DNA of 64,000 nucleotides. Source: Ginglymostoma cirratum (taxonomy: Eukaryota). Positions 1 to 64,000 of this stretch are shown here, one piece after another. Position numbers and translations under genes: made by a program. Positions within the stretch are counted from its first letter, which is position 1. Every line of letters starts with the position of its first letter. The notes under the pieces were generated by a model. It was not told where the DNA came from. It searched no databases and saw nothing but the letters and a program-made list of their open reading frames with translations. The stretch lies in contig JAHRHZ010000266.1 in assembly GCA_024137785.1 (NCBI GenBank), forward strand, positions 124,001 through 188,000. Reading direction: 5' to 3'.

Positions 1-86
1 GAAAGAGAATAACCTGTTGGTGAGGAGGATATATTTTAAATGTTTAGAAACATCACAATATGGAAAAAACATTTGTAGCTACTTAC

Positions 87-139
87 CTTTCCTCTTTCTA
101 ACAAACATGATGTTTCTTAAGTACAGGAATCAGGCTGAG
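87..139 (-). pseudogene. Disabled paralogue of the gene B CTYANI exon
   Basis: ag/gtaagt sites intact but 53 nt instead of 54; reads QPDSCT* with TAA at the Tyr position. Confidence 0.8.
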
Positions 140-944
140 CTGTAATACAAACGGTATCCACTCTGAAACTGCCTTACTTCATCAGCTTTCTTTCTCCAGA
201 ATCAAAGGATCTTACAATAAGACACAATTCTGTGCAAACATCATAGCTTTACCACCGGAAAATGGTCGACGGGTTTCATTCGAATCAGACATCAAACTGT
301 ATTCTGAGTTTTTTGGACGTGTGGTCCCCCAATGGGCATGCCTTAAGGAGCGACTTAAAAAGGTGTAAAGAGAGTTGGAGAGGTTCAGATGGGATTCTCA
401 GACTCTTGCAGATTAAAAGTTAGGCACCAGAGACGTTGCTATTCCATTCCAGTTAAGCCAACATCGGCCATCTCTCTATAATGAGAGAACAACACTATGC
501 TCTCTGGGATAATGGTGAGTTTATATTTACTATAAGGGGTATGGAGGAGCAAGAATTGGAGGTAGGAAGTCGTCTCAATGGGTTGTAAGTGTACAAGTTT
601 AAATTTATCAACAATCCTCAGACAGCACCTTACAAACCCGCAACCACCTCCATCTAAAAATGCAATGCCAGCAGATAAACGGGAATACGGCCCTTATGAG
701 TTTCCCTCCAAGGGTCTTACCATCCTGACTTGGAAATATATTCTCGTACCTTCACTGTCGTCGGGTCAAAATCCTGGTATTCTGTCCCTGAAGGCATTGC
801 GGGTCTACCTACAACACATCTCCCGCAGCACTTCAAAAAGGCAGCTCACCAACAATTTCTCAAGAGGTCAACAAGAGATGGGCAATGAATGCTGCCCAGC
901 CAGTGACACAAATATCTCATGAATTAATGAAAATATACTTCCTG

Positions 945-3680
945 CCCCTTACCTCAAATTAATGCCCCACACTCCATCAGGGGGAAAACATCTTCATGTC
1001 GAACCTATCTATGCCCCTCATAAGTTTATGCATCTCAATCATGTCCCCCCGCAACCTCCTCTTCCCTGAGAAAAAGCAATCTATCCAATCTCTCTTCATA
1101 ATTGAAACTCTCCAAACCAGGTGACATCCTGGCAAATCTCCTCTGCACCCTCTCCAGATCTCTCCTATGATGTGGATTCCTGAACTGCACACAATTCTCC
1201 AGCTGTGGTCTAACCAATTTTTCATGCAGTTCCAGCAGAACCTTCCTGCTCCTACTTAAACCCTTTGCTTCAACTAAAAAAATGGAAGTATCCCATATGG
1301 CTTTTTAACCATGTTATCCAACTGCCCTGATACCTGAAGGGGAATGATGTAGATGCACACCAAGGTCCCTCTGATCCTTGGTATTTCCGAGGGTCCAACT
1401 GTTTGTTACACCTTCCTTTCCCTTCTTTGTCCTGCCCAAGTATATCACCTCCCAATTATCCAGATTGAATTTTATTTACCACTGATCGGGCCATCTGACA
1501 GCCTCCTGTAGTCTTGGGCTATCCCCCTCACTATTTACCACCCCAACTATTTGTTTATCATCTGGGAACCCACTGATCAACGGTCCGTCATTTAAGTCTA
1601 ACTCAATTCTATAAAGTACAAATAGCAAGGGCACCATCACTGACCCCTGTGGGATCCCACTAGACACAGATTTCCAGTCACAACAATGCCCCTTGACCAT
1701 CTCACTCTGTTTCCTGCCAGTCAGCTAATTGTGGATTTAAATTGCAAAATTCCCTTGGATCCCATAGGCTCTCACCTTTGCTAACAATCTCCCACTTGGG
1801 ACCTGATCAAAAGCCTTGCTGAAGTCCAAGAAGGTGTAAGAACATAAGAAACAGGTCCAGGAGTAGACCATCTGGCTACTCGAGCCTGCTCTGCCATTCA
1901 ATAAGATCATGGCTGATCTCTTCAAGGACTCAGCTCTACTAACCCACTCACCATAACCTTTAATTCCTTTACTGTTCAAAAATCTATCTACCTTTGCCTT
2001 AAAAAGATGACATCAAATGCATTGCCCTCATCTACACATCTGATCACCTCTTCAAAAGATTCAGTGAAGTTGTTAAGACATAACTTCTCCTGAACAAAAC
2101 CATGTTCATGATTGACCCCTGCCTCTTCATATGCAGATTCATTCTGTCCCTGAGAACTGCTTCCTATAGTTTCCACACCATCAAGTTTACACTGACTAGC
2201 CTGAAGATTCCCAGTTCATACCTTTCTCACTTCTTGAACAATGGTACCACACCGGTTGTCCTCCCATCCTCTTGTACCTCTCTTGTAGTCAGAAAGGAAG
2301 TGAAAACTTATTGCTAGTGCTCCTGATATTTCCTCCCTTGCCTCACTTAACAACCTGAGGTACATTTCATCCTGCCCTGGATATTTATCTATGTCTGAAC
2401 TCTATCAAAAACAATCTTAACCTAGTCAATCTCTCCTCGCATGCCAGACCCGCCGTCCCTGGAATTAGCCTGGTAAACCTTTGCTGCATTCCCTCAAGAG
2501 CAACAGCATCTTTTCTCAGAAAAGGAGACCAAAACTGCACACAATATTCCAGGTGTGGTCTCACCAAGACCCTGTAGAAACTGCAACAACGCAGCCCTGC
2601 TCCTGTACTCAAAACCTCTCGCAATGAAGGCCAACGTCCCATTTGCCTTCTTTACCACTGGCTGCACCTGCATGCTTACCTTCAGCAACTGGTGCACAAG
2701 GACTCCCAGGTCCCGCTGCACACTCCCCTCTCCCAATTTACAGCCATTCAGGCGGTAATCTGTCTTCTTGTTTTTGCTTCCAAAGTGAATAACCTCACAT
2801 TTATCCAAATTATACTGCATATGCTGTTGATTTGCCCACTCACCCAACGTGTCGAGATCATGCTGAAGGATCTCTGTATCCTTGTCACAGTTCACCTTCC
2901 AAGCCAATTTGTTATTATCTGCAAACTTGAAGATGTTACATTTTGTTCCTTCATTCAAATCATTAATATATATTGTGAATAGCTGGGGTCCTAGCACTGA
3001 TCCCTGCGGCACCCCACTAGTGACTGCCTGCCAAAGAGTACTAAGCCTGTGGAATTCATTACCACAGGAAGTGGTTGACGCCAAAACATTGAACATATTC
3101 AAGAGGTGATTCGATATAGCACTTGGGGCAAATGGGATCAAATGTTATGGGGAGAAAGCAGGGTTAGGCTATTGAGTAGGACTTATTTATAATAGCCAGG
3201 ATTATGAAGAATGGCGAAGCATTCTTAAAGGGCCAAATGGCCTCCTCATGCTCCTATCTTCTATGTTTTTATGTTTAAACTGGCCTATGTTTAAGCTCCT
3301 CTCTGACTACGCAAATTTAATTATATCACAGACCATCTCCCGGATATGTACACCCAAATCATCCCTCTTACCAGTGAACACCAACATAAAGTATTCATTT
3401 AGAACATGACCGACATCCTCTGGGTCGAAAGCACAAATTATGACCATGGACTTTTTACCCTTAGTGCACCATTAAAATAACTTAGAATTTTTCTTTATGT
3501 TATCTGCCAGTATACTTTCATATCTCCTTTTAGCTCTCCTAATCTCCCTATTAAATTCCCACTTTCACATTCTATAATCCTCCAGAAACTCCCACTGTTC
3601 CGACCTCTCAGCATCTGCCATAAGCATCCCTTTTCCTCTTAATCCAATGCTATGTATTCCTTGATATTCAGGGTTCACCG
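945..3680 (-). mobile_element. Degenerate CR1 LINE ORF2 with nested younger CR1 pieces
   Basis: Remnants HGFVQEKLCLNN, LDFSKAFD, SGIPQGSV, VRPQLENCVQF, LRGDMIE. Confidence 0.85.
2395..3274 (+). mobile_element. CR1 insertion with inverted 5' part (2395-3032 minus, 3033-3274 plus with 3' tail)
   Basis: SGVPQGSVLGP...FADN...[13 protein letters not shown] on minus, joined to RVLSLWNSLP and the ctatgtttttatgt tail on plus. Confidence 0.75.
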
Positions 3681-3732
3681 GGTTTGTTGGTCCCACTCTT
3701 TAGCCCTCCACTCTCCCTGTTTCCTTCTTTGA

Positions 3733-3925
3733 TGTGGAGATTCCAGTACCACACTGGGGTGGACAAAGCCAAAAATCAGACAACACCAGGTCCTAGTCCA
3801 ACAAGTTTATTTGAAATCACAAGCATTCAGAACATCTCACTGCAAATGACAAAGGAGCGGCTCTCCGAAAGCTGTAATTTCAAATAAACCTTTTGGACCA
3901 TAACCTGGTGATTTTTGACTATTTC
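3733..3925. mobile_element. Short fold-back element, probably Penelope pLTR-derived
   Basis: Inverted arms (caccaggt..gtccaa..gtttatttgaaat / atttcaaataaac..ttggac..acctggtg) around ggagcggctctccgaaagct. Confidence 0.5.
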
Positions 3926-4289
3926 CTTATTCACTACATCCCAAAGTATACCTGTTCTGGACTACATGTGACTTCAGTCCTGCAAAAGGACACTGGTTTA
4001 AGGTACAGTAGTTATTAAAGAATGAGAGGGGTTGTCAGCGAGCAGGTTTATACAGGGCTGCAAGGTGCCACATGCTCAAAGAGGAAGCCAATGTCATCAA
4101 TAAGTGATGGAAAGCAACTGTCAGTCTCAAAGATCACACTACTTGAAACCAAAAGAACTGCAGACGCTGTCAAAGATTACACTGCCGGAAGTCTGCATTC
4201 AGAAACATTGTACAGGATGATTTTAATTTTATTTTAGTAAATGGAGAGTACAGAAACAGATATTTCAATATAAAGAAACAGAGGTTTGC

Positions 4290-5960
4290 CTCCCCTCACT
4301 CCTGGAGGTGAGGAAGGAAATTGCTGGGGCCTTGTACAAAATCTTTGTATTCTGTTTAGCCACAGGAGAGGTCCCAGAGCACTGGAGAATTGCCAAAATT
4401 GTTCTTTTGTTTAACGGCAACAGAGGTAATCCAGGAACTTACAGGCTGGTGATCCTTATATCAGTGGTAGGGAAATTATTGGAGAAGATTATTAGGGACA
4501 GGATTTACTCACATTTTTAAAAATATGGACTTATTTATAATAGCCGGCATGGTGTTGTGTGGGGAGCTCATGTCTCACAAACTTGATTCAGTTTTTGGGA
4601 AAGTTTGATGATTGTTGGGGGCAGGGGAGTAGATGTTGTCAACATGGACTCTCATAAGGCCTTTGACAAGGTGCTTCATGGCAGGCTGATATGGAAGTTG
4701 AAATCACGTCAATCCGTGAGGGATGGTAAGATGGATACAGAATTGGCTGAGTCATAGAGACAGAGAGTAGAGGTGGAAGGGTGTTTCTGTGACTTGAGAT
4801 CTGTAGGCAGTGGTGTCCTGCAGGAATCAGTACTGGGACTCTATTGTTTAGTATTTATGTAAATATTTTGAAGGATAATGTAGATGGTGTGATTAATAAG
4901 ATTGCAAATGACACAAAGATTGGGGAAGTTGTGGACAGTGAGGAAGATTGCCAGAGGATACAGAAGAATATAGATAGGCTGGAGACTTGGCCGGAGAAAT
5001 GGCAGATAAAATTTAATCTAGACTAGTATGAGGTAATGCATTTTGGAAGGTCTAATGCAAGAGGGAAGTGTACAGTAAATGGCAGAATCCTTAGAAGCAT
5101 TAAGATAAAGAGATCGGAAAGTGCCAACTCCAGTGGGTAAAGTGGTCAAGAAGGCATACGACTTGCTTGCCTTTGGGACACAGAGTTTCAAGATTGGCTA
5201 CAAAATCAAAGCTGCTGGAAAATCTCAGCAGGTCTGGCAGCATCTGTGAAGTTAAAATCAGAGTTAACATTTCAGGTCCGGTGACCCTGCCTCAGAACTC
5301 TATTTTTTTCTTTCACAGATGCTGCCAGACTTGCTGAGCTTTTCCAGCAACTTTGTTTAGGTTCCTGATTTACAGCGTCCGCAGTTCTTTTGGTTTTTGT
5401 TCAAAGTTGACAAGTCATGTTGCAGCTGTATAGAAAGTTCGTTTGGCCACATTTGGAACACTGTGTCCAGGACTGGTCGCCAAACTACCAGAAGGACATG
5501 GAGGCTTTGGAGAGGAGACAGAAAAGATTTATCAGGTGTTTGCCTGGTTTATCTATGTGGAGAGAGTGGACCAACTCAGTCTGCTTTCACTTGAAGAGGC
5601 TGAGGGGTGACCTGACAGAAGTTTACAAAATTATGGGAGGTATGGTTAGAATGAATGATCAGAGTCTTTCACCCAGGATAGACATGTCGATTACTAGGGG
5701 ACATATATATATATCGTAAAAATGGAAAAGTTTGGAGGAAATGTGGGATGAAAATATTTTTACATGGAGGCTGCTAAGTGCTTGGAATGTGCTGCCAGAG
5801 GTGGTAATGGAGGCGGAAACAATGGCAACATTTAAGAAGCATCTTGACAGATACACAAATAGGCAGGGAATAGAGGGATTCGACAGTTCAGAAAGGCATC
5901 GTGTGTCGTCACAGACTCGATGGGTCAAAAGACCTTTTCCTGCGCTGCACTGTTCTTTGT
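4290..5960 (+). mobile_element. 5'-truncated CR1 LINE (paralogue at 39230-40740)
   Basis: VPEHWRIAKIV, KLLEKII, ANDTKIG, WPHLEHCVQ, WNVLPEVV. Confidence 0.9.
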
Positions 5961-6135
5961 TCCTGGTGTAGCCCCCCCGACTCCTTCATTCCTGGTGCAG
6001 AGTTCCCCTCACTTCCCTTGCAGATTCCCTTCGCTCCTGAGGTAGCTTCCTCCCCTCACAAATGGTTCAGCCTCCCCTCACTCTTGGTTCAGGCCTTCCT
6101 TCACTCTTGGTGTGGCCCTCCCTTAATTCCTGACA
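5960..6135 (+). repeat. Degenerate ~25-bp tandem repeat (cctcccctcactc-tggtg); also at 40735-40885
   Basis: Visible periodic units in both duplicate copies. Confidence 0.6.
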
Positions 6136-6799
6136 TCTCTCTGCAATTATATAGAGCCTTGGTGAGACCCCATCTGGAATCTGGTGAACAGATCTGATTT
6201 CCACATCTACGACAATGTCTACTTGTTAAAGAGGAAGGGTCTGAGGAAAGGTCACTGGACCCGAAAATTTAGCTGCTTTTTCCTTTACAGATGCTGCCAG
6301 ACCTGCTGAGCTTTTCCAGCAACTTTGTTTTTGTTAAAGAGGGAGTGTAACAAAGATTAACTAAACTAATCCCAGGGATGGAATGATTGTCCTTTGAAGC
6401 GAGATTAAGTAGACTGAGCCTTTTTTCTACACAAATCAGAAGAACAGGAGGTGATCTTTCAATCAGATCACATCCTTACAGGGATTGACAGTGTTGATAC
6501 ACTGTCTTGAACCAGGGAACACAGCCTCAGAATGAAGGATAGACCCTTAAGGGAGAGGCTGTTTAGGACTGAGATGAGAGGGAATTTATTGTCGCAAAGG
6601 AGGTGAATCTTGAGAAATCTCTAGCCAGAGAGCTGTGAAAGCTTAGTCATTGAGTATCTTCACGAATTAAATGGTAAATTTCCAGACATTAAAAACATTG
6701 AGAGGTATGGGGATAGTGCAGGAAAGTGGTGTTGAACTACTAGACCAGACATGATCCTATTGATTGGTGGAGCATCTTGTCCCTAGTGGGGAAAGTCCA

Positions 6800-7460
6800 G
6801 ATACACACTCTCCTGACTCTCTTACTCCTTGTGGCTGTGGAAATCTTCCAAAGACACACTTCGGCTTTAAATCTTCCAGTGGAACAGCTTACATGGTCTT
6901 TGTTGTTAGACAAATCCAAGTAAAATGTCAAGCACAACACAAGAAACTCTTTATTACATTTCTCAACCTGACCAAAGCAGATAACTTAGTAAATCACTTG
7001 ATGGAACAATCCTGCAACTGCTTTGTGATGACATGACTGCTTCTGAAACAGATGTCTTCACTGATCAGGATCAGAGTCAAGCAACGCTGTGTGACAGCTC
7101 CACATTATCTATAGTCTACCAAACAGTGACTGTGTCCTCTGGTGTCAGGATTAGATATTACCAAGATAGAAATCTCTTCAACCTCAGACTCATCCGTGCC
7201 AAAATAACATGACCACAACAAACAGACATGAGATACAGTATGCACTGAGAACTTCACTGTTGGTTTTGCATTCTGCACCAGACTAGCAAACCACCCTTGA
7301 CCTCTTCAAACTTGCAAAAAGACACTTGACTACTGCTTGAGTGTTGCCAAAACAAAACTCAAATCACCCATCAGTTAAATATTCTACCTCCCGTATATGT
7401 TAAAACTCTGGAATACAATTAGCACACTCGATATCTTGGGAGGCACCTCCCTCAAAAGGG
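6800..7460 (+). mobile_element. RTE-clade LINE RT remnant (paralogue at ~41445-42090)
   Basis: LPKTHFGFKSSSGTAYMVFVVRQIQVKCQAQHKKLFITFLNLTKA resembles the RTE motif LPESQCGFR..RGT.DMIF.RQ.QEKC.EQ....F.DLTKAFD. Confidence 0.7.
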
Positions 7461-8554
7461 TGCCCAAGGCTGAGATCACTGGCTCTGTCCATCACTGCAA
7501 GTCTGAGAACAGTCCATAGGCGACCACGAAGGGACTCTGGTTTTCAATGTCCACTGGGGAAGAGAGATCCAACTCTGGATCAGCAGAGACAGCTCAACCT
7601 TCTAGAAACTATGGCAGTGATTGTATGACAACATTGGCTCTCCACAAGTCAGCAAAAAGTCCTTGTCTTCATCACCAGCCCATGTAAATGTTGGTGGACC
7701 CACAATGCTGTTTGGGATGGAATTGCAGGATTGTGACCAAGTGACACTGAAGGAACAAGGATATATTTCCGAGTTAGGATGGTGACTGGAATGAAGGGGA
7801 ACTTGCAGGTGATGGTGATCCCATGTATCTGTAATCATGAACAAGAATGAAGTTGACTCTGTTGCCACAGTTCGGACACTGAATGGCATTTGGACACTTT
7901 CCCTGTTCTTCCAAAAAGACAATCTTCAGAAGCTTTTTTTTTATTTTTGAAACATTTCATTGCATCTGTGTGTTTGGGACTTCTTCAACTCAAAAGACGA
8001 CATGTTGCAGCTTATGAGCCTTTGGACATCTTGCAGGATAATTTAAAATGTTACAATTTGCAATCACCTTGTTAAATACAAATGATTCTGAGGCTCAGAG
8101 CGCACCAATAATATGTTACAGTCTCTGACAGGTCCAAGTCACATTAATATCTCTTGTGTCACACATGTCTCCTGTGGAATGTCATTCCAATGTGGCAGCA
8201 AAATAGGTAAAATCTGCTTCCTGTTTGGTAGCATCATACATGACAAAAGGAGGCCCCTCATCCCATTGTGCCTGTGCCAGCCGTTTGAAATTAGTCACAC
8301 TCTCCGTGTTCTTTCCTAATTCTGTGCATTGCCTCTGTCATGTGACCTCTGGTTCTTTTCTCAATCATCTTTATCTGTACATTTACTCACTGACTGTCCC
8401 GCCACTGGAAATAGTTTCTCATGACTTTCTTTAGAAACAGTCTTCTTGAATTGACACGGCTCAATCAAATCTCCCCTGAATCTTCACTGCTCTAAAAGCA
8501 ACACCAGTTCTTCCAAAGAACTGAGGTCTTTCTTCTCTGGAACCATTCTAGTTA

Positions 8555-11185
8555 CTTTATACTAACAGTCCAATCAGTAATATGACCAGCATCACATCAG
8601 TGTTGTCTAGCTTTCGTTGAAGTGCAGTTATTCTGTTCCGTTCTGAATTGATATGGCCCAGTCTGTCATGGTGGCTACTTCTGGTGCCGGTTTTGCTATG
8701 TAGTGGTACGTAGATGAGGTCTATTTCAAAATGTTTGTTCTTGGCATCTGCGGTTGAAAACCAGGCTTCCAGGAATTCTCATTCTTTTCTTTGTTTTTTT
8801 GTCCTAGTACTGTTACATTGTTCCAGTTAAACTGATGACCTTCTTTGTCGGAGTGAATAGAAATGAGGGAGAGTTGGTCGTGCCATTTTGCTGCGAGTTG
8901 GTGTTCATGTATCCTGGTGGTGAGTTTCCTGCTGTATTGCTTCTCGCAGTTACTGAATGGGTATTTTGTATATCACATTTGTCCCGTTAATTGTGGGTAT
9001 GGGGTTTTTCATCTTTGAGATTAGCTGGCAAAGTGCAGCTGTTGGTTTGAGTGCTATCATTAATCCAAGAGGTCGTAGGAGTCTTGTAGTCAGTTCCGAT
9101 GTATTTCTAATCTCACAATTAGAGAACAGGATGACCTATACACTAAAGAAATTCCAGTCGACAGGCCAAATAACAAGAACAGACTTCCTCTCAATGAAAC
9201 CCTGTAGTTCAAACATCCCGCAATTCTACAGACAACCCAAGGTGCACAAACCCTCATGCCCATAGTTTCCTTGCCAGACACACTGACACACACTCTAGCC
9301 AAGGAGCTGCAATATAGACTGAAATACATCCCTAATGGATACAGTCAGTCCATTCACTCCGCACAGGAATTTCTGAATAACATCAGAAACATAAAAATCG
9401 ACAAGAATGAAATGATGGTCTCCTTCAACGTTACAGCGCTATTCATCGCTATCGACATGGCACTAGCAATGGACACACCTGCCACATTATTAGACAATCC
9501 GAAAACACAGACCTCCAATGAAACCAGCAGCAAGGACAATATGCTGAATTACACCTATCTCTTACAGTGCACTTTGTCTTCGACGCCCAGTTAGATGGAC
9601 AAATTAATGGGACACTGATGGATTCACCCATCTCGGGTCTCATAGCGGAAGCAGTTATGCAAAGACTTGAACACACAGCCCTCCCCCAGATCCAGCTTAA
9701 ACTATGGGTCAGGTACGTGGACAATACTTCTGTGATCATTAAATGAACAAAATTAGAAGAAACACACCACCTCATTAACATCAGCTTTCATCAGTTTTCC
9801 TGCTCCTCTGATGCTGCCTGGCCTGCTGTGTTACTCCAGCTCCACGCTGTGCTATCTCTGACCCCAGCACCAACAGTTCTTACTACCTCTGACCTCATTA
9901 ACAGAATATTCACTGTGATCAAGTTCACCAGGGAAGAGGAGAACAACAATCAACTCCTGTTTCTAGATTTTATGGTGGAACGAATGAACAACGATGAAAT
10001 CCTTACCAGTGTATGCAGAGAGACTACACATACAGACCAAATCCTGAATTACAACAGTAACCAACCCAGTGTCCACAAACAGAGCTGTGTCAAGACTCTG
10101 TTTAAATGAGCGAGAACACACTGCAACACCCCGGAGCTGCACGAAAACAAAGAGGAACACCTATACAAAATCTTTGCAAACAATGGGTATCCTAACAGTT
10201 TCATCTGCCGATGCCTGGCAAATAAACAGCACCAAGAAGACACTGTATATCCCAACACACTGGCCACTCTACTCTATATCAGAAACACATCAGAACTGAC
10301 TACAAGACTCCTACGACCTCTTGGAATAACGATAGCACACAAACCAACAGCTGCACTTCGCCAGCTACTCTCAAAGACAAAAGACCCCGTATCCGCAATG
10401 AGCAGGACAAATGTGACTTCCAAAAAAAATACCATGCAGCAACTGCAAGAAGCAATACACAGGACAGACAGGCAGGAAACTCGCCACCAGGTTACATGAA
10501 CACCAATTCGCAGCAAAATGACACGACCAACTCTCCCTCATGTCTAAGAAAACAAGGTGTAGAGCTGGATGAACACAGCAGGCCAAGCAGCATCATAGGG
10601 GCAGGAAAGCTTGACGTTTCAGGCCCAGACCCTTCATCAGAAACAATGTAACAGTACTAGGACAAGCAAAACAAAGACAAGCACAAGAATTCCTGGAAGC
10701 CTGGTTTTTCAGCTGCTGATGCCATAAAAAAACACCTCATCTACGTACCACTACATAGCAAAACCAGAAACAAAACTAAAACAGAAGTTGCTGGAAAAGC
10801 TCATCAGGTCTTGCAGCAGCTGTGAAGAAAAAATCGGAGTTAACGTTTTGGGTCTGGTGACCCTCAGAACTCCCGACCGAAAACATTCACTGTGACTGTT
10901 TCGTCACGGATGCTGCTAGACCTGCTGAGCTTTTCCAGCAACTTGTGTTTTTGTTCCTGACTTACAGCATCTACAGTTCTTCTGGAAACAGAACTACATA
11001 CTATGACAGACCGCACCATATAAATTCAGAACGGATCAGAACGACAGCACTTCAATGGAGGCTGGACAGCACTGAAGGTGTCACCTAGAAGGGGAACAAA
11101 ATGTTTGCATGAAAACCAGGCAGCTCGGTGAACCAGCCTAAAACTCCAGCCACAACCCGAGCTACAGATCTTCGCTAAAACATTA
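8555..11185 (+). mobile_element. Penelope-like element (family 1): inverted 5' copy of the 3' region (8555-9113), degenerate RT + GIY-YIG, pLTR
   Basis: PKVHKP, PIVS, MVSFNVTALF, SPISGLIAE, RYVDN, IKFTREEE, YTGQTGRKLATR; 9040-9113 is the reverse complement of 10278-10350. Confidence 0.85.
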
Positions 11186-11409
11186 AACACTAGTCTAATG
11201 GTATCCATGAAACCATCATCAATTGTTGGAAAAAATCCATTTGGTTCACTGATGTTCTTTAGGGAAGGGAAATACCATCCTTATCCTGTCTAGCCTACAT
11301 GTGACTCCAGTCCCACAGCAACAGATTTGACTCTAAAATACCTTCAGAAATGACCAAGGGAGACACTGAGTTGCACAAAACCATTACAAAATGTAAAAGG
11401 ACGGTTATA

Positions 11410-12660
11410 GAGTCACAGAGTCATAGCGATGTAGAGCATGGAAACAGGCCCTTCAGTCTAACTTGTCCATGCCGATCAGATAGCCTAAATTATTCTCATC
11501 CCATTTGCCAGCATTTGGCCTATATCCCTTGAAAGCCTTCCTGTTCATATACCATCCCAATGCCTTTTAAATGTTGCAATTGTACCAGCCTCCATCACTT
11601 CCTCTGGCAGTTCATTCCATACACGCACCACCTTCTGCATGAAAAAGTTGTCCCTGAGGTCCCTTATAAATCTTTCCCTTCCCACCCTAAACCTATGCCC
11701 TCTAGTTGTGGACTTCCCTACCCTGGGCAAAAGACCTTGGCTATTCACCCTATCCAAGGCCCTCATGATTTTATAAACTCCTATAAGGTCACTCCTCAGA
11801 CTCTGACGCTGCAGGGAAAATAGCCCTAGCCTGTTCAGCCTCTCCCTATAGCTCAATCCCTCTAACCCTGGCAACATGCTTGTAATTTTTTTCTGAGTCC
11901 TTTTGAGTTTCTCAAAATCTTTCCAAGAGCAGGGAGACCAGAAGTGAATGCAGTATTCCAAAAGTGGCCTAACCAGTGTCCTGTATGTTAGCAACATTAC
12001 CAACCAACTCCTTTACTCAGTGCACTAACCATTAAAGACGAGCATTCCAAATGCCTTCTTCACTACCCTGTACTCCACTTTCAAAGAACTATGACCCTGC
12101 ACTCCAAGGCCTTTTTGTTTGGTAACAGTCCACAGGACCTTATCATTAAGTATATAAGTGCTGCAATGATTTGCATTTCCAAAATGCAGTGCCTCACATC
12201 GATTTAAATTAAACTCCATCTGCCATTTCTCAGCACATTGGCCTGTCTGATCAATGTCCCATTGTACTGTGAGATAACCTTCTTCGTTGCTCACTACACC
12301 ACCAATATTGGTGTCATCTGCAAACATATCAACCATACTGACTTTATTCACATCCACATCATTTAGGTAAATGACAATAAGCAATGGATCAAGCACCGAT
12401 CCTTGCGGCACACCGCCGGAAACAGGCCTTGAGTCCGAAAAGCAATCCTGCTTCACCACCCTCTGTCTAATATCATCAAGCCAGTAATGTATCCAAATGG
12501 CTGGTTCCCCCTGTATTCCATGTGATCTAATCTTTCTAACCAGTCTATCATGTGGAAATTTTCAAATGCCTTACTGAAGTCCATTTACGCCACATCCACT
12601 GCTCTCCATTCTTCAGTCATCTTTGTCACTCCTTCAAAAAACTCCAAATTAATGAGTCAT
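11410..12660 (-). mobile_element. 5'-truncated CR1 LINE
   Basis: ORFs 12025-12459 (GVPQGSVL, FADDT) and 11545-12003 (RPLLEYC...WNELPEEV). Confidence 0.9.
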
Positions 12661-12934
12661 GTTATGTCTGAACAGCGAATAGTGTGCCAATAACCATGTC
12701 CTGTTGCTCCACACATCATCAGGAACTGTACAAACGTACAACAAACCCAATGAGATCACCCCTGACAGACTGCTACTCAGGACAGAAGAAAACCACATCA
12801 GGAATCTTCAGTAACAGTGAAAATAATTCCATAAATCAATATTCCCAGTAATGAAAGTGGTGAAAAGAAAATATCCCTAATTAATGCACCTTAACTGTAC
12901 CCCTTCAAAACCACATGCACACTCACCCATATAT

Positions 12935-12967
12935 AGACACACACACGCACACACACGCACACACACA
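12935..12967. repeat. (CA)n microsatellite
   Basis: Direct inspection. Confidence 0.85.
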
Positions 12968-13399
12968 ATTAAGACAGAGAAAAGATAAACAGTTTATATT
13001 TCTCCCATGAGTGAATAGAGAATATACACAGGGTAAACAAAACTCTGAAATTCAAAGTCCAGAAAAGAAGATGGAAAGATCTTTCTCTTTCACAGTCCTT
13101 GTGATTTTTTTTGCAGTGGTGAGATACTGCTCCCTGTACAATGATGGTCACCCTTCAAATTCAATGGTCAATCAGGTGAACATATATCTTTGATCATGTG
13201 AATTATATCCTTTCAGCTTGCTCGGGTTTTCTGTGCATTTCTCTATGGTGATGGGAGAGATGGACAGTTGGCTGTTTTCTTTCTGTAGCTACTCTCCACT
13301 TTCCACTTTCAGGGGCTCCTGGCACTTACAGTTTTGTAACAGTTGCAGTTCTACAAATCAGACGGCAGTTGCCAGGCAGAATTTTCTTAACTCAAAAAA

Positions 13400-14710
13400 T
13401 TATCATGAAGTCTTAGCATTAGGTCAAACATGACCAAGGAAATCTCCTGATTACTACCTACTGCCACAATCCTCCCACTCCCAGTCTCATGGTCATTTCG
13501 ATCACCACTTGAAGGAAGCACTGATGTCAACAAGTGCATAGAATGCACTCTGGGTCAGAAATTTAATGTCCCACATCAAGACACACTCAATAATTCACTA
13601 CTGGCTGAACTGGTGCAGTCTTGAATGATGTAGCTGCTGGACTGGGTCTGTGTGCAGGTAGTCAAGGAACAAACAAGAGAGAAAAGCCTGACCTTCTTCT
13701 CAGCAATCTCAGGATTGTGAGGACTGACCACCATACAGTCGTTGTGGAGGCAAACTCCCAACTTCACATTGAGTTACATCCCCGTCATTTATGGCACTGG
13801 CCCTGTGGTAAATGGGACAGATTTTGAACAGATCTAGCAACTCAAGACTGGGATCCATGGGGCACTATGGACCATCAGTAAAGCAGAATTATTGGGGAAG
13901 CAATTGCTCCTCAATAATTCTGCTGTACTGATGGACTGTTAATCCAGAGATGCAGATAATATTCTGGGGACCTGGGTTCAAATCCTGCCACAGCAGATGG
14001 TGAAATTTAAATTCAATAAATATATGGAGTTAAGAGTCTAATGATGACTGTGAATCTGTTGTGAATTGTTGGAAAAAACCATCTGTTTCCCTAATATCAT
14101 TCAAGGAAGGAATGTGCCATTCTTACTTGGTCTGGCCTACATGTGACTCCGGACCCACAACAATATGGTAGACTCTTAACTGCCCTCTGGGCTATTAGGA
14201 ATGGAGAATAAGTGCTGTTTAGCTAGCAATGCCCTCGTCCCATGAATGAATTAAGAAAAAGAATGGGGCTCCAATACAATCTGTAAACTCACGCCCTGGC
14301 AACTTTTCCCAACTCAACCATTAATATCAAGTCAAGCCACCAACACTGGTTCAATGAACAATGTGGGAGGCATATCAGGAACATCATCAACAAACCTGAA
14401 AATGAGATGCCAGCTACAAAACGGGGCTACTTCCATGTCAAACAGCATAAACAGCGTGCGATAAGTGATTCCACTGCCAGTGCATCAGACGTAAGTTCAG
14501 CAGACCTGCCACTTGCAGTTGTGAATAATTGAGGACAATTAATCAACCAACAGGAGAATGAGTCTCCACAAATATCCCCATCCACAATGAGGGGGAGCTC
14601 AGCTCATCGGTGCAAAAGACAGGGCTGAAGCATTCACAAATAATTTGACTCAGAAGTGCTGAGTGATCATCGAACTCAGTCTTCTCTAGAGGTCCCCAGC
14701 ATCATAGATG
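13400..14710 (+). mobile_element. Old CR1/L2-clade LINE fragment interrupted by a SINE (~13933-14260)
   Basis: RTDHHTV...RHLWHWPCGKWDRF remnant; related pieces at ~21200-22470 and ~49745-50190; the SINE matches 54100-54455. Confidence 0.55.
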
Positions 14711-15599
14711 ATTCTTTACCCAGAAGGCAAACATAATTTGGTGGGTCTGCAGTCATGTGTAGGTAGGGCTAGGAACAGAAATCATGGGGCCGAGTGTTAT
14801 TTCCTCACACAGTCCCTGACCTGTCCTCACTAGCCCACACTCGCTTCCACTGACCTAACACAGTGAACCCCATTATTGAATGCAGATGGGGCAGCCAGGT
14901 CTGTCCTGTGCCCTTCATGTAGACCAGCCCAAGTAAGGATGGCAGAGACAAAAACAGAAATTGCTATAAAAACTCAGCAGGTCTGGCAGCATCAGTGAAC
15001 AGAAAGTAGAGTTGATGTTTTGAGTCCAGTGATACTGCTTTAGAAATAAAATGATTGAAAATGGTGGACTGAGAGTAGCGTGGATCTTGCAACTGCTCTG
15101 GAGTTTCAGGCTTATTTCTAGATTTACTTCTATATTTCTTACATTTGTTAAATTTCAGTAATATACAGTTTTTATTTAATTCATTTTGATTCATTTATAA
15201 CCAAAAACACGAAAAAAAGACGGGCAGAATTTTTTAACAAACGGAGTTGTGTCAATAGACCTTTTGGATCCGCCTACATGTGGACTGCTCATTGTTTTGT
15301 CTCAATGAAATTATAAGAGCTTTTTTTTTAACATCACTAAAGCAATTTTTATAAAATTCCCTTGGAGAGTTTTGTTTTAAATGGAATTGTGTTTACAGAG
15401 CTTTTGGAGAGGCTACGCTGGGGTGGCTCCAGACTGGGATTTGCTTTTAATCAGAAGGTTGAAAGCAAACTGCTGGACCACTTGAGCAGAAGTTATTTTT
15501 GAGTTTTTTTAAAATTTGGTTGTTCAGCAAAGTGATTGATTTTATTGAAGACTTATACATTTTTTTAATTCTTATTGCTTGCATGCTTAATATTAACTC

Positions 15600-18012
15600 T
15601 TTGAGTAAGGAAGGGTAGTGTAGTTTATTTTAGAGATAAGATGGTATTGTAAGCTGCTTCTTTTTAGGCTTAATGACATTCGAGGCATACTACAGACAAG
15701 AGTTAGCTAGCGAGTAGGTTTAGAGAAGTGATTACACAGCAGAATCAATCAAATAGATGGATAATTGTCAGGAACGTTAAGAAGATATTTCAGAAATCTC
15801 CCGTGGCTGTTTTTCTCTCAAACAGATCCTTAGTTTTGGGTGTTGTTGAAAGGATAGTCGCTCAGAGGAGAATAGAAGAAACAGTCAGATCTTGGATCTA
15901 AGAATGAATCTTATGTTAGGCGGGGTTTGACAAAATTTAAATTAATAATTGATATAGGTGACTCTCCTGTCAAGGGCACATATCAGGGATTCTGTGGCAG
16001 TGAGCGTGAATCACAGAGAGCATGTTGCTTTCCTGGTGCAAACTGTTTGAAACATATAGTGAAAGAAGAGTCGGAAACCAGATATTGTACACATTGGTAA
16101 GAAAGACATAGTTAGGGAAAAGATTAAGGCTTTACAGACTGAATATCAATGGTTATGGAGAAGATTTAAGAAGGAGATCAGGAATTCAAAGAAAGGATAT
16201 GAGGTAGTTTTGGCAAATAAGGTTAAGGTTAATCCAAAGGTATTCTACAGGTACATTAAGAGCAAGAGCGCAACAAGTGAGAAGAATAGGCCTCCTTAAA
16301 GATGAAAGAGGTCATCTTTGTGTTCAACTTCAGGAGATGAGAGAGATGTAAAATGAATATTTTGCATCAGGTTTTACAATGGAGAAAGAAATCAAGGCTA
16401 GAGAACTCTGGGAAATAAATACTGATGTTGTGAAAATAGTTTGCATTGCCAAAGCGGAGATGCTGGAGGTCTTGAAAAAATATAAATCTCCGGAATCTGA
16501 TCCAGCGTATACCAGGACTTTGTGGGAATTTAGGGAGGAAATTGTATGGCCACTTGCAGAAATATTTGTATCATCTACAAATACAAGTGAGATGCTGAAT
16601 GTCTGGAGAGTGGCTAATGTTGTGCCTTGGTTAAGAAGGGATGTAAGGAGAGGCCTGGTAACTATAGACTTGCGAGTCTGACTTTGGCGATGGGTAAGTT
16701 GTTGGAAGTGATTCTGAAATTTAGGAGTTCTATGCATTTAGGTAGGCAAGGAATAATGAGGGATAGCCAGTATGGATTTGTGCGAGGGAAATTGTGTCTC
16801 ACAAGCTTGATTAAGCTTTTTGTGGATGTGACCAAGAAGGTTGATGAGGGCTGAATGGTAGACATTGTTAACTTAGACTTTGTTAAATCCTTTGAAAAGA
16901 TTCTGTATGGTCGACTAATTAGTCAAGTTAGATGACATGGAATTCTGTGTTGCCAAGTGGATGCAAATTTGGCTTAACAGCAGGAACAGGGAGTGATGGT
17001 GGAGGCCTGTGTTTTTTGGACTGGAGGCCCACGACCAGCGGTGTTCCACAGGGAGGGGTCCCTTTTGCTTGTCCTTTATATAAATGATTTAGATGAGAAT
17101 ATAGAAAGCATGATTTGTAAGTTTGTGGATGATACTAAGATTGGCGGTATAGTGGACAGTGAAGAAGGTTATCTAAGATTACAAAGAGATCTTGATCAAG
17201 TGGGTCAATGGGCAGAAAAGTGACAGATGGAGCTAAATTTAGACAAAGCGAGGCATTGCACATTTGGAAAACAAACAAAGGCAAGACTTATACAGTTAGA
17301 AGTAGGGCCTTAGGCAGAGTTTTAGAACAGAAGGACACCTAGGTTTTTAGGTTCATAATTCATTGAAGTTTGCATCACTTATAGATCGGGAGGTTAAGAA
17401 GGTGATTAGCACACTTGCCTTCATCGCTCAGACCTTGAGTGTAAGAGTTGAGACGTTATATTGAAGTTGCACAGGATGTTAGTGAGACCTATACTGGAGT
17501 ACTGTGTCCAGTTCTGGTGGCCCTATTATAGGAAGAATTTTATTAAGCTAATGAGTGTTCAAAAGAGATTTACAAGGAAGTTGTTGGGAAAGGAGAGCTT
17601 GAGTTATGAGGCAAGGCTGGAATAGACTGGAACTCTTCTCAGTGGAGCGTACAAGCTTTTACTGTAGAAGCTGATAAATTCATGAGGGGTATAGATTAAG
17701 TGATTGGCAGGTGTCTTTTCCCTAGGGTGGGGGATTTCAAGACTGGGGGCATATTTTAAGGTGAGAGCAGAAAGGTTTTAAAAAGACAAGAGGGACAATT
17801 CTGATTTTACACAGAGAGTGGTTCATGTGTGGAATGAACTTCCAGAGGAAGTGGTGGATGTGGGTACAGTTTCAATATTTAAACGATAAGTACATAAATA
17901 AGAAATGTTTGGAGGGATTTGGGCCAAGTGGAGGCAGGTGGGACTAGTTTAGTTTGGGCTTATGGTCAGCATGTACAGGTTGAACCAAAGGATCTGTTTC
18001 CGTGCTGTATGA
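15600..18012 (+). mobile_element. Long CR1 LINE with ORF1 esterase remnant, internally deleted, then ORF2 RT and 3' tail
   Basis: IGDSPVKG...FCGSERES..CCFPGA at ~15950-16040; KYKSPESD, WRVANVVP, FVDDTKIGG; tail gtgctgtatgactcta. Confidence 0.8.
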
Positions 18013-19419
18013 CTCTAAGACACTATAACTGGTTGTAGCTGAGAAAAGTTTAGTATAAGTGCTGAAGATGGGGTGGAGAGTGGGGACAGGAGTACACGCT
18101 CGGTGAAGATGGAGACCAGAGAGAGAGAAAGACAATTGTACAGACAAAGGAATGGGAAAAGGTCAGCTTGGGAGAATGAATAGCTACTGATGTGGACAAT
18201 AAGTCGCTGACAATGTATTGTTTATAGTAGCAGCCCATGTGATGAAAGAGGCCTGGAGTGTGGGTGTTGGGGAAAGGAGAAATAAGAAGGTGCTCAGGCA
18301 CTAAAATTATCGAACACAATAATGAGTCCGGAGGGCCACAGGGTTCCTGCACAGTGGTGTGTTGAAATGGCAGGCAACTGAAAGCTCAGGGTCATTTCTG
18401 TGGACAGAACACACATGTTCTGCAAAGTGGTCACCCAGTCTGTGTTTTATCTTCCCAATGTAGAGCTAGAAGTGAAATGTGGAGCGTTGGTGAGGCATTT
18501 CTGATGCCAGTGTGAGGTTGTGCTGATAGAGAGAGAAGGCTCACAATTGTACATAAAGCAATGCATGGCATATTTCATTACTATGCCAAGTCACCATATT
18601 CCCACCTGACCATGGGACTGCTTTCTCATTAGAGAGAGATGATTGGTGGCTATTTAACCTGTGGGTCACCATACCTCAGGCAGGGAAAGAGGTTAAGAAG
18701 GACAGTTTTTCATCGTAACAGCCTGTATGGGAATTGAACCCACACTGTAGGCATCACTCTGCTTCACAAACCAACCATCCAGCCAACTGAGATAAACCAA
18801 CCCCCAGATTCCCTAAAGGGGCTTGACTGAATCAGATGGCCATTTCCGGTTATCAACAATGGCTACATGTGGCCATTAGATTAGTTTTTCATTTAAATTC
18901 CAGACTTTTAAAAATTACATTCAAGTTTCACCTTCTGCCATTGCGGGATTCAAACCCATGGCCCAGTGACAGCAGCAGAATACCACCACCTCCATTTATA
19001 ACCCATGTGTAACTGCAGGGCTAGGAGGATATCACATGGCTGTGATGCCTCACACATTCAGATGGACACGGGAGGAATGTACTTGCACAGATGGAACTAT
19101 TCCTGATGAAGGTGTGAGCACTTTCATTGTAACCAAGAGGGACACATTAGATTGTTGCACCTTGCTGATCAAGGAGATGATTTCAATGTCAATACAATTT
19201 TGTGTTGTTTGCGGAATGAACTGAATGTTCTGAGTATGTCAATGTCTTTCAATACTGACAATAGAATGCACCTAAAAGGATCAGCACATCAGATTACATT
19301 AAATATTTTAAAAATCAAATTTAAAATACAAAAGCAAAACAGTGCAGATGCTGCAAATTTGAAATAAATATCACAATGCTGCAAATACTTAGCAGGCCAG
19401 ACAACACCTGTGGAAAGAA

Positions 19420-19581
19420 GAGCGATAACAAGGTGTGATAACAAAGAAATTTCTGATGAAGGGTCTAGACCCGAAATGTCAAGCTTTCCTGCTCCTATGA
19501 TGCTACTTGGCCTGCTGTGTTCATCCAGCCCCACACCTTGTTATCTCGGATTCTCCAGCATCTGCAGTTTCTATTATCTCT
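19420..19581 (+). mobile_element. Short Penelope pLTR-derived insertion with hammerhead-like core
   Basis: 15-bp TSD cacctgtggaaagaa (19405-19419, 19582-19596); ctgatga-gggtctagaccc-gaaatgtc. Confidence 0.75.
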
Positions 19582-19705
19582 CACCTGTGGAAAGAAACTC
19601 GGTTAAAGTTTTAGTTCAATGATTTCTCATCAGAAAATCAAATCACAAAATGTCCACAGAATATATCACACTCTCAGACTGAAGGACGTGTGAATGGCTT
19701 CTTAC

Positions 19706-20053
19706 CATCTACCTGCAGCTGTGTCTCTTTCCGGATCAGATACTGGTAATCGTGTCTTGATCTGTATTCCACCTGACACAGGTAAGTGTGATTGTCCCTC
19801 ACACTCAGCTGGTTTATCCTGGTCAAGGTGTTTCCTTCCTCTGGGTTCCCAATGAGCGCGTATCGATTTCCACCATTTACAGTTGTCCAATTTCCCTGTG
19901 ATTGGGCTGTAAATGTAACAATGTGTTGGTAGGGCTCCTTCCTCATCCAGGTAACAGTGGTCAGAGTGGGGTAGCCCTCAGTCCTGAAAATACAGGGTAA
20001 AGTAACAGTATCTCCCTCTGTCCCATTCACCACTAAAACCTCTCCCTGAGCAG
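19706..20053 (-). pseudogene. Gene A V-set Ig exon 2, Siglec-15-like, reading frame intact
   Basis: Acceptor tttgtcctttgctcag, donor G|gtaaga; 348 nt, phase 1-1; B-strand LPC, WMRKEPY, RYALIGNP, DNHTYLCQVEY (ORF 19674-20072). Confidence 0.9.
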
Positions 20054-20735
20054 CTGAGCAAAGGACAAACATCAGAATGTATGAAGTCAGTCTGGTGAAG
20101 TTCTCGATTCAATTTATTACATTCCTTTCAACTTCATGATAAAATGAAGAATTAACAAATCCGCTCATATCTTTCACAGATCTGTCCCAGACATTGCCCT
20201 CCAGGAGTCACCCTGATCAATATGTCTCGCCATCACTTGTTTCAAGGACCTTAATCACAAGATATTCACAGATCAGGAAATGTATTAAGCCCTCTGGAAT
20301 TCATTCATGCAGAACCCTCTGTCCATTGTTCAAATTTAATATTCTTTAAATAAGGTAAAGGATTTTACAGCTTTCCCCCAACTCTCTGCTCAACAATTAC
20401 ATTCCAAGTATTGACCTCACTCTGAGTGTCATTGCTAATGTGATTTTCACTAGCTCCGACCTGTGAACTTTGAAATGAGTGCAGGTTAATGTGAACTCAT
20501 ATTCCAGATCATTTTTTCTGCACCAATTCTGATATTTTGCTTGGAGGTGGAGGGGTAGATCATTATGTGGTTCCTTGCTGCACAAACTTTAAAGAGAAGC
20601 TGAGAGATGGAATATTTCCTCATCCCCACTTTAACTGGGAAACCCCTTATTCTGAAATTATTTCTCTGTTTGACTTCTGTTCATAAGAGTAAATATCCTC
20701 TCAGGATCTGCCTTGTCAAGCTTCCTCAGAATCTT

Positions 20736-20950
20736 GAACAAAAACAAAGCCGCTGGAAAAGCTCAGCAGGTTTCGCAGCATCTGTGAAGGAAAAACAGAG
20801 TTAATATTTCGGAAGGAAGGGTCACCGGACCCAAAACGTTAACTCTGTTTTTTCCTTCACAGATGCTGCCCGACCTGCTGAGCTTTTCCAGCAGCTTTGT
20901 TTTTGTTCCTGATTTACAGCATCCGCAGTTCTTTCGGTTTTTATTTAGTC
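20736..20950. mobile_element. Fold-back pLTR-derived element (family with copies at ~5190, 6238, 10765, 34660, 35170, 56095, 57815)
   Basis: Inverted arms gctggaaaagctcagcagg...catctgtgaagg; TSD tcctcagaatctt. Confidence 0.7.
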
Positions 20951-23533
20951 TCCTCAGAATCTTCTTTGTTTCATCAATTTCTCCTCTAAGTTTTTAAATT
21001 TGGTCATGGATATCGCTGGCTCGGATTATGTGCATTTATTGTCCATCCTGATTGCCCAGTGAAGCTGTCTTCTTGATCTGCAGCAGTCCTGAGGTGTCGG
21101 GTTTTCCAACAGTAATTTCAGGGATGCAGTTCCACAGTTTTTACCCAGCAACACTGAAGGAATAGCAGTATTGTCAGAATGGAACCAGACTACTCCACAT
21201 TGACTGTGGCACCAAAACCAATGAGAGCAGACACAGCCCTGTCAACCCTGCAAAGTCCTCCTCATTAACATCCTCCTTCTTAACATCTGGCAACTAGTGC
21301 AAAAGTTGGAAGAGCTGTCTTACAGACTGGTCACCTAACAGCCTCACATAGTCAAATTCACAGGATCATAACTTACAATATCCTTGACAGCCCTGTCACC
21401 ATCCCTGTATATTATCTTGTCCTTTGTCCCACCAATGGGACTGACCCAGCAGAGGTGAAGGCACAGTAGTATGCAGTAAGAAAGGAGTTGCCCAAACTTA
21501 AAGATGATATTTATAAGCCCATCTAACCACAATCTGTAACCTCACGATCCAGGTTAACCCCCAACCCACCATTCCCATCAGGCTGGGAGATTAGTGAAGT
21601 GTACATGTGGGTATGTTGTGAGCAATGCCAGGCATACCCAAAAATGTGATGCCAACATGCTGAAACTACAACCTGCAGGACTACTTGCTTGTCTAACAGC
21701 AGGAACAGCACACAATAGAGCCATCCTATAAACAATGGATCAGATGGATCTGCAGTCCAGAATGGTGGTGGACAATTAGTACACCAAGCTGTTCCAGCAC
21801 AGCTATAACAACGACATTGCCCCAACAATGTGGAAAATTGCCCAGGAATGTCCTGTACGCAAAAAGCAATGTGAGTCTGACCTGGCCAATTACCGCCCCA
21901 TCAGTCCACTGTGAAGTGATGGAAGGTGTGAGCAACTGCCCTTAACTTCAAGGCCGCACTTGAGTGGGTGCGGCATCAAGGAACCTGACAAAACTGAATC
22001 TGATGAGAATCGGGGAAGAACCTTCCACTGGATGGAGTCATACCTGGCACAAAGGAAGATGGCTGTGGTTGATGGACGTCAGTCATCTCAGGTCCAGGAG
22101 ATCTCTGCAGGAGTCCATCGGGGGTTTATCCTAGGCCTATCATCTTCAGCTGTTTCATCAATGACTCTCCCTCCACCATAAGGTCAGAAGTGGGGATGGA
22201 TGTTTGCTGATGAACATGAGGTGCACCACCTACAAGCTCCTCTTCAAGACACTCACCATCCTGATTTGGAAATATTTCACCATTCCTTCAGTGTCACTGG
22301 TACAAAGTCCTGGAACTCCTTTGCCAACTGCATCATGAGTGTCCCTGCACCTGAGGGAATGCAGCAATTCAAGAAGGCAGCTCACTATTCCGTTCTCCAG
22401 GGTAATTGGGGATATCCAATAAAGGCTGACCAAGCATGTGACATTCACATCCCCTTGAATAATTAAAAGATAAATATAATTCCAAGTCAGGATGGTGGGT
22501 ATCTGCTGCTGTTTTTCACTTTGGTCATAGAGGTCACTAGTTTGGAAGGTGCTGGTGGAGGAAGTGTTGGCACATTACTGAAGCATATATTGTCATTATT
22601 CTTATTCCCACAATGGTGTTAGGGTGGGAGTTCCAGGATGTTGACCCAGCAATGGTGACAGAGTGGCGATATATTTCCCTGCTCTCTTCCAGGCAAGTGG
22701 GGAGTATTCCATTGCAGTCCTGACAGTTCAATATACTTTGGAGTCATAAATTGTGTTAATTTACAGGATTCCTAGCCTGTGACCTGTTTTTGTAGCCACA
22801 GTTTCATTTGCACTCCTGGATTTACTCCTTGTCCACAACTGAGTGAGGCATTCAGAGGGCATTTAAGAGTCAACCACATTGCTGTAGGTCTGGAGTCACA
22901 TAAAGGTCAGACCAGGTAAGGAAGGACATGAGTGAAACAGATTTTTTTTACAGTGATGGTTACACGGTCATTATTAGACAAGTTTTTAGTTCTAGATATT
23001 TTCAAATTCTAATTTCACAAATGGCCATAGATTGGAATCCATTCCCCAGGACATAAGCCTCTGGAGAAGGCAACGTCCCAATGTTCTCTTCAGCCAATAG
23101 ATATGGAAGATGGTTCTCAGCCAATGTGAGCTGAAGATTCCTTCACCCTGACATGTGCTCATTCAATAAGGGCTCAGGAGATACCAGGTGTCTCTTTTCC
23201 TCAACCAATGCAGAAAGAGCAGGGGTCTCATTGGTGGGGGTGTTCGAGCTTGGATCCTCTGTAATGTTTACTCAGTTCCCTATCCCAGAACGCTGAAGCC
23301 AGTTTAAACATGGCGAACAAACGAATGTGTGAGAGACTGTGGGAGGTTTCAGAGACAGTGATGGAATGTTTTTTAAACCCGAGCCTCGTTTCTCTCTCCT
23401 GCTTACTATCTCCTGCCTGAGACCAACTGAAAGAGCCCAAGAGAAGCAGCCACCCCAAGAGCTCCCAGATCAGGTGCAGCCTCTTCCCATTGAATTATCA
23501 GGGCAGCGACACCATCCAAACATTGTTCCGCAC

Positions 23534-23902
23534 CATTCACTTCCAAATCTCTTCCAAACGGTGTTTTAAAACTGCCGATACTGAGCTCCAGATGACACCA
23601 ATAGATACCAGCATCCTCCTGGCTCTGTCCCTCCATCATTATTGAGACATCTTTGTTGCTGATATTATCCATGAATCTGAATCGTCCACTGTATCACATC
23701 CTCACACAGCTCACCCTGGGAATGGTCTGGACCAGGATAGATACAGTCAAAGATAACACCTGTGTCAGATTGAATCCATATCACGGAGCCGATGAGTGTA
23801 AGATTAGTGCCTGGGTGGAGCTGCAGAGTAAGACAGCAGAACTTCGTTCCTCAACCCTCACATCATTCACGACTGTCATGGACCAATCAGGAGCAGAATT
23901 CG
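23534..23902 (-). pseudogene. Gene A V-set Ig exon 1, Siglec-15-like, two frameshifts
   Basis: Strong pyrimidine acceptor (ctctcccctcacag), donor G|gtgcgg. Corrected translation: NSAPDWSMTVVNDVRVEERSSAVLLCS/HPGTNLTLIGSVIWIQSDTGVIFDCIYPGPDHSQGELCEDV/YSGRFRFMDNISNKDVSIMMEGQSQEDAGIYWCHLELSIGSFKTPFGRDLEVN. Matches Siglec-15 motifs WSM, LPCxFTHP, VFxC, ELC, GRFR, YxCxxE. Confidence 0.85.
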
Positions 23903-24034
23903 CTGTGAGGGGAGAGAGAGATAGAGAGAGGGGACACGAATACAACGTGAGCAACAAACACTGAGGTGAAATGTTGAATCTCTCACGTAGTGAGAAAAGC
24001 TATAACATCATACAGTAGTGGCTTTTAAACTGAC

Positions 24035-24100
24035 CTGAGACGGTGTCGAATGGGCTACAGACTGGAGTACAACAGAGAGCTTCAGGTGGTTTGTAAACAT
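24035..24100 (-). pseudogene. Gene A putative leader exon (MFTNHLKLSVVLQSVAH...), apparently 1 nt out of phase
   Basis: ATG at 24100; donor CAG|gtcagt 132 bp upstream of the V1 acceptor; 66 nt gives phase 0 whereas V1 needs phase 1. Confidence 0.5.
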
Positions 24101-24429
24101 CCTGAAGGTAGACTGTGGGCATTTGTTGTTGTTGTTTAGAGAGAGGGTCTGGTGCCTGAGAGCTTTCTGAACTCTCCGTTGATCCAGGAGACACAGAGTT
24201 ATCTGAAGAGCAGAACTCAGGGCCTTCCCATCAGAATTTTTTCTATTTCCCATCACTTTCTACTCCATTCCCAAGCCAGCCTTTAGCAAACTGGCTCACT
24301 TATCAGTTGTAACAAAGGGATGGAATATGCAGTGGAGGTACGATGATCGGGGGTGGGGGGGGAATACACAGAGAAATAAAGAAGAAGAACAGAAGTAAAA
24401 AAGTAAATTTGTCCAAGTCCGAGAGAACG

Positions 24430-24610
24430 GCTGTCTTATGAGAGAGAGATGACTGTTGGTGATTAAACCTGAGGATCACTATGCCTCAGACAAGGGGAAG
24501 GTTGGAAAGGTGGGACCTTCATGGTAGCCTCAGACAGTAAGGGAGTTAAACCCGTATTGTTGACATCACTCTACATCGCAAACCAAATGTCCAACAATCT
24601 GAGCTAACTA
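24430..24610 (-). mobile_element. tRNA-derived SINE (second copy at ~18615-18800)
   Basis: Minus strand starts gttagctcag (A box) with gggtttaactccc (B box); two similar dispersed copies. Confidence 0.55.
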
Positions 24611-24689
24611 ACCCTGAGACGACAAACCAAGTCAGTCCAGAAGGCAGTGTGAATATAGTCAAGTGAGGGCACAAGGGAGCATGGCATAG

Positions 24690-26435
24690 CTGGATGGCAT
24701 TTACTTGTGAGTAAGGCAGATGAGCTGAGGGTGTTGGTTAATGTGTGAGGATGTGATATTGTTGTTATCATTGAAATGTGTAGAGGGTGGGGAAGGATCG
24801 GCAGCACAATGTTCCAGGGTATACAACCTCCAGATGAGATATGTGGGGGCAAGGGGGACTGTAAAAGAGGAGGTGGTGTTGCACCATTGATCAATGAGTC
24901 AATTGCCAGAATAAAAGGTATGATACCATGGGATGGTCCTCAAATGTGTCCACTTGGGTAGAAAATCAAAACAAAACCGTCCGCCACCATACTCTCTCAC
25001 CTACCATCAAGCCAATTTTTATCCAATTGGCATGCTCTCCCTGAATCCCATGTAATTTAACTTTATTCATTAGTCTACCATGTGGAACCTTGACAAAGGT
25101 TGTACTAAAATCCACACAGACAACGTCTATCGCTCTTCCCTCTTTGGTCGTTTTGTTCACGCCCTCGAAAAACTTAATCAATTTTCTGAGACACGATTTC
25201 CCATGCACAAAGCCATGTTGTCGAGTCCTCATCAGTCTTTGCCTCTCCAAATTCATGTAAGTCCTATCTCTCAGAATTCCCTTGAGCAACTTACCCACCA
25301 CTGATGTCATACTTACCGGTCTATTGTTCCCAGGCATCTCCTTACATCCTTTCTTAAATAAAAGCACAACATTAGCCACCCTGCAGTCTTCTGGCACCTC
25401 ACCCGTGGCTCTTGATGATACAAATATCTCTGCTCAGGGCTCCACAATTTCTTCCCTAATTTCCCACAATGTCCTGGACAATGGAATTAGAATTGGCTGG
25501 TGATTGTTTTTGACTAGAGCAGACTCAGTGGGCCAAAGAGCCTTCTATCTCCATAAGCCTGTGACTCTGTGACTCAAAATTATCTGCCATTTCCCTGTTC
25601 CACGTTGTTAGTTTCCCCCTTGTACCAAAACACAGTTCCACAATTACTTTCGCTACCTTTTTTCTCTGTATTTACCCATAGAAGTGGATGCTGTTAGCTT
25701 CTTTTATGTCTTGCCAATTTACTTTCATCCCAATTTTCTCCATTTTTACTAGCCTTATTGCTATCTGTCATTGATTTCGAATGATAGAATCATGCAGTAT
25801 AGCAGAGGCCCTTCAGTCCATTGGCATTGCGGAATGCCAAAAATATACAGCGATCAACATGAATCCCACTTTCCTGCACTCGGCCCATAGCCGAGATTGT
25901 TATGACTCTACAAGTGATCATCCAAAACCATACTGACTATCCCTGATCAAACCTTGCTTCTCGAAATGGAGATTAATTTTCTCCTTCACTATTTTCTTCA
26001 ATAGTCTCCCTCACACTGATGTTAGAATCACGAGTCTATAGTTCCCTGTTCTATCTCAGTGGCCAAAAGAAATTTAACACTTTGAATCAGGGCCATTATA
26101 ATTTCCTCCCTCATCTCCCACAATAGTCTGGGATACAAGTCACCTGCCCCTGGGAATTTGTTCACTTTTACATCTGCGAAAACCTCCAATATCTCCTCAC
26201 TTTTTATATCAATTTGCTCAAGAACTTCACAGTCCATCTTCTTGAATTCTTCACTCCAGAGTAAAGACTGATGTGAAATATTCAATTAACTTACCAATGT
26301 TCTCCAGCCTCACACACAGATTACCTCCTCCCTCCTGATAGGCTGTACTCTCTCCCCGGTTATTCTCATCCCCTTGATATACTTGTTGAATATTTCAGGA
26401 TTCTCCCTAATCTTTCCTGCCAATGTTTTCTTATA
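24690..26435. mobile_element. Cluster of CR1 fragments; an older minus-strand CR1 continues at 28409-29500
   Basis: KRGGGVAPLINESI (endonuclease), PEDCRVANVV...KVPHGRL, NKFPGAGDLYPRLL. Confidence 0.75.
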
Positions 26436-28408
26436 GATAATAGGAACTGCAGATGCTGGAGAATCCGAGATAACAAGGTGTGGAGCTGGATGGACACAGC
26501 AGGCCAAGCAGCATCATAGGAGCAGGAAAGCTTGACGTTTCGGGCCTGGACCCTTCATCAGAAATGGGGGAGGGAAAGAGGGTTCTGAAATAAATAGGGA
26601 GAGAGGGGGAGGCGGATAGAAGATGGATAGAGGAGAGGATAGGTGGAGAGGAGGCAGACAAGTCAAAGAGGCAGGGATGGCCTAAAGGCCCTCCGCTTCT
26701 TCCTGTCCCGCAGAACGGACCAATCCCCCTCCACTGACACCCTCATCCGCTTAGCCAAACTCGTCCTCACCCTCAACAAATTCTCTTTCAATTCCTCCCA
26801 CTTCCTACAGACAAAGGGGGTGGCCATGGGTACCCGCATGGGCCCAAGCTATGCCTGCCTCTTTGTAGGTTATGTGGAACAATCCCTCTTCCTTACCTAC
26901 ACTGGCCCTAAACCCCACCTCTTCCTCTGTTACATTGATGACTGTATCGGTGCCGCCTCGTGCTCCCACGAGGAGCTCAAACAGTTCATCCACTTCACCA
27001 ACACCTTCCACCCCAACCTGAAGTTCACCTGGACCATCTCGAACACCTCTCTCTTCTTCTTGGACCTCTCTGTCTCCATCTCGGGTAACCGCCTAGAAAC
27101 CGATATCCATTTCAAGCCCACTGACTCCCACAGCTACCTAGAATACACCTCCTCCCACCCACCTTCATGCAAAAATGCCATCCCCTATTCCCAATTCCTT
27201 TGCCTCCACCGTATCTGCTCCCAGGGTGAGGCATTCCACTCCCGCACATCTCAGATGTCCTCATTCTTCAAGGACCGCAACATCCCCCCGGCAGTGGTCG
27301 AGAACGCCCTCGACCGTGTCGCCCACATTTCCCGCAACTCATCCCTCACACCCCATCCACACAATAACAACCGAAAAAGAATCCCCCTCGTCCTCACGTA
27401 CCACCCCACCAACCTCCGGATCCAACGCATCATCCTCCGACACTTCCACCATCTGCAATCCGACACCACCACCAAAGACATTTTTCCCTCCCCACTCTTG
27501 TCTTCTTTCCGGAGGGACCACTCTCTCCGTGACTCCCTTGTCCACTGCACACTCCCCTCCAGCCCCACCACACCCAGCACTTTTCCCTGCAACTGCAGGA
27601 AGTGTTACACCTGCCCCCATACCTCCTCCCTCACCCCAATCCCAGGCCCCAAGAAGACTTTCCACATCAAGCAGATGTTCACCTGCACATCTGCCAATGT
27701 GGTGTACTGCATCCGCTGTACCCGTTGTGGCCTCCTCTACATCAGGGAAACCAAGCGGAAGCTTAGGGACCGCTTTGCAGAACATCTGCGCTCAGTTCGC
27801 AACAAACAACTGCACCTCCCAGTCGCGAACCATTTCAACTACGCCTCCCATTCCTCAGACGACATGTCCATCCTGGGCCTCCTGCGGTGCCACAATGATG
27901 CCACCCGAAGGCTGCAGGAACAGCAAATCATATTCAGCCTGGGAACCCTGCAGCCCAATGGTATCAATATGGATTTCACAAGCTTCAAAATCTCCCCTCC
28001 CCCAACCGTATCCCAAAACCAGCCCAGCTCGTCCCCACCTCCCTAACCTGTTCTTCCTCTCACCTGTCCCCTCCTCCCACCTCCAGCCCCACCCCCATCT
28101 CCTATCTACTAACCTTATCCCGCCCCCTTGACCTGTCCGTCCTCCCTGGACTGACCTATCTCCTCCCTACCCCCCTACCTACACTCACCTTTACTGGCTC
28201 CATCCCCACCTCTTCGACTTGTCTGCCTCCTCCCTACCTATCCTCTCCTCTATCCATCTTCTGTCTGCCTCCCCCCCTCCCTATTTATTTCGGAACCTTC
28301 TTCCCCTCCCCAATTTCTGATGAAGGGTCTGGGCCCGAAACGTCAAGCTTTCCTGCTCCTATGATGCTGCTTGGCCTGCTGTGTTCATCCAGCTCCACAT
28401 CTTGTTAT
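26436..28408 (+). mobile_element. Young 5'-truncated Penelope-like element (family 2) with inverted pLTR
   Basis: Open 467-codon frame 26643-28046: GVAMGTRMGPSYA, YIDD, GIY-YIG region NVVYCIRCTRCGLLYIRETKR; 26436-26680 is inverse to 28200-28408; TSD caatgttttct(t/c)ata. Confidence 0.95.
28317..28344 (+). ncRNA. Minimal type I hammerhead ribozyme motif in the Penelope pLTR
   Basis: CTGATGA-a-GGGT ctgg GCCC-GAAACGTC; near-identical cores at 26534-26561 (-) and 45883-45910 (+). Confidence 0.7.
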
Positions 28409-30774
28409 CAATGTTTTCTCATATCTCTCTTTGTTCTCTTAATTGCTTCTTGAGTTCCCCCTGCATTTCTTGTATTCCTTTAAGGGCCTATGTTATTTTG
28501 CCCATTTCGTACCTGTTATATGACTCTCTTTTCCTTTCGATCCAGTCTTGAGTATTCCCAGACATCCCCAGTTCTCTGGGCTTGTTCCTCTTTCATTTCA
28601 CAATTTCTAGAAAATTCTCGATCCTCTGGCCTATCGCTGGTTTTCCTGCTGTGTGTGCATTAATTTTTGTTTGAATACTCCCCTTGACCATCTTTGTTAA
28701 CCTCAGGTGGTTTATCCTTCTCATGAAGTCTTTCTTTGACCAGAATAAATTCTAGCTCAGCATTAGGAAATATCTCCGTAAATGTCTGCCATTGTTCATC
28801 CTACTTTCCATTTTCTCCATCGGCTAGTTTCCTAGCTCACTTTACACAATGTCTTTTCTTCATTCCTCTATAATTGTCTTTATTTGAGGACACTACTCTT
28901 AGACTGAGGCTGCTCTCCCTCAAACTGATTTGAAATTCTATAATGTTGTGATTGCTATGCCCTGTAGGATCCTCAAATACAGGAACGCTTCATAATTTTC
29001 CCTTATTACACATCACTAGATCTAAATAACCTGTTACTGGACAGATTCTGCGATGCGCTTCTCTAAGACACAATCCCTTCTGAATTCAAGACATTAATTT
29101 CTCTTATTATCCTTGCCTATCTGATTTGTTGAGTCAATATGCAGATTAACATGACCCATGACAATTGTAGTACCTTTCTTGCACACCTCCACTATTTCTA
29201 GGTTTATAATTTTTCCTGCAGTGAGGCAATTTTTGGCCTATAAACAACTCCCACCAGTGATTCCTTTGCCTTGATAGTCCTTACTTCCACCTAAACCAAT
29301 TCCACATCATGATCATTTGCATTTATATTATTCCTCACCACCACACAATGCGATCCCACCTCCTTTCACCTTTTGTCAATTTTTCCAGACAGATGAAGAG
29401 TCCAGAGTACTAATTTTTTAACATCCTTTCTTACCTTGGTGCTAATTTCCACTACACCTTTCCGTATATATTTTCTACACCTTCCCATCACACTTTGATT
29501 ATCATTCACCTCTTCAATAGTCTGCACTTTCAACTCTCTCATTTCTTTTTAATTGGTTGAGAGGGAACCTGATAGAATATGTACGATTTTGAGTGCACGG
29601 GCAGGATTGATAAGAAAGTGTTTTTTTTTTCATTCGTACAGGGACCAGTAACTATCTATATTGATTTAGATAAGAGATAGAGGGTGACAGGAGAGTTAAG
29701 GAGATTTTTTTTCACCCTTAAAGGGTGATAAGAGTCTGGTGCTCACTGCCAGAAAACGCGGTTGAGTTAGACATGCTAGTAACATTTGTATTTAGATGTT
29801 CATTTGTGCTTCTATTTGCCTCGTCAGTAGCCTCCACCTCTGCTCGCTCTCATCTTTTTGAGTTTTCAAACTTCCCTCCAACTGAATCCCACACCCATCC
29901 GTCTTGATCCAGTCTTGAGTATTCCCAGACATCATGGGCTTGTTGTTCTTTAATTTCAGAATTTCTAGAAAATTCTCAATCCTCTGGCCTATCGCTGGTT
30001 TTTCTGCCCATCCCCACCCTCGTCCCTACCTAACTAATTCATTTAAAGCCCTCAATAAGTTGCTTATGAAGGCTTTTAGATCAACAGCTGTAAAATGGGA
30101 CAAGTAGAGTCTGATGGTTGTTGACTGATACAGATATGATGACCTAAAATCTTCTCTCTTTATGCTGTAAGTGTCTAAGATTCCATGAATCTACAATGAA
30201 AACTTGAAGGACTGAATCTTCACACTAGAAATAGTTAGTTGTCACTGTCTTCATTTTTTGTAAAGCAGATAATTTCTCCTTGACGAAGAAACCACGGTGA
30301 AGGAAAAGGCACATCGCGCTAAACAGCAACAGGTTTAGGAATTAAATGCCAGGCAGCAGACAGGTCATCAAGGAGGAGGCAATTACATGATTAACAAAAT
30401 GGATTTGAAAGGTCAGTATTAGAAAGTACGTACTGTAACCCCGCACCGAGACTGACAGGAGGACCGCAGAGAGACAAACATAGAGAGATCCCATTGTCAA
30501 TACTTCACGATTTCACCCTTCTCACGTGCTTACTCTTGTACTTCACATAAAAATAGGGAAGATACTTGACATCTTGCCAAAGTAATGTTGGTCAATTTTA
30601 CATCATATGAACAACAAATGGGAAGTGTGTGTACGGTCAGTAGCAGCTGAGAGAATGACAAAGCTGTTGTGAAACTGAGGCACCAACCACAACAACAGTT
30701 GAGAAAAGGAGATGCTACATCAGCTTCAAATACAATTCTCAAAATCATCAGTGTCAACATCAAACACACTGAGA

Positions 30775-31130
30775 CCTGGGGCAGGACAGTTTTAGAGACA
30801 GAGTAAAGCTCCCTCAATGCTGTCTCCAGCAAACACACCCAGGACATTTCTGAAGAAGGGTCTAGGCCCCAAAATTCAGCTTTCCTGCTCCTCTGATGCT
30901 GCTTGGCCTGCTGTGTTCATCCAGCTCTACACCTTGTTATCTCAGATTCTCCAGCATCTGCAGTTCCTACCACGTCAGAGACAGCAGGAGGTCGGATATA
31001 GAGTAAAGCTCCTTCTACTTTTTAAAACTGAAATTAACCTGTAGTAAAACACCTTTGACATTGTCCCTATCAAATATCCCCAGGGCAGGTACAGCACAGG
31101 ATCAGATAAAGAGTTTAGCTCCTTCTCTCT
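30775..31130 (+). repeat. Three degenerate units of a ...agagtaaagctcc... repeat, interrupted by a pLTR fragment (30847-30970)
   Basis: gacagagtaaagctccctc, tagagtaaagctccttc, aagagtttagctccttc. Confidence 0.5.
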
Positions 31131-32784
31131 GGTAGCCCAGATCCCTCTGTATTACTGAAGGGAGAGTGACTAGAGACACAGATGGGGCTGCTGTCCTGGA
31201 CCTTCTGTCCTGAACACACACCGTGGGGATAAGCGTTGACCAGGGTCACAGATCTCTGGCTAGCTTATCAAGATACAAATTCGGTGAGTCTGGTTTGCTT
31301 TTAAAGCCAAACACAGGATTTAACAGAATAATAAAGTCTGCAGTGTGTGGTTTGCATGTCATTTCTGCAGTTTCCACAATTTGCTTCTCAGAGCCCCGAT
31401 GCTCTGGGCTGTATCTTGTGTTATTTTTTGGCTAAGTCTGAGCTGCACCTTTTTTTTTTGAGCATTTTTTACTTGCCTCTCCCTCAGTCCAGGAGTGAAA
31501 CAGCCCATAATAGAACAGAAAGAGGGCGTGCTGCTGATCATTCGACTCATCGGCCTCATGTGGAGAGCATCCTTTCTCTGACTGCCCAGAAAAGGGCCAG
31601 GACATATCAGAGTCTGCAATCAGTTGACTGTACCAGAATCCCCTGAGAAAGGCTGTCTCCCTGAGTCAACTGAGGATGACAGACAACTACAACAAGCTTC
31701 CTATGTCTGTGCTAAATGCTAAATGTGACTGGTGGACACGACAGAGGCTGGAGAGTACTGTCTCCACCCACAGTGATATTTTAAACTTAATTCTAAATTT
31801 GATTTTTTTTAATTCCGTAACAATCCCCGTTAAGAGGTTGACGACTTTTAACTTGGCTCTTTCGTGTTACTGGTCTTTTCAGAACAACAACTCGAAAGAA
31901 ACATTTCTGTGTCAAAATGTTGTCCTCAGACTGTTGGGCACTTCCGGGGCTAGAGTCCATTAACACCACCCAAAACAACATTTTCAATTCTAAAATTACA
32001 CTGAAACTTTTTATTATGTTACAGCTAGTTTAACAGCCTGTTAACTTTAAGTTTGGTTTCATTGGTCAAACTTGTATTGGTTATTTCCAAACAAAGCGTA
32101 TAAAGACACATTGCAATGGTCACAGGTATACGTTCAGCCTGACTTGAATACTCGGTACAGCAGGACCTGTAGTGCATCATTCAGGGGAATGACATTTTAA
32201 TTATAATAAATGCACTTCCTTTGAAGATTTGATTTGTATTTTTATACAGCCTCTAAAGGGCTGTTGCTTAAGTTAACTTGATTTCATGGGTTGTCAAAAA
32301 TAATATGAAGAGTATTTTGCTGAAAGTGTTAAGGACTTATGCTGTCATTGGGAAAATGCTGGAATCCATTATTAGGGCGGTCGTATCAGTATTTACATAA
32401 TCATGATGCAATCAGGCAGAGTCAACATGATTTGGTGAAAGGGAAATAATGTTTGATTCATTTATAACAGTTCTTTAAGGAAGTAACAATCAACATGGAG
32501 AAAAGGGTCACTTTGGTATCCCTGGATTTCTAAAAAGTGTTTGATAAACTTTTCTCATGTCTTGATGGGATGTGGGATGTTGCTGGTTGGACCAGCATTT
32601 ATTGCCAACAGGTTCATGAATGTCCTTCAAAGAATGGAATCTGCTGTCCTTACTAGGTCTGGCCTGTGTCTGGATTTAGTCCTACACAATGTGGTTAACT
32701 TTTTGAGCTGAACCTTGCATTGTTTTGGCTGTGTACGAGTTGTCTCGGAGGTTTTAGAGATTCTCACTGTGAGGACCACAGAGT

Positions 32785-33295
32785 CATAGACATGTACAGT
32801 ACAAAAACAGACCATTCGGTCCAACTCATCCATGCTGACCAGATATTCTAAATGCATCTAGTCCCATTTGCCAGCATTTGGCCTATATACCTCTGAACCC
32901 TTCCAATTCATATACCTATCCAGATGCCTTTTAAATGTTGTAACTGTACCAGCCTCCACCACTTCCTCTGGCAGTACATTCCATACTCGCACCACACTCT
33001 GGATGAAAATGTTGCCCTTATGTCCCTTTTAAATCTTGCCACTCTCACGTTAAATTGATGCCCTCTAGCTTTATACTCCCCTACCCTGGGAAAAGACATT
33101 GACTATTCACCCTATCCATGCCCCTCATGATTTTATAAACCTCCATAAGGTCAGCCCTCGGCTTCCGACGCTCCAGGGAAAATAGCCCCAGCCTATTCAG
33201 CCTATCTCTACAGCTCAAACTTTCCAACCCTGGCAACATCCTTGTAAATCTTTTCTGAACCCTTTCAAGTTTAACAACATCTTTGCTATAGCAGT
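32785..33295 (-). mobile_element. CR1 LINE 3' fragment
   Basis: KLERVQKRFTRMLPGL...DLMEVYKIMRGMDRV. Confidence 0.9.
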
Positions 33296-35506
33296 GGTGA
33301 GATTTCTCGTTGTATCTTACCAAATGCATATCATTAACTACCGACCCCATCCCTGTGGTATACCCCACATCCAATTCTATCCCGGTTGTACCCTGGGCTA
33401 TCCCTGAACCCACTTGCCACTCACCAGAAAATCACGAAGACTGAGATCCCTTGCACCCGCACTATCTCCTCAATGCATTCAGGAGAGACTATTGTTAGAC
33501 TTGCACGACAGATGATGACACCACTATCAGGTGTTACACAAATAATGGTTCACCTTTGGCCAACATTTGCCTTTTTTCAAGTCCTTGACAATAAGCTTCT
33601 GCATCATTGAAATGCCAGTGTTCAGTTGGCAGCACCGATGGCAAGGTGCAAATGACTGTGACCAGCAGTTGACTCTCTCCACGTTCACTCTGCATGCTTT
33701 GCAAATGGATGATAAAATTATTACAAATTAAATATACTGTAAACACCTGCTTCATGTACTTGACCCTCCAATGTCCTGGCATCCAGCAGAGGTGAATTCC
33801 AGGCTTTTACCATCAAAGTGACCTTGACTCCATCCATCCTGCACCGCAGGCCCAACCATTTTCCAGTTCCATTTCACATCTAGGGAACAGTAAGTGCTGG
33901 CAGGGAATGTAGCTCACAGTGGACACCGTCAGCATTGGGTTCTGCCAGATCGCCAGGTGCACGGTCTCAAGCTTCCACATTCCCTTTTTAGTTTGCATTA
34001 CCCCGACAGCCCCGTCCACCCATTCTCCCACATGAAAACCCATCACAATGACCTTCGCCAACAACTGTCACCCCCCGCACCCCATCCCCTGAGCCCGATG
34101 TTACACCTCAATGATGTCCACTCTGCATCTCTGTGCTCCCTGTGGAGGCCACGATGGTGGTCACTGTCAACATCAATTACCCGCCCATAGCCTGCCATGC
34201 CCTCCAGTGCCGTTCCACATTCACCCTCCTCCCCCTATCCATCTTGAGATGCCCTCACCAATCATCGTTCTTGTTACCATATCCACAAGTGCATCGACTC
34301 TTCCCCACCCAGGCCTCAACTCCCCCACCCTTTTTTGGTAGTGATTCCCTGACGGTGTCTCTAGAATAATCAATGGATCAATCGCTCAGACCATATTCGC
34401 CCCAGACCTCTGAGCCACTTTGACGAACTTCCCCCAGAACATGACTGACTGGACCCCTGACTTCTCCCAGACTGTCAACACAAGATTCTCCTGATTGCTG
34501 CTCCTGGCCCTACAGCGCTGACTGTTGTCCTCTCCGTGGATTGTAGTCAGCCAGATTTGCTGACGGTGCTTGGCCTGAGTAGAGAATGCGTCTATTTGAC
34601 TGGACTAAGGACTAGTCACCACCCAGTTTCTGACATGACCATCTGCTGAATAAACTTGCAGCTCTGAGGAAGGGTCACCGGACCCAAAATTTTAACTCTT
34701 ATTTTTTTCCTTCACAGATGCTACCAGACCTGCTGAGCTTTTCCAGCAATTTCTGTTTTGTTTCCTGATTTACAGCATCTGCAGTTCTTTCATTTTTTTA
34801 TTTTGAAACTTGCAGGTGTTTGCTGTGTGGGCAGCTGGCATATGCTGTAGGTGTTAGACTGAAGTCTCAGGTTGTGGTGTACAGTAAGATGTCCCTGCAA
34901 GCTGAATAGATTCTGAGTGACGAGAATGACAAGGAGCGTTCCTGTGTATTTGTGCTGCACAGCATGTTAATACAGCAGGACTAAGAGCATTCATCCCTGG
35001 CTGAAGCAGCAACACACCAGAAGGCATGGCCTGGCACAGCAAGCATGGCCTGACACGGCACAACCTGGCCTGGTAAGGTGACGCAAGGGAAGGGATGGAT
35101 TCTGTGAGGATGCAGGTCAGTGCTAACTGAGCGAGTGCTAAGAAAGCTAGCGATCAGTCCTGAGATGCAAGTTAAAACCCAAAGAACTGCGGATGCTGGA
35201 AATCAGAAACAGAAACAGAAACTACTGGAAAACATGGCAGCATCTGTGGACAGAAAGCTGAATTAACATTTCAGGGCCAGTGATCCTTCTTCAGAACTCA
35301 GACACAGACACAGTCAGACAGGAACTAAACGTAAAGGTCACTTTGGGAGAATGAATTGCTGCTCATGGAGATCATTAGTGGTTGAGAATGGGTTATTTGT
35401 GGTAGCAGCCCATGTGATGACAAGGCCTGGTGTATGGGCCCTGATGGATACTGTTACATCTCACTGAGGTAGCACTTTGGGCATCATGCCTCACTATTCC
35501 TGGAGT

Positions 35507-36368
35507 TGTCACAAAAGTTAAAGTTTTTAAAGAAGTTCACAAAATTCCCTAATTTAGTTCAGTTTTAGATCTGGGTTGGCAGAAAGCATAGACCAGGTTT
35601 CTGTACTTCACAAGGATTATTATTTATCACAAGTAAATAGACTCTAATTCCAGAGAAATAATGACCAAAATATAACAGTACTTGTTAAATTTCTAAGATC
35701 CTCATCAACTTCCAATTAAACGCACGCACGCGCACACACACACAATCAAACAGACAGACAGTCAGAAACAAAACATTGTTCTTTGGGAGGAGGGAAAACA
35801 GTTTCAGTTGTTCCTATTCACAGGATCTGCTGAGATGATTCTTGTGCTGATCGGAAAGCTGCTTCTCCAGATGCTGTCACTGGTTTATACAGTGTGGCTT
35901 ATAAAAGGTATGGCTTATCAATTAAAGATCAGAGCTTCCGGCAACTGCTGAAGGAAAAGAAATTAAGCTGGTTTTGCACAGATTTAAAGTATCTTTTATT
36001 GCAGGGGACAGAGCTGATGATGAAAAGTTCCTCAGCTGGTGGAGGTCTGATGGCTTCTCCCTATTTTGTTCACATCCAAAAGAGGTTCAGTTACCAGGAA
36101 CCAATCACATAGTTGTTGGCAGCAAGAAGGTCTTTGTCATTGATGACTGGTCATTAGTCCACAGACCAATCAGCTATACTTCTCTGGCTGAATCACTATT
36201 TGTACACATCTTTGTCTCCAGCTTGTCTGCACCTTCTTCTGTTACTGTTTGAGCCAGCAGCTCAAGACTTACAATGAGTGTCAGCTTACTTGCTTTCAAG
36301 AACATGCAGTAATCCTTCAGCAATCCTTGGCTTTCCAACAATTCTGATCCATTCCAGTCCTCATTACA
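35507..36368. mobile_element. Possible solo LTR
   Basis: TG...CA ends (tgtcac...cattaca); internal (CA)n and layout resembling 12880-13440; no TSD found. Confidence 0.3.
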
Positions 36369-36543
36369 AAAATGCAGAAAGATAAAAAGGCTAAGACTTT
36401 ATAAAATATAAAAAGTACTTTTGAGGAATAATTATGTCATGTTTAAGAGCTGGTGAATCTCATGATGCTCCTTGAATTTGATCTGGGGAACAGTGCAGCC
36501 TCGGTTACACAGGTTCAGTACTTACTGCGAATGCTCACTCCTA

Positions 36544-36575
36544 CTATGTGTTCACAATGGCTGCATAGGTTACAT
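36544..36575 (-). CDS. Gene B terminal coding exon with ITIM, (N)VTYAAIVNT*
   Basis: Branch ctgac plus ttctgtctctttcaaacag acceptor; phase 1; V-x-Y-x-x-I motif then tandem TAG TAG stops. Confidence 0.85.
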
Positions 36576-37079
36576 CTGTTTGAAAGAGACAGAAGTCAGT
36601 GCTGATTATGGTTATAATTTCAGTTTGTGGGTAATTACGGAAAGTGGGGAACATTTACCCCAACATCAGCTCCTCAGTATCAAGGTAATTACTGGAAAGG
36701 GAAATATTTACTCCAACAGTTGTACATTTTGCCCCTCATTCTCTTTACGACCTTTACAAACACATGGGGGGAGACAAGCTTTTTGACCGACAATGAAATA
36801 TCATTCAATGGGATAGTGGAGAATTTGTTCACTTTCCAATTGGTGCAGAAAAGCTACACCCAAATGATGATGGACAGATCGACCAACAGCATTGTGGTGA
36901 GGGGATAGGGCTTGGAGGTCATGTGATCAAACTTCCATGACGCAGCCACCCAGAGTCAGGGACTCTAATAACAAGGTAATAGATCACCCAGCCCCAACTG
37001 ACACTGTCTCACACATGGGAGAATGGGCTTCAGAGGAAGGGGAAAGGATCAGGATTTTGAAAGGAAAAAACTGACTCAC

Positions 37080-37121
37080 TCTCTTCTGAATCAGCAACTG
37101 AGAGAGTCTTGCCATCTTGAA
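37080..37121 (-). CDS. Gene B cytoplasmic exon 6, (V)QDGKTLSVADSEE(N)
   Basis: Acceptor ttattctttttcag, donor A|gtgagt; 42 nt, phase 1-1; 88-bp intron from the previous exon. Confidence 0.8.
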
Positions 37122-37123
37122 CT

Positions 37124-40100
37124 GAAAAAGAATAATCTGTTAGTAAAGAGGATGTATTTTAAATGTTTAGAAACATCACTATGTAGAAAAAAAATTTGTA
37201 GATGGTTACCTTTTCTGTTACTGTCAAACACGATGTTGGCATAGGTACAGGAATCAGGCCGAGCTGTAATACAAACAGTATCCACTCTGAAACTGCCTTA
37301 CTTCATCAGCTTTCCTACTCTAGAATCAAAGAATCTTACAGTAAAACAGAATCCTGTGTTTACATCACAGCTTTACCATTGGAAAATGTTCTATGATCTC
37401 CATGTGAATCAGACATCAAACTGTATTTGGAATTATTTGGACAGGTGGTGCTCCATTAGGCATGTCTTAAGGAGCGACTTAGAAGGGGGAAAGAGAGTTG
37501 AAGAGTTTTATATGGGATTCTTAGAATCTTGGAGATTGAAAACATTGGCACCAGTGATTTTGTTATTACAGTCAATTTAAACCACCTACCAGTCCGCTCT
37601 CTCCAGTGAGAGATCAGCGTTATGCCCCCTGGGATTAAGGTAAGTTTATATTTACGGTAAGGCATATGGAGGAGCCAGAACTGGAGGCAGGAGGTAGTCT
37701 CAATGGATTGTAGGTGTATGAGTATATTACAGAGACAGACCCACTGCTGTGGAGAAATTTGAACCTGAGGACAATAATCTTTAATTTATGCTTTTTTCAA
37801 CTTGTGAGCAGTTCTGGGTACCACATCTTGGGAAGTATAGTTTGAGCTGAGAAAGAAAGTGGTGCGGAATAAAGATATCTGCTCTCACACAGTTCAATTA
37901 CAAGTAGTTCTGTCACAAATTAAGTTTGTATCTCTTTGGACTGGAAGGTTTGGGGGTGATTTGATTGAAGTTCTCAAGGTAAGGAGATCATAAATGATCT
38001 TTCGGCATTCACCAAAGTGGGATGACTCAGATGACACGGGGATTCCTGATTCGATGATTACCAATGCTTACACAGGGTTTCCAATTTTCTCATAGTCCCA
38101 TGGTTCAGGTCACAAACCCTGCTCCCAGCACTCCTGAGCCTGGCCACTCCATTGCAGAGGAAACCCATCCTGCTCATCCAAAATTTTCATCCAGTTGGTC
38201 CAGGATTTTAAAGAGTCATGGTTCACAGCATCTCAAAGATATTGGCCAGCCAGTGATACCCAGGGCTCATGAGTGAATAAAAAAAGTCCTGCCCCTTACC
38301 GTAAATCAATCCCCCCTGGCCATTTAGCATTCCATCTGAGGAAATGCTTTTCATGTCTCCCCTGTTTATTCCCTTCATAGTTTTATGCCTCTCAATTGTC
38401 CCCTCTCAATCTCCTCTGACCTAAAGAAAACAGTCTGTCCAATCTCTCTTCAGAACTGAAACTCTCCAGCCCAGGCAACATCCCGGTAAATCTCCTCTCC
38501 ACCCTCTTCAGTGCAATCACATCCCCTCTATTATGTGGGATTGATGTAATGATTAATGTAATGATTTCTGAAGAAGGGTCCAGACCAGAAATGTCAGCTT
38601 TCCTGGTCCTCTGACGCTGCTTGGCCTGCTGTGTTCATCCAGCTCCACACCTTGTTATCTCAGATTCTCCAGCACCTGCAGTTCCTACTATCTCCTTCTA
38701 TAATGTGGATTCCGGAACCGCATACAATACACTAGCTGTGGCCTGACCAAATTTTCATTGAGTTCCAGCATAATCTCCCTGCTCTTACCTAAACTCTCTG
38801 CCTCAACTAATAAAGGAAAGTATCCCATAAATCTTTTTAACCACTTCATCCACCTGTCCTGTTTTGCTGGTCCCACTCTTTTTCTTTACTGGCACTGTAC
38901 TATCCCTGTTTCCTTCTTGAATGCATCTCAGTACATACCTTGTCTGGCCTGCCTGTGACTCCAGTCCCACAAAAGGACACTGGTTTAAGGTGCACTAAGT
39001 GTTAAAAAATGAGAGGGGTTGTCAGCGAGCGGATTTATACAGGGCTGCAAGGTGTCACATGCTCAAAGAGGAAGCCAATGTCATCAGTAAGTGATGGAAA
39101 GCAACAGCCAGCCTCAAAGATTACACTGCTGGAAGTCTGCATTCAGAAACATTTTACAGGATGATTTAATTTTATTTTCTTAAATGGAGAATACAGAAAC
39201 AGATTTTTTTAATATAAAGAAGCAAAGATTTGTCTCCCCTCCATCCTGGAAGTGAGTGAGGAAGTTGGTAGAGGCCTTGTGCAGAATCTTTGTATTCTAT
39301 TTAGTTATGGTACAGGTCCCAGAACACTGGAGAATAGCCAAAATTGTTCCTTTGTTTAACAGCAGCAGAGGTATTCTGAGAAATTATAGGCCAATGATGT
39401 GTCAGTGGTAGGGAAATTACTGGAGAAGATTCTTAGGGACAGAATTTTCTCATATTTGAAAAAATATGGATTTCTTAACAATAGGCAATATGGCTTTGAC
39501 CAGTGAAGATCGTGTCTTACAAACTCGATTCAGCTTTTTGAGGAAGTTTGATGGCTGATGAGGACAGGGGAGTAAGTGTTGTCAACATTGACTTTCATAA
39601 GGCCTTTGACAAGGTTCCATTATGGCAGGCTGATGCAGAAGTTGAAGTCACGCAGATCTGCGGAGGGATGGTAAGGTGGATACAGACTTGGCTTAGTCAT
39701 AGAAGACAGAGAGTAGTAGTGGAAGGGTGCTTTTCTGACTGGATATCTGTGAGCAGTGGTGTTCAGCAGGGATCAGTGCTGGGACCCTGTTATTTATTAT
39801 ATATGTAAATATTTTGAAGGATATTGTATATGTTCTGATTAATAAGTTTGCAGATGACACAAACATTGGGGAACTGTTGATGGTAAGAAGGATTACCAAA
39901 GGATACAGCAGAATATAGATTGGCTGGAGACTTGAGCTGAGAAGTGGCAGATGGAATTTAATCCGAACAAATGTGAGATGATGAATTTTGGAAGGTCTAA
40001 TGCAGGAGTAAAGTATGCAGTAAATGACAGAACCCTTAGAAGAGATAACATGCAGAGGGATCTGGTTGTGCAGGTCCACTGTTCCCTGAAAGTGGCAATG

Positions 40101-43100
40101 CAAGTGGATAAGGTGGTCAAGAAGGCATTTGGCTTGCTTGCCTTTGGGACTTAGAGGTTCAAAACTGGCAAATCATGTTGCAGCTGTATCGAAAGTTAGT
40201 TTGGCCACATTTGGAATATTGCGGGCAGTTCTGGTTGCCACACTAACAGAAGGATATGAAGGCTTTGGAGAGGAGATAAAAAAGATTTAGCAGGTTTTTG
40301 CCTGGTTTGGAGGATATTTGCTATGAGAAAAGACTAGACACATTTGGTTTGTTTTCACTTGAATGTCGGAGGCTGAGGGGTGACCTGGTAGAAGTTTACA
40401 AAATTATGAGATGCATGGATAGAATGAATATTTGGAGTCTTTTTCCCAGGGTAGAAGAGCCAATTACTTGAGGACATACATTTAAGATAAGAAGGAGGAA
40501 GTTTAAAAGAAATGCAAGAGGATTTTTATTTAACAGAGGGTGGTAAGTGCTTGGAATGTGGTGGTGGTAGAGGCAGGTTCAATCGCAACATTTACGAGGC
40601 ATCTTGACAGATACATGAAGAGGCAGGGAATAGAGAATTGGACAGCAGGGGGGCGAAAGGTTGTTCGTTTAGAAAGGTGTCAGTATCAGCACAGGTTTGA
40701 TGGGCCAAAAGGCCTTTTCCTGTGCTCTACTTTCTTTGTTCCTGGTGCAGACTTCCCTCATACCTGATGTAAACTCACCTCACTCCTGGTGCAGACATCC
40801 CTCCCCTCATTCCTGATATCAGCCTCCCCTCACTCCAGGTTCAGGCCTTCCTTCATTCTTGGTGTAGCCTTCCCCTAATTCCTGATGTCTTTCTGCAATT
40901 ATATAGAGCCTTGGAGAGAACGCACCTGGAATGTGGTGAGCAGATCCGATTTCCACATCTGTGACAATATCTACTTGTTCCAGAGGGAGTGTAACAAAGA
41001 TTCACCAAACTAGTTTCTGGGATGGTATGATAGTCTATTTATTCCCTCATCAAAGGACAGAGACTTTATTCTCTGGAAATCAGAAGAACGAGTGGTGATC
41101 TCATTCAAACAAACCATATTCTTACAGAGATTGACAGTGTTGATATGCTGTCTTGAACCAGGGAACACATCCTCAATGAGGAATAGGCCCTTATGGACAG
41201 AGATGAAAGGAAATTTATCTCAAAGGAGGTGAATTTTGGAAATTCTCTACCCCAGAGAGCAGTGGAACCTTAATATTGAGTATGTTCACAATTGAGATCG
41301 ATAGATTTCTAGACATTAAAAACTTTGAGGGGTATGGGGATCGTGCAGGAAATTGGTGTTGAAATACAAAATCAAACATGATCCTATTGATTGGTGGAGC
41401 ATCTTGTTCCTAGGGGGGAAAGAACTGATACACATTCTCCTGACTCTCCTACTTACTGTGGCTGTGGAAATCTTCCCAAAGACACACTGTAGCTTTAAAC
41501 CTTCCGGTGGAACCTTTGACATGCCTTTGTTGTCAGAAAAATCCAAGTAAAATGTCAAGCACAACACCAGAAACTCTGTATTACATTTCTCAACCTGACC
41601 AAAGCAGATAACTCGGTAAAGAAACTCAGTCCAAGAAACTTCTTCCAAATCCAGCAAATCTGACCTTCTGGAACAGATGTCTTCAAGGATCAGGACCAGA
41701 GTGACATCCCCTGTGTGATAGTTCCATATGATCTTTAACCTACCAAACAGTGGCTGTGCCCTCTGATTTCGGGATTAAATACTGCATGGATAGAAAACTC
41801 TTTAACCTCAGTCTCATCCGTGCCAAAATAACATGACCACAACAAACAGACATGAGATACAGTATGCACTGAGAACTTCACTGTTGGTTTTGCATTCTGC
41901 ACCAGAATAGCAAACCACCCTTGACCTCTTCAAACTTGCAAAAAGAGACTTGGCCACTGCTTGAGTGTTGCCAAAACAAAACTCAAATCACCCATCAGTT
42001 AAATATTCTACCTTACATATATATTAAGACTCCAGTATATATTTAGCAGTCACGATAGTTGGGAGGCACCTCCCTCAAAAAGGTGCCCAGGGGTGAGATC
42101 ACCGGGTCTGCCCATCACTGCAAGTCTGAGTCTAGCCCATAGGTGACTGAGACAGCACTCTGTTTCTCAATGTCCACTCCAGAAGTGATCCAACACTGGA
42201 TCAGCTGAGACAGCTCACCTTTTTAGAAACAATGGCTATGATTGTATGACAACATAGGCTCTCCACAAGTCAGCAAAAAGTTCTTTTTTTCATCACCAGA
42301 CCATGTAAATGTTGGTAGACCCACAATGCCATATGGGATGGAATTGCAGGATTGTGACCCAGAGACAGTGAAGGAACAATGATATATTTCCAAGTCAGGA
42401 TGGTGCATGACTTGGAGGGGAAATTGTAGGCGGTGGTGATCCCATGTATCTGTAGTAGTAAACAGGAATGCAGTTGACTTCATTGTCATGGTTAGGACAC
42501 TAAACAACATTTAGACACTTTCCCTGTTCCTCCAAAAAGACAAACTTCAGAAGCTTTTATTTCTTTATTTTTGAAACATTTCATTGCTTCTGTGTGTTTG
42601 GGACTTCTTCAACTCAAAAGCCACATGTCACAGCTTGTGAATCTTTGGTCATCTGCAGGGTGCTTTATAATGTTTAAATTTGCAATCACCTTGTTAAATA
42701 TAAATCATTTGAGGCTCAGAGCTTATCAATAAGCTGTTCCAGTCACTGACAGGTACAGGTCACAGTTAATTGTCTTGTATCACACATGCCTCTTGTGGAA
42801 TGTCACTCCCATGTGGCAGCAAATTAGGTAATATCTGCTTCCTGTTTGGTCGTATCATGCATGATAAGAGGCGGTCACTTAGCCCACTGTGCCTGTGTCA
42901 CCCATTGAAACAGCAAATGAAATTAGTCACACTCCCCGTGTTCTTTCCTGATTCTGTGCACTGACTCTGTCATGTGACCTCCGGTTCGTCTGACCTGAAG
43001 CCAATCACTTTTATCTGTGTACATTTACTAACTGACTGTCCTGCCACTGGAAACAGTTTCTCATGACTTACTTTATAAAGATTCTTCTTGATAAGGCACA

Positions 43101-43193
43101 GCTCAATCAAATCTCACCTTCATCTTCTCTAGTCTAAAAACACCATTTCCCCTGAAGATCTGATGTCTTTCTTTTCTGGAACCATTCAAGTTA
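37124..43193. repeat. Segmental duplication, copy B
   Basis: Same orientation as 1-8554, offset ~35-37 kb; differs by copy-specific insertions and deletions. Confidence 0.95.
37210..37263 (-). CDS. Gene B cytoplasmic exon 5 with tyrosine motif CTYANI, (P)RPDSCTYANIVFDSNRK(V)
   Basis: Acceptor gtttgtattacag, donor AAG|gtaacc; 54 nt, phase 1-1; splice sites conserved in the paralogous copy at 87-139. Confidence 0.85.
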
Positions 43194-44049
43194 ATCTTTT
43201 TTTTCACAGAAGTGTCCTCCCTAAAGTGTAGTGCACAGAATTGGTCATGTTTCTCCAGCTGAGCTCAAACTAATGTTTTAGACATGTTCAGCCTTGCTTT
43301 TCTACTCTATGCCCTAATCAATAAAAACAAACATTCCTTTTGCTTTTTTTAATGCATTTCAACTAAACATCCAAGCTTCAAACACTTGTCAATATGCATT
43401 CCCACCACCTTGCTGTACCTGTAACCATGATAAGATCGTACCATTTATCACCCCTCTCTTCATTCTTCCCACCATTATATATCCCTTCACTTTTCCCAGT
43501 ATTAATTTTCATTTGTCTGGCTATTTCACCAGCCTATAAGCTCCAGAGACTGGTGGAACCGTCAGTACATTTTGACATTTGTGTCATCTGCACATATTGA
43601 AATTATGTCCTGTATCCCTGAGTGTAACTCATTCACATAGATGAAGAAGAGAATTATATCAACAGCACTGCATACTTCCTTCCAGTCTGAAATACAACCG
43701 CATGCCACAGCTGTCTTCTTTCTGACCTAAAGCCAACATCAAAACCCAACAATCACTATCTTTGAAACTCATTAGGTTCAATTTAAAGAAGATACATACA
43801 GATTACTTAGCAGCAGGAGCAAGTCACACACCCATCACAGTTTTATTGACAATTCATTAAGATCATGACTGATCTGGTTTTGGCTCAGTTCCACTCCCCT
43901 TGCTTTTCCCCACAGCCTTCAATAATGGCAAATGTTGGTGGTCAGACTGTATGTATTGGCACAGAGGCTGCAGAATTGATAGGTATTGGTGGGAGGAGAA
44001 TAGGGTCATTAGTTCACACAAGCAGCTGCAAGCATTTCATCCTTTGTGT

Positions 44050-46250
44050 TTTGAATCCACCCAGGATCACAGGTCTCTCCGTGATGTACTATACCCCTCA
44101 GACAGCTGTTATCGCCACATCCTGAGATCCACACTCAGTGCCATGTGCAGTCATATGCACACCTGTGACATCTCTCCCCATCAGCACTGCCTCACACTGA
44201 TTCAGAGCTGTCCTAACCCAACCCCAATTCCACTTCAACATTCTAAAAGGGAACATTTTCTCTTTCTTACAGGCATGAAGCAACACAAGCTGTAACAACT
44301 CAGAGGTACACACCTCTCTGGAACCTTCCCTCCCTTTCCTTCCCACTTGTCTCCACCCATTCTCCTATCTCCACTTCTTGTCGGGCGTTCACTGACTTTC
44401 CACTCTCAGATACTGAACATTCTGTACTCAGCAAAAGTCTTAGTTTTAAACACTCTGCAACCCTATCTATGTTCTGTCTACAAGAAATTACGCCAAGCAT
44501 CCTGTTGCCTGCCACTTTAACATACCACACTGTTCCCTGGCCAATATTTCTATCTCCGGCTTGCTGCAGCACTCCAGTGAGGCTCAGCACAAGCTGGAAG
44601 AACAGCATCTCATTTTCCACTCAGGGACCCTACAGCTTTCAGGCCTCAACATTGAGTTCTGAATAATTTTAGAGCCTGAACACCTCATTCCATGTCCTTT
44701 ATCCATTACCACACCCCAGACCCTGTCATGACATGAGATAGTAGGAACTGCAGATGTTGGAGAATCTGAGATACCAAGGTGTAGAGCTGGATGAACGCAG
44801 CAGGCCAAGCAGCATCAGAGGAGCACGAAGGCTGATGTTTCTGGCCTCGACCCTTCTTCAGAAATGGGGGAGGGGAAGGGACTTCTGAAATAAATAGGGA
44901 GAGAGGGGGAGGCGGATAGAAGATGGATAGAGGAGAAGACAGGTGGAGAGGAATCAGACATGTCAAAGAGGCAGGGATGGAGCCAGCAAAGGTGAGTGTA
45001 GGTGGGGAGTTAGGGAGGAGATAGGTCAGTCCAGGGAGGAAGGACAGGTCAAGGGGGCGGGATGAGGTTAGTAGGTAGGAGATGGCGGTGGGGCTTGAGG
45101 TGGGAGGAGGGGATAGGTGGGAGGAAGGACAGGTTAGGTGGGAGGAGGGGACAAGCTGGGCTGGTTTTGGGATATGGTAGGGGGAGGGGAGATTTTGAAG
45201 CTTGTGAAATCCACATTGATACCATTGGGCTGCAGGGTTCCCAAGCGGAATATGAGGTGCTGTTCCTGCAACCTCCGGGTAGCATCGTTGTGGAACTGCA
45301 GGGGGCCCAGGGTGGACATGTCGTCTGAGGAATGGGAGGGGGAGTTGAAATGGTTTGCGACTAGGAGGTGCAGTTGTTTAGTGCGGACCGAGCGTAGGTG
45401 TTCTGCAAAGCGGTCCCGAAGCCTCCGCTTGGTTTCCCAGATGTAGAGGAGGCCCCAACGGGAACAACGGATACAGTATACCCCTTTACCAGATGTGCAG
45501 GTGAACATCTGCTTGATGTGGAAAGTCTTCTTGGGGCCTGGGATGGGGGTGAGGGGGGACGTGTAGGGGCAGGTGTAGCACTTCCTGCGGTTGCAGGGAA
45601 AAGTGCTGGATGTGGTGGGGCTGGAGGGGAGTGTGGAGCGGACAAGGGAGTCCCAGACAGAGTGGTCCCTCTGGAAAGCAGATAAGGGTGGGGAGGGAAA
45701 AATGTCTTCCTCCCTGGACTGACCTATCTCCTCCCTACCTCCCCACCTACACTCACCTTTACTGGCTCCATCTCCGCCTCTTTGACCTGTCTCCTCTCTA
45801 CCTATCTTCTCCTCTATCCATCTTCTATCCGCCTCCCGCTCTCTCCCTATTTATTTCAGAACGCCCTTCCCCTCCCCCATTTCTGAAGAAGGGTCTAGGC
45901 CCGAAACGTCAGTCTTCCTGCTCCTCTGATGCTGCTTGGCCTGCTGTGTTCATCCAGCTGTACACCTTGGTATCCCTGTCATGACATGACCATTTTCACT
46001 GACTTATTGTCCTCATTATCAGTGTTTCTTTTTCCAATGGTATACTATTGTCCAGCTCTTTGACCACCTAATTTTCGTTCTCTGTCCCTGGGCTCTATCT
46101 CGTTTTTATTCCATCTATCAGCTCACTCCTCTTCCATCCCCCACCCATGTCTTCAGCATATATACCACCTTTCCCCACCTGCAAACAGTTCTGAAGAAGA
46201 GACTTTGGATTTGAAATGTTACCTCTGCTTTCTCTCCACAGATGCTGGGA
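44050..46250 (+). mobile_element. Old Penelope-like element 3' part, host to a younger PLE
   Basis: KLEEQHLIFHSGTLQLSGLNIEF at ~44590-44660; pLTR resumes at 45990 and ends in ctgaaga...gaaatgtt. Confidence 0.6.
44737..45973 (-). mobile_element. Truncated Penelope-like element (family 2), GIY-YIG part with inverted pLTR
   Basis: ORF 45134-45508 closely similar to the C-terminus of 26643-28046; TSD ccctgtcatgacatga (44721-44736, 45974-45989). Confidence 0.95.
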
Positions 46251-46699
46251 GACATAGAACGTAGAACATAGAACATAGAACAGTACATCACAGTACAGGC
46301 CCTTTGGCCCACGATGTTGTGCCAAACTTTTATCCTAAACCTAAGGTCTATCTAACCTCCACTGCTACCTTATACAATCATCAGACCTGCTGAGTTTCTC
46401 CAGCAATTTCTATTAATTTATTGAAAGGTTTCCAGAACAAGAGAAGGCTTTTCAGACCATTATGTATGTGCTGATTGATAAAGAGCTCTTCAGATCAACC
46501 CACCTTCCAGCTCCTGGCCCATATCCCTGAATGTTCTAGTTCTTCAAGTGCTTATCCAAGTGAGTTTTAAATGTGATGAAGGTTTCTGCCTCTAACACCC
46601 TTTCTGTGACTTCCACAAACCCAGAATTCTCTGAGAGATAGATTTACTCCTCAACTCCATTCCAGTCCTTCCACCAAATACTGCAAGCTCTTGCTGCCT

Positions 46700-47660
46700 G
46701 GTTATTGAGTTCTCTCAAAGCAAAATACAGAATGTAGAACAGTATGGTCAAGAACAAGTCCTTCAGTCCACCATGTCTGTGCCAACCATGATGCCATTTT
46801 AAACTAATCCCATCTGCCTGCACAAGGTCCATTCAACTCTGTTCCTGCTGTTCATGTGCCTCTCTAAATGACTATTAAATGTTGCTAACTAATCTGTTTC
46901 AACCACCTCCCTTGGCAACGCATTCCAAATGCTAACCACCCTCTGTATAAAAAACTATCCATTCACATCTCCATCAAACATTTCCCCTGTCACCTTAAAC
47001 CTCTACCACATGGTATTTGACATCTCCGTGCTGTGAAAAAACTCCAACTATTCACCCTATCCATGCCACTCATAATTTTATTGACTTCTATCAGGTCACT
47101 GCTCATCCCCAACGCTGTTGTGAAAACAATCCAAGTTTGTCCAACCTCTCCTTATAGCTACTACATTCCAGTCCAGGTAACAATCTGGTAAACCTCTTCT
47201 ACATCCTTGTTTTGTGCACAAGTACCCCTAAGTCCCCCTGTTTTGCTGCTTTCATTGCTTTTTTTCTCCAGATGTGCTGATTTTCTCCAGCATTTGCCGT
47301 TTGTTTCTCAATCATGTCACGTACATACAAGTCTAAACCATTGATATAACCTGAACAGTAAGGGAACTAGTACTGAGCAATATGGGACCTCACTAGGAAT
47401 AGCGTCCCAGTCACAAAACCACCCTCTAACTCGAAACCCTCCTTCCTGCTTTGGATCACACTTGCCACTTTCCTCTGGATCTCATGAGCTTTTGATTTTG
47501 TGACCAGTGTACCATGCAGAATCTTCCCAAAGAGCTTGCTAACAACCATGTTGATGGACAATGTGTAACACCCAATCAAGCATCCTTCATCACTCCTTAA
47601 AAAAACATCAATCCAGCTTGTCAGATATGGCCGTCCTTTAACAAATCCATACCAAGGGAA
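46700..47660 (-). mobile_element. Degenerate CR1 fragments
   Basis: YGFVKGRPYLT remnant and CR1 3' UTR. Confidence 0.7.
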
Positions 47661-47921
47661 TGGCACTGGTTGGGGCTCACATCATGTAGCAGCTCGTCAG
47701 GGGAGAATTTATGGTCTCTTAAAACTGAACTGGGAGTTCTTATTTGGGATGAATCCCTGACGGTGGGGGAAGCACACATCATTGAACAGTTTCCCAGTGC
47801 AGCAGTAAACACCCTACTCAGGAAACCAGGCCCACGATGAAATTAGCTCATAAAGATTTGGTGGAATGGGAGTGATCTCAAACTCTATATTTTCTCAATA
47901 CAAAAGCAAACGTCGACTCAC

Positions 47922-47957
47922 GGTCTTCTGAAGCACTGATTGTGAATATCTTGTCAC
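47922..47957 (-). CDS. Gene B cytoplasmic exon 4, (G)DKIFTISASED(P)
   Basis: Acceptor tttgtctttgttaaag, donor C|gtgagt; 36 nt, phase 1-1; 93-bp intron from the previous exon; resembles exon 37080-37121. Confidence 0.75.
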
Positions 47958-48050
47958 CTTTAACAAAGACAAAAAGATCTGTTGGTTCAATGATAGAATC
48001 TGAATATCAATTAGGCAGCAGCTCAGAACCATTAAGGTGAAGCCATTTAC

Positions 48051-48098
48051 CTGTTCTGTTGCTGTCAATCTCGGCATAGAAGCTGGAACCGTCCTGAT
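48051..48098 (-). CDS. Gene B cytoplasmic exon 3 with ITIM-like SFYAEI, (D)QDGSSFYAEIDSNRT(G)
   Basis: Acceptor tttctgttacag, donor CAG|gtaaat; 48 nt, phase 1-1; similar to exon 37210-37263 (Y-A-x-I ... DSNR). Confidence 0.85.
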
Positions 48099-51000
48099 CT
48101 GTAACAGAAACTGGAATGATAAGGGGACATTCATCAGCAGGTCTGTCCTTAGATATCAGCAATGGCTCAGTGGGCACCTCATACTACTCTGAGCTAGAAG
48201 GTTGTGGGTTCAAACTCCATTCCAAATGCTACAACATTAAATATAAGCTGAGACTTTGGAGCAGGTCCATTGGAGATGTTAAAGGTAAGTGTAGCCTGCC
48301 TTCTTAGGTAGATGTGAAAAATTCCACACGTATTACTTCAAAGGGGAATAGAGGAGTTCTCTATTGTATCCTTGTCACTCATCCCTCAACCCAGGTCATT
48401 GTGTCCTCACCAACACACATCCCTCAGTGTACATCACTAAAATACACATGTTAACTGAATGAATGCATTGCTGTTTGTGGGACCTTGTTGTGCACAAATT
48501 TGTTTTTGCATTTCTACCTCATAAGGAAGGAAAGAACTTGCATTTATATGGCATCTTTCATGACCTCATGACATCCAAAAGTTCCTAATGGTCACTGATT
48601 TCCTTTTATTTATTTGTAGTGACTGTTGGGAAATCCCCATTTTACAGGAACAGTATAAGATAGCACAGAGATGAGCTTTGTTTAACACTGCAGCCCCTCC
48701 CCATGCACTATCCGAACCAGCTACCGCCAGTAATTTGAGGTGGCTGACACTGAAATGGAGCCTCGTTCTGGATCCAAACTCAGCATGCAGATAGAACGTA
48801 AATCATAACAGAGACAGAAGACAGAATCCAAGCCAGTAATTTGGCATAGGGAGCCAGCCTCCATAGCAACATCAGATTCAGGAGTAGGATTAGGCCATTC
48901 AGTCCTTCATGCCTGCTACACCATTCAATTAGATCATGGCAATTCTAGTCTACCCCACAAGGGGAAACATCACCTCACCCTCTGTTTAATCAAGTACCCC
49001 CCAGGATCTTATGTGTTTCAAGAGAACGGTGTCAACTCAACCTTCCTGAGTCCCATAGCCATTGATTTTATTATCCATCAAAGATCTATCTGACTGTACC
49101 TTGGATGGATTCAATGACTCAGTCTCATTGATTTCTCGAAATCACAGACTTGTTACACTGCAGAAGGAAGCCATTTGATCCATCTTTTCTGAACCAGGTC
49201 TTCAAGTGAGTATCATTACTTAGGGCCAATCTCCTGCCTTTTCTCTGTATCCCCTTGCACACCATTTCCATCCAAAATAATCATCCAATGAGCCTCTTGA
49301 ATGCCTCAATTGACCCTGCCTGCACATTTACAGACATTAGCTATTCACTGGGTGAACAATCTATTCCCACATTGCCCTTTCTCCATTCGCACGCCACTTT
49401 AAACCTATGCCCTCTCATTCTTCTTCCTTTTTGAAGAGGCAGTAGATTCTCCCTATCTGTCTGTCTAGCCACTTACAATTTTGGACACCACTGTCTGACA
49501 AACAGAATTCCACAGATAAATGTCAAAAGTCAGGCAGAACATTTTTTTTCCAAGGCGAGATCTTATCCTGAAACTATTTTCCCTATTTCTAGGTCACAAG
49601 GGGAAACATTGCCTCACCCTCTGCTCAGTCAAGTACCCCCTGGGATCTTACATGTTTCAATAGAATTGTCTCTCATTCTTCAAACTTCCAGTTGGTACTG
49701 GCCCTGTCTGTCCAACCTTTCCTCATTTTTATGTTCATTTGTGTAATGTGGTGTCACTGACTAGCTAGCATTTATTGCCTGTCCCTAGTTGCCCTGAGAA
49801 GGTGATGGTGAGCCTCTTCTTGAACTGCTGCAGTCCACCTGCTGTGGGTTGACCCACAATGCCAATGCTAGTGCCAGTCAAGTGGGCTGCTTTGTCCTGG
49901 ATAGCGTCAAGCTTCGTGAATGTTGTTAGAGCTGCAAGCAGCCAGACAAGTGGGGAGTATTCCATCACACTACTGACTTGCGCCTTGTCGATGATGAACA
50001 GGTTTTGGGGAGTCAGGAGGTGAGTTAGTCGCCGCAATATTCCTAGCTTCTGACCTGCTCATGTAGCCACTGTGTTTATGTGGTGAGTCGAGTTGAGTTT
50101 CTGGTCAATGGTAACCCCACTGACACCAAGATGTTGAAAGCGGGTGCTTTAGTGATGGTATCACCATTGATTGTTAAGGAGCAGTGATAGCATTGGCTAA
50201 TGCCAAAGGGTATTACCCAATAGGGTAATGCCTATCCCAAATGAGCCCAGTCAACTTTTTTCTGAATGGCCTCTTTTGCGTTTATACTCTTTTTTCAAAG
50301 AAAGAGTGTGTAGTGTACACAGTACTGCAGCTGTGGTCTCACCAAGGCCCTGTACTGCTACAGTAAATCCTTCCTTCTTTTATATTCCATGGTCCTTGCA
50401 ATAAGCACTAACCTTGCGACTCATATACCTAGATTCCTCTGAACCTCCCATCTCTGCAATATTTCTCCATTTAAATAGGACACTGCTTTTTGATTCCTTC
50501 TGCCAAGGTGGACAACATCATATTTTCTCACATTGTACTAAATCCACCAAATTTTTACCCACTCACTTAAACTGCCAATATCATTCACGGACACACTAAC
50601 TACTCCCAACAACTTACGTTCCTGCATACGTTGGTGTCATTGTAAAAGTGTAGTGACCATTCCATTCATCTGGCCCATGAATTAATTGTCATTGATAAAG
50701 ATTGTAAAATGTTGAGGTCCAAGGGCTAATCTCTGTAGTAGTCCACTTGTGACAAATGTACATCCCATCTACTGGTTTCTCTTTATCCATTTTGATTATT
50801 ACTTCCTCAAAAACACTCATAAATTAGTTAAACACTATTACTGTTGATCCGATGTTGAGATATCCTACTATCACACAGGTGCAGCATCACAGATTTGTTA
50901 TGCAGCAGAAGAAAGCCATTCGACCTGCCTTGTCAAATGTCTCTTTGAATATGTTGACTAGTGCTAACTCCCTTTTCCTAATAATCCTAGATATTGTTTC

Positions 51001-51657
51001 CACTTTGTCATCCAATGCCCTCTTGAATGCTTCAATTGAACCTGCTTCCACCACACTCCCAGGCAATGTGTTCCACAAACAAATTACGTGTTGAGTGAAA
51101 ATGTTTTTCTCTCACCTCGCATTGGCTTCTTTTGCAAAGCACTTTAAAATGGTGCCTTTTTTTCCTCAAATTTATAGGTCAATTAATCTGTGTCTTTGGC
51201 TTCCCATCATTCTTTAAGAAATGTTTTACGTTTGCTATTTCCCAATCTGTTGGACTCTTTCAGAAGAAATGCTGGGAGATCCCATTCAATGCATCTACGC
51301 TCTCAGCAACCACTTCTTTTAATGCCCAGGTTTCAGGTGATCTGGACTTGTCCGTCTTAAGGTCTCATACTTTACCTAGTTTTTTCTCCACTGATGGTGA
51401 TTCTTTGTTTTAGTTCTTTCCTCTTTTGTATTCCGAACTATTTGTCAGGCCAGCTACTCTCTATGGAAGCCCACTGCTTTTCATTCTGATACTTTCAATG
51501 ATTTGAAACTGTGCAATCACTTCATCACTTGGGCAGTGAAAGTGAAACTCTGCCTCTGAATATCTGTCCAGGATTCCCACTGTGTTGATGCTTCACACTC
51601 TCTCTGTTACAGTGTCCGAAACGAACATTGATTGGTCAGTTAGAGTACAGTCAGTAC

Positions 51658-51719
51658 CTGGAGCAGATGGCTGTTGGGCCTGATCAGTCCTGGGAATGCT
51701 GGACAAATCTGGGTCATTC
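51658..51719 (-). CDS. Gene B cytoplasmic exon 2, (R)NDPDLSSIPRTDQAQQPSAP(D)
   Basis: Acceptor gtgtgtttttcag, donor CAG|gtactg; 62 nt, phase 2-1, exactly restoring the frame after the 40-nt exon. Confidence 0.75.
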
Positions 51720-52399
51720 CTGAAAAACACACAAGGAACATTAATGTTTTGAGGAAATTAATTGCATTCTCCCAGGTCATAGTAAGGAGCATTCTGTCTG
51801 CACATCGATCTCTTGGTCTGGTTACACAGAGGCCAGATTCCAAAAGGTGATATACACAGTTAATCCATTGAACCTTGTTAGAAATCACAGATGTTCGGAT
51901 TTAGACACAATCAGAAATGTTATCCTTGAATATGTCATCACGAGAAACAGTCTTCCCTTGGCACCAGAATGTGGCTGGCACCCATGGAATCCAAGGTGTA
52001 GTCAGCAGCCGTAACACAGGGAGCGCTGCAGAAACTGTCAGGAATCACAGTGACTGATGATTCCAGGAAGGTCTGGCTCAGCTTTAAGCAACTAGTTACA
52101 GCGCAAGGAGGGAGATGATTGGAGATGAGAGAAAAATCCCGGCAGGGGCTTCTCATCTGCTATAATTTTGGAAGAAGTTAGAGGGCTTGGAAATCTTGGA
52201 AGGTGGAGCAGTCAACACTCACTGCAAGTGGTAAAATGTTGATCTTTCTCTCCATAAAGCATTTATTGCAAATCGAAGGTTTAAAAATGTGCAACAATTT
52301 CTGTTTTACCTGAGGGTGATTTCCAGGTTAATTTGGAGATAGGAGATCTCAAATGAATCTGAAGCTCGAAATTTACAAGCAGATGGCATTTGGCAAACA

Positions 52400-53490
52400 G
52401 TTATAGAAACAGAGAAGCTAGGAACAGGTGTAGGTCATTCGGCCCTTTGAGACTGCTACACAATCCAATATGATCATGGCTGATCATCTATAACAATGCC
52501 AAATTCCCTCTTTCTTTTTTCCCAATACCCCTAGATGCCTTTTAAACCTAAAAAGGTATCTATCTTGTTCTTGAATATATTAGTGACTTGGCCTCCACAG
52601 CCTTCTGTAGTACAGAATTCCACACATTCACTGCAGTTCGAATGATGAAATTTGTCTTCATCTCAGTCCTAAAAGGTCTACCCCATATTGCGAAACTGTG
52701 TCCCCAGTCTAGATTCTGCAGCCTGGGGAAGCATTGTCTCTGCATCTAGTCTGTGCAGGCCTGGTCAAATTTTATATGTTTCAATCAGATCCCCTCTCAT
52801 CCTACTAAACCATCGAGAAAACAGGCCCAGTTGAACCAATCTCTCCACATAAAACAGTCCTGCCATCCCCTGTATCAGTCCAGAACTCTGCATTTCTTCT
52901 GTGGCAATCACATCCATTTTTAGGGAGAGAGGCCAAAACTGCACATAATACTCCATGATGGCTCAGCAGTTAGCACTGCTGCCTCACAACACCAGGGACC
53001 TGCATTCAATTCCAGCCATGGGTAACTGTCTTTTGTGGAGTTTGCACACTTTTCCTGTGTCAGCGTGGGTTTCTTCCCACAGTCCAAAGATGTTCAGGTG
53101 AGGTAGATTGGCTATGTTAAATTGCCCATAGTGCTTAGGATGGGAAATGCAGGGATATGGTAGGGGGTAGGGATACTGTTTGGAGGGACAGTGTGGACTC
53201 GATGGGCTGAATGACCTGCTTCCACACTGTAGGGAATCTATGAACCTATTCAGTTGCAGTCTCACTAAGGCCCTATATAACTGCAGTAAGACATCCCTAC
53301 TTCTGAACTCAAATCATCTTGCAATGATATCATTCGCCATCCTAATTGTTTCATCTGCCTGTCTACTTTCGTTGACTGGTGTACAAGGACAACCAGATCC
53401 ATTTGTACATTAACACTTCCCAATATATCACCATTTAAATTATACCCTGCCTTTCTGTTTTTCACAAAGTGTATAACTGCATGTGTAGCC
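52400..53490 (-). mobile_element. CR1 3' fragment interrupted by a V-SINE
   Basis: EYYVQFWP, MRGDLIETYKI, PFRTEMKTNF. Confidence 0.8.
52957..53245 (+). mobile_element. tRNA-derived V-SINE (HE1-like)
   Basis: ggctcagcagttagcactgctgcctcac head; V-domain gtggagtttgcac...gcgtgggtttc...cccacagtccaaagatg; CR1-like tail. Confidence 0.75.
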
Positions 53491-53613
53491 ATCAACCACT
53501 CGAATGTCAACCTGTCATTTCCCTCTTCATCTGTCCAGATCACTTTCCCACACTGAGTGTTCAAGCAGCTTCTTAAAAGGACAAACCACATTAAGCAGCT
53601 CATCACCAGGGGG

Positions 53614-53807
53614 AGAGAGACAATAGGTACTGCAGATGCTGGAGAATCCGAGATAACAAGGTGTGGACCTGGATGAACACAGCAGGCCAAGCAGCATCAC
53701 AGGAGCAGGAAAGCTTGACGTTTCAGTCTAGGCCCGAAATGTCAAGCTTTCCTGCTCCTATGATGCTGCTTGGCCTGCTGTGATCATCCAGCTCCACACC
53801 TTGTTAT
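53614..53807. mobile_element. Fold-back Penelope family 2 pLTR derivative
   Basis: Near-perfect inverted arms; TSD ctcatcaccaggggg (53599-53613, 53808-53822). Confidence 0.85.
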
Positions 53808-53914
53808 CTCATCACCAGGGGGCGTCATTCTGTCTGTGAGCAAGAGATGTTCAATTCAACTCTGAACCAAAGCATTTCTACACCCGCATTTATTTCAACT
53901 ACCGATTACTCTAC

Positions 53915-53954
53915 CTTTTCAAAGATGTAGTCTGCTCTATTTTCTGTGAATACC
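53915..53954 (-). CDS. Gene B cytoplasmic exon 1, (G)YSQKIEQTTSLK(R)
   Basis: Branch-like tactaat plus ttttattcctttag acceptor; donor AAG|gtagag; 40 nt, phase 1-2; open and phase-compatible with both neighbours. Confidence 0.75.
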
Positions 53955-54099
53955 CTAAAGGAATAAAAATGATTAGTAAATATTTAGTTAAGCCATGAAC
54001 AAATGCACTACGCAGCCTTCACTAGTGGAAGGGTATTAGACAGAACTGTCCCTTTTCAACAATACTATACGATTAAGGGATGAATATGCCTAGAATCTA

Positions 54100-54455
54100 G
54101 GCAATGGCCTAGTGGCATTATTGCTGGACTGTTAATCCAGAGACCCAGATAATGTTCTGGGGACCTGGGTTTGAATACAGCCACAGCAGATGGTAGAATT
54201 TGCGTTCAATAAATATCTGGAGTTAAGACTCTAACGATGACTGTGAATCTATTGATAATTTTTGGGGAAAATCCCAACTGGTTCACTAATGTCTTTTAAG
54301 GAAGGAAACTGCCATCCTTACCTGGTCTGACCTACACATGACTCCAGACCTGCAGCAATGCAGTTGACTCTTAATGGCCCTCTGAGCAATTAGGAATGGG
54401 CAATAAATGCTGCCTTGCCAGAGACGCCCTCATCCCGTGAATGAGTAAAAAGAAA
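54100..54455 (+). mobile_element. tRNA-derived SINE, near full length (relatives at ~11190, ~13933, ~55400)
   Basis: tggcctagtgg A box, gggtttgaat B box; 3' tail shared with the LINE end at ~840-930. Confidence 0.7.
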
Positions 54456-57400
54456 CAATTTTATGACAGTTAGTTTCTCTTCGTCAAGGGTGGCCTATAT
54501 AGCTCAATCTGATATCAATTATTGGACAAGCCAGATTCCCAATAGCAGGAAACTGATCCAAAACACCGACTGCCAGACTGGTTGGTCTATTGTCAGTTCA
54601 GTCCAAAATTATTCTTCTTTCCTTAGACACTCCTGTAACTCTAATTTAATAAAATGGCTTGTTAATTTCTAAAGAATCCTATAGCACAGTGTCAGCTCAT
54701 TGAAAGATCTAGCCAATTAGTTCTATTCCCATGACCATTCTCCATGATCCTCTAATAATGTATGCGTCCAGTTCTTTTTTGAATCAACAACCCTTTCAGG
54801 CAGTGCATACTAGATCACTGCTTATAGAAACCTATTTCTCATTCATGGGTGTCAGCTGGGCCAACGTTTGTTATGCAGTTCCAAATGTCCTTTAACTGAG
54901 TGGTTTTCCAGGCCATTTGAGAGGGCAATCAAGAATCAACCACATTGCATCTGAACTGACATGTAACCTAGACTGGGTAAGGATGGTAAGTTTCCTTCCC
55001 TAAAGGACGTTAGTGAGCCGTGTTGGTATTAATGACAATTCTCATATAGTCAACATTAGACCTATTTTCAATTCAGTACTTTTCTCATCAGATTCAAATT
55101 TGACCATCAGCCATGGTGAGATTCAAACCCATGTCTTCATAACATTTATCAAGGTCGATTATTAATTCAGTGCCCGTACCAGTACACCACCGTGTCCTCA
55201 AGAGGCTGTAAAGAAAAGGGTACATCAAATACATCTGTGTAATAGAGATAGTAAGTCAACAAACTAGAACCAGAGAAAGCACAGATATTTCTCAGATGGT
55301 TTCAAACCTGATTTCTGCAGTGTGAAATTTTAAGAACTTTAAAAGTACAGGAATCAAGAAAAGCAGAAGGATGCAAAGGAATCCCTGCAGAAGTGGTAAA
55401 TAGTGGTGTAAAGAAAATGTCACTGCACTAGCAATTCAGAACCTATTTCAGGAGACATGGTTTTGTATCCTATCATGGCAGATGGTGAAACTTTAATTCA
55501 ATAAAATCTGGAATTAAAAGCTAGTCTAATGGTGACCATGTAAGCACCGCTGGTTTTCATAAAAATGTATCTGGTTCATTGATGTCCTTTAGGGAATGAA
55601 ATCTGCTGACTTTACCTGGTTAGGCCGACAAGTACCACCCATCACCCAGCTCCCCCGCCCCCCCCCCCCCACCCCCCTTAGCTGCAATCAAATGACCAAA
55701 TAAGGCAGGGTCACTGGACTTGAAACATCAATTCTGTTTTCTGTCCACAAATGCAGGCAAACCTGTTGGGTTTCACTAACACTTTCTGCTTTTTGTTTGA
55801 ACAAGCCACTCAGTTTGAGGGTAATTAGGGATTGGAAACAAATGTTGGTTCAGCCAGTGACACGCACATCTCATGTTGTGGGATAGACCAGACTATGTTT
55901 TGACTTGTTTTGAAATTTTTCAAACTGTGTTACATGTTGATAGCTAGTTTGGTTCATCTTAATTTCCTTTGTCTAATAAGTCAAATCTTGTGTGCTCAAG
56001 TTTCTCTGATAAACCGCCACATTAAATTTTAAAAAAGAACAAGTTAGAAGTTGTCAAGCCAGATATCATTCCGAGATCTGACTGGAGTAGTAGCCACAAA
56101 TACAGAGAATGTTGGAGGCACCCAGCAGGTCTGGCATCATCTACAGAGAGAAGAACTGTGTTAATGCTTCAAGTCTTGTTAGGTATAGGTTAGGGTAGGG
56201 TTGGGACTGTTTTCAGAACTCCAATTGGAAAACTCTCCACAGATGCTGCCAGACGTGAGTTCTTCTGGCACTCTCTGTATTTGTTTCTCCAGCATCTAAA
56301 GTGCTTTGCTTTTATTTGACCAGTAATAACATCAGCTGGGATCTGGTATGATGTAGTTGTGTAGAAGATTGGAGTGGGTTATTTGGCTATTTGGGGAGAA
56401 TACAAGAGCAACAAAGAATTTCTCAGGAGGGTGGAGGAGGAAAGATTATATTGAATTTTATGGTATGACCCTGATTTCCACTGGTGACAACTTGTGATAT
56501 CTGCCACCTGCATCAGATAGGGTTTGTTTGAGGTAGTTCACTGCCATCAATTCTTCTTTCGATATACTGTGTTCATGACCCACATAATGATTGCTGGTAC
56601 ACCACTGTAGAGTCTTTACAGAAGAGGCATCATTCTTAGTAAATAAGATTGTTCATTACATGATAGTAATAAATGCAATTACATTCTAAACAGACGTAAT
56701 TAATAGGACTTTAGGGACTGGTATAGAGACATCTGTTCCCTCTGAAAGCTCCACCCACCAATTGCACATGATGTTAGTAGAATGGGTGGAACCAAAGTAA
56801 CATGAACATTAACGCCTTTAGAATCTTATACACCAAATATTGCCAAGAAAAGCAATAAAGTTGGACTGGCCTTGTCCAAACGCATGGGGACTTGCTGAAG
56901 GAGGTGATTTAAGGAAGGTTAAAGCAATGTAGGCCAAGCAGGAGAAAAGGAAAGATGATATTAGACAATACGAAACTGGAAATAGAAGGCTCCTACAAAC
57001 AACTGAAGAGGAAAGTGCAAAACAGCACTTGTGAAGAAACTCTGTGTCCTCTGACTTCCCTTCCAGTGGCAACATCTTCTCCACATATATTTTATCAAAT
57101 GCCTTCATGATGAACAAATCTATTGAATGTTCCCATATTCTCTGCTCTTAAGGAGAACAATTCCAGCTTCTCCACTCTCTCCATGCAATTGAAGGTGATC
57201 AAATCTGGTACTATTCCAGTAAATCTCAGAAAAATCCAATTTATTTACAAATTTAAGATGTTCAAAACCATCTCTTAGAGCACTATAACCGTACCATATT
57301 GGTAACTGTTGCAAGGTAAATGCTACTGGAAGCACAAATAATAATTCATTGTGCAATACTCTCAGTCACTCGACTGTATGGTTAGTTGTTCTTCCCCAAG

Positions 57401-57749
57401 GCATCAAGATTCTGAAGCCTTTTCCTAGTTCATCAGCACAAACTGTTTCTATTCAGATGATGGGCAAGAACAACTTAGCATTACATGGCACTGTTAATGT
57501 GGAGCTCTTGTGGCACAGTGGTTGGGCCCAAAAGTCGAAGTACAAGTGTCAACTGTCCTGAAGATATGTCTAAACAGGTTAATTAAAAATAATTTCTACC
57601 ACCTTTAACATATGAGCATCTCACAGGAGTAGACTCAAAAAAAATGAGGCTAAGTAGAAAAAGAGATATTAAAAGAGAGAACCAAAAGTTTGTTCAAAGA
57701 GGTAGGTTTTAAGGACCATCTTAAAGAAAGATTGAAAGAGGCGGTGAGG

Positions 57750-58760
57750 TTTTATCAGGGACAAACTCGAAAGGGGGACCTGGGTGTACATGTGCATAAA
57801 CCACTAAAAGTGTCACTGAACGGTCACTGGACTTGAAACGTTAACTCTGTTTTCTCTTCACAGATGCTTTCAGACCTGTTGAGTTTCTATTTTTGTTTAT
57901 TTCAGGTCTTCAGCAACCACAGGTCTTTGTTTTATATTACTGAAGGTGTCAGGGCTAGTGAAGAAAGCAGTTTATAAAAGATGTTGTATCCCATGTGTTG
58001 TTAATAGGGTTATGGAGTACTAGAGTAAGAAGGTTGTGCTGAGATAGCAAGAACTGAAGATGCTGGAGTCAAAGATAACAAAATGTGGAGCTGGAGGAAC
58101 ATTGCAGGCCAGGCAGCATCAGCGGAACAGGAAAGCTGACGTTTTGGGTCAGGACCCTTCTTCAGAAATGATGCTGCCTGGTCTGCTGTGTTCCTCCAGC
58201 TCCACACTTTGTTAAAGTTGTGCTGAACTTGTTAAGACACTTGTTAGACCTCAGCTGGAGTATTGTGTACAGTTCAAGCCACTGCACCTTAGGAAAGATG
58301 TGAAGGATGGGAAAGAGGACAGAAATGATTCATAATGATGGTTCCAAAGATGAGGAACTTTGGTTGTGAATGTAGATTGGATAAATTGCGACTGCTTTCT
58401 TTATATTTTCCTTGTAGGAAATGAGAAGAAATTTTCGGTATTGAAAATCACAGCTAACAAGAAACTTTCCACTCATGAAAGGATTGAGAACAAGAGGAAA
58501 CATTTAAACGAGTTGATCAAAGAAGCACAAGAGACGTGAAAAAATTACTTTTAAACACACTGGACTGTGAGGCTTGAGATGTGGTGGAGGCAGGTTCAAT
58601 TGAAATATTCAACAGAGAAGCAGACTGTTATCTAAATTGAAAGAATTCAGAGTGTTACAGGGAAGAGGCAGGAGTATGACACTAAGTGAGTTGTGCATTT
58701 AGAGAACCAGAGTGGACACAATGAGCTGAATGGCCACTTGCTGTGCTCTAGGGATTCTGT
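57750..58760 (+). mobile_element. Degenerate CR1 3' part with nested pLTR derivatives (~57815-57940, 58043-58213)
   Basis: VRPQLEYCVQF remnant; TSD a(g/a)gttgtgctga around the hairpin. Confidence 0.7.
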
Positions 58761-58999
58761 GTTTCTTCACATTTTCACAATTTAGAGACTAGACAGCAGA
58801 AAGCACAGCCACCAATGATAGAGCAAAGAAAATTGATGTACAAGGGGCTCAAGTTGAACAAAGGCAGTTTTGGAGAATTCAAGGGCACCGACGTGTTACA
58901 GAGATAGGGATGGAGAGGCATGAAGATAAAACAAGCTCTTCGTCACTAACATAATAGAACTCAGGAGTCTGAGGCCTACAATATGCCTGAGACATCCTG

Positions 59000-59330
59000 T
59001 ATGTTCAGTCTAGGTGACTCTTCATTAGAGCTGAAGTGAAGTGTGGAGGGGGCAGCATTTATGTAATATTTGGGGAGCTGGGATTTGGAGTGCTGGAGGA
59101 GAAAGGATGTTGATAGTTCAGATTAAGTGATTGACATGTTAATCTGAACTGTGAACATCCTTTCTCTCCCAGCACTCCAAACCACTCCCCAACTATAGCA
59201 TAAATGCTGCTCCCTCCACTCTTCACTTCAGCTCTGATGATGAGTCATCTTGACTTAAAACATTAGCTTACCCTCTCTCCATGGAAACTGTCTGTGTCGC
59301 TGTGATCCCCAGCATTTCTTATTTTCAGTC
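59000..59330. mobile_element. Fold-back element of a further pLTR family with hammerhead remnant
   Basis: 59010-59130 is inverse to 59140-59255; gct-ctgatga-tgagtcatcttgactt-aaaacatt-agc. Confidence 0.6.
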
Positions 59331-59874
59331 CATATTGCCATTCCACCCCTAGATATTGCTTTGTTATTCAGACTATCTGAGCCACGATGTCCATGCCTTT
59401 ATGCAGCAAACTCTCTAAACCCAATTTAATAATAAAAACACACAAGAGAATCATGTTGAATTTTAGGTTCCTTTCTGTTCTATTGAGATTCCGTGCCAAG
59501 TGGGAATGAATGGAATAGGTGTGGTCTGTTGGGCTTCTGTCAAATGGAAGTGAATGAAAAGACATTTTGGTGCAATGAGATTTGACAGTAATGGGGAGTA
59601 GAATGGGGATTGGTCCATCGGAGTTCAATACAATGGTCTGAATGGCCTTGCTTGTGAAACAGCCACAATGTTAAATTACTAGTGGCCAATACTTATTGAA
59701 CAGGCCACTTTCACCCAACCTCCATCACCACCAAAGGCAAAGTCAGTGTCTTCAAAGAATGAGTGGAAGAGGAGAGAGTTTATGAGAGAAAATTAATTCA
59801 GGGTCATCGTTTGTTGCTGTTTCAACCAACACAACCATATTGTTCTATTAAACCTCACTCTCTACAGAACCTAC

Positions 59875-59985
59875 CTCCTTTCTTCCTGAAAATGATGAGG
59901 ACAATGATGAGGATGAAGAAGATGAGCAGGATGCTGAGCAGTGGGGTGACCAGCTGATATTTGATAGTGGACTCAGTCCTCTTCA
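59875..59985 (-). CDS. Gene B (ITIM-bearing Ig-superfamily receptor): transmembrane exon, (V)KRTESTIKYQLVTPLLSILLIFFILIIVLIIFRKKG
   Basis: Acceptor ttctttccattttgtag, donor GAG|gtaggt; 111 nt, phase 1-1; ~22-residue hydrophobic stretch with no charged residue, then RKK stop-transfer. Confidence 0.9.
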
Positions 59986-60229
59986 CTACAAAATGGAAAG
60001 AACAATGTTGGTCAGTAATATCTCAAACCCAGGATGTGTTTATCCTCTAGTTATTCTCTAGATTGTCCCAGAAAGTGGCACTCCTGTGCATTGGAATAAA
60101 AGGCATCTGTAACAAAGAGAATTCAGAGGAACATTGGTCCTGGGCAGGTTTCATCTCTCAACCAACTGAAATAATCAACTCTCCACATTGGATACCAGTC
60201 AGAGTAATAGATCCTCTGAGTACAGTGTC

Positions 60230-61060
60230 CTTTGAGTACAGGAGCAGGGAAGTCATGCAGCAATTGTACATGGACTTAGTGAGACCACACCTGGAATATT
60301 GTGTGCAGTTTTGGTCTCCTTACCTGAGGAAGGATATTCTGGCATTGGAAGGAGTGCAATGAAGGTTTACCAGACTGATTCCTGGGATTGCAGGACTGAA
60401 TATGTAGAGAGACTGGATCGATCTGGACCATATTCGCTGGGGTTTTGAAAAATAAAGGATATTTCATTGAAATCTATAAAATTCTAACAGGAGTAAACAG
60501 GGTAAATACAGGAAGGATGTTCCCGATGACAAGGGAGTCGAGAAACAGGGGTCATATTCTAATGGACAGAGTCAATAAATGTGGAGCTGGAAAAGCACAG
60601 CAGGTCAGGCAGTATCTGAGGTGCAGGAAAGTCAATGTTTTGGGCCGAAACCCCTCGTCAGAACTTTCAGCCCGAAACGTTGACTTTCTTGCTCCTCGGA
60701 TGCTGTCTGACCAGCTGTGCTTTTCAGCTCCACATTTATTGACTCTAGTTTCCAGCATCTACAGTCCTTACTGTCTCCAAGTCACATTCTAATGGTATGG
60801 GTTAGCCATTTAGGATTGAAATGAGGAGAAATTTCTTCTTCCACAGAGTGATAAGCCTGAAGAGTTCTCTGCCATTGAAAGTGGTTAAGGACAAACATCG
60901 AATATTTTCAACAAAATGTTAGATATAGTTCTTAGGGCTAAAGGTATCAAATATGGGGAGAACATGGGAAAAAAGTACTGAGTTGGATGATCAGCCATGA
61001 TCATATTGAATGAAGGAGCAGGATCGAAGGGCCAAGTGGCCCACTCCTCTTCCTAATTTT
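60230..61060 (+). mobile_element. CR1 3' fragment interrupted by a fold-back element at 60566-60780
   Basis: FEYRSREVM...[18 protein letters not shown]; TSD gtca(t/c)attctaatgg at 60551-60565 and 60781-60795. Confidence 0.85.
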
Positions 61061-61481
61061 TATCTGCCTCAGGAGAGTGCAACAAAACACAGGTTGGTGG
61101 CTCCTCAGACGGTTAAGTTGTACAGGAGTGTGACAGATAGGAGGAAGAATGGAGGAGCAAAAGTGATATTGAATTTCATGGTCAGGGATTAGACAGGAGC
61201 TTCTGAGGCTGTCAGTAAGACTCCAGGACAACACATTATCTTGGTGGTGCCAGGGTAATGAATGTTACGAAACAGCCACAGGGTATTCTTCTTTTTCATT
61301 GCTATTCTTTACGTTCTATCCCATTTTCAGACCTGCCACCCATCTTTGTGCAATTATGTGCTCTTTCTTTAATTTCAATGAAATTTACAAGAATCTTGTC
61401 AGGGTTTGTAAGAGTGGCCCACATTTGAAAGACACAAAATGTTCGACAAGGATGAAAACAAAATGGGACAGCCTGCTCTAA

Positions 61482-62677
61482 CGTTTAAGTCGAACATAAT
61501 GGTACTTTGAACAGGACTACTCCAAGGTTAACATAGGGCCCTACAAACAACCATCCAAGACAGTTTGTTAAGAGGATGCCTAAGGATAGACAAGTGATTG
61601 CTTCCAGCCTCATTAATGAAAGGATGTTGTCCCATTAAGTGAATAGCACTAGTTAGAACAAGGGTGTAAATCTCAACCCGTGAACCAGTCAGTCTAACTC
61701 CCTATGCAGCTAGAAACAACAGGTAAAATTATTTTGTAGTAATTGGCTGCTTCTTTGAAGTTACTCACAATATTAAGAAATAGGCTCTAGTTAAAGATTC
61801 TTCAGATAATCAGAGGGATAGATTTTAATATAAGGATAGATACACGTATAAACAAAAGTATGCAAGAAGCATTAGGGGAAAATACTTAAACACAAAGTTA
61901 AATAGCCTCAGGAAATGCTTTCCCTTATCTGTAAAAATACTCTGTACACCCTGAATGAAACAGAATGGTCACAGCTTAATTACAAGGTGATAACAGTAGA
62001 AGTAGTTGTATAACTTCGCACTTTATAACTAACTTCATAATGGAAATTAATACTATGAATCTTATAGCAATTAGTTAAAACCAATTGTCTTTTGTATTTT
62101 TTAATGTACATGATTGGGACAAAAGAAAATACAAGAGGAATAACGGAATTTGATAAATATTGCACATGGAAAACAATGAATAACAGAATTCAAGCAGTCC
62201 TTAGAGATAAGCAAGTCTGAGACAGACCAGAAAGATTATAACCAGTAACTTTGGAATGTTAATTAGCAGGTTGTATAGAAAGATCCCAAGACTTGGAGAT
62301 TAACAATGTCTGTTAAACACCATGAGATCATGGGAACCTGAGGCCATCCATAGAAATACGCATCATTGATTAGGTGTTTTACAGGATTGGGTGTATGGAA
62401 TCAGGAAGAAGGATGCTTTAACCACATTGTATGTGAGTATTGTAACACAAAACGTATAAAAATGCTGTGTTTCACTGTAAAAATCACAATGTGTCATTGC
62501 TCTCTCTTCTGGCCTGAGTCAACAATTAAGGGAATAATTGCGTTCTCACGCGAGGTCAGATTCCAGGAAGATCCTTTGGCATTAACCAGTTCTTGCTTGA
62601 ATAAAAGTCCGCCATTTGTCTGAATCCTGCCTGCTTCCTGAGTCAATGGGCTGAATTGCCTCTTTTGTGGCTTAACT
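61482..62677 (+). mobile_element. Probable solo LTR
   Basis: Ends gtttaag...cttaac; gtataaaa at ~62455 then aataaa at ~62600 (U3-R-U5 order); no internal ORF. Confidence 0.4.
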
Positions 62678-63149
62678 TCTCTATGGTTGCGTTTATCTCC
62701 AGCAGTCCAGTTAGCAGCAGTATCCACATTCAAACCAGTCTTTGGATAAAAATGTTTCTCCATTGGACTTCTTAGTGTCTCCTATATTTACAGTTCCTAG
62801 TTTTGGTCGCTCTTTGTCTACTCTATCAAACCATAAATTGTGTATCAGGTCAACTTTCAGTCTTCTCTGTTCTCAAAGTGAGAGCATTTGCATCTTTGAT
62901 ATTTCCTGTTAGGTAGACCTTCTAAGTTCTAAACAATTTCTGGATCTACTGTATTATATCTAGCTGTGATGTATATCAAGAGATGGGAATTCTGCATAAC
63001 ACTCAAATTGTAGGTGAATGCCAGAATTACATTTTTAAACAGATTATCTCTTCTTTGATTCTGCTCATCCAAAAATGGGATCCAATGTGTGGTTTGCATT
63101 TCTTTGGTGTATCTCCTGCCAATACACTTGAACCAGATGTGAGTGCCAT

Positions 63150-63960
63150 TGACATCATCATTGTCCACCCAATTTTCCCTCTCCCTCACCATCCTAATAA
63201 GACTCTCAACGCTGCTCCCCTTGACTCCACTCAATGTTCCACTTAATTCTGTGGACCATACTTCTTCTCTCCCCTTGCAACTCCTCTTGGTCATCCACTC
63301 CCTCAACTATTCCTCTCAGCACTTTGAGTTACTCCCCTTTGTTCTCATCAGATCTTCACATTACCTCCCTTCTCCTTTCCACTCCCCTCTCCTCTTCCCT
63401 CACCTCCCTACATTGCTCCCCATATCTCTAATCTGTCCTCACATGTCCTCTTGGTTCTCCGCTGTACTGACTGCTCCCCTCACCTCTCTGAACTTCTCCC
63501 TGACCTCTTTGTTGTCCTCAATATTCCTCTTACCTGGATCTCCACACAGTTCACTGCTCCACTCACTTCTCCACGTTACTTTCCTCATCTCTGTTCACTC
63601 TCCCCTCACCTATTCACATTGATCCCCTCGCCTGTACATTCCCCTCATTTTGGATCTCTACACACCTCACTGTTCTCCTAAACTCTGCACTTTCCATGAC
63701 CTAAGCTTTCTGCTGCTTTCAATGCTCCCTTAGTTTCTCAACCCCACCTTGCTGTTCCCCTCATCTCTCTGCTCCCCTCACTGTTCCCCTCTGCTCCCTC
63801 ACTGTTCCCCTCTGTTCCCCTTGCAGAGCCCCTCACTGGTCTGCTCCCCTCCCTGTTCCCCTCATCTCTCTGCTCCCCCACTGTTCCCCTCAGCTCTTGT
63901 ACTCCTTTTGCTGTTCCCCTCAGCTTTCCACTCTCTTAACCTCTTTGCTTGCCAACCTGC
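63150..63960. repeat. Pyrimidine-rich low-complexity tract with ctgttcccctc tandem units (63750-63930)
   Basis: Direct inspection. Confidence 0.8.
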
Positions 63961-64000
63961 TCACCCCTTGGTGGAAAGCCTTAAGGTGAGTGTGGATACA

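Follow-up and report, generated by a model that had tools for sequence, protein, structure and literature searches.

The window, a stretch of 64,000 nucleotides from the shark Ginglymostoma cirratum, contains, from an intact immune-receptor gene of inhibitory type (gene B), the half that encodes signalling and, downstream of it, a decayed sister copy (gene A), all features of both lying on the minus strand. The two are probably tandem members of an elasmobranch-wide receptor family that arose from the Siglec-15 lineage. This gene family of sharks and rays is large, apparently undescribed, and may have a role in cartilaginous fish like that of the CD33-related Siglecs in mammals. The accepted view of Siglec-15 itself, from fish to mammals, is of one conserved receptor with an activating role, and Siglecs that are inhibitory and evolve rapidly are taken to be an innovation of mammals, namely the CD33-related group. 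A survey of fish Siglecs, confined to bony fishes, suggests that cartilaginous fish are without CD33-related Siglecs, and our search of the literature found no paper linking Siglec-15 to a cartilaginous-fish species.

Splice phases and anatomy were worked out exon by exon for 12 exons (Table 1). Gene B, extending from 59985 to 36544, comprises eight clean exons, all with AG/GT borders and compatible phases. Its transmembrane (TM) exon, the sole convincing hydrophobic exon on the minus strand in a hydrophobicity scan of the window, encodes a 22-residue core with no charged residue, the TM being 64% identical to that of the whale-shark protein P0011 and 82% identical to that of zebra-shark P0273; likewise, the stretch YSQKIEQTTSLKR of the juxtamembrane exon is identical in P0273. 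A first-pass annotation of this DNA had read in gene B an uncharged TM and three tyrosine motifs ending in an ITIM, a reading which the exon analysis confirms. SFYAEI and VTYAAI fit the consensus (I/V/L/S)xYxx(L/V/I), and CTYANI is ITIM-like. Counterparts of the first motif in relatives are SFYVEI, ILYAEI and CTYADI; across 15 aligned relatives the tyrosines of both the second and the third are invariant, as, very nearly, is the Cys/Thr preceding the former, and the C-terminus matches those of P0007, P0204, P0206 and P0273. The combination of an uncharged TM with at least one ITIM marks gene B, at the level of sequence, as a putative ITIM-bearing inhibitory receptor.

Table 1. Positions of gene A and gene B exons and of the duplicated block in the window
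Feature	Position	Strand	Sequence or remark
Gene B TM exon	59875..59985	-	enters in phase 1; VKRTESTIKYQ-LVTPLLSILLIFFILIIVLIIF-RKKG
Gene B juxtamembrane exon	53915..53954	-	phase 1 to 2; GYSQKIEQTTSLK
Gene B cytoplasmic exon	51658..51719	-	phase 2 to 1; RNDPDLSSIPRTDQAQQPSAP
Gene B cytoplasmic exon, first Tyr motif	48051..48098	-	SFYAEI, fits ITIM consensus
Gene B cytoplasmic exon	47922..47957	-	GDKIFTISASED
Gene B cytoplasmic exon, second Tyr motif	37210..37263	-	DSCTYANIVF (CTYANI; ITIM-like, Cys at -2)
Gene B cytoplasmic exon	37080..37121	-	donor GTGAGT; VQDGKTLSVADSEE
Gene B last coding exon	36544..36575	-	(N)VTYAAIVNT, followed by a stop; VTYAAI is a canonical ITIM
Gene A leader exon	30434..30494	-	phase 1, donor A/GTACGT; MGSLYVCLSAVLLSVSVRGY
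Gene A V1 exon, Siglec-15 type, disrupted	23534..23902	-	pieces share 57-81% identity with V1 domains of the family
Gene A V2 exon, intact	19706..20053	-	phase 1 to 1, open, splice-flanked; two-Cys classical V-set
Gene A tail relic	87..139	-	paralog of gene B CTYANI exon 37263-37210
Duplicated block, copy A	1..8554	.	runs off window start; self-BLAST
Duplicated block, copy B	37124..43193	.	gene B intron + tail exon; self-BLAST

The leader and V exons of gene B would lie beyond position 64000, and no V exon was found between 59985 and the window end, an absence which is also what one would see if the upstream exons encoded an ectodomain unrelated to V1-V2. The first-pass annotation had linked ectodomain and tail through the exon at 87-139, an argument that fails, the exon being a dead relic and gene A having no TM exon; the link now depends on full-length relatives that were recovered with the tail alone. 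A tail-only search returned 15 proteins, all of them carrying V domains of the family: precomputed V-set (Pfam) domains in 14, and in P0045, with no domain on record, a V2-type segment visible on reading. The closest, zebra-shark P0273, is a signal peptide-V1(Arg)-V2-TM-tail protein with ~78-100% amino-acid identity to the gene B exons, and full-length members repeat the same tail exon by exon. We therefore consider an unrelated ectodomain on gene B very improbable.

The family recovered in this way comprises 156 relatives at E<=1e-3 among 1.84 billion representatives; a skate member used as query gave 88 clusters exclusively from sharks, skates and rays, and more than 80 annotated elasmobranch proteins show the leader-V1-V2-TM-tail layout. 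Recurrence of the same exon-by-exon tail and V1-V2 ectodomain in many shark, skate and ray species excludes a chance resemblance. The common plan is a signal peptide followed by V1, of Siglec-15 type and carrying the sialic-acid Arg, and by V2, a second and classical V-set, with no C2 domain; to this ectodomain is joined either (i) an uncharged TM and a tail of ~110 residues with three tyrosine motifs, the last a canonical ITIM, or (ii) a Siglec-15-like TM with a short tail, the Lys being part of a PLG.K motif. Gene B would then be an inhibitory member, represented by its intact 3' half.

The ancestry of V1 is indicated by several comparisons. The family pattern WSM...LPC.FTHP...F.C...LC...RFRF.GN...Y.CRVEL, together with all four Cys, is common to Siglec-15. 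Against the PDB the family profile finds human Siglec-15 (7zoz) first, on V1 and with Arg aligned to Arg (E 1.4e-22), the next matches on the V1 region being CD33 (E 3.5e-8), Siglec-8 and sialoadhesin; in profile-profile comparison (hhalign) V1 against Siglec-15 V domains scored 191.6, the top of all groups tried. In a phylogeny of V domains, a check that the first-pass annotation had proposed, V1 falls in the Siglec-15 V group, apart from the pIgR-like group. V1 is best described as a Siglec-15-type V domain and so has the N-terminal V-set of the Siglec type. V2, by contrast with V1, forms its own clade with the V2-like domains of other chondrichthyan Siglec-15-like proteins, chimaera included, is only moderately closer in profile score to Siglec-15 V (142.5) than to pIgR-like V (124.7), and is without the Siglec Arg throughout the family; it is a distinct and older V-set lineage and no recent copy of V1. 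Hence the earlier proposal that a Siglec-15 V domain had been duplicated and wired to ITIM signalling survives as to the wiring, V1 being joined to an ITIM tail in relatives, and falls as to the duplication. Pfam searches of P0007, P0206 and P0199 gave only V-set-type matches and no C2-set. In the Siglec-15 proteins of bird, chimaera and whale shark the V domain is followed by a distinct second Ig domain that is not of V type (Ig_3/I-set), where a weak C2-set_2 match was seen in chimaera Siglec-15 only.

A different view of these domains is that the family consists of generic paired Ig-superfamily receptors, of the CD300, pIgR-like, MDIR or NITR kind, which kept a Siglec-15-like fold and bind protein or lipid ligands instead of sialic acids. 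Skate MDIR, teleost NITR/NILT and CD300/pIgR-like proteins are indeed likewise multigene V-domain receptors of fish with activating and inhibitory forms (PMC3031540), the matches of V2 to TIM/HAVCR1, PVR, pIgR and CD276 are roughly equal to its match with Siglec-15, the C2 domain is missing, and the dozen names in public (NCBI) annotation are inconsistent (Siglec-15, -12, -10, pIgR-like, JAML, HAVCR1-like, uncharacterized). The essential Arg, moreover, is absent from the window, being replaced by His in gene A V1 and by Gln in gene A V2, and from 9 of the 22 members with a TM Lys. However, 24 of 25 V1 domains of ITIM type (near-duplicates removed) retain it, and it is invariant in 15 aligned full-length ITIM members with the Siglec-15 Cys pattern; V1 groups with Siglec-15 rather than pIgR-like V domains; and none of the 88 relatives of the skate member, compared by name only, is an MDIR-named or Raja eglanteria protein. 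We regard generic receptors of this kind as rather unlikely, albeit with a real share of the probability, and retain descent from the Siglec-15 lineage as the preferred reading.

The two loci lie on the same, minus, strand and share, as the first-pass annotation had stated, a duplicated block. In self-BLAST its two copies align as collinear pieces with 77-88% identity, ~82% over the longest. Two tandem loci of which one is decaying fit birth-and-death evolution, the mode that had been proposed for this cluster.

Gene A, which runs from 30494 to before position 1, is largely a pseudogene. Its leader joins V1 in frame, and leaders in the family follow the pattern M.SLYVCLSAVLLSVSVRG. The Siglec-15-like V-set exons that had been claimed for gene A are both present, V1 being broken and in effect a pseudo-exon. 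The V1 frame is broken twice, near 23830/23817 and at 23688, and the exon when read straight through meets stops at 23783-23781 and 23696-23694; it also carries His in place of the essential Arg (YWCHLEL), and its 3' border was set by homology (AATG/GTGCGG), a second possible donor lying at 23540. An internal splice in V1 (CC/GTGATA ... ACAG/T) would restore the frame and delete the C-C'' strands, and a folded domain was accordingly judged unlikely. V2, with Gln at the Siglec Arg position (YLCQVEY), matches Pfam V-set at E 1.4e-13 and, as its top PDB match, human Siglec-15 7zoz at E 1.4e-8, and shares 81-83% identity with its counterparts in members from bamboo and epaulette sharks; of the two domains V1 has diverged further. 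In the tail relic TAA replaces the Tyr codon and 1 nt is deleted, and the identity of the relic to the gene B exon (79.6%) is like that of the flanking introns (80.5% and 84.9%), from which we conclude that it is dead.

Between 19706 and 140, searches with exon DNA and flanks, short-peptide tblastn, the tails of nine relatives and a hydrophobicity scan found for gene A neither a TM nor a juxtamembrane exon, nor any other exon of the tail; of the TM candidates, those at 12.9 kb proved to be GT microsatellite, and the ones at 10.6 kb fell within repeats. Likewise, no Lys-TM exon was found within the window, a weak match to one at 53660-53571 (E 0.29) lying inside a dispersed repeat of ~130 bp. 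Gene A is a decaying copy in which the leader and V2 persist intact, V1 has been inactivated, and the TM and most tail exons have been lost, a single one remaining as a relic.

Two deletions in V1 together restore the frame, and the exon length is a multiple of 3. Since V1-skipping isoforms are annotated in relatives, gene A with a V1 of such a length might still yield a V2-only or secreted product. The same features, with the intact V2, its strong splice sites and its 1-1 phase, would also suit a living gene A in which leader, V1 and V2 open a longer multi-V receptor (V1-V2-V1-V2...) extending past the window start, with the relic as intronic debris and V1 mis-assembled or skipped. Annotated members from epaulette and bamboo sharks (P0163, P0164, P0165) have four V domains, and in the whale-shark model P0011 a leader and V2 like those of gene A are joined to another V2 and a TM exon. 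The V1 lesions, known from one assembly, resemble deletions of 4 nt and ~14 nt, however, and not homopolymer slips, V1 has diverged beyond V2, and P0011 is itself frame-shifted. In reads of a related species, contigs ~95% identical to the gene A copy carry a 4-nt deletion in V2, which matches the out-of-frame P0011 model; these contigs end at ~23656-23659, short of the V1 breaks, and the sole RNA-like run among the reads held transposon parts only. A multi-V gene A is thus unlikely, and decay is the reading that we adopt.

The first-pass annotation had described the family as inhibitory, which is correct for its ITIM members and incomplete for the whole, about as many members having a Lys in the TM (22 Lys-TM as against 25 ITIM V1 domains). 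The Lys-TM members share the motif.PLG.K.L.LLV with bird Siglec-15, and in the V1 tree Lys-TM and ITIM forms are interleaved, tail type having changed at least 10 times; horn-shark P0199 and P0191 exemplify a pair. Judged from sequence, the elasmobranch family is accordingly a paired-receptor family, with predicted inhibitory members and activating ones of Siglec-15 type. The difference in Arg loss between tail types gives p 0.003 in a Fisher test that ignores phylogeny; six independent pairs all point in the same direction with a median p of 0.25, so that a tie between Arg loss and the Lys-TM tail is suggestive only.

Beyond this demonstrated architecture, we infer ligand, phosphatase recruitment and expression of family members. 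In intact members the conserved Arg of V1 would contact a sialylated ligand, Src-family kinases would phosphorylate the ITIM tyrosines, and SHP-1/SHP-2-type phosphatases would be recruited, such that leukocyte activation is damped. The Lys-TM partners, with near-identical ectodomains, would signal via a DAP12-type adaptor.

Known Siglec-15 has V and C2 domains, a charged TM, coupling to DAP12/DAP10 and an essential Arg143 (PMC7799145, PMC7226832). The family of sharks and rays resembles it in the signature and four Cys of V1, in the Arg that intact members keep, and in the PLG.K motif of the Lys-TM members, found also in bird Siglec-15 and whale-shark Siglec-15-like proteins. It differs in having a second V-set where Siglec-15 has C2, in being a multigene family (88 elasmobranch clusters) and not a single conserved gene, and in that an uncharged TM with an ITIM tail takes the place of the DAP12-coupling Lys in gene B and in about half of the members. 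Separate Siglec-15-like genes of the V(-V2-like)-C2-Lys-TM form are retained in sharks (P0062, P0028, P0039). With the CD33-related Siglecs of mammals, including the Siglec-5/-14 and -11/-16 pairs, the family shares rapidly duplicating tandem genes, pseudogenes, a membrane-distal ITIM with an ITIM-like motif, activating partners that combine a Lys/Arg TM with a matching ectodomain, and repeated loss of the essential Arg. It is nevertheless not orthologous to them, as the profile values given above for CD33 and Siglec-15 indicate, its ectodomain being V-V rather than V-C2(n) and its tail having three tyrosine motifs.

In this context we tentatively propose, as a possibility a little short of even, that cartilaginous fish independently built an equivalent of the CD33-related Siglecs from the Siglec-15 lineage: a fast-evolving tandem V1-V2 family whose ITIM members keep the Arg as a self-recognition brake, and whose Lys-TM partners, their ectodomains almost identical, lose it time and again as decoys or counter-measures against sialylated pathogens, in convergence with the primate Siglec-5/-14 and -11/-16 pairs. 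If a family found throughout the elasmobranchs joins the Siglec-15 V domain to ITIM tails and has Lys-TM partners, an early-branching lineage of jawed vertebrates would have acquired paired sensors of sialic acid independently, and the family would offer a testable entry to innate self/non-self discrimination in sharks.

The receptor features of the window, delimited by six-frame reading together with tblastn using database relatives, fall into two tandem loci, a downstream gene A and an upstream gene B, set in vertebrate DNA that holds no N runs and abounds in retroelement fragments with reverse transcriptase (RT) matches. All these features occupy the minus strand. Self-comparison aligns 1-8554 with 37124-43193 as a duplicated block whose collinear pieces are 77-88% identical, which bears out the two same-strand loci with a common block described in the first-pass annotation. 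Gene B comprises eight exons, all bordered by AG/GT and compatible in phase, and the uncharged transmembrane (TM) segment and three tyrosine motifs attributed to it are likewise found between 59985 and 36544; motifs 1 and 3, the latter the terminal VTYAAI, match the ITIM consensus (PMC7226832), and motif 2 is ITIM-like. Since the TM exon opens in phase 1, at least one coding exon must lie upstream; the interval from 59985 to the window end at 64000 showed no V-type exon.

Features of the two receptor loci and of the surrounding repeats
Feature	Position	Strand	Remarks
Gene B TM exon	59985-59875	minus	uncharged core LVTPLLSILLIFFILIIVLIIF, followed by RKKG
Gene B juxtamembrane exon	53954-53915	minus	GYSQKIEQTTSLK
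Gene B cytoplasmic exon	51719-51658	minus	RNDPDLSSIPRTDQAQQPSAP
Gene B cytoplasmic exon	48098-48051	minus	first Tyr motif, SFYAEI
Gene B cytoplasmic exon	47957-47922	minus	GDKIFTISASED
Gene B cytoplasmic exon	37263-37210	minus	second Tyr motif, DSCTYANIVF
Gene B cytoplasmic exon	37121-37080	minus	VQDGKTLSVADSEE
Gene B last exon	36575-36544	minus	VTYAAIVNT and stop
Gene A leader	30494-30434	minus	MGSLYVCLSAVLLSVSVRGY; donor A|GTACGT, phase 1
Gene A V1 exon	23902-23534	minus	family-type but disrupted
Gene A V2 exon	20053-19706	minus	intact; acceptor and donor both strong (donor ATG|GTAAGA), phase 1-1
Gene A tail relic	139-87	minus	paralog of gene B CTYANI exon
RT fragments in gene A introns	2494-3141, 12025-12459, 24966-25397	minus	Pfam RVT_1, E 6e-10 to 2e-6
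~130-bp dispersed repeat	19449-19579, 26435-26565, 30845-30970, 38564-38694, 44735-44865, 53612-53735, 58041-58170	both	at least 7 copies in window, 84-95% identical
Larger copies related to the repeat	26.4-28.4 kb, 44.7-46.0 kb		around the 467-aa ORF
467-aa ORF	26643-28046		no Pfam match
GT/GC-rich microsatellite	~12890-13000		gives spurious hydrophobic reading frames

The receptors to which these loci belong carry an N-terminal Siglec-15-type V domain (V1) and a second, classical V-set domain (V2). The first-pass annotation had joined such an ectodomain to the tyrosine-bearing tail through the exon at 87-139, a link that fails because gene A lacks a TM exon and what survives at 87-139 is a relic. 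The same wiring was put to a non-circular test, a database search with the cytoplasmic tail only (residues 300-410 of the zebra-shark protein P0204), and 14 of the 15 proteins returned have precomputed V-set domains; the remaining one, P0045, has none recorded, a V2-type segment being visible in its sequence. The protein closest to gene B, zebra-shark P0273, is identical to it at 82% of the TM, 100% of the juxtamembrane stretch and ~78% of the first-motif exon (tblastn alignment), and its ectodomain consists of V2 and a complete V1 with the essential arginine (Arg143 in human Siglec-15). The coupling of a Siglec-15-type V domain to an ITIM tail is thus upheld by these relatives.

Judged by profile and phylogeny, V1 is Siglec-15-like. 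The top PDB match of a profile of 15 full-length ITIM-type members is human Siglec-15 (7zoz; E 1.4e-22 over V1), all four cysteines and the essential arginine being matched, with CD33, Siglec-8 and sialoadhesin as runners-up (E 1e-8 to 1e-4); profile-profile scores for V1 are likewise highest with the Siglec-15 V domain (191.6), followed by pIgR-like (129.4) and HAVCR1-like (73.9) groups. The V-domain phylogeny that had been proposed as a check, here a tree of 99 domains obtained by a quick search with SH-aLRT support only and with gene A's broken V1 excluded, gives a V1 clade (support 100) inside the group of bird, mammal, frog, lungfish, gar, carp and chimaera Siglec-15 V domains (support 87). 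V2 is only loosely Siglec-15-like: a single sequence finds Siglec-15 as its best PDB match (1.4e-8) with TIM-2 and pIgR close behind, and the relatives aligned or read have Leu or Gln at the arginine position. By profile, V2 is nearest (score 171) to a V2-like domain that comes second in the elasmobranch Siglec-15-like proteins P0028 and P0039, whose layout is V, V2-like and non-V Ig domain, and first in whale-shark P0062 and chimaera P0080; the Siglec-15 V domain (142.5) and the pIgR-like group (124.7) come next. Since V2 also forms a clade of its own (support 99), these comparisons identify it as an old chondrichthyan V-set module and not a recent duplicate, one that may have branched off long ago from the Siglec-15 V domain. 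Of the proposed duplication of a Siglec-15-type V domain, the affinity of V1 therefore stands but a recent origin of V2 from it does not.

V2-like domains occur in a separate chondrichthyan Siglec-15-like subfamily (P0028, P0039, P0062, P0080, P0092) built from a Siglec-15-type V, a V2-like V and a non-V Ig domain, and in chimaera V-plus-Ig forms occur beside V2-like-plus-Ig ones, so that the module is older than the receptor family studied here; P0062 has a Lys-bearing TM. Multiple Siglec-15-type V domains likewise occur in lungfish (2 and 7 in tandem), gar (2) and axolotl (P0033, P0035, P0059, P0091), so that this expansion extends beyond sharks.

With V2 as query, 156 relatives were retrieved at E<=1e-3 (HMMER, 1.84 billion representatives), and a skate member retrieved 88 clusters, every one from shark, skate or ray. 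Full-length members, among them starry smooth-hound P0007, little skate P0012, electric ray P0013, zebra-shark P0204 and P0273 and epaulette-shark P0200, follow a common plan of leader, V1, V2, TM and tail, the tail being divided into the same blocks of exon size and bearing three tyrosine motifs. A second set joins the same ectodomain to a short-tailed TM with a lysine (for example ..LCIPLGVKLL.LLVMWI..), a motif common to bird Siglec-15 (VPLGIKVLILLV) and present without the glycine (IPLIK/IPLVK) in a whale-shark Siglec-15-like protein. After removal of near-duplicates, 25 ITIM-type and 22 Lys-TM V1 domains are interleaved on the V1 tree, tail type having switched at least 10 times, and by this pattern the shark, skate and ray receptors are a paired-receptor family, whose NCBI names are inconsistent (Siglec-15, -12, -10, sialoadhesin-like, CD33-like, pIgR-like, JAML, HAVCR1-like, uncharacterized). 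The essential arginine is kept in 24 of the 25 ITIM-type members and lost in 9 of the 22 Lys-TM members, where H, G, Q, Y, K or S replaces it, the tree calling for 7 or more such changes; the association of loss with tail type is suggestive (Fisher p 0.003, uncorrected for phylogeny) and comprises only 6 phylogenetically independent pairs, in the same direction in all, with a median p of 0.25.

Gene A has decayed. Its V1 retains family-type marks (DWSMTV..., HPGTNLTLIGSVIW...FDC...ELCEDVIQ, GRFRF...DAGIYWCHLEL), and two frame changes are required for a homologous reading: one between CSST and HPG, which looks like a 4-nt loss in the ACCCACCCA repeat when judged against CSFTHPDTNLTL of relatives, and one at 23688, where 4-5 codons and a non-multiple of three are lost. 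The combined losses preserve an exon length divisible by three, and straight-through reading meets stops at 23783-23781 and 23696-23694. Four methods detected no TM, juxtamembrane or further tail exon between V2 and position 140, the sole tail remnant being the relic, with TAA at the tyrosine codon and a 1-nt deletion. At 79.6% identity to its gene B counterpart the relic is no better conserved than the flanking introns (80.5% and 84.9%), which points to neutral decay. Contigs of a related species ~95% identical to the gene A region carry, in three independent samples, a 4-nt deletion inside V2 at 19780, and, in agreement with that deletion, part of the same DNA is out of frame in the whale-shark model P0011; the locus thus appears to have degenerated in at least two species, through different lesions. 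Most likely, gene A makes no membrane receptor.

In the relatives P0271, P0272 and P0238, annotated isoforms skip V1, the leader being joined straight to V2 (..VRGY-T-AQG..), and the corresponding gene A junction (30434/20053) would be in frame and bypass the broken V1. Read-through beyond the gene A V2 donor (19705-19674) gives GKKPFTRPSV and a stop, and the homologous GKKPFPHSS... ends the epaulette-shark model P0215, which suggests soluble V1-V2 forms. With such isoforms and endings in relatives, gene A may yield a predicted leader-V2 secreted product.

Full-text searches found no papers in which Siglec-15 is named alongside species terms for sharks, elasmobranchs or chondrichthyans, and the three naming both Siglec-15 and cartilaginous fish were on unrelated topics; the fish Siglec survey found in the literature deals with bony fishes only. 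The nearest described cartilaginous-fish family is that of the skate MDIR receptors (PMC3031540); no MDIR-named protein occurs among the relatives retrieved with the skate member.

Exon anatomy, homology and family architecture are directly observed, and what is known of Siglecs and ITIM receptors (PMC7799145, PMC7226832) lends them a putative mechanism: in intact members V1 would bind sialylated ligands through its arginine, the phosphorylated ITIMs would recruit SHP-type phosphatases, and the Lys-TM partners would signal via DAP12-type adaptors.

What the first reader, a model, noticed from the sequence alone, without database searches (positions are those of the whole stretch)
19706..23902. 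Tandem V-V Siglec-15-like ectodomain, both domains lacking the essential arginine
Siglec-15 has F-strand YFCRVE, whose Arg binds the sialic acid carboxylate. Here V1 reads YWCHLE (CAT, 23592-23594) and V2 reads YLCQVE (CAG, 19773-19775). Each codon is one G>A step from CGT or CGG, as expected from CpG deamination. V1 keeps the four-cysteine Siglec-15 pattern; V2 has only the B-F pair. Two tandem V-sets are unusual for Siglecs (human Siglec-12 is the known case). This could be pseudogene decay or a family-wide shift to another ligand.
Basis: partly seen in the sequence, partly recalled or inferred. Interest (0 to 1): 0.7.

Follow-up and report, generated by a model that had tools for sequence, protein, structure and literature searches.

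The report
Broken shark Siglec-15-like receptor gene
This is a broken copy of a shark immune-receptor gene from a large Siglec-15-like family; its second domain lacks the sugar-binding arginine like every relative checked, so the locus is ordinary, but the family's predicted activating members lose the first-domain arginine far more often than the predicted inhibitory ones, which may mark a switch of ligand.

Summary
The codons, cysteines and exon limits are as reported, but the gene is broken. V1 has 4-nt and 11-nt deletions with in-frame stops, no transmembrane exon was found, and a tail exon has a stop at its ITIM tyrosine.

It belongs to an elasmobranch family (109 proteins, 21 species) built of V1-V2 units, with Lys-transmembrane or ITIM tails. 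Siglec-15 is its closest solved relative. Tandem V-V is the family norm.

V2 never has the arginine (0 of 106; 89 Leu, 12 Gln), so its Gln is standing variation, not CpG decay. V1 usually keeps it (79 of 107). His, Cys and Tyr recur in intact models, including this copy's nearest relatives, as in ape Siglec-5/14.

The by-product is more interesting. V1 lacks Arg in 16 of 33 Lys-transmembrane versus 1 of 30 ITIM members, though this is not significant on independent pairs. A related V-V-C2-Lys gene lacks both arginines in nine shark and ray species. No ligand was tested.

The parts
30434..30494 (-). Signal-peptide exon of the broken gene (ATG, 61 nt, phase-1 GT donor), open
   Evidence: tblastn of relatives; limits
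23534..23902 (-). V1 exon, Siglec-15-like four-Cys V-set; two frameshifting deletions (23819-23818, 23685), first stop 23783-23781; His codon 23594-23592
19706..20053 (-). V2 exon, open, two-Cys V-set; Gln codon 19775-19773; lacks the A-strand Trp of V1/Siglec-15
   Evidence: model pLDDT 84.4, top match 7ZOZ
601..19705 (-). Stretch where the transmembrane and first four tail exons should lie; none found. Intron blocks 1-8554 match the upstream paralogue's 37124-43193 at 74-82%
87..139 (-). Remnant of a tail exon (53 nt versus 54 in the paralogue), TAA at the ITIM-like Tyr codon (119-117); assignment to the same gene is inferred from order and orientation
36544..59985 (-). Intact 3' half of the upstream paralogue: transmembrane exon without Lys (59985-59875) plus seven tail exons, three Tyr motifs, all AG/GT, open to the stop; its V exons lie beyond the window
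26643..28046 (+). Retroelement ORF (weak RT and GIY-YIG matches, Penelope-like by inference) in the intron between the signal and V1 exons

Best explanation
This is a frameshifted, likely dead copy of a tandemly duplicated shark receptor gene of a Siglec-15-like family, in which the first V domain is predicted to bind sialic acid and the second is likely a spacer or second binding module that never had to keep the arginine. Shown: the lesions, the family, its V1-V2 layout, its two tail types and the residue counts. Inferred: intact ITIM members use V1 (Arg, A-strand Trp, G-strand aromatic, four Cys) to sense self sialic acid and inhibit through SHP phosphatases, while Lys-transmembrane members activate through DAP12-type adaptors. 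The V1 Arg codon is likely CGY and a CpG hot spot, which gives recurrent His/Cys/Tyr. This copy belonged to a V1 sub-branch that had already relaxed the Arg and was probably an ITIM-type gene. It later lost frame, transmembrane exon and ITIM, as expected under birth-and-death turnover. The V2 Gln is standing Leu/Gln variation.
For: Lesions. V1 differs at 16 of 67 columns conserved in 32 carpet-shark V1 (family median 1, max 11). Family: 53 hits for V2, up to 85% identity; 115 hits for the profile; 109 elasmobranch proteins from 21 species kept. Siglec-15 closest: profile E 5.5e-23, next hit 2.7e-15; a V1-only member gives 7ZOZ E 1.9e-17, then CD33 and sialoadhesin. V2 Arg 0 of 106, V1 Arg 79 of 107; Trp44 equivalent 85 of 85, Tyr154 equivalent Phe in 81 of 106. 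Nearest V1 relatives carry His (Stegostoma P0006) and Cys (Hemiscyllium P0025): 97/86 with the site, 99/77 without it. Intact ITIM-type neighbour in tandem. Precedent: Arg to His/Tyr in ape SIGLEC5/14, to Cys in human SIGLEC12, Arg loss plus ORF disruption in SIGLEC17 (PMC7379906, passages). R143A abolishes Siglec-15 binding (PMC10264397, passages).
Against: V2 is open with good splice sites and has fewer private changes than V1 (3 of 77 versus 10 of 67, Fisher p 0.038). V1-skipped isoforms are annotated in relatives (P0028, P0029, P0044), so the gene may not be wholly dead. No sialic acid binding, adaptor binding or expression is shown for any member. No paralogue V-exon DNA was available, so CGY is inferred. 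Whether the His predates the frameshifts is unresolved (sister order 97/66). A transmembrane exon beyond the window's left end cannot be excluded. Structural scores barely separate Siglec-15 from other V-sets (Z 13.9 versus 13.4, tied).
Confidence: 0.8

Rival explanations
1. The locus still works as a V1-skipped, secreted single-V (signal + V2) decoy or soluble receptor; only V1 and the membrane and tail parts decayed.
For: Signal + V2 splices in frame and reads 10 residues into the intron before a stop. V2 is less decayed than V1 (p 0.038). V1-less models exist in Hemiscyllium and Rhincodon, and P0023 ends with a similar intron read-through.
Against: No AATAAA/ATTAAA on the minus strand within 1.7 kb after V2. 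V2 has 5 departures of 77 (median 1; 5 of 30 relatives have as many) and an end branch of 0.24 against a median 0.058. Gene conversion from a paralogue, or the generally slower change of V2, would also explain the asymmetry.
Confidence: 0.12
2. Arg loss is simple post-mortem CpG decay in both domains of a gene whose intact paralogues carry Arg.
For: The gene is broken; the window's CpG observed/expected is 0.25; 79 of 107 V1 have Arg.
Against: No V2 has Arg (0 of 106). 23 of 93 adjacent V1-V2 pairs in annotated models lack Arg in both. The nearest V1 relatives also lack it. It can hold for V1 alone.
Confidence: 0.05
3. The frameshifts are assembly errors and the gene is an intact Arg-less receptor.
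For: The two deletions sum to 15 nt, so the frame is regained; signal and V2 exons are clean.
Against: Neither deletion is in a homopolymer; there are stops between them; there are independent lesions (no transmembrane exon, tail stop plus 1-nt loss) and 10 private substitutions in V1; the neighbouring paralogue's eight exons are error-free.
Confidence: 0.02
4. The family is not Siglec-derived but NKp30-, pIgR/CD300- or MDIR-like, and the Arg has nothing to do with sialic acid.
For: Automatic names include pIgR-like and JAML-like; there is no C2 domain; short V1 pieces hit pIgR first; fold scores are nearly tied among V-sets.
Against: Whole-domain searches put Siglec-15 clearly first. The C'-C'' Cys pair that PMC10264397 calls unique to Siglec-15 is in 100 of 102 and 100 of 103 V1. 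A sister gene matches Siglec-15 across V, C2 and the Lys transmembrane segment (E 1.1e-36).
Confidence: 0.04

Closest known systems
Siglec-15 (human, PDB 7ZOZ)
   Same: Best sequence match and top (near-tied) fold match; four-Cys V1; Arg, Trp and aromatic pocket positions in most V1; Lys transmembrane segment in part of the family.
   Different: Two or four V domains and no C2; many paralogues; ITIM-tailed forms; this copy lacks Arg and is broken.
Primate paired Siglecs 5/14 and 11/16; Siglec-12/XII; SIGLEC17P
   Same: Paired ITIM and DAP12-type receptors, recurrent Arg to His/Tyr/Cys, frequent pseudogenes; Siglec-12 has two V-sets (PMC6288428, PMC7379906; passages).
   Different: Those are CD33-related; the shark cluster is closest to Siglec-15, so the paired design likely arose separately. 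Ape Arg loss affects both Siglec-5 and -14, while in sharks it is biased to Lys-transmembrane members.
Chondrichthyan V-V-C2-Lys 'Siglec-15' RefSeq models (P0244, P0249, P0251-P0257, P0085)
   Same: Tandem V-V; apparently the same chromosome (equal contig lengths); the window's V2 scores 71 bits on its V2 profile; often Arg-less in both V domains.
   Different: Has a C2 domain and a very short tail; V2 residue is His (31 of 36), not Leu; not present in this window.
Skate MDIRs (modular domain immune-type receptors)
   Same: Multigene activating/inhibitory Ig receptors of cartilaginous fish (PMC3031540, passages).
   Different: Described as CD300/TREM/pIgR-like, not Siglec-like; their sequences were not compared here.

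Membership tests
Siglec-15 | N-terminal V-set closest to Siglec-15 | tested here: met
   sequence; fold, first but within 1 Z of others
Siglec-15 | B-F plus C'-C'' cysteine pairs (C64-C142, C95-C104) | tested here: met
   V1 has all four, spread over shifted frames; V2 has only B-F
Siglec-15 | Essential F-strand Arg | tested here: not met
   His in V1, Gln in V2; met in 79 of 107 family V1
Siglec-15 | One C2-set domain after the V-set | tested here: not met
   No C2 exon in the window; V-set only in P0017 and P0041
Siglec-15 | Lys in the transmembrane segment | tested here: not met
   No transmembrane exon of either type found in 601-19705
Siglec-15 | Orthology by synteny | not testable with these tools
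   No unrelated flanking gene was recognised in the window
Siglec (functional) | Sialic-acid-dependent binding | not testable with these tools
   Needs a glycan array
Elasmobranch V1-V2 Siglec-15-like family (defined here) | Signal-V1-V2 exons matching the family profiles | tested here: met
   V2 scores 200 bits on the family V2 profile versus 71 on the sister gene's; V1 nests among carpet-shark V1
Elasmobranch V1-V2 Siglec-15-like family (defined here) | Open frame through a transmembrane exon and tail | tested here: not met
Paired immune receptors | Similar ectodomains joined to ITIM or charged-transmembrane tails | tested here: met
   Family level: 33 Lys-transmembrane and 30 ITIM non-redundant V1, intermixed on the tree; signalling untested
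NKp30/NCR3 | V domain closer in sequence to NKp30 than to Siglecs | tested here: not met
   No NKp30 among all 46 PDB hits of P0240 or the 60 shown of 248 for the profile
MDIR | CD300/pIgR-type domains, homology to skate MDIR1-5 | not tested

The most novel reading that the evidence does not exclude
Sharks and rays built a paired-receptor system of their own from Siglec-15. ITIM members keep the V1 sialic acid pocket to sense self. Lys-transmembrane members repeatedly rebuild that pocket, avoiding self and likely gaining other ligands: Arg is the most eroded of 45 conserved columns, followed by the neighbouring F-G residues. A linked V-V-C2-Lys receptor has been kept without either arginine across sharks and rays, so the likely chondrichthyan Siglec-15 counterpart would be a non-sialic-acid receptor. 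The window holds a fossil of one such Arg-less branch.
Probability: 0.35. Interest if true: 0.68.

Novelty: new variant of a known kind. Interest (0 to 1): 0.4.

Why it matters
The flagged locus by itself matters little. It does lead to a family that databases hold under scattered automatic names and that I found in no searched paper. Fish are described as having four regular Siglecs, with Siglec-15 an activating receptor whose Arg is conserved (PMC7226832, passages). An expanded, paired, C2-less Siglec-15-like cluster in cartilaginous fish would show that the self-sialic-acid brake with activating counter-receptors evolved twice. Natural Arg/non-Arg pairs with near-identical ectodomains make directly testable the question of what Arg-less Siglecs bind.

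Tried and rejected
NKp30 origin (a recalled resemblance): not supported by PDB sequence searches. Its absence from the fold lists is not counted.

CpG origin of the V2 Gln: rejected.

Missing exons: searched by tblastn, hydrophobicity scan, blastn and two transmembrane profiles. Only the upstream paralogue's transmembrane exon was found.

Foldseek with the two-domain model returned generic V-V proteins (JAML, scFv) and was uninformative.

Independent-pairs test of Arg loss against tail type: 7 pairs on well-supported branches, on average 2.9 in the predicted direction, 0.1 against and 4.0 uninformative, median p 0.25. Not significant.

The Fisher value printed used counts fixed before the run and was replaced.

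The cluster look-up could not be made. Eight hits stayed unnamed and are in none of the counts.

The three homologue searches returned no bony-vertebrate Siglec-15, so a separate canonical V-C2 Siglec-15 in sharks is neither shown nor excluded.

Literature searches listed no paper on this family. Term searches found no 'siglec' in the main text of PMC6795676, PMC11372145, PMC9207270 or PMC12227049. No supplements were read; Supplementary file 9 of PMC8455134 lists Siglec families and may bear on novelty. Subscription papers on Siglec evolution were not searchable. Metagenome and viral collections stayed unchecked; the prokaryotic genome scan was not used.

Full report
Setting. The window is repeat-rich vertebrate DNA (GC about 43%). 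The V2 exon finds 53 proteins, all from sharks and rays, the best at 80-85% identity in Chiloscyllium and Hemiscyllium and none identical. A carpet shark is the likely source (inference).

Observation. Human Siglec-15 (7ZOZ) is the best PDB match of V2 (E 1.5e-8), with Gln on Arg143. An AlphaFold model of V2 (pLDDT 84.4) has 7ZOZ first by Foldseek (TM 0.76) and by VIA-align (Z 13.9, rmsd 2.7, 114 aligned; next 13.4, so tied). The fold therefore confirms a V-set but does not itself identify the family. Sequence profiles do: family profile E 5.5e-23 against 7ZOZ, next 2.7e-15. A V1-only member gives Siglec-15, then CD33 and sialoadhesin.

The gene is broken. Order on the minus strand: signal exon 30494-30434, V1 23902-23534, V2 20053-19706. 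Relative to relatives, V1 has lost 4 nt at 23819-23818 and 11 nt at 23685, and the spliced frame stops at 23783-23781 after 60 residues. No transmembrane exon of either type and none of the first four tail exons were found between V2 and position 600. A tail exon at 139-87 has TAA at the ITIM-like Tyr and is 1 nt short. V1 departs from 16 of 67 columns conserved among 32 carpet-shark V1, more than any of them (max 11). Upstream lies the intact 3' half of a paralogue: eight exons, no transmembrane Lys, three Tyr motifs. Matching intron blocks of 74-82% identity show tandem duplication. One point runs against complete death: V2 is open and has fewer private changes than V1 (3 of 77 versus 10 of 67, p 0.038).

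The family. Searches gave 115 named proteins. I dropped 4 lamprey proteins and 2 of a sister group, leaving 109 from 21 elasmobranch species. These are annotated models that include isoforms and partial genes. The layout is V1-V2, V1-V2-V1-V2 or V1-V2-V2-V2, with no C2 domain, followed by a Lys-bearing transmembrane segment with a short tail or a neutral one with Tyr motifs. At the Arg position V2 has 89 Leu, 12 Gln, 4 Val, 1 His and no Arg among 106 aligned domains (3 lacked the strand). V1 has Arg in 79 of 107, or 68 of 95 after merging copies at 97% identity within species. The V2 state is thus ancestral for the family, and Gln recurs in Rhincodon, Stegostoma and Chiloscyllium. 23 of 93 adjacent V1-V2 pairs lack Arg in both domains. 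The window's V1, read through with X at the breaks, groups with a His-bearing Stegostoma and a Cys-bearing Hemiscyllium V1 (97/86; 99/77 with the site removed). His and Cys are the two transition products of CGY, which fits a CpG hot spot in a relaxed branch. Codons of relatives were not available.

How it likely works. Established for human Siglec-15 (PMC10264397, passages): Arg143 binds the carboxylate, Trp44 and Tyr154 stack on the sugar, C95-C104 is distinctive, and R143A abolishes binding. Family V1 keeps Trp (85 of 85 with a residue), Phe at the Tyr154 position (81 of 106) and both extra Cys (100 of 102, 100 of 103). V2 lacks the Trp, the extra Cys and the Arg. I infer that V1 is the lectin domain, V2 a non-lectin module, and that the tails act as in paired Siglecs (PMC6288428, passages). 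None of this is tested for sharks. Arg to His, Tyr, Cys or Trp, with or without ORF loss, is known in primate SIGLEC5, 12, 14 and 17 (PMC7379906, passages). The window's copy is an ordinary instance of that turnover.

By-product 1: Arg loss tracks tail type. Of 95 non-redundant V1, 33 belong to Lys-transmembrane and 30 to ITIM proteins; 32 were unclassified. Arg is missing in 16 of 33 versus 1 of 30 (Fisher p 4e-5). Three Lys-transmembrane proteins missed by my pattern were added by hand, and all three lack Arg; without them the count is 13 of 30. The bias holds in sharks (5 of 10 versus 1 of 21) and batoids (11 of 23 versus 0 of 9). Of 45 columns conserved in ITIM members, the Arg column is the most eroded in Lys members, followed by the Tyr154-equivalent Phe and adjacent F-G residues. 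Shuffling labels within orders reached the observed count in 0 of 20000 trials, but orthologues are not independent, and the independent-pairs test was not significant (median p 0.25). The result is suggestive only. Relaxed selection on redundant activating genes is an alternative to a new ligand.

By-product 2: a sister gene. Searching with P0244 gave 33 hits, 32 of them V-V-C2-type (one turtle hit dropped), including Callorhinchus. Their profile matches Siglec-15 over V1 and again over V2, C2 and the Lys transmembrane segment (E 1.1e-36). V1 has Leu 10, Arg 7, Trp 1, Cys 1; V2 has His 31, Arg 2, Tyr 2, Cys 1. Lys-transmembrane models with neither Arg occur in Cetorhinus, Heterodontus, Chiloscyllium, Heptranchias (partial V1), Pristis, Hypanus, Mobula, Rhinoraja and Leucoraja. 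It is not in the window.

Known or new. Siglec-15 membership fails on Arg, C2 and transmembrane Lys, but the family is best described as Siglec-15-derived. Six literature searches listed no description of it. PMC8455134 mentions Siglecs once (passage), and its supplement was not read. The library lacks most subscription papers, so absence from print is not established.

Verdict. Observation confirmed and interpretation partly supported. The locus is a likely pseudogene (0.8). The family is a new variant of a known kind. Interest 0.4, carried by the family-level patterns rather than by this copy.

Noticed in passing
window 59985-36544 (-): Intact transmembrane and tail exons of an upstream ITIM-type paralogue whose V exons lie beyond the window.
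   Followed up: yes
P0244, P0249, P0251-P0257, P0088, P0085 (not in window): Chondrichthyan V-V-C2-Lys Siglec-15-like gene, lacking Arg in both V domains in nine species; whale shark has Arg in V2 and Mustelus in V1.
   Followed up: partly
family V1 domains: Arg and neighbouring F-G pocket residues erode mainly in Lys-transmembrane members.
   Followed up: partly
P0092, P0246, P0247, P0248: Lamprey tandem-V proteins match the family profile weakly (E 4.7e-32 to 1.3e-6) and have Gln after the F-strand Cys; the relation to Siglecs is unclear.
   Followed up: no
window 19706-20053 versus 23534-23902: V2 is less decayed than V1; a V1-skipped isoform or gene conversion could explain it.
   Followed up: partly
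window 26643-28046 (+) and 44770-45708: 467-codon retroelement ORF with weak RT and GIY-YIG matches, and a partial second copy at 89% identity.
   Followed up: no
P0056, P0048, P0054, P0010, P0021: Several database models contain out-of-frame exon translations, so some annotated members are likely pseudogenes or mis-modelled.
   Followed up: no

What the first reader, a model, noticed from the sequence alone, without database searches (positions are those of the whole stretch)
36544..59985. Hidden eight-exon TM + triple-tyrosine tail spread over 23 kb
Exons of 111, 40, 62, 48, 36, 54, 42 and 32 nt all have canonical ag/gt sites and compatible phases (including a 1-2 / 2-1 pair). They join into one open frame: TM-RKKGGYSQKIEQTTSLKRNDPDLSSIPRTDQAQQPSAPDQDGSSFYAEIDSNRTGDKIFTISASEDPRPDSCTYANIVFDSNRKVQDGKTLSVADSEENVTYAAIVNT*. 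VTYAAI and SFYAEI fit the ITIM consensus; CTYANI is atypical at Y-2. Four symmetric phase-1 exons could be skipped in frame, changing the motif number.
Basis: partly seen in the sequence, partly recalled or inferred. Interest (0 to 1): 0.75.

Follow-up and report, generated by a model that had tools for sequence, protein, structure and literature searches.

The report
Shark Siglec-15-like paired brake receptor
The eight scattered exons are real and form the membrane anchor and signalling tail of an intact shark immune receptor that likely acts as a brake, one of a shark-and-ray family of Siglec-15-like proteins that comes in matched, predicted 'off' and 'on' versions.

Summary
Confirmed. All eight minus-strand exons have AG/GT ends and join in one open frame. 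Spliced contigs from two studies show 4 of the 7 junctions. Both V domains match Siglec-15 best. Domain 1 keeps Siglec-15's four cysteines and its sialic-acid arginine; domain 2 has Gln there; there is no C2 domain. The gene sits in a tandem cluster with broken and four-domain paralogs. Relatives in sharks and rays come either with tyrosine tails or with a membrane lysine and a short tail, and their outer domains group by lineage rather than by signalling type (12 of 13): a paired-receptor family. The tail grew by duplication of a two-exon cassette, and annotated isoforms of relatives skip these exons. Only the last motif is a conserved ITIM. Phosphatase recruitment and sugar binding are untested. 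A new variant of a known kind; moderate interest.

The parts
59875..59985 (-). TM exon (111 nt, phase 1-1): short stalk, uncharged transmembrane helix, RKK stop-transfer. Preceded outside the window by leader (G000:C266:222797-222740), V domain D1 (205591-205208) and V domain D2 (190172-189822); window = C266:124001-188000
   Evidence: helix 273-299 in the model of the Stegostoma relative
53915..53954 (-). tail exon e2 (40 nt, phase 1-2)
   Evidence: e2-e3 joint in contigs of X8 and X1
51658..51719 (-). tail exon e3 (62 nt, phase 2-1)
48051..48098 (-). tail exon e4 (48 nt, phase 1-1), Tyr343 in SFYAEI; first half of duplicated cassette 1
   Evidence: no read joint seen for this exon in the rows shown
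47922..47957 (-). tail exon e5 (36 nt, phase 1-1), spacer; 93-nt intron before it
   Evidence: e5-e6 joint across the 10,658-nt intron
37210..37263 (-). tail exon e6 (54 nt, phase 1-1), Tyr371 in CTYANI; first half of cassette 2
37080..37121 (-). tail exon e7 (42 nt, phase 1-1), spacer; 88-nt intron before it
36544..36575 (-). last coding exon e8, Tyr399 in VTYAAI, stop TAG
35900..36543 (-). 3' UTR (at least this far; AATAAA near 35990; contigs run past 35900)
   Evidence: contigs of X1 and X8 cover 35900-36575 with 0 differences; signal search

Best explanation
The exons encode the membrane helix and cytoplasmic tail of an intact, spliced shark receptor with two Siglec-15-like V domains, which likely damps immune-cell activation by recruiting SHP-type phosphatases to its phosphorylated tail and possibly senses sialylated sugars with its first domain. 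Shown: exon structure, open 405-aa frame, four spliced junctions, Siglec-15-type cysteines and arginine in D1, uncharged TM, three YxxI motifs each 28 residues apart (Tyr343, 371, 399), cassette duplication, tandem paralogs, and lysine-TM relatives with matching outer domains. Inferred from other paired receptors: D1 binds a sialylated ligand through Arg128; D2 (Gln at that place) serves as the stalk in place of a C2 domain; Src-family kinases phosphorylate the tail; the terminal ITIM with one upstream motif engages the tandem SH2 domains of SHP-1/2; skipping e4 or e6 changes motif number, skipping e5 or e7 changes spacing, skipping the TM exon gives a soluble form; lysine-TM partners signal through DAP12/DAP10 and answer pathogens that exploit the inhibitory member.
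For: Siglec-15 (7zoz) is the top PDB hit by sequence for D1 (E 3.6e-12) and D2 (E 1.3e-10), by family profile (E 3.6e-25, next 1.5e-15) and by fold of the D1 model (Z 17.3, rmsd 1.9, 118 aligned; next sialoadhesin 15.7, PILRA 14.9). The alignment puts C46/C127, C74/C87 and R128 on Siglec-15 C64/C142, C95/C104 and R143 (numbering from PMC10264397 passages). Arg follows the F-strand Cys in 71 of 84 D1-type domains matched. Of 86 homologs, 45 have an uncharged TM, 14 a TM lysine, 27 no TM; 28 of the 45 end in V/I-x-Y-x-x-V/I/L and 29 of 45 hold CTY[AS]x[ILV]. In 12 of 13 lysine-TM proteins the outer part is closer to an uncharged-TM member of the same order (75-94%) than to a lysine-TM member of another order (61-75%), while 13 of 13 TM segments score higher with lysine TMs of other orders. 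The tree joins activating and inhibitory members as sisters in four lineages for both domains (support 99/95 to 100/99) and in a fifth for D1 only. e4-intron-e5 aligns with e6-intron-e7 at score 161 against 59 +/- 10, maximum 100, in 1000 shuffles.
Against: No binding or signalling data exist here. There is no C2-set domain, which Siglecs have by definition (PMC13324755 passage). D1 is only about a third identical to Siglec-15, and fold Z-scores of unrelated V domains reach 13-15. The arginine is replaced in 13 of 84 D1-type domains, including several lysine-TM members. PMC7226832 reports that zebrafish Siglec-15 did not bind tested glycans strongly. The middle motif has Cys at Y-2, outside the ITIM consensus, and the other two end in Ile. 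Narcine P0074 breaks the pairing pattern (50% vs 53%). The homolog sets include isoforms and close paralogs, so counts are not independent. In this genome no complete lysine-TM partner was read: one has a stop in D1, and for the other D1 was not found in the readable sequence. Three junctions lack read support.
Confidence: 0.7

Rival explanations
1. An inhibitory paired receptor whose ligand is a protein or a glycopeptide (PILR-like), with the arginine inherited but sialic acid not the main determinant.
For: PILRA and PILR are ranks 4 and 7 for the D1 fold (Z 14.9, 14.7). The arginine is lost in 13 of 84 D1-type domains and the C-C' loop and G strand vary strongly between paralogs. D2 has no arginine.
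Against: Siglec-15 scores clearly higher by sequence and fold; Arg is nearly invariant (90% or more) in alignment A2, which suggests selection.
Confidence: 0.2
2. The tail is a docking or trafficking tail rather than a brake: the YxxI motifs bind the AP-2 adaptor for endocytosis, or other SH2 proteins (Csk, SHIP, Src kinases), and CTYAxI is its main motif.
For: All three motifs fit YxxPhi; the most conserved internal motif is outside the ITIM consensus.
Against: The terminal V-x-Y-x-x-V/I is kept from sharks and rays to a salamander relative, and the existence of lysine-TM partners is the usual mark of inhibitory/activating pairs.
Confidence: 0.07
3. The gene belongs to an already described cartilaginous-fish Ig family such as the skate MDIR (CD300/TREM/pIgR-related; recalled, not read) or to NITR/DICP-like receptors, and the Siglec-15 likeness is convergent.
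For: pIgR is the second hit for D2 and for the family profile; NCBI names some members 'polymeric immunoglobulin receptor-like'.
Against: No CD300 or TREM chain appears in the rows shown for the PDB sequence searches or in the 50 fold rows; the cysteine pattern and CRVE motif follow Siglec-15. No MDIR, NITR or DICP sequence was compared directly.
Confidence: 0.03

Closest known systems
Siglec-15 (human, PDB 7zoz; PMC10264397, PMC7226832 passages read)
   Same: V-set fold, B-F disulfide directly before the essential Arg, second cysteine pair in the C'-C'' region; lysine TM in the activating relatives.
   Different: Siglec-15 is V-C2 with a TM lysine; this gene is V-V, has an uncharged TM and a three-tyrosine tail, and is one of a tandem multigene cluster.
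Paired Siglecs 5/14 and 11/16 (named as paired receptors in PMC13324755 passages; gene conversion of 11/16 seen only as a cited title there)
   Same: Inhibitory and activating twins with homogenised outer domains.
   Different: Those are CD33-related, with C2 domains; this family is Siglec-15-type, V-V or V-V-V-V, and the pairing spans sharks and rays.
PILR alpha/beta (PDB 9pd2, 4nfc; pairing and biology recalled)
   Same: Siglec-like V domain without C2, inhibitory member plus lysine-TM activating member.
   Different: PILR has one V domain; D1 is 24% identical to it against 33% to Siglec-15 in the fold alignment.
Unnamed RefSeq models in elasmobranchs, e.g. Stegostoma LOC125449501 (XP_048381282.1), Rhincodon LOC109912568, Hemiscyllium LOC132826572
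   Same: Same exon plan and motifs; nearest relatives of this gene.
   Different: They carry automatic names (uncharacterized, Siglec-10/12/15, pIgR-like, JAML-like, A33-like); no paper describing them was found in my nine searches.

Membership tests
Siglec | N-terminal V-set domain with the essential F-strand arginine | tested here: met
   R128 aligns with Siglec-15 R143; D1 fold top hit Siglec-15
Siglec | One or more C2-set domains after the V domain | tested here: not met
   Second domain is V-set; tblastn with a C2-bearing relative found nothing at 30 bits or more between D2 and TM; the nearest annotated ortholog has the same length less e5
Siglec | Type I single-pass membrane protein | tested here: met
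   leader, TM exon, tail
Siglec | Arg-dependent sialic acid binding | not testable with these tools
   needs a glycan-binding assay
Siglec-15 ortholog | C64-C142 and C95-C104 cysteine pairs | tested here: met
   all four cysteines align in D1; bonds themselves not measured
Siglec-15 ortholog | TM lysine for DAP10/DAP12 | tested here: not met
   uncharged TM in this gene; met in 14 of 86 relatives
Siglec-15 ortholog | Conserved gene neighbourhood (urea transporter, EPG5, ATP5F1A; order recalled) | tested here: inconclusive
   UT is on C249 and the ATP synthase alpha match on C248, not on C266 or C12; the DNA fetched to look for a Siglec-15 there was mostly unreadable
ITIM-bearing inhibitory receptor | S/I/V/L-x-Y-x-x-I/L/V motif in the tail, conserved | tested here: met
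   VTYAAI and SFYAEI fit the broad form; terminal motif in 28 of 45 uncharged-TM homologs. The narrow L/V form of PMC7226832 is not met by this gene
ITIM-bearing inhibitory receptor | Phospho-dependent SHP-1/SHP-2/SHIP recruitment and inhibition | not testable with these tools
   bench assay needed
Paired receptor family | Similar ectodomains with opposite TM/tail types, concerted evolution | tested here: met
Paired receptor family | Intact activating partner in this genome | tested here: inconclusive
   two lysine-TM exons on C12 (2.81 and 2.88 Mb); one D1 has a stop, the other D1 not found in readable DNA
MDIR / NITR / DICP / CD300 | Domain similarity and tree placement with those families | not tested
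   no reference sequences were available from the calls; families recalled

The most novel reading that the evidence does not exclude
Siglec-15 is the surviving activating member of an ancient jawed-vertebrate family of paired sialic-acid receptors. Sharks and rays kept and expanded the inhibitory arm as V-V receptors, which fill the role of CD33-related Siglecs, tune their brake by splicing tyrosine exons in and out, and use a conserved non-canonical CTYAxI motif that is shared with a salamander receptor.
Probability: 0.3. Interest if true: 0.65.

Novelty: new variant of a known kind. Interest (0 to 1): 0.42.

Why it matters
Human Siglec-15 is an immunotherapy target with a lysine TM. An old, expanded family of Siglec-15-type receptors with inhibitory tails and lysine-TM twins would show where it came from and that paired, concertedly evolving receptors of this type predate the shark-ray split. 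PMC7226832 states that fish genomes lack the CD33-related inhibitory Siglecs and asks what replaces them; this family is a testable candidate for cartilaginous fish. The many small tail exons are ordinary for immune receptors, so the exon layout alone is not surprising.

Tried and rejected
Chance chain of exons: rejected. Processed-pseudogene origin of the spliced contigs: unlikely, since the UTR contigs match this locus with 0 differences and the TM exon DNA has only 4 matches in the genome, three in this cluster. The V exons inside the window (19.7-23.9 kb) as this tail's ectodomain: rejected, they lie downstream and belong to the next, broken paralog. e8 as a third copy of the cassette: not supported (scores 21.5 and 26 against shuffled means 17.7 and 19.0). 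Synteny with the mammalian SIGLEC15 locus: inconclusive. The tree holds no mammalian Siglec-15, has open deep forks and one mis-cut duplicate row (P0053_2), so it does not place the family against SIGLEC15. Foldseek with the two-domain model returned generic V-V proteins (JAML, pIgR, scFv) and was not informative. ESM Atlas gave mixed V-set clusters (Nectin-2, CD22-like, CD33-like). The look-up of sequencing runs listed no holder on record as RNA; raw-read run X13 did not cover the exons, which says nothing on expression elsewhere. No search of the 1.84-billion-protein library was obtained, so the range in bony fish and tetrapods is open. Literature: nine searches (Siglec-15 or siglec with cartilaginous fish, shark, chondrichthy, elasmobranch, Callorhinchus; synteny/paired receptor; immune-type receptor with skate; gene conversion; siglec15l) found no paper on this family. 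The library lacks most subscription journals; Angata 2007 on Siglec-15, the 2018 review of Siglec evolution and the skate MDIR paper were not read, and no supplements were opened, so prior description cannot be excluded. No complex prediction was run.
Full report
Observation. The eight exons lie on the minus strand exactly at the lengths given; every acceptor is AG, every donor GT, and the joined frame is open to a TAG at 36544. Introns are 5920, 2195, 3559, 93, 10658, 88 and 504 nt. Contigs of two public runs from different studies skip four introns at these boundaries (e8-e7, e7-e6, e6-e5, e3-e2). In X8 the spliced contigs have depth 386-484 against 17-32 for the long intronic contigs listed. 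The e3-e4 and e4-e5 joints were not in the rows shown (122 hidden) and TM-e2 was outside the stretch, so three junctions rest on homology alone. The contigs crossing e6-e5 reach only 26-30 nt into e5, as expected if alternative forms branch there (inference).

The whole gene. The window is G000:C266:124001-188000. Upstream lie a V exon D2 (190172-189822), a V exon D1 (205591-205208) and a leader (222797-222740). Joined by coordinates they give 405 aa with no internal stop and five N-glycosylation sequons outside the cell. The gene spans about 63 kb. Its closest relatives are carpet-shark proteins (D1 79-85% identical), so the genome is very likely a carpet shark's.

What the outer part is. Siglec-15 is the best PDB match for D1 and D2 by sequence, for the family profile, and for the predicted folds (Z 16.7 for the Stegostoma relative; Z 17.3, rmsd 1.9, 118 aligned for this D1, pLDDT 85). 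PMC10264397 (passages) gives Siglec-15 the bonds C64-C142 and C95-C104 and the essential R143. In the alignment D1 has all four cysteines and the arginine; a tyrosine also falls on Y87, but beside a gap, and it is not kept in paralogs. D2 has two cysteines and Gln at the arginine place. No C2 domain was found, so the protein works like a Siglec at most; it fails one defining feature (PMC13324755 passage).

The tail. Tyr343 (SFYAEI), Tyr371 (CTYANI) and Tyr399 (VTYAAI) are 28 residues apart (from the exon ranges). e4-intron-e5 and e6-intron-e7 are an old duplication (151 of 261 columns identical; score 161 against 59 +/- 10 in 1000 shuffles). Among 45 uncharged-TM homologs, 28 end in V/I-x-Y-x-x-V/I/L; in these the penultimate motif has Cys at Y-2 in 25 of 28, and the one before varies. 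So the last motif is the conserved ITIM, CTYAxI is a conserved non-canonical motif, and SFYAEI is a local variant of it. Annotated isoforms of one Heterodontus gene carry four, three or two motifs, and Mustelus and Rhincodon isoforms lack e4. Others lack the TM exon (P0007, P0023, P0025, P0065), lack TM and e2 with a frame shift (P0010, P0016), or read into the intron after e4 (P0024). The same events are possible here by frame but were not seen in reads.

The cluster. On C266, 0-272 kb, all on the minus strand: a paralog with a stop in D2 and a decayed e6; this gene; a broken paralog mostly inside the window; a D1-D2-D1-D2 gene with TM, e2, e3, e6-e8 whose leader was not found; a broken copy with two damaged D1 exons; and a lone leader at the contig end. 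On C12 at 2.81-2.88 Mb are two lysine-TM exons with D1/D2 pieces, and at 3.02-3.06 Mb a V-V-C2 gene with a TM lysine and a V-C2 gene without. In six of the other shark species listed, the V-C2 gene and this family lie on contigs of the same length, so C12 and C266 are probably parts of one chromosome (inference).

Paired family. Of 86 homologs, 14 have a TM lysine, most with short tails. Their outer domains are closer to inhibitory-type members of the same order than to lysine-TM members of other orders in 12 of 13 tested (P0040 and proteins without species labels in my table were left out), while their TM segments are closer to each other across orders in 13 of 13. The tree shows sister pairs of opposite type in horn shark, stingrays, skates and catsharks for both domains. 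The lysine TM is therefore older than the shark-ray split, while ectodomains have been homogenised or re-shuffled within lineages. Gene conversion and exon shuffling were not told apart. A salamander protein (P0059) has V-V-C2 and a tail with EYANI, CTYADI and VTYAVV (29% identity over the V domains; tail match E 3e-4); its place in the tree is unresolved.

Verdict. The layout of small phase-1 tail exons is ordinary, and relatives are already in RefSeq under automatic names. What is less ordinary is the family: Siglec-15-type V-V receptors with inhibitory tails and lysine-TM twins across sharks and rays, for which nine literature searches found no description (key papers in subscription journals were not readable). 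Gene model about 0.95, inhibitory function about 0.75, sialic-acid binding about 0.5. Papers seen as passages only: PMC10264397, PMC7226832, PMC8455134, PMC6795676, PMC13324755, bioRxiv 10.64898/2026.08.25.746757; all others as search listings. SHP mechanism, PILR pairing, MDIR/NITR/DICP and the human gene order near SIGLEC15 are recalled.

Noticed in passing
window 30494-30437, 23902-~23535, 20053-19706, 139-86 (all minus): Next paralog downstream: leader, D1 with frameshifts and stops, intact D2, no TM-e5 found, e6 with a stop at the tyrosine; e7 and e8 lie just outside the window. Looks like a pseudogene.
   Followed up: partly
window 26643-28046 (+) and 45134-45850 (-): 467-aa open frame and a shorter copy that look like the RT/GIY-YIG end of a Penelope-type element (recalled; no Pfam hit). 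The second lies in the 10.7-kb intron.
   Followed up: no
window 2494-3144 (-) and many other places: LINE reverse-transcriptase fragments (RVT_1, E 6e-10).
   Followed up: no
G000:C12:3015993-3021171 (+), L049-L050: Siglec-15-related V-V-C2 gene with C2 and TM in one frame and a TM lysine; neither V has the essential arginine.
   Followed up: partly
G000:C12:3047626-3055600 (+), L052-L053: V-C2-TM gene, 64-95% identical across 8 shark proteins and named Siglec-15 by NCBI; has the arginine and scores higher against 7zoz than D1 (E 5.6e-16) but lacks the second cysteine pair and the TM lysine.
   Followed up: partly
G000:C266:110382-69694 (-), L031-L036: Four-domain paralog (D1-D2-D1-D2-TM-tail) without e4/e5; four-domain forms are also annotated in Chiloscyllium and Hemiscyllium, and a D1-D2-D2-D2 form in Heptranchias.
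   Followed up: partly
P0046-P0049, P0053 in alignment A1: Skate and ray D2 domains carry a long, variable insertion between the F and G strands that sharks lack.
   Followed up: no
P0012, P0027; P0095 vs P0013; P0097: Annotated isoforms use an acceptor inside D2 (dropping its first half), a second acceptor 3 nt upstream of e8, or skip D1 altogether.
   Followed up: no
G000:C155:691.0 kb (+) and 1049.1 kb (-), L056, L057: Other Siglec-like V exons with the arginine, of a CD22/CD33-like look, far from this family in the tree.
   Followed up: no
window 63100-64000: Low-complexity purine-rich (minus strand) tandem repeat in the D2-TM intron.
   Followed up: no
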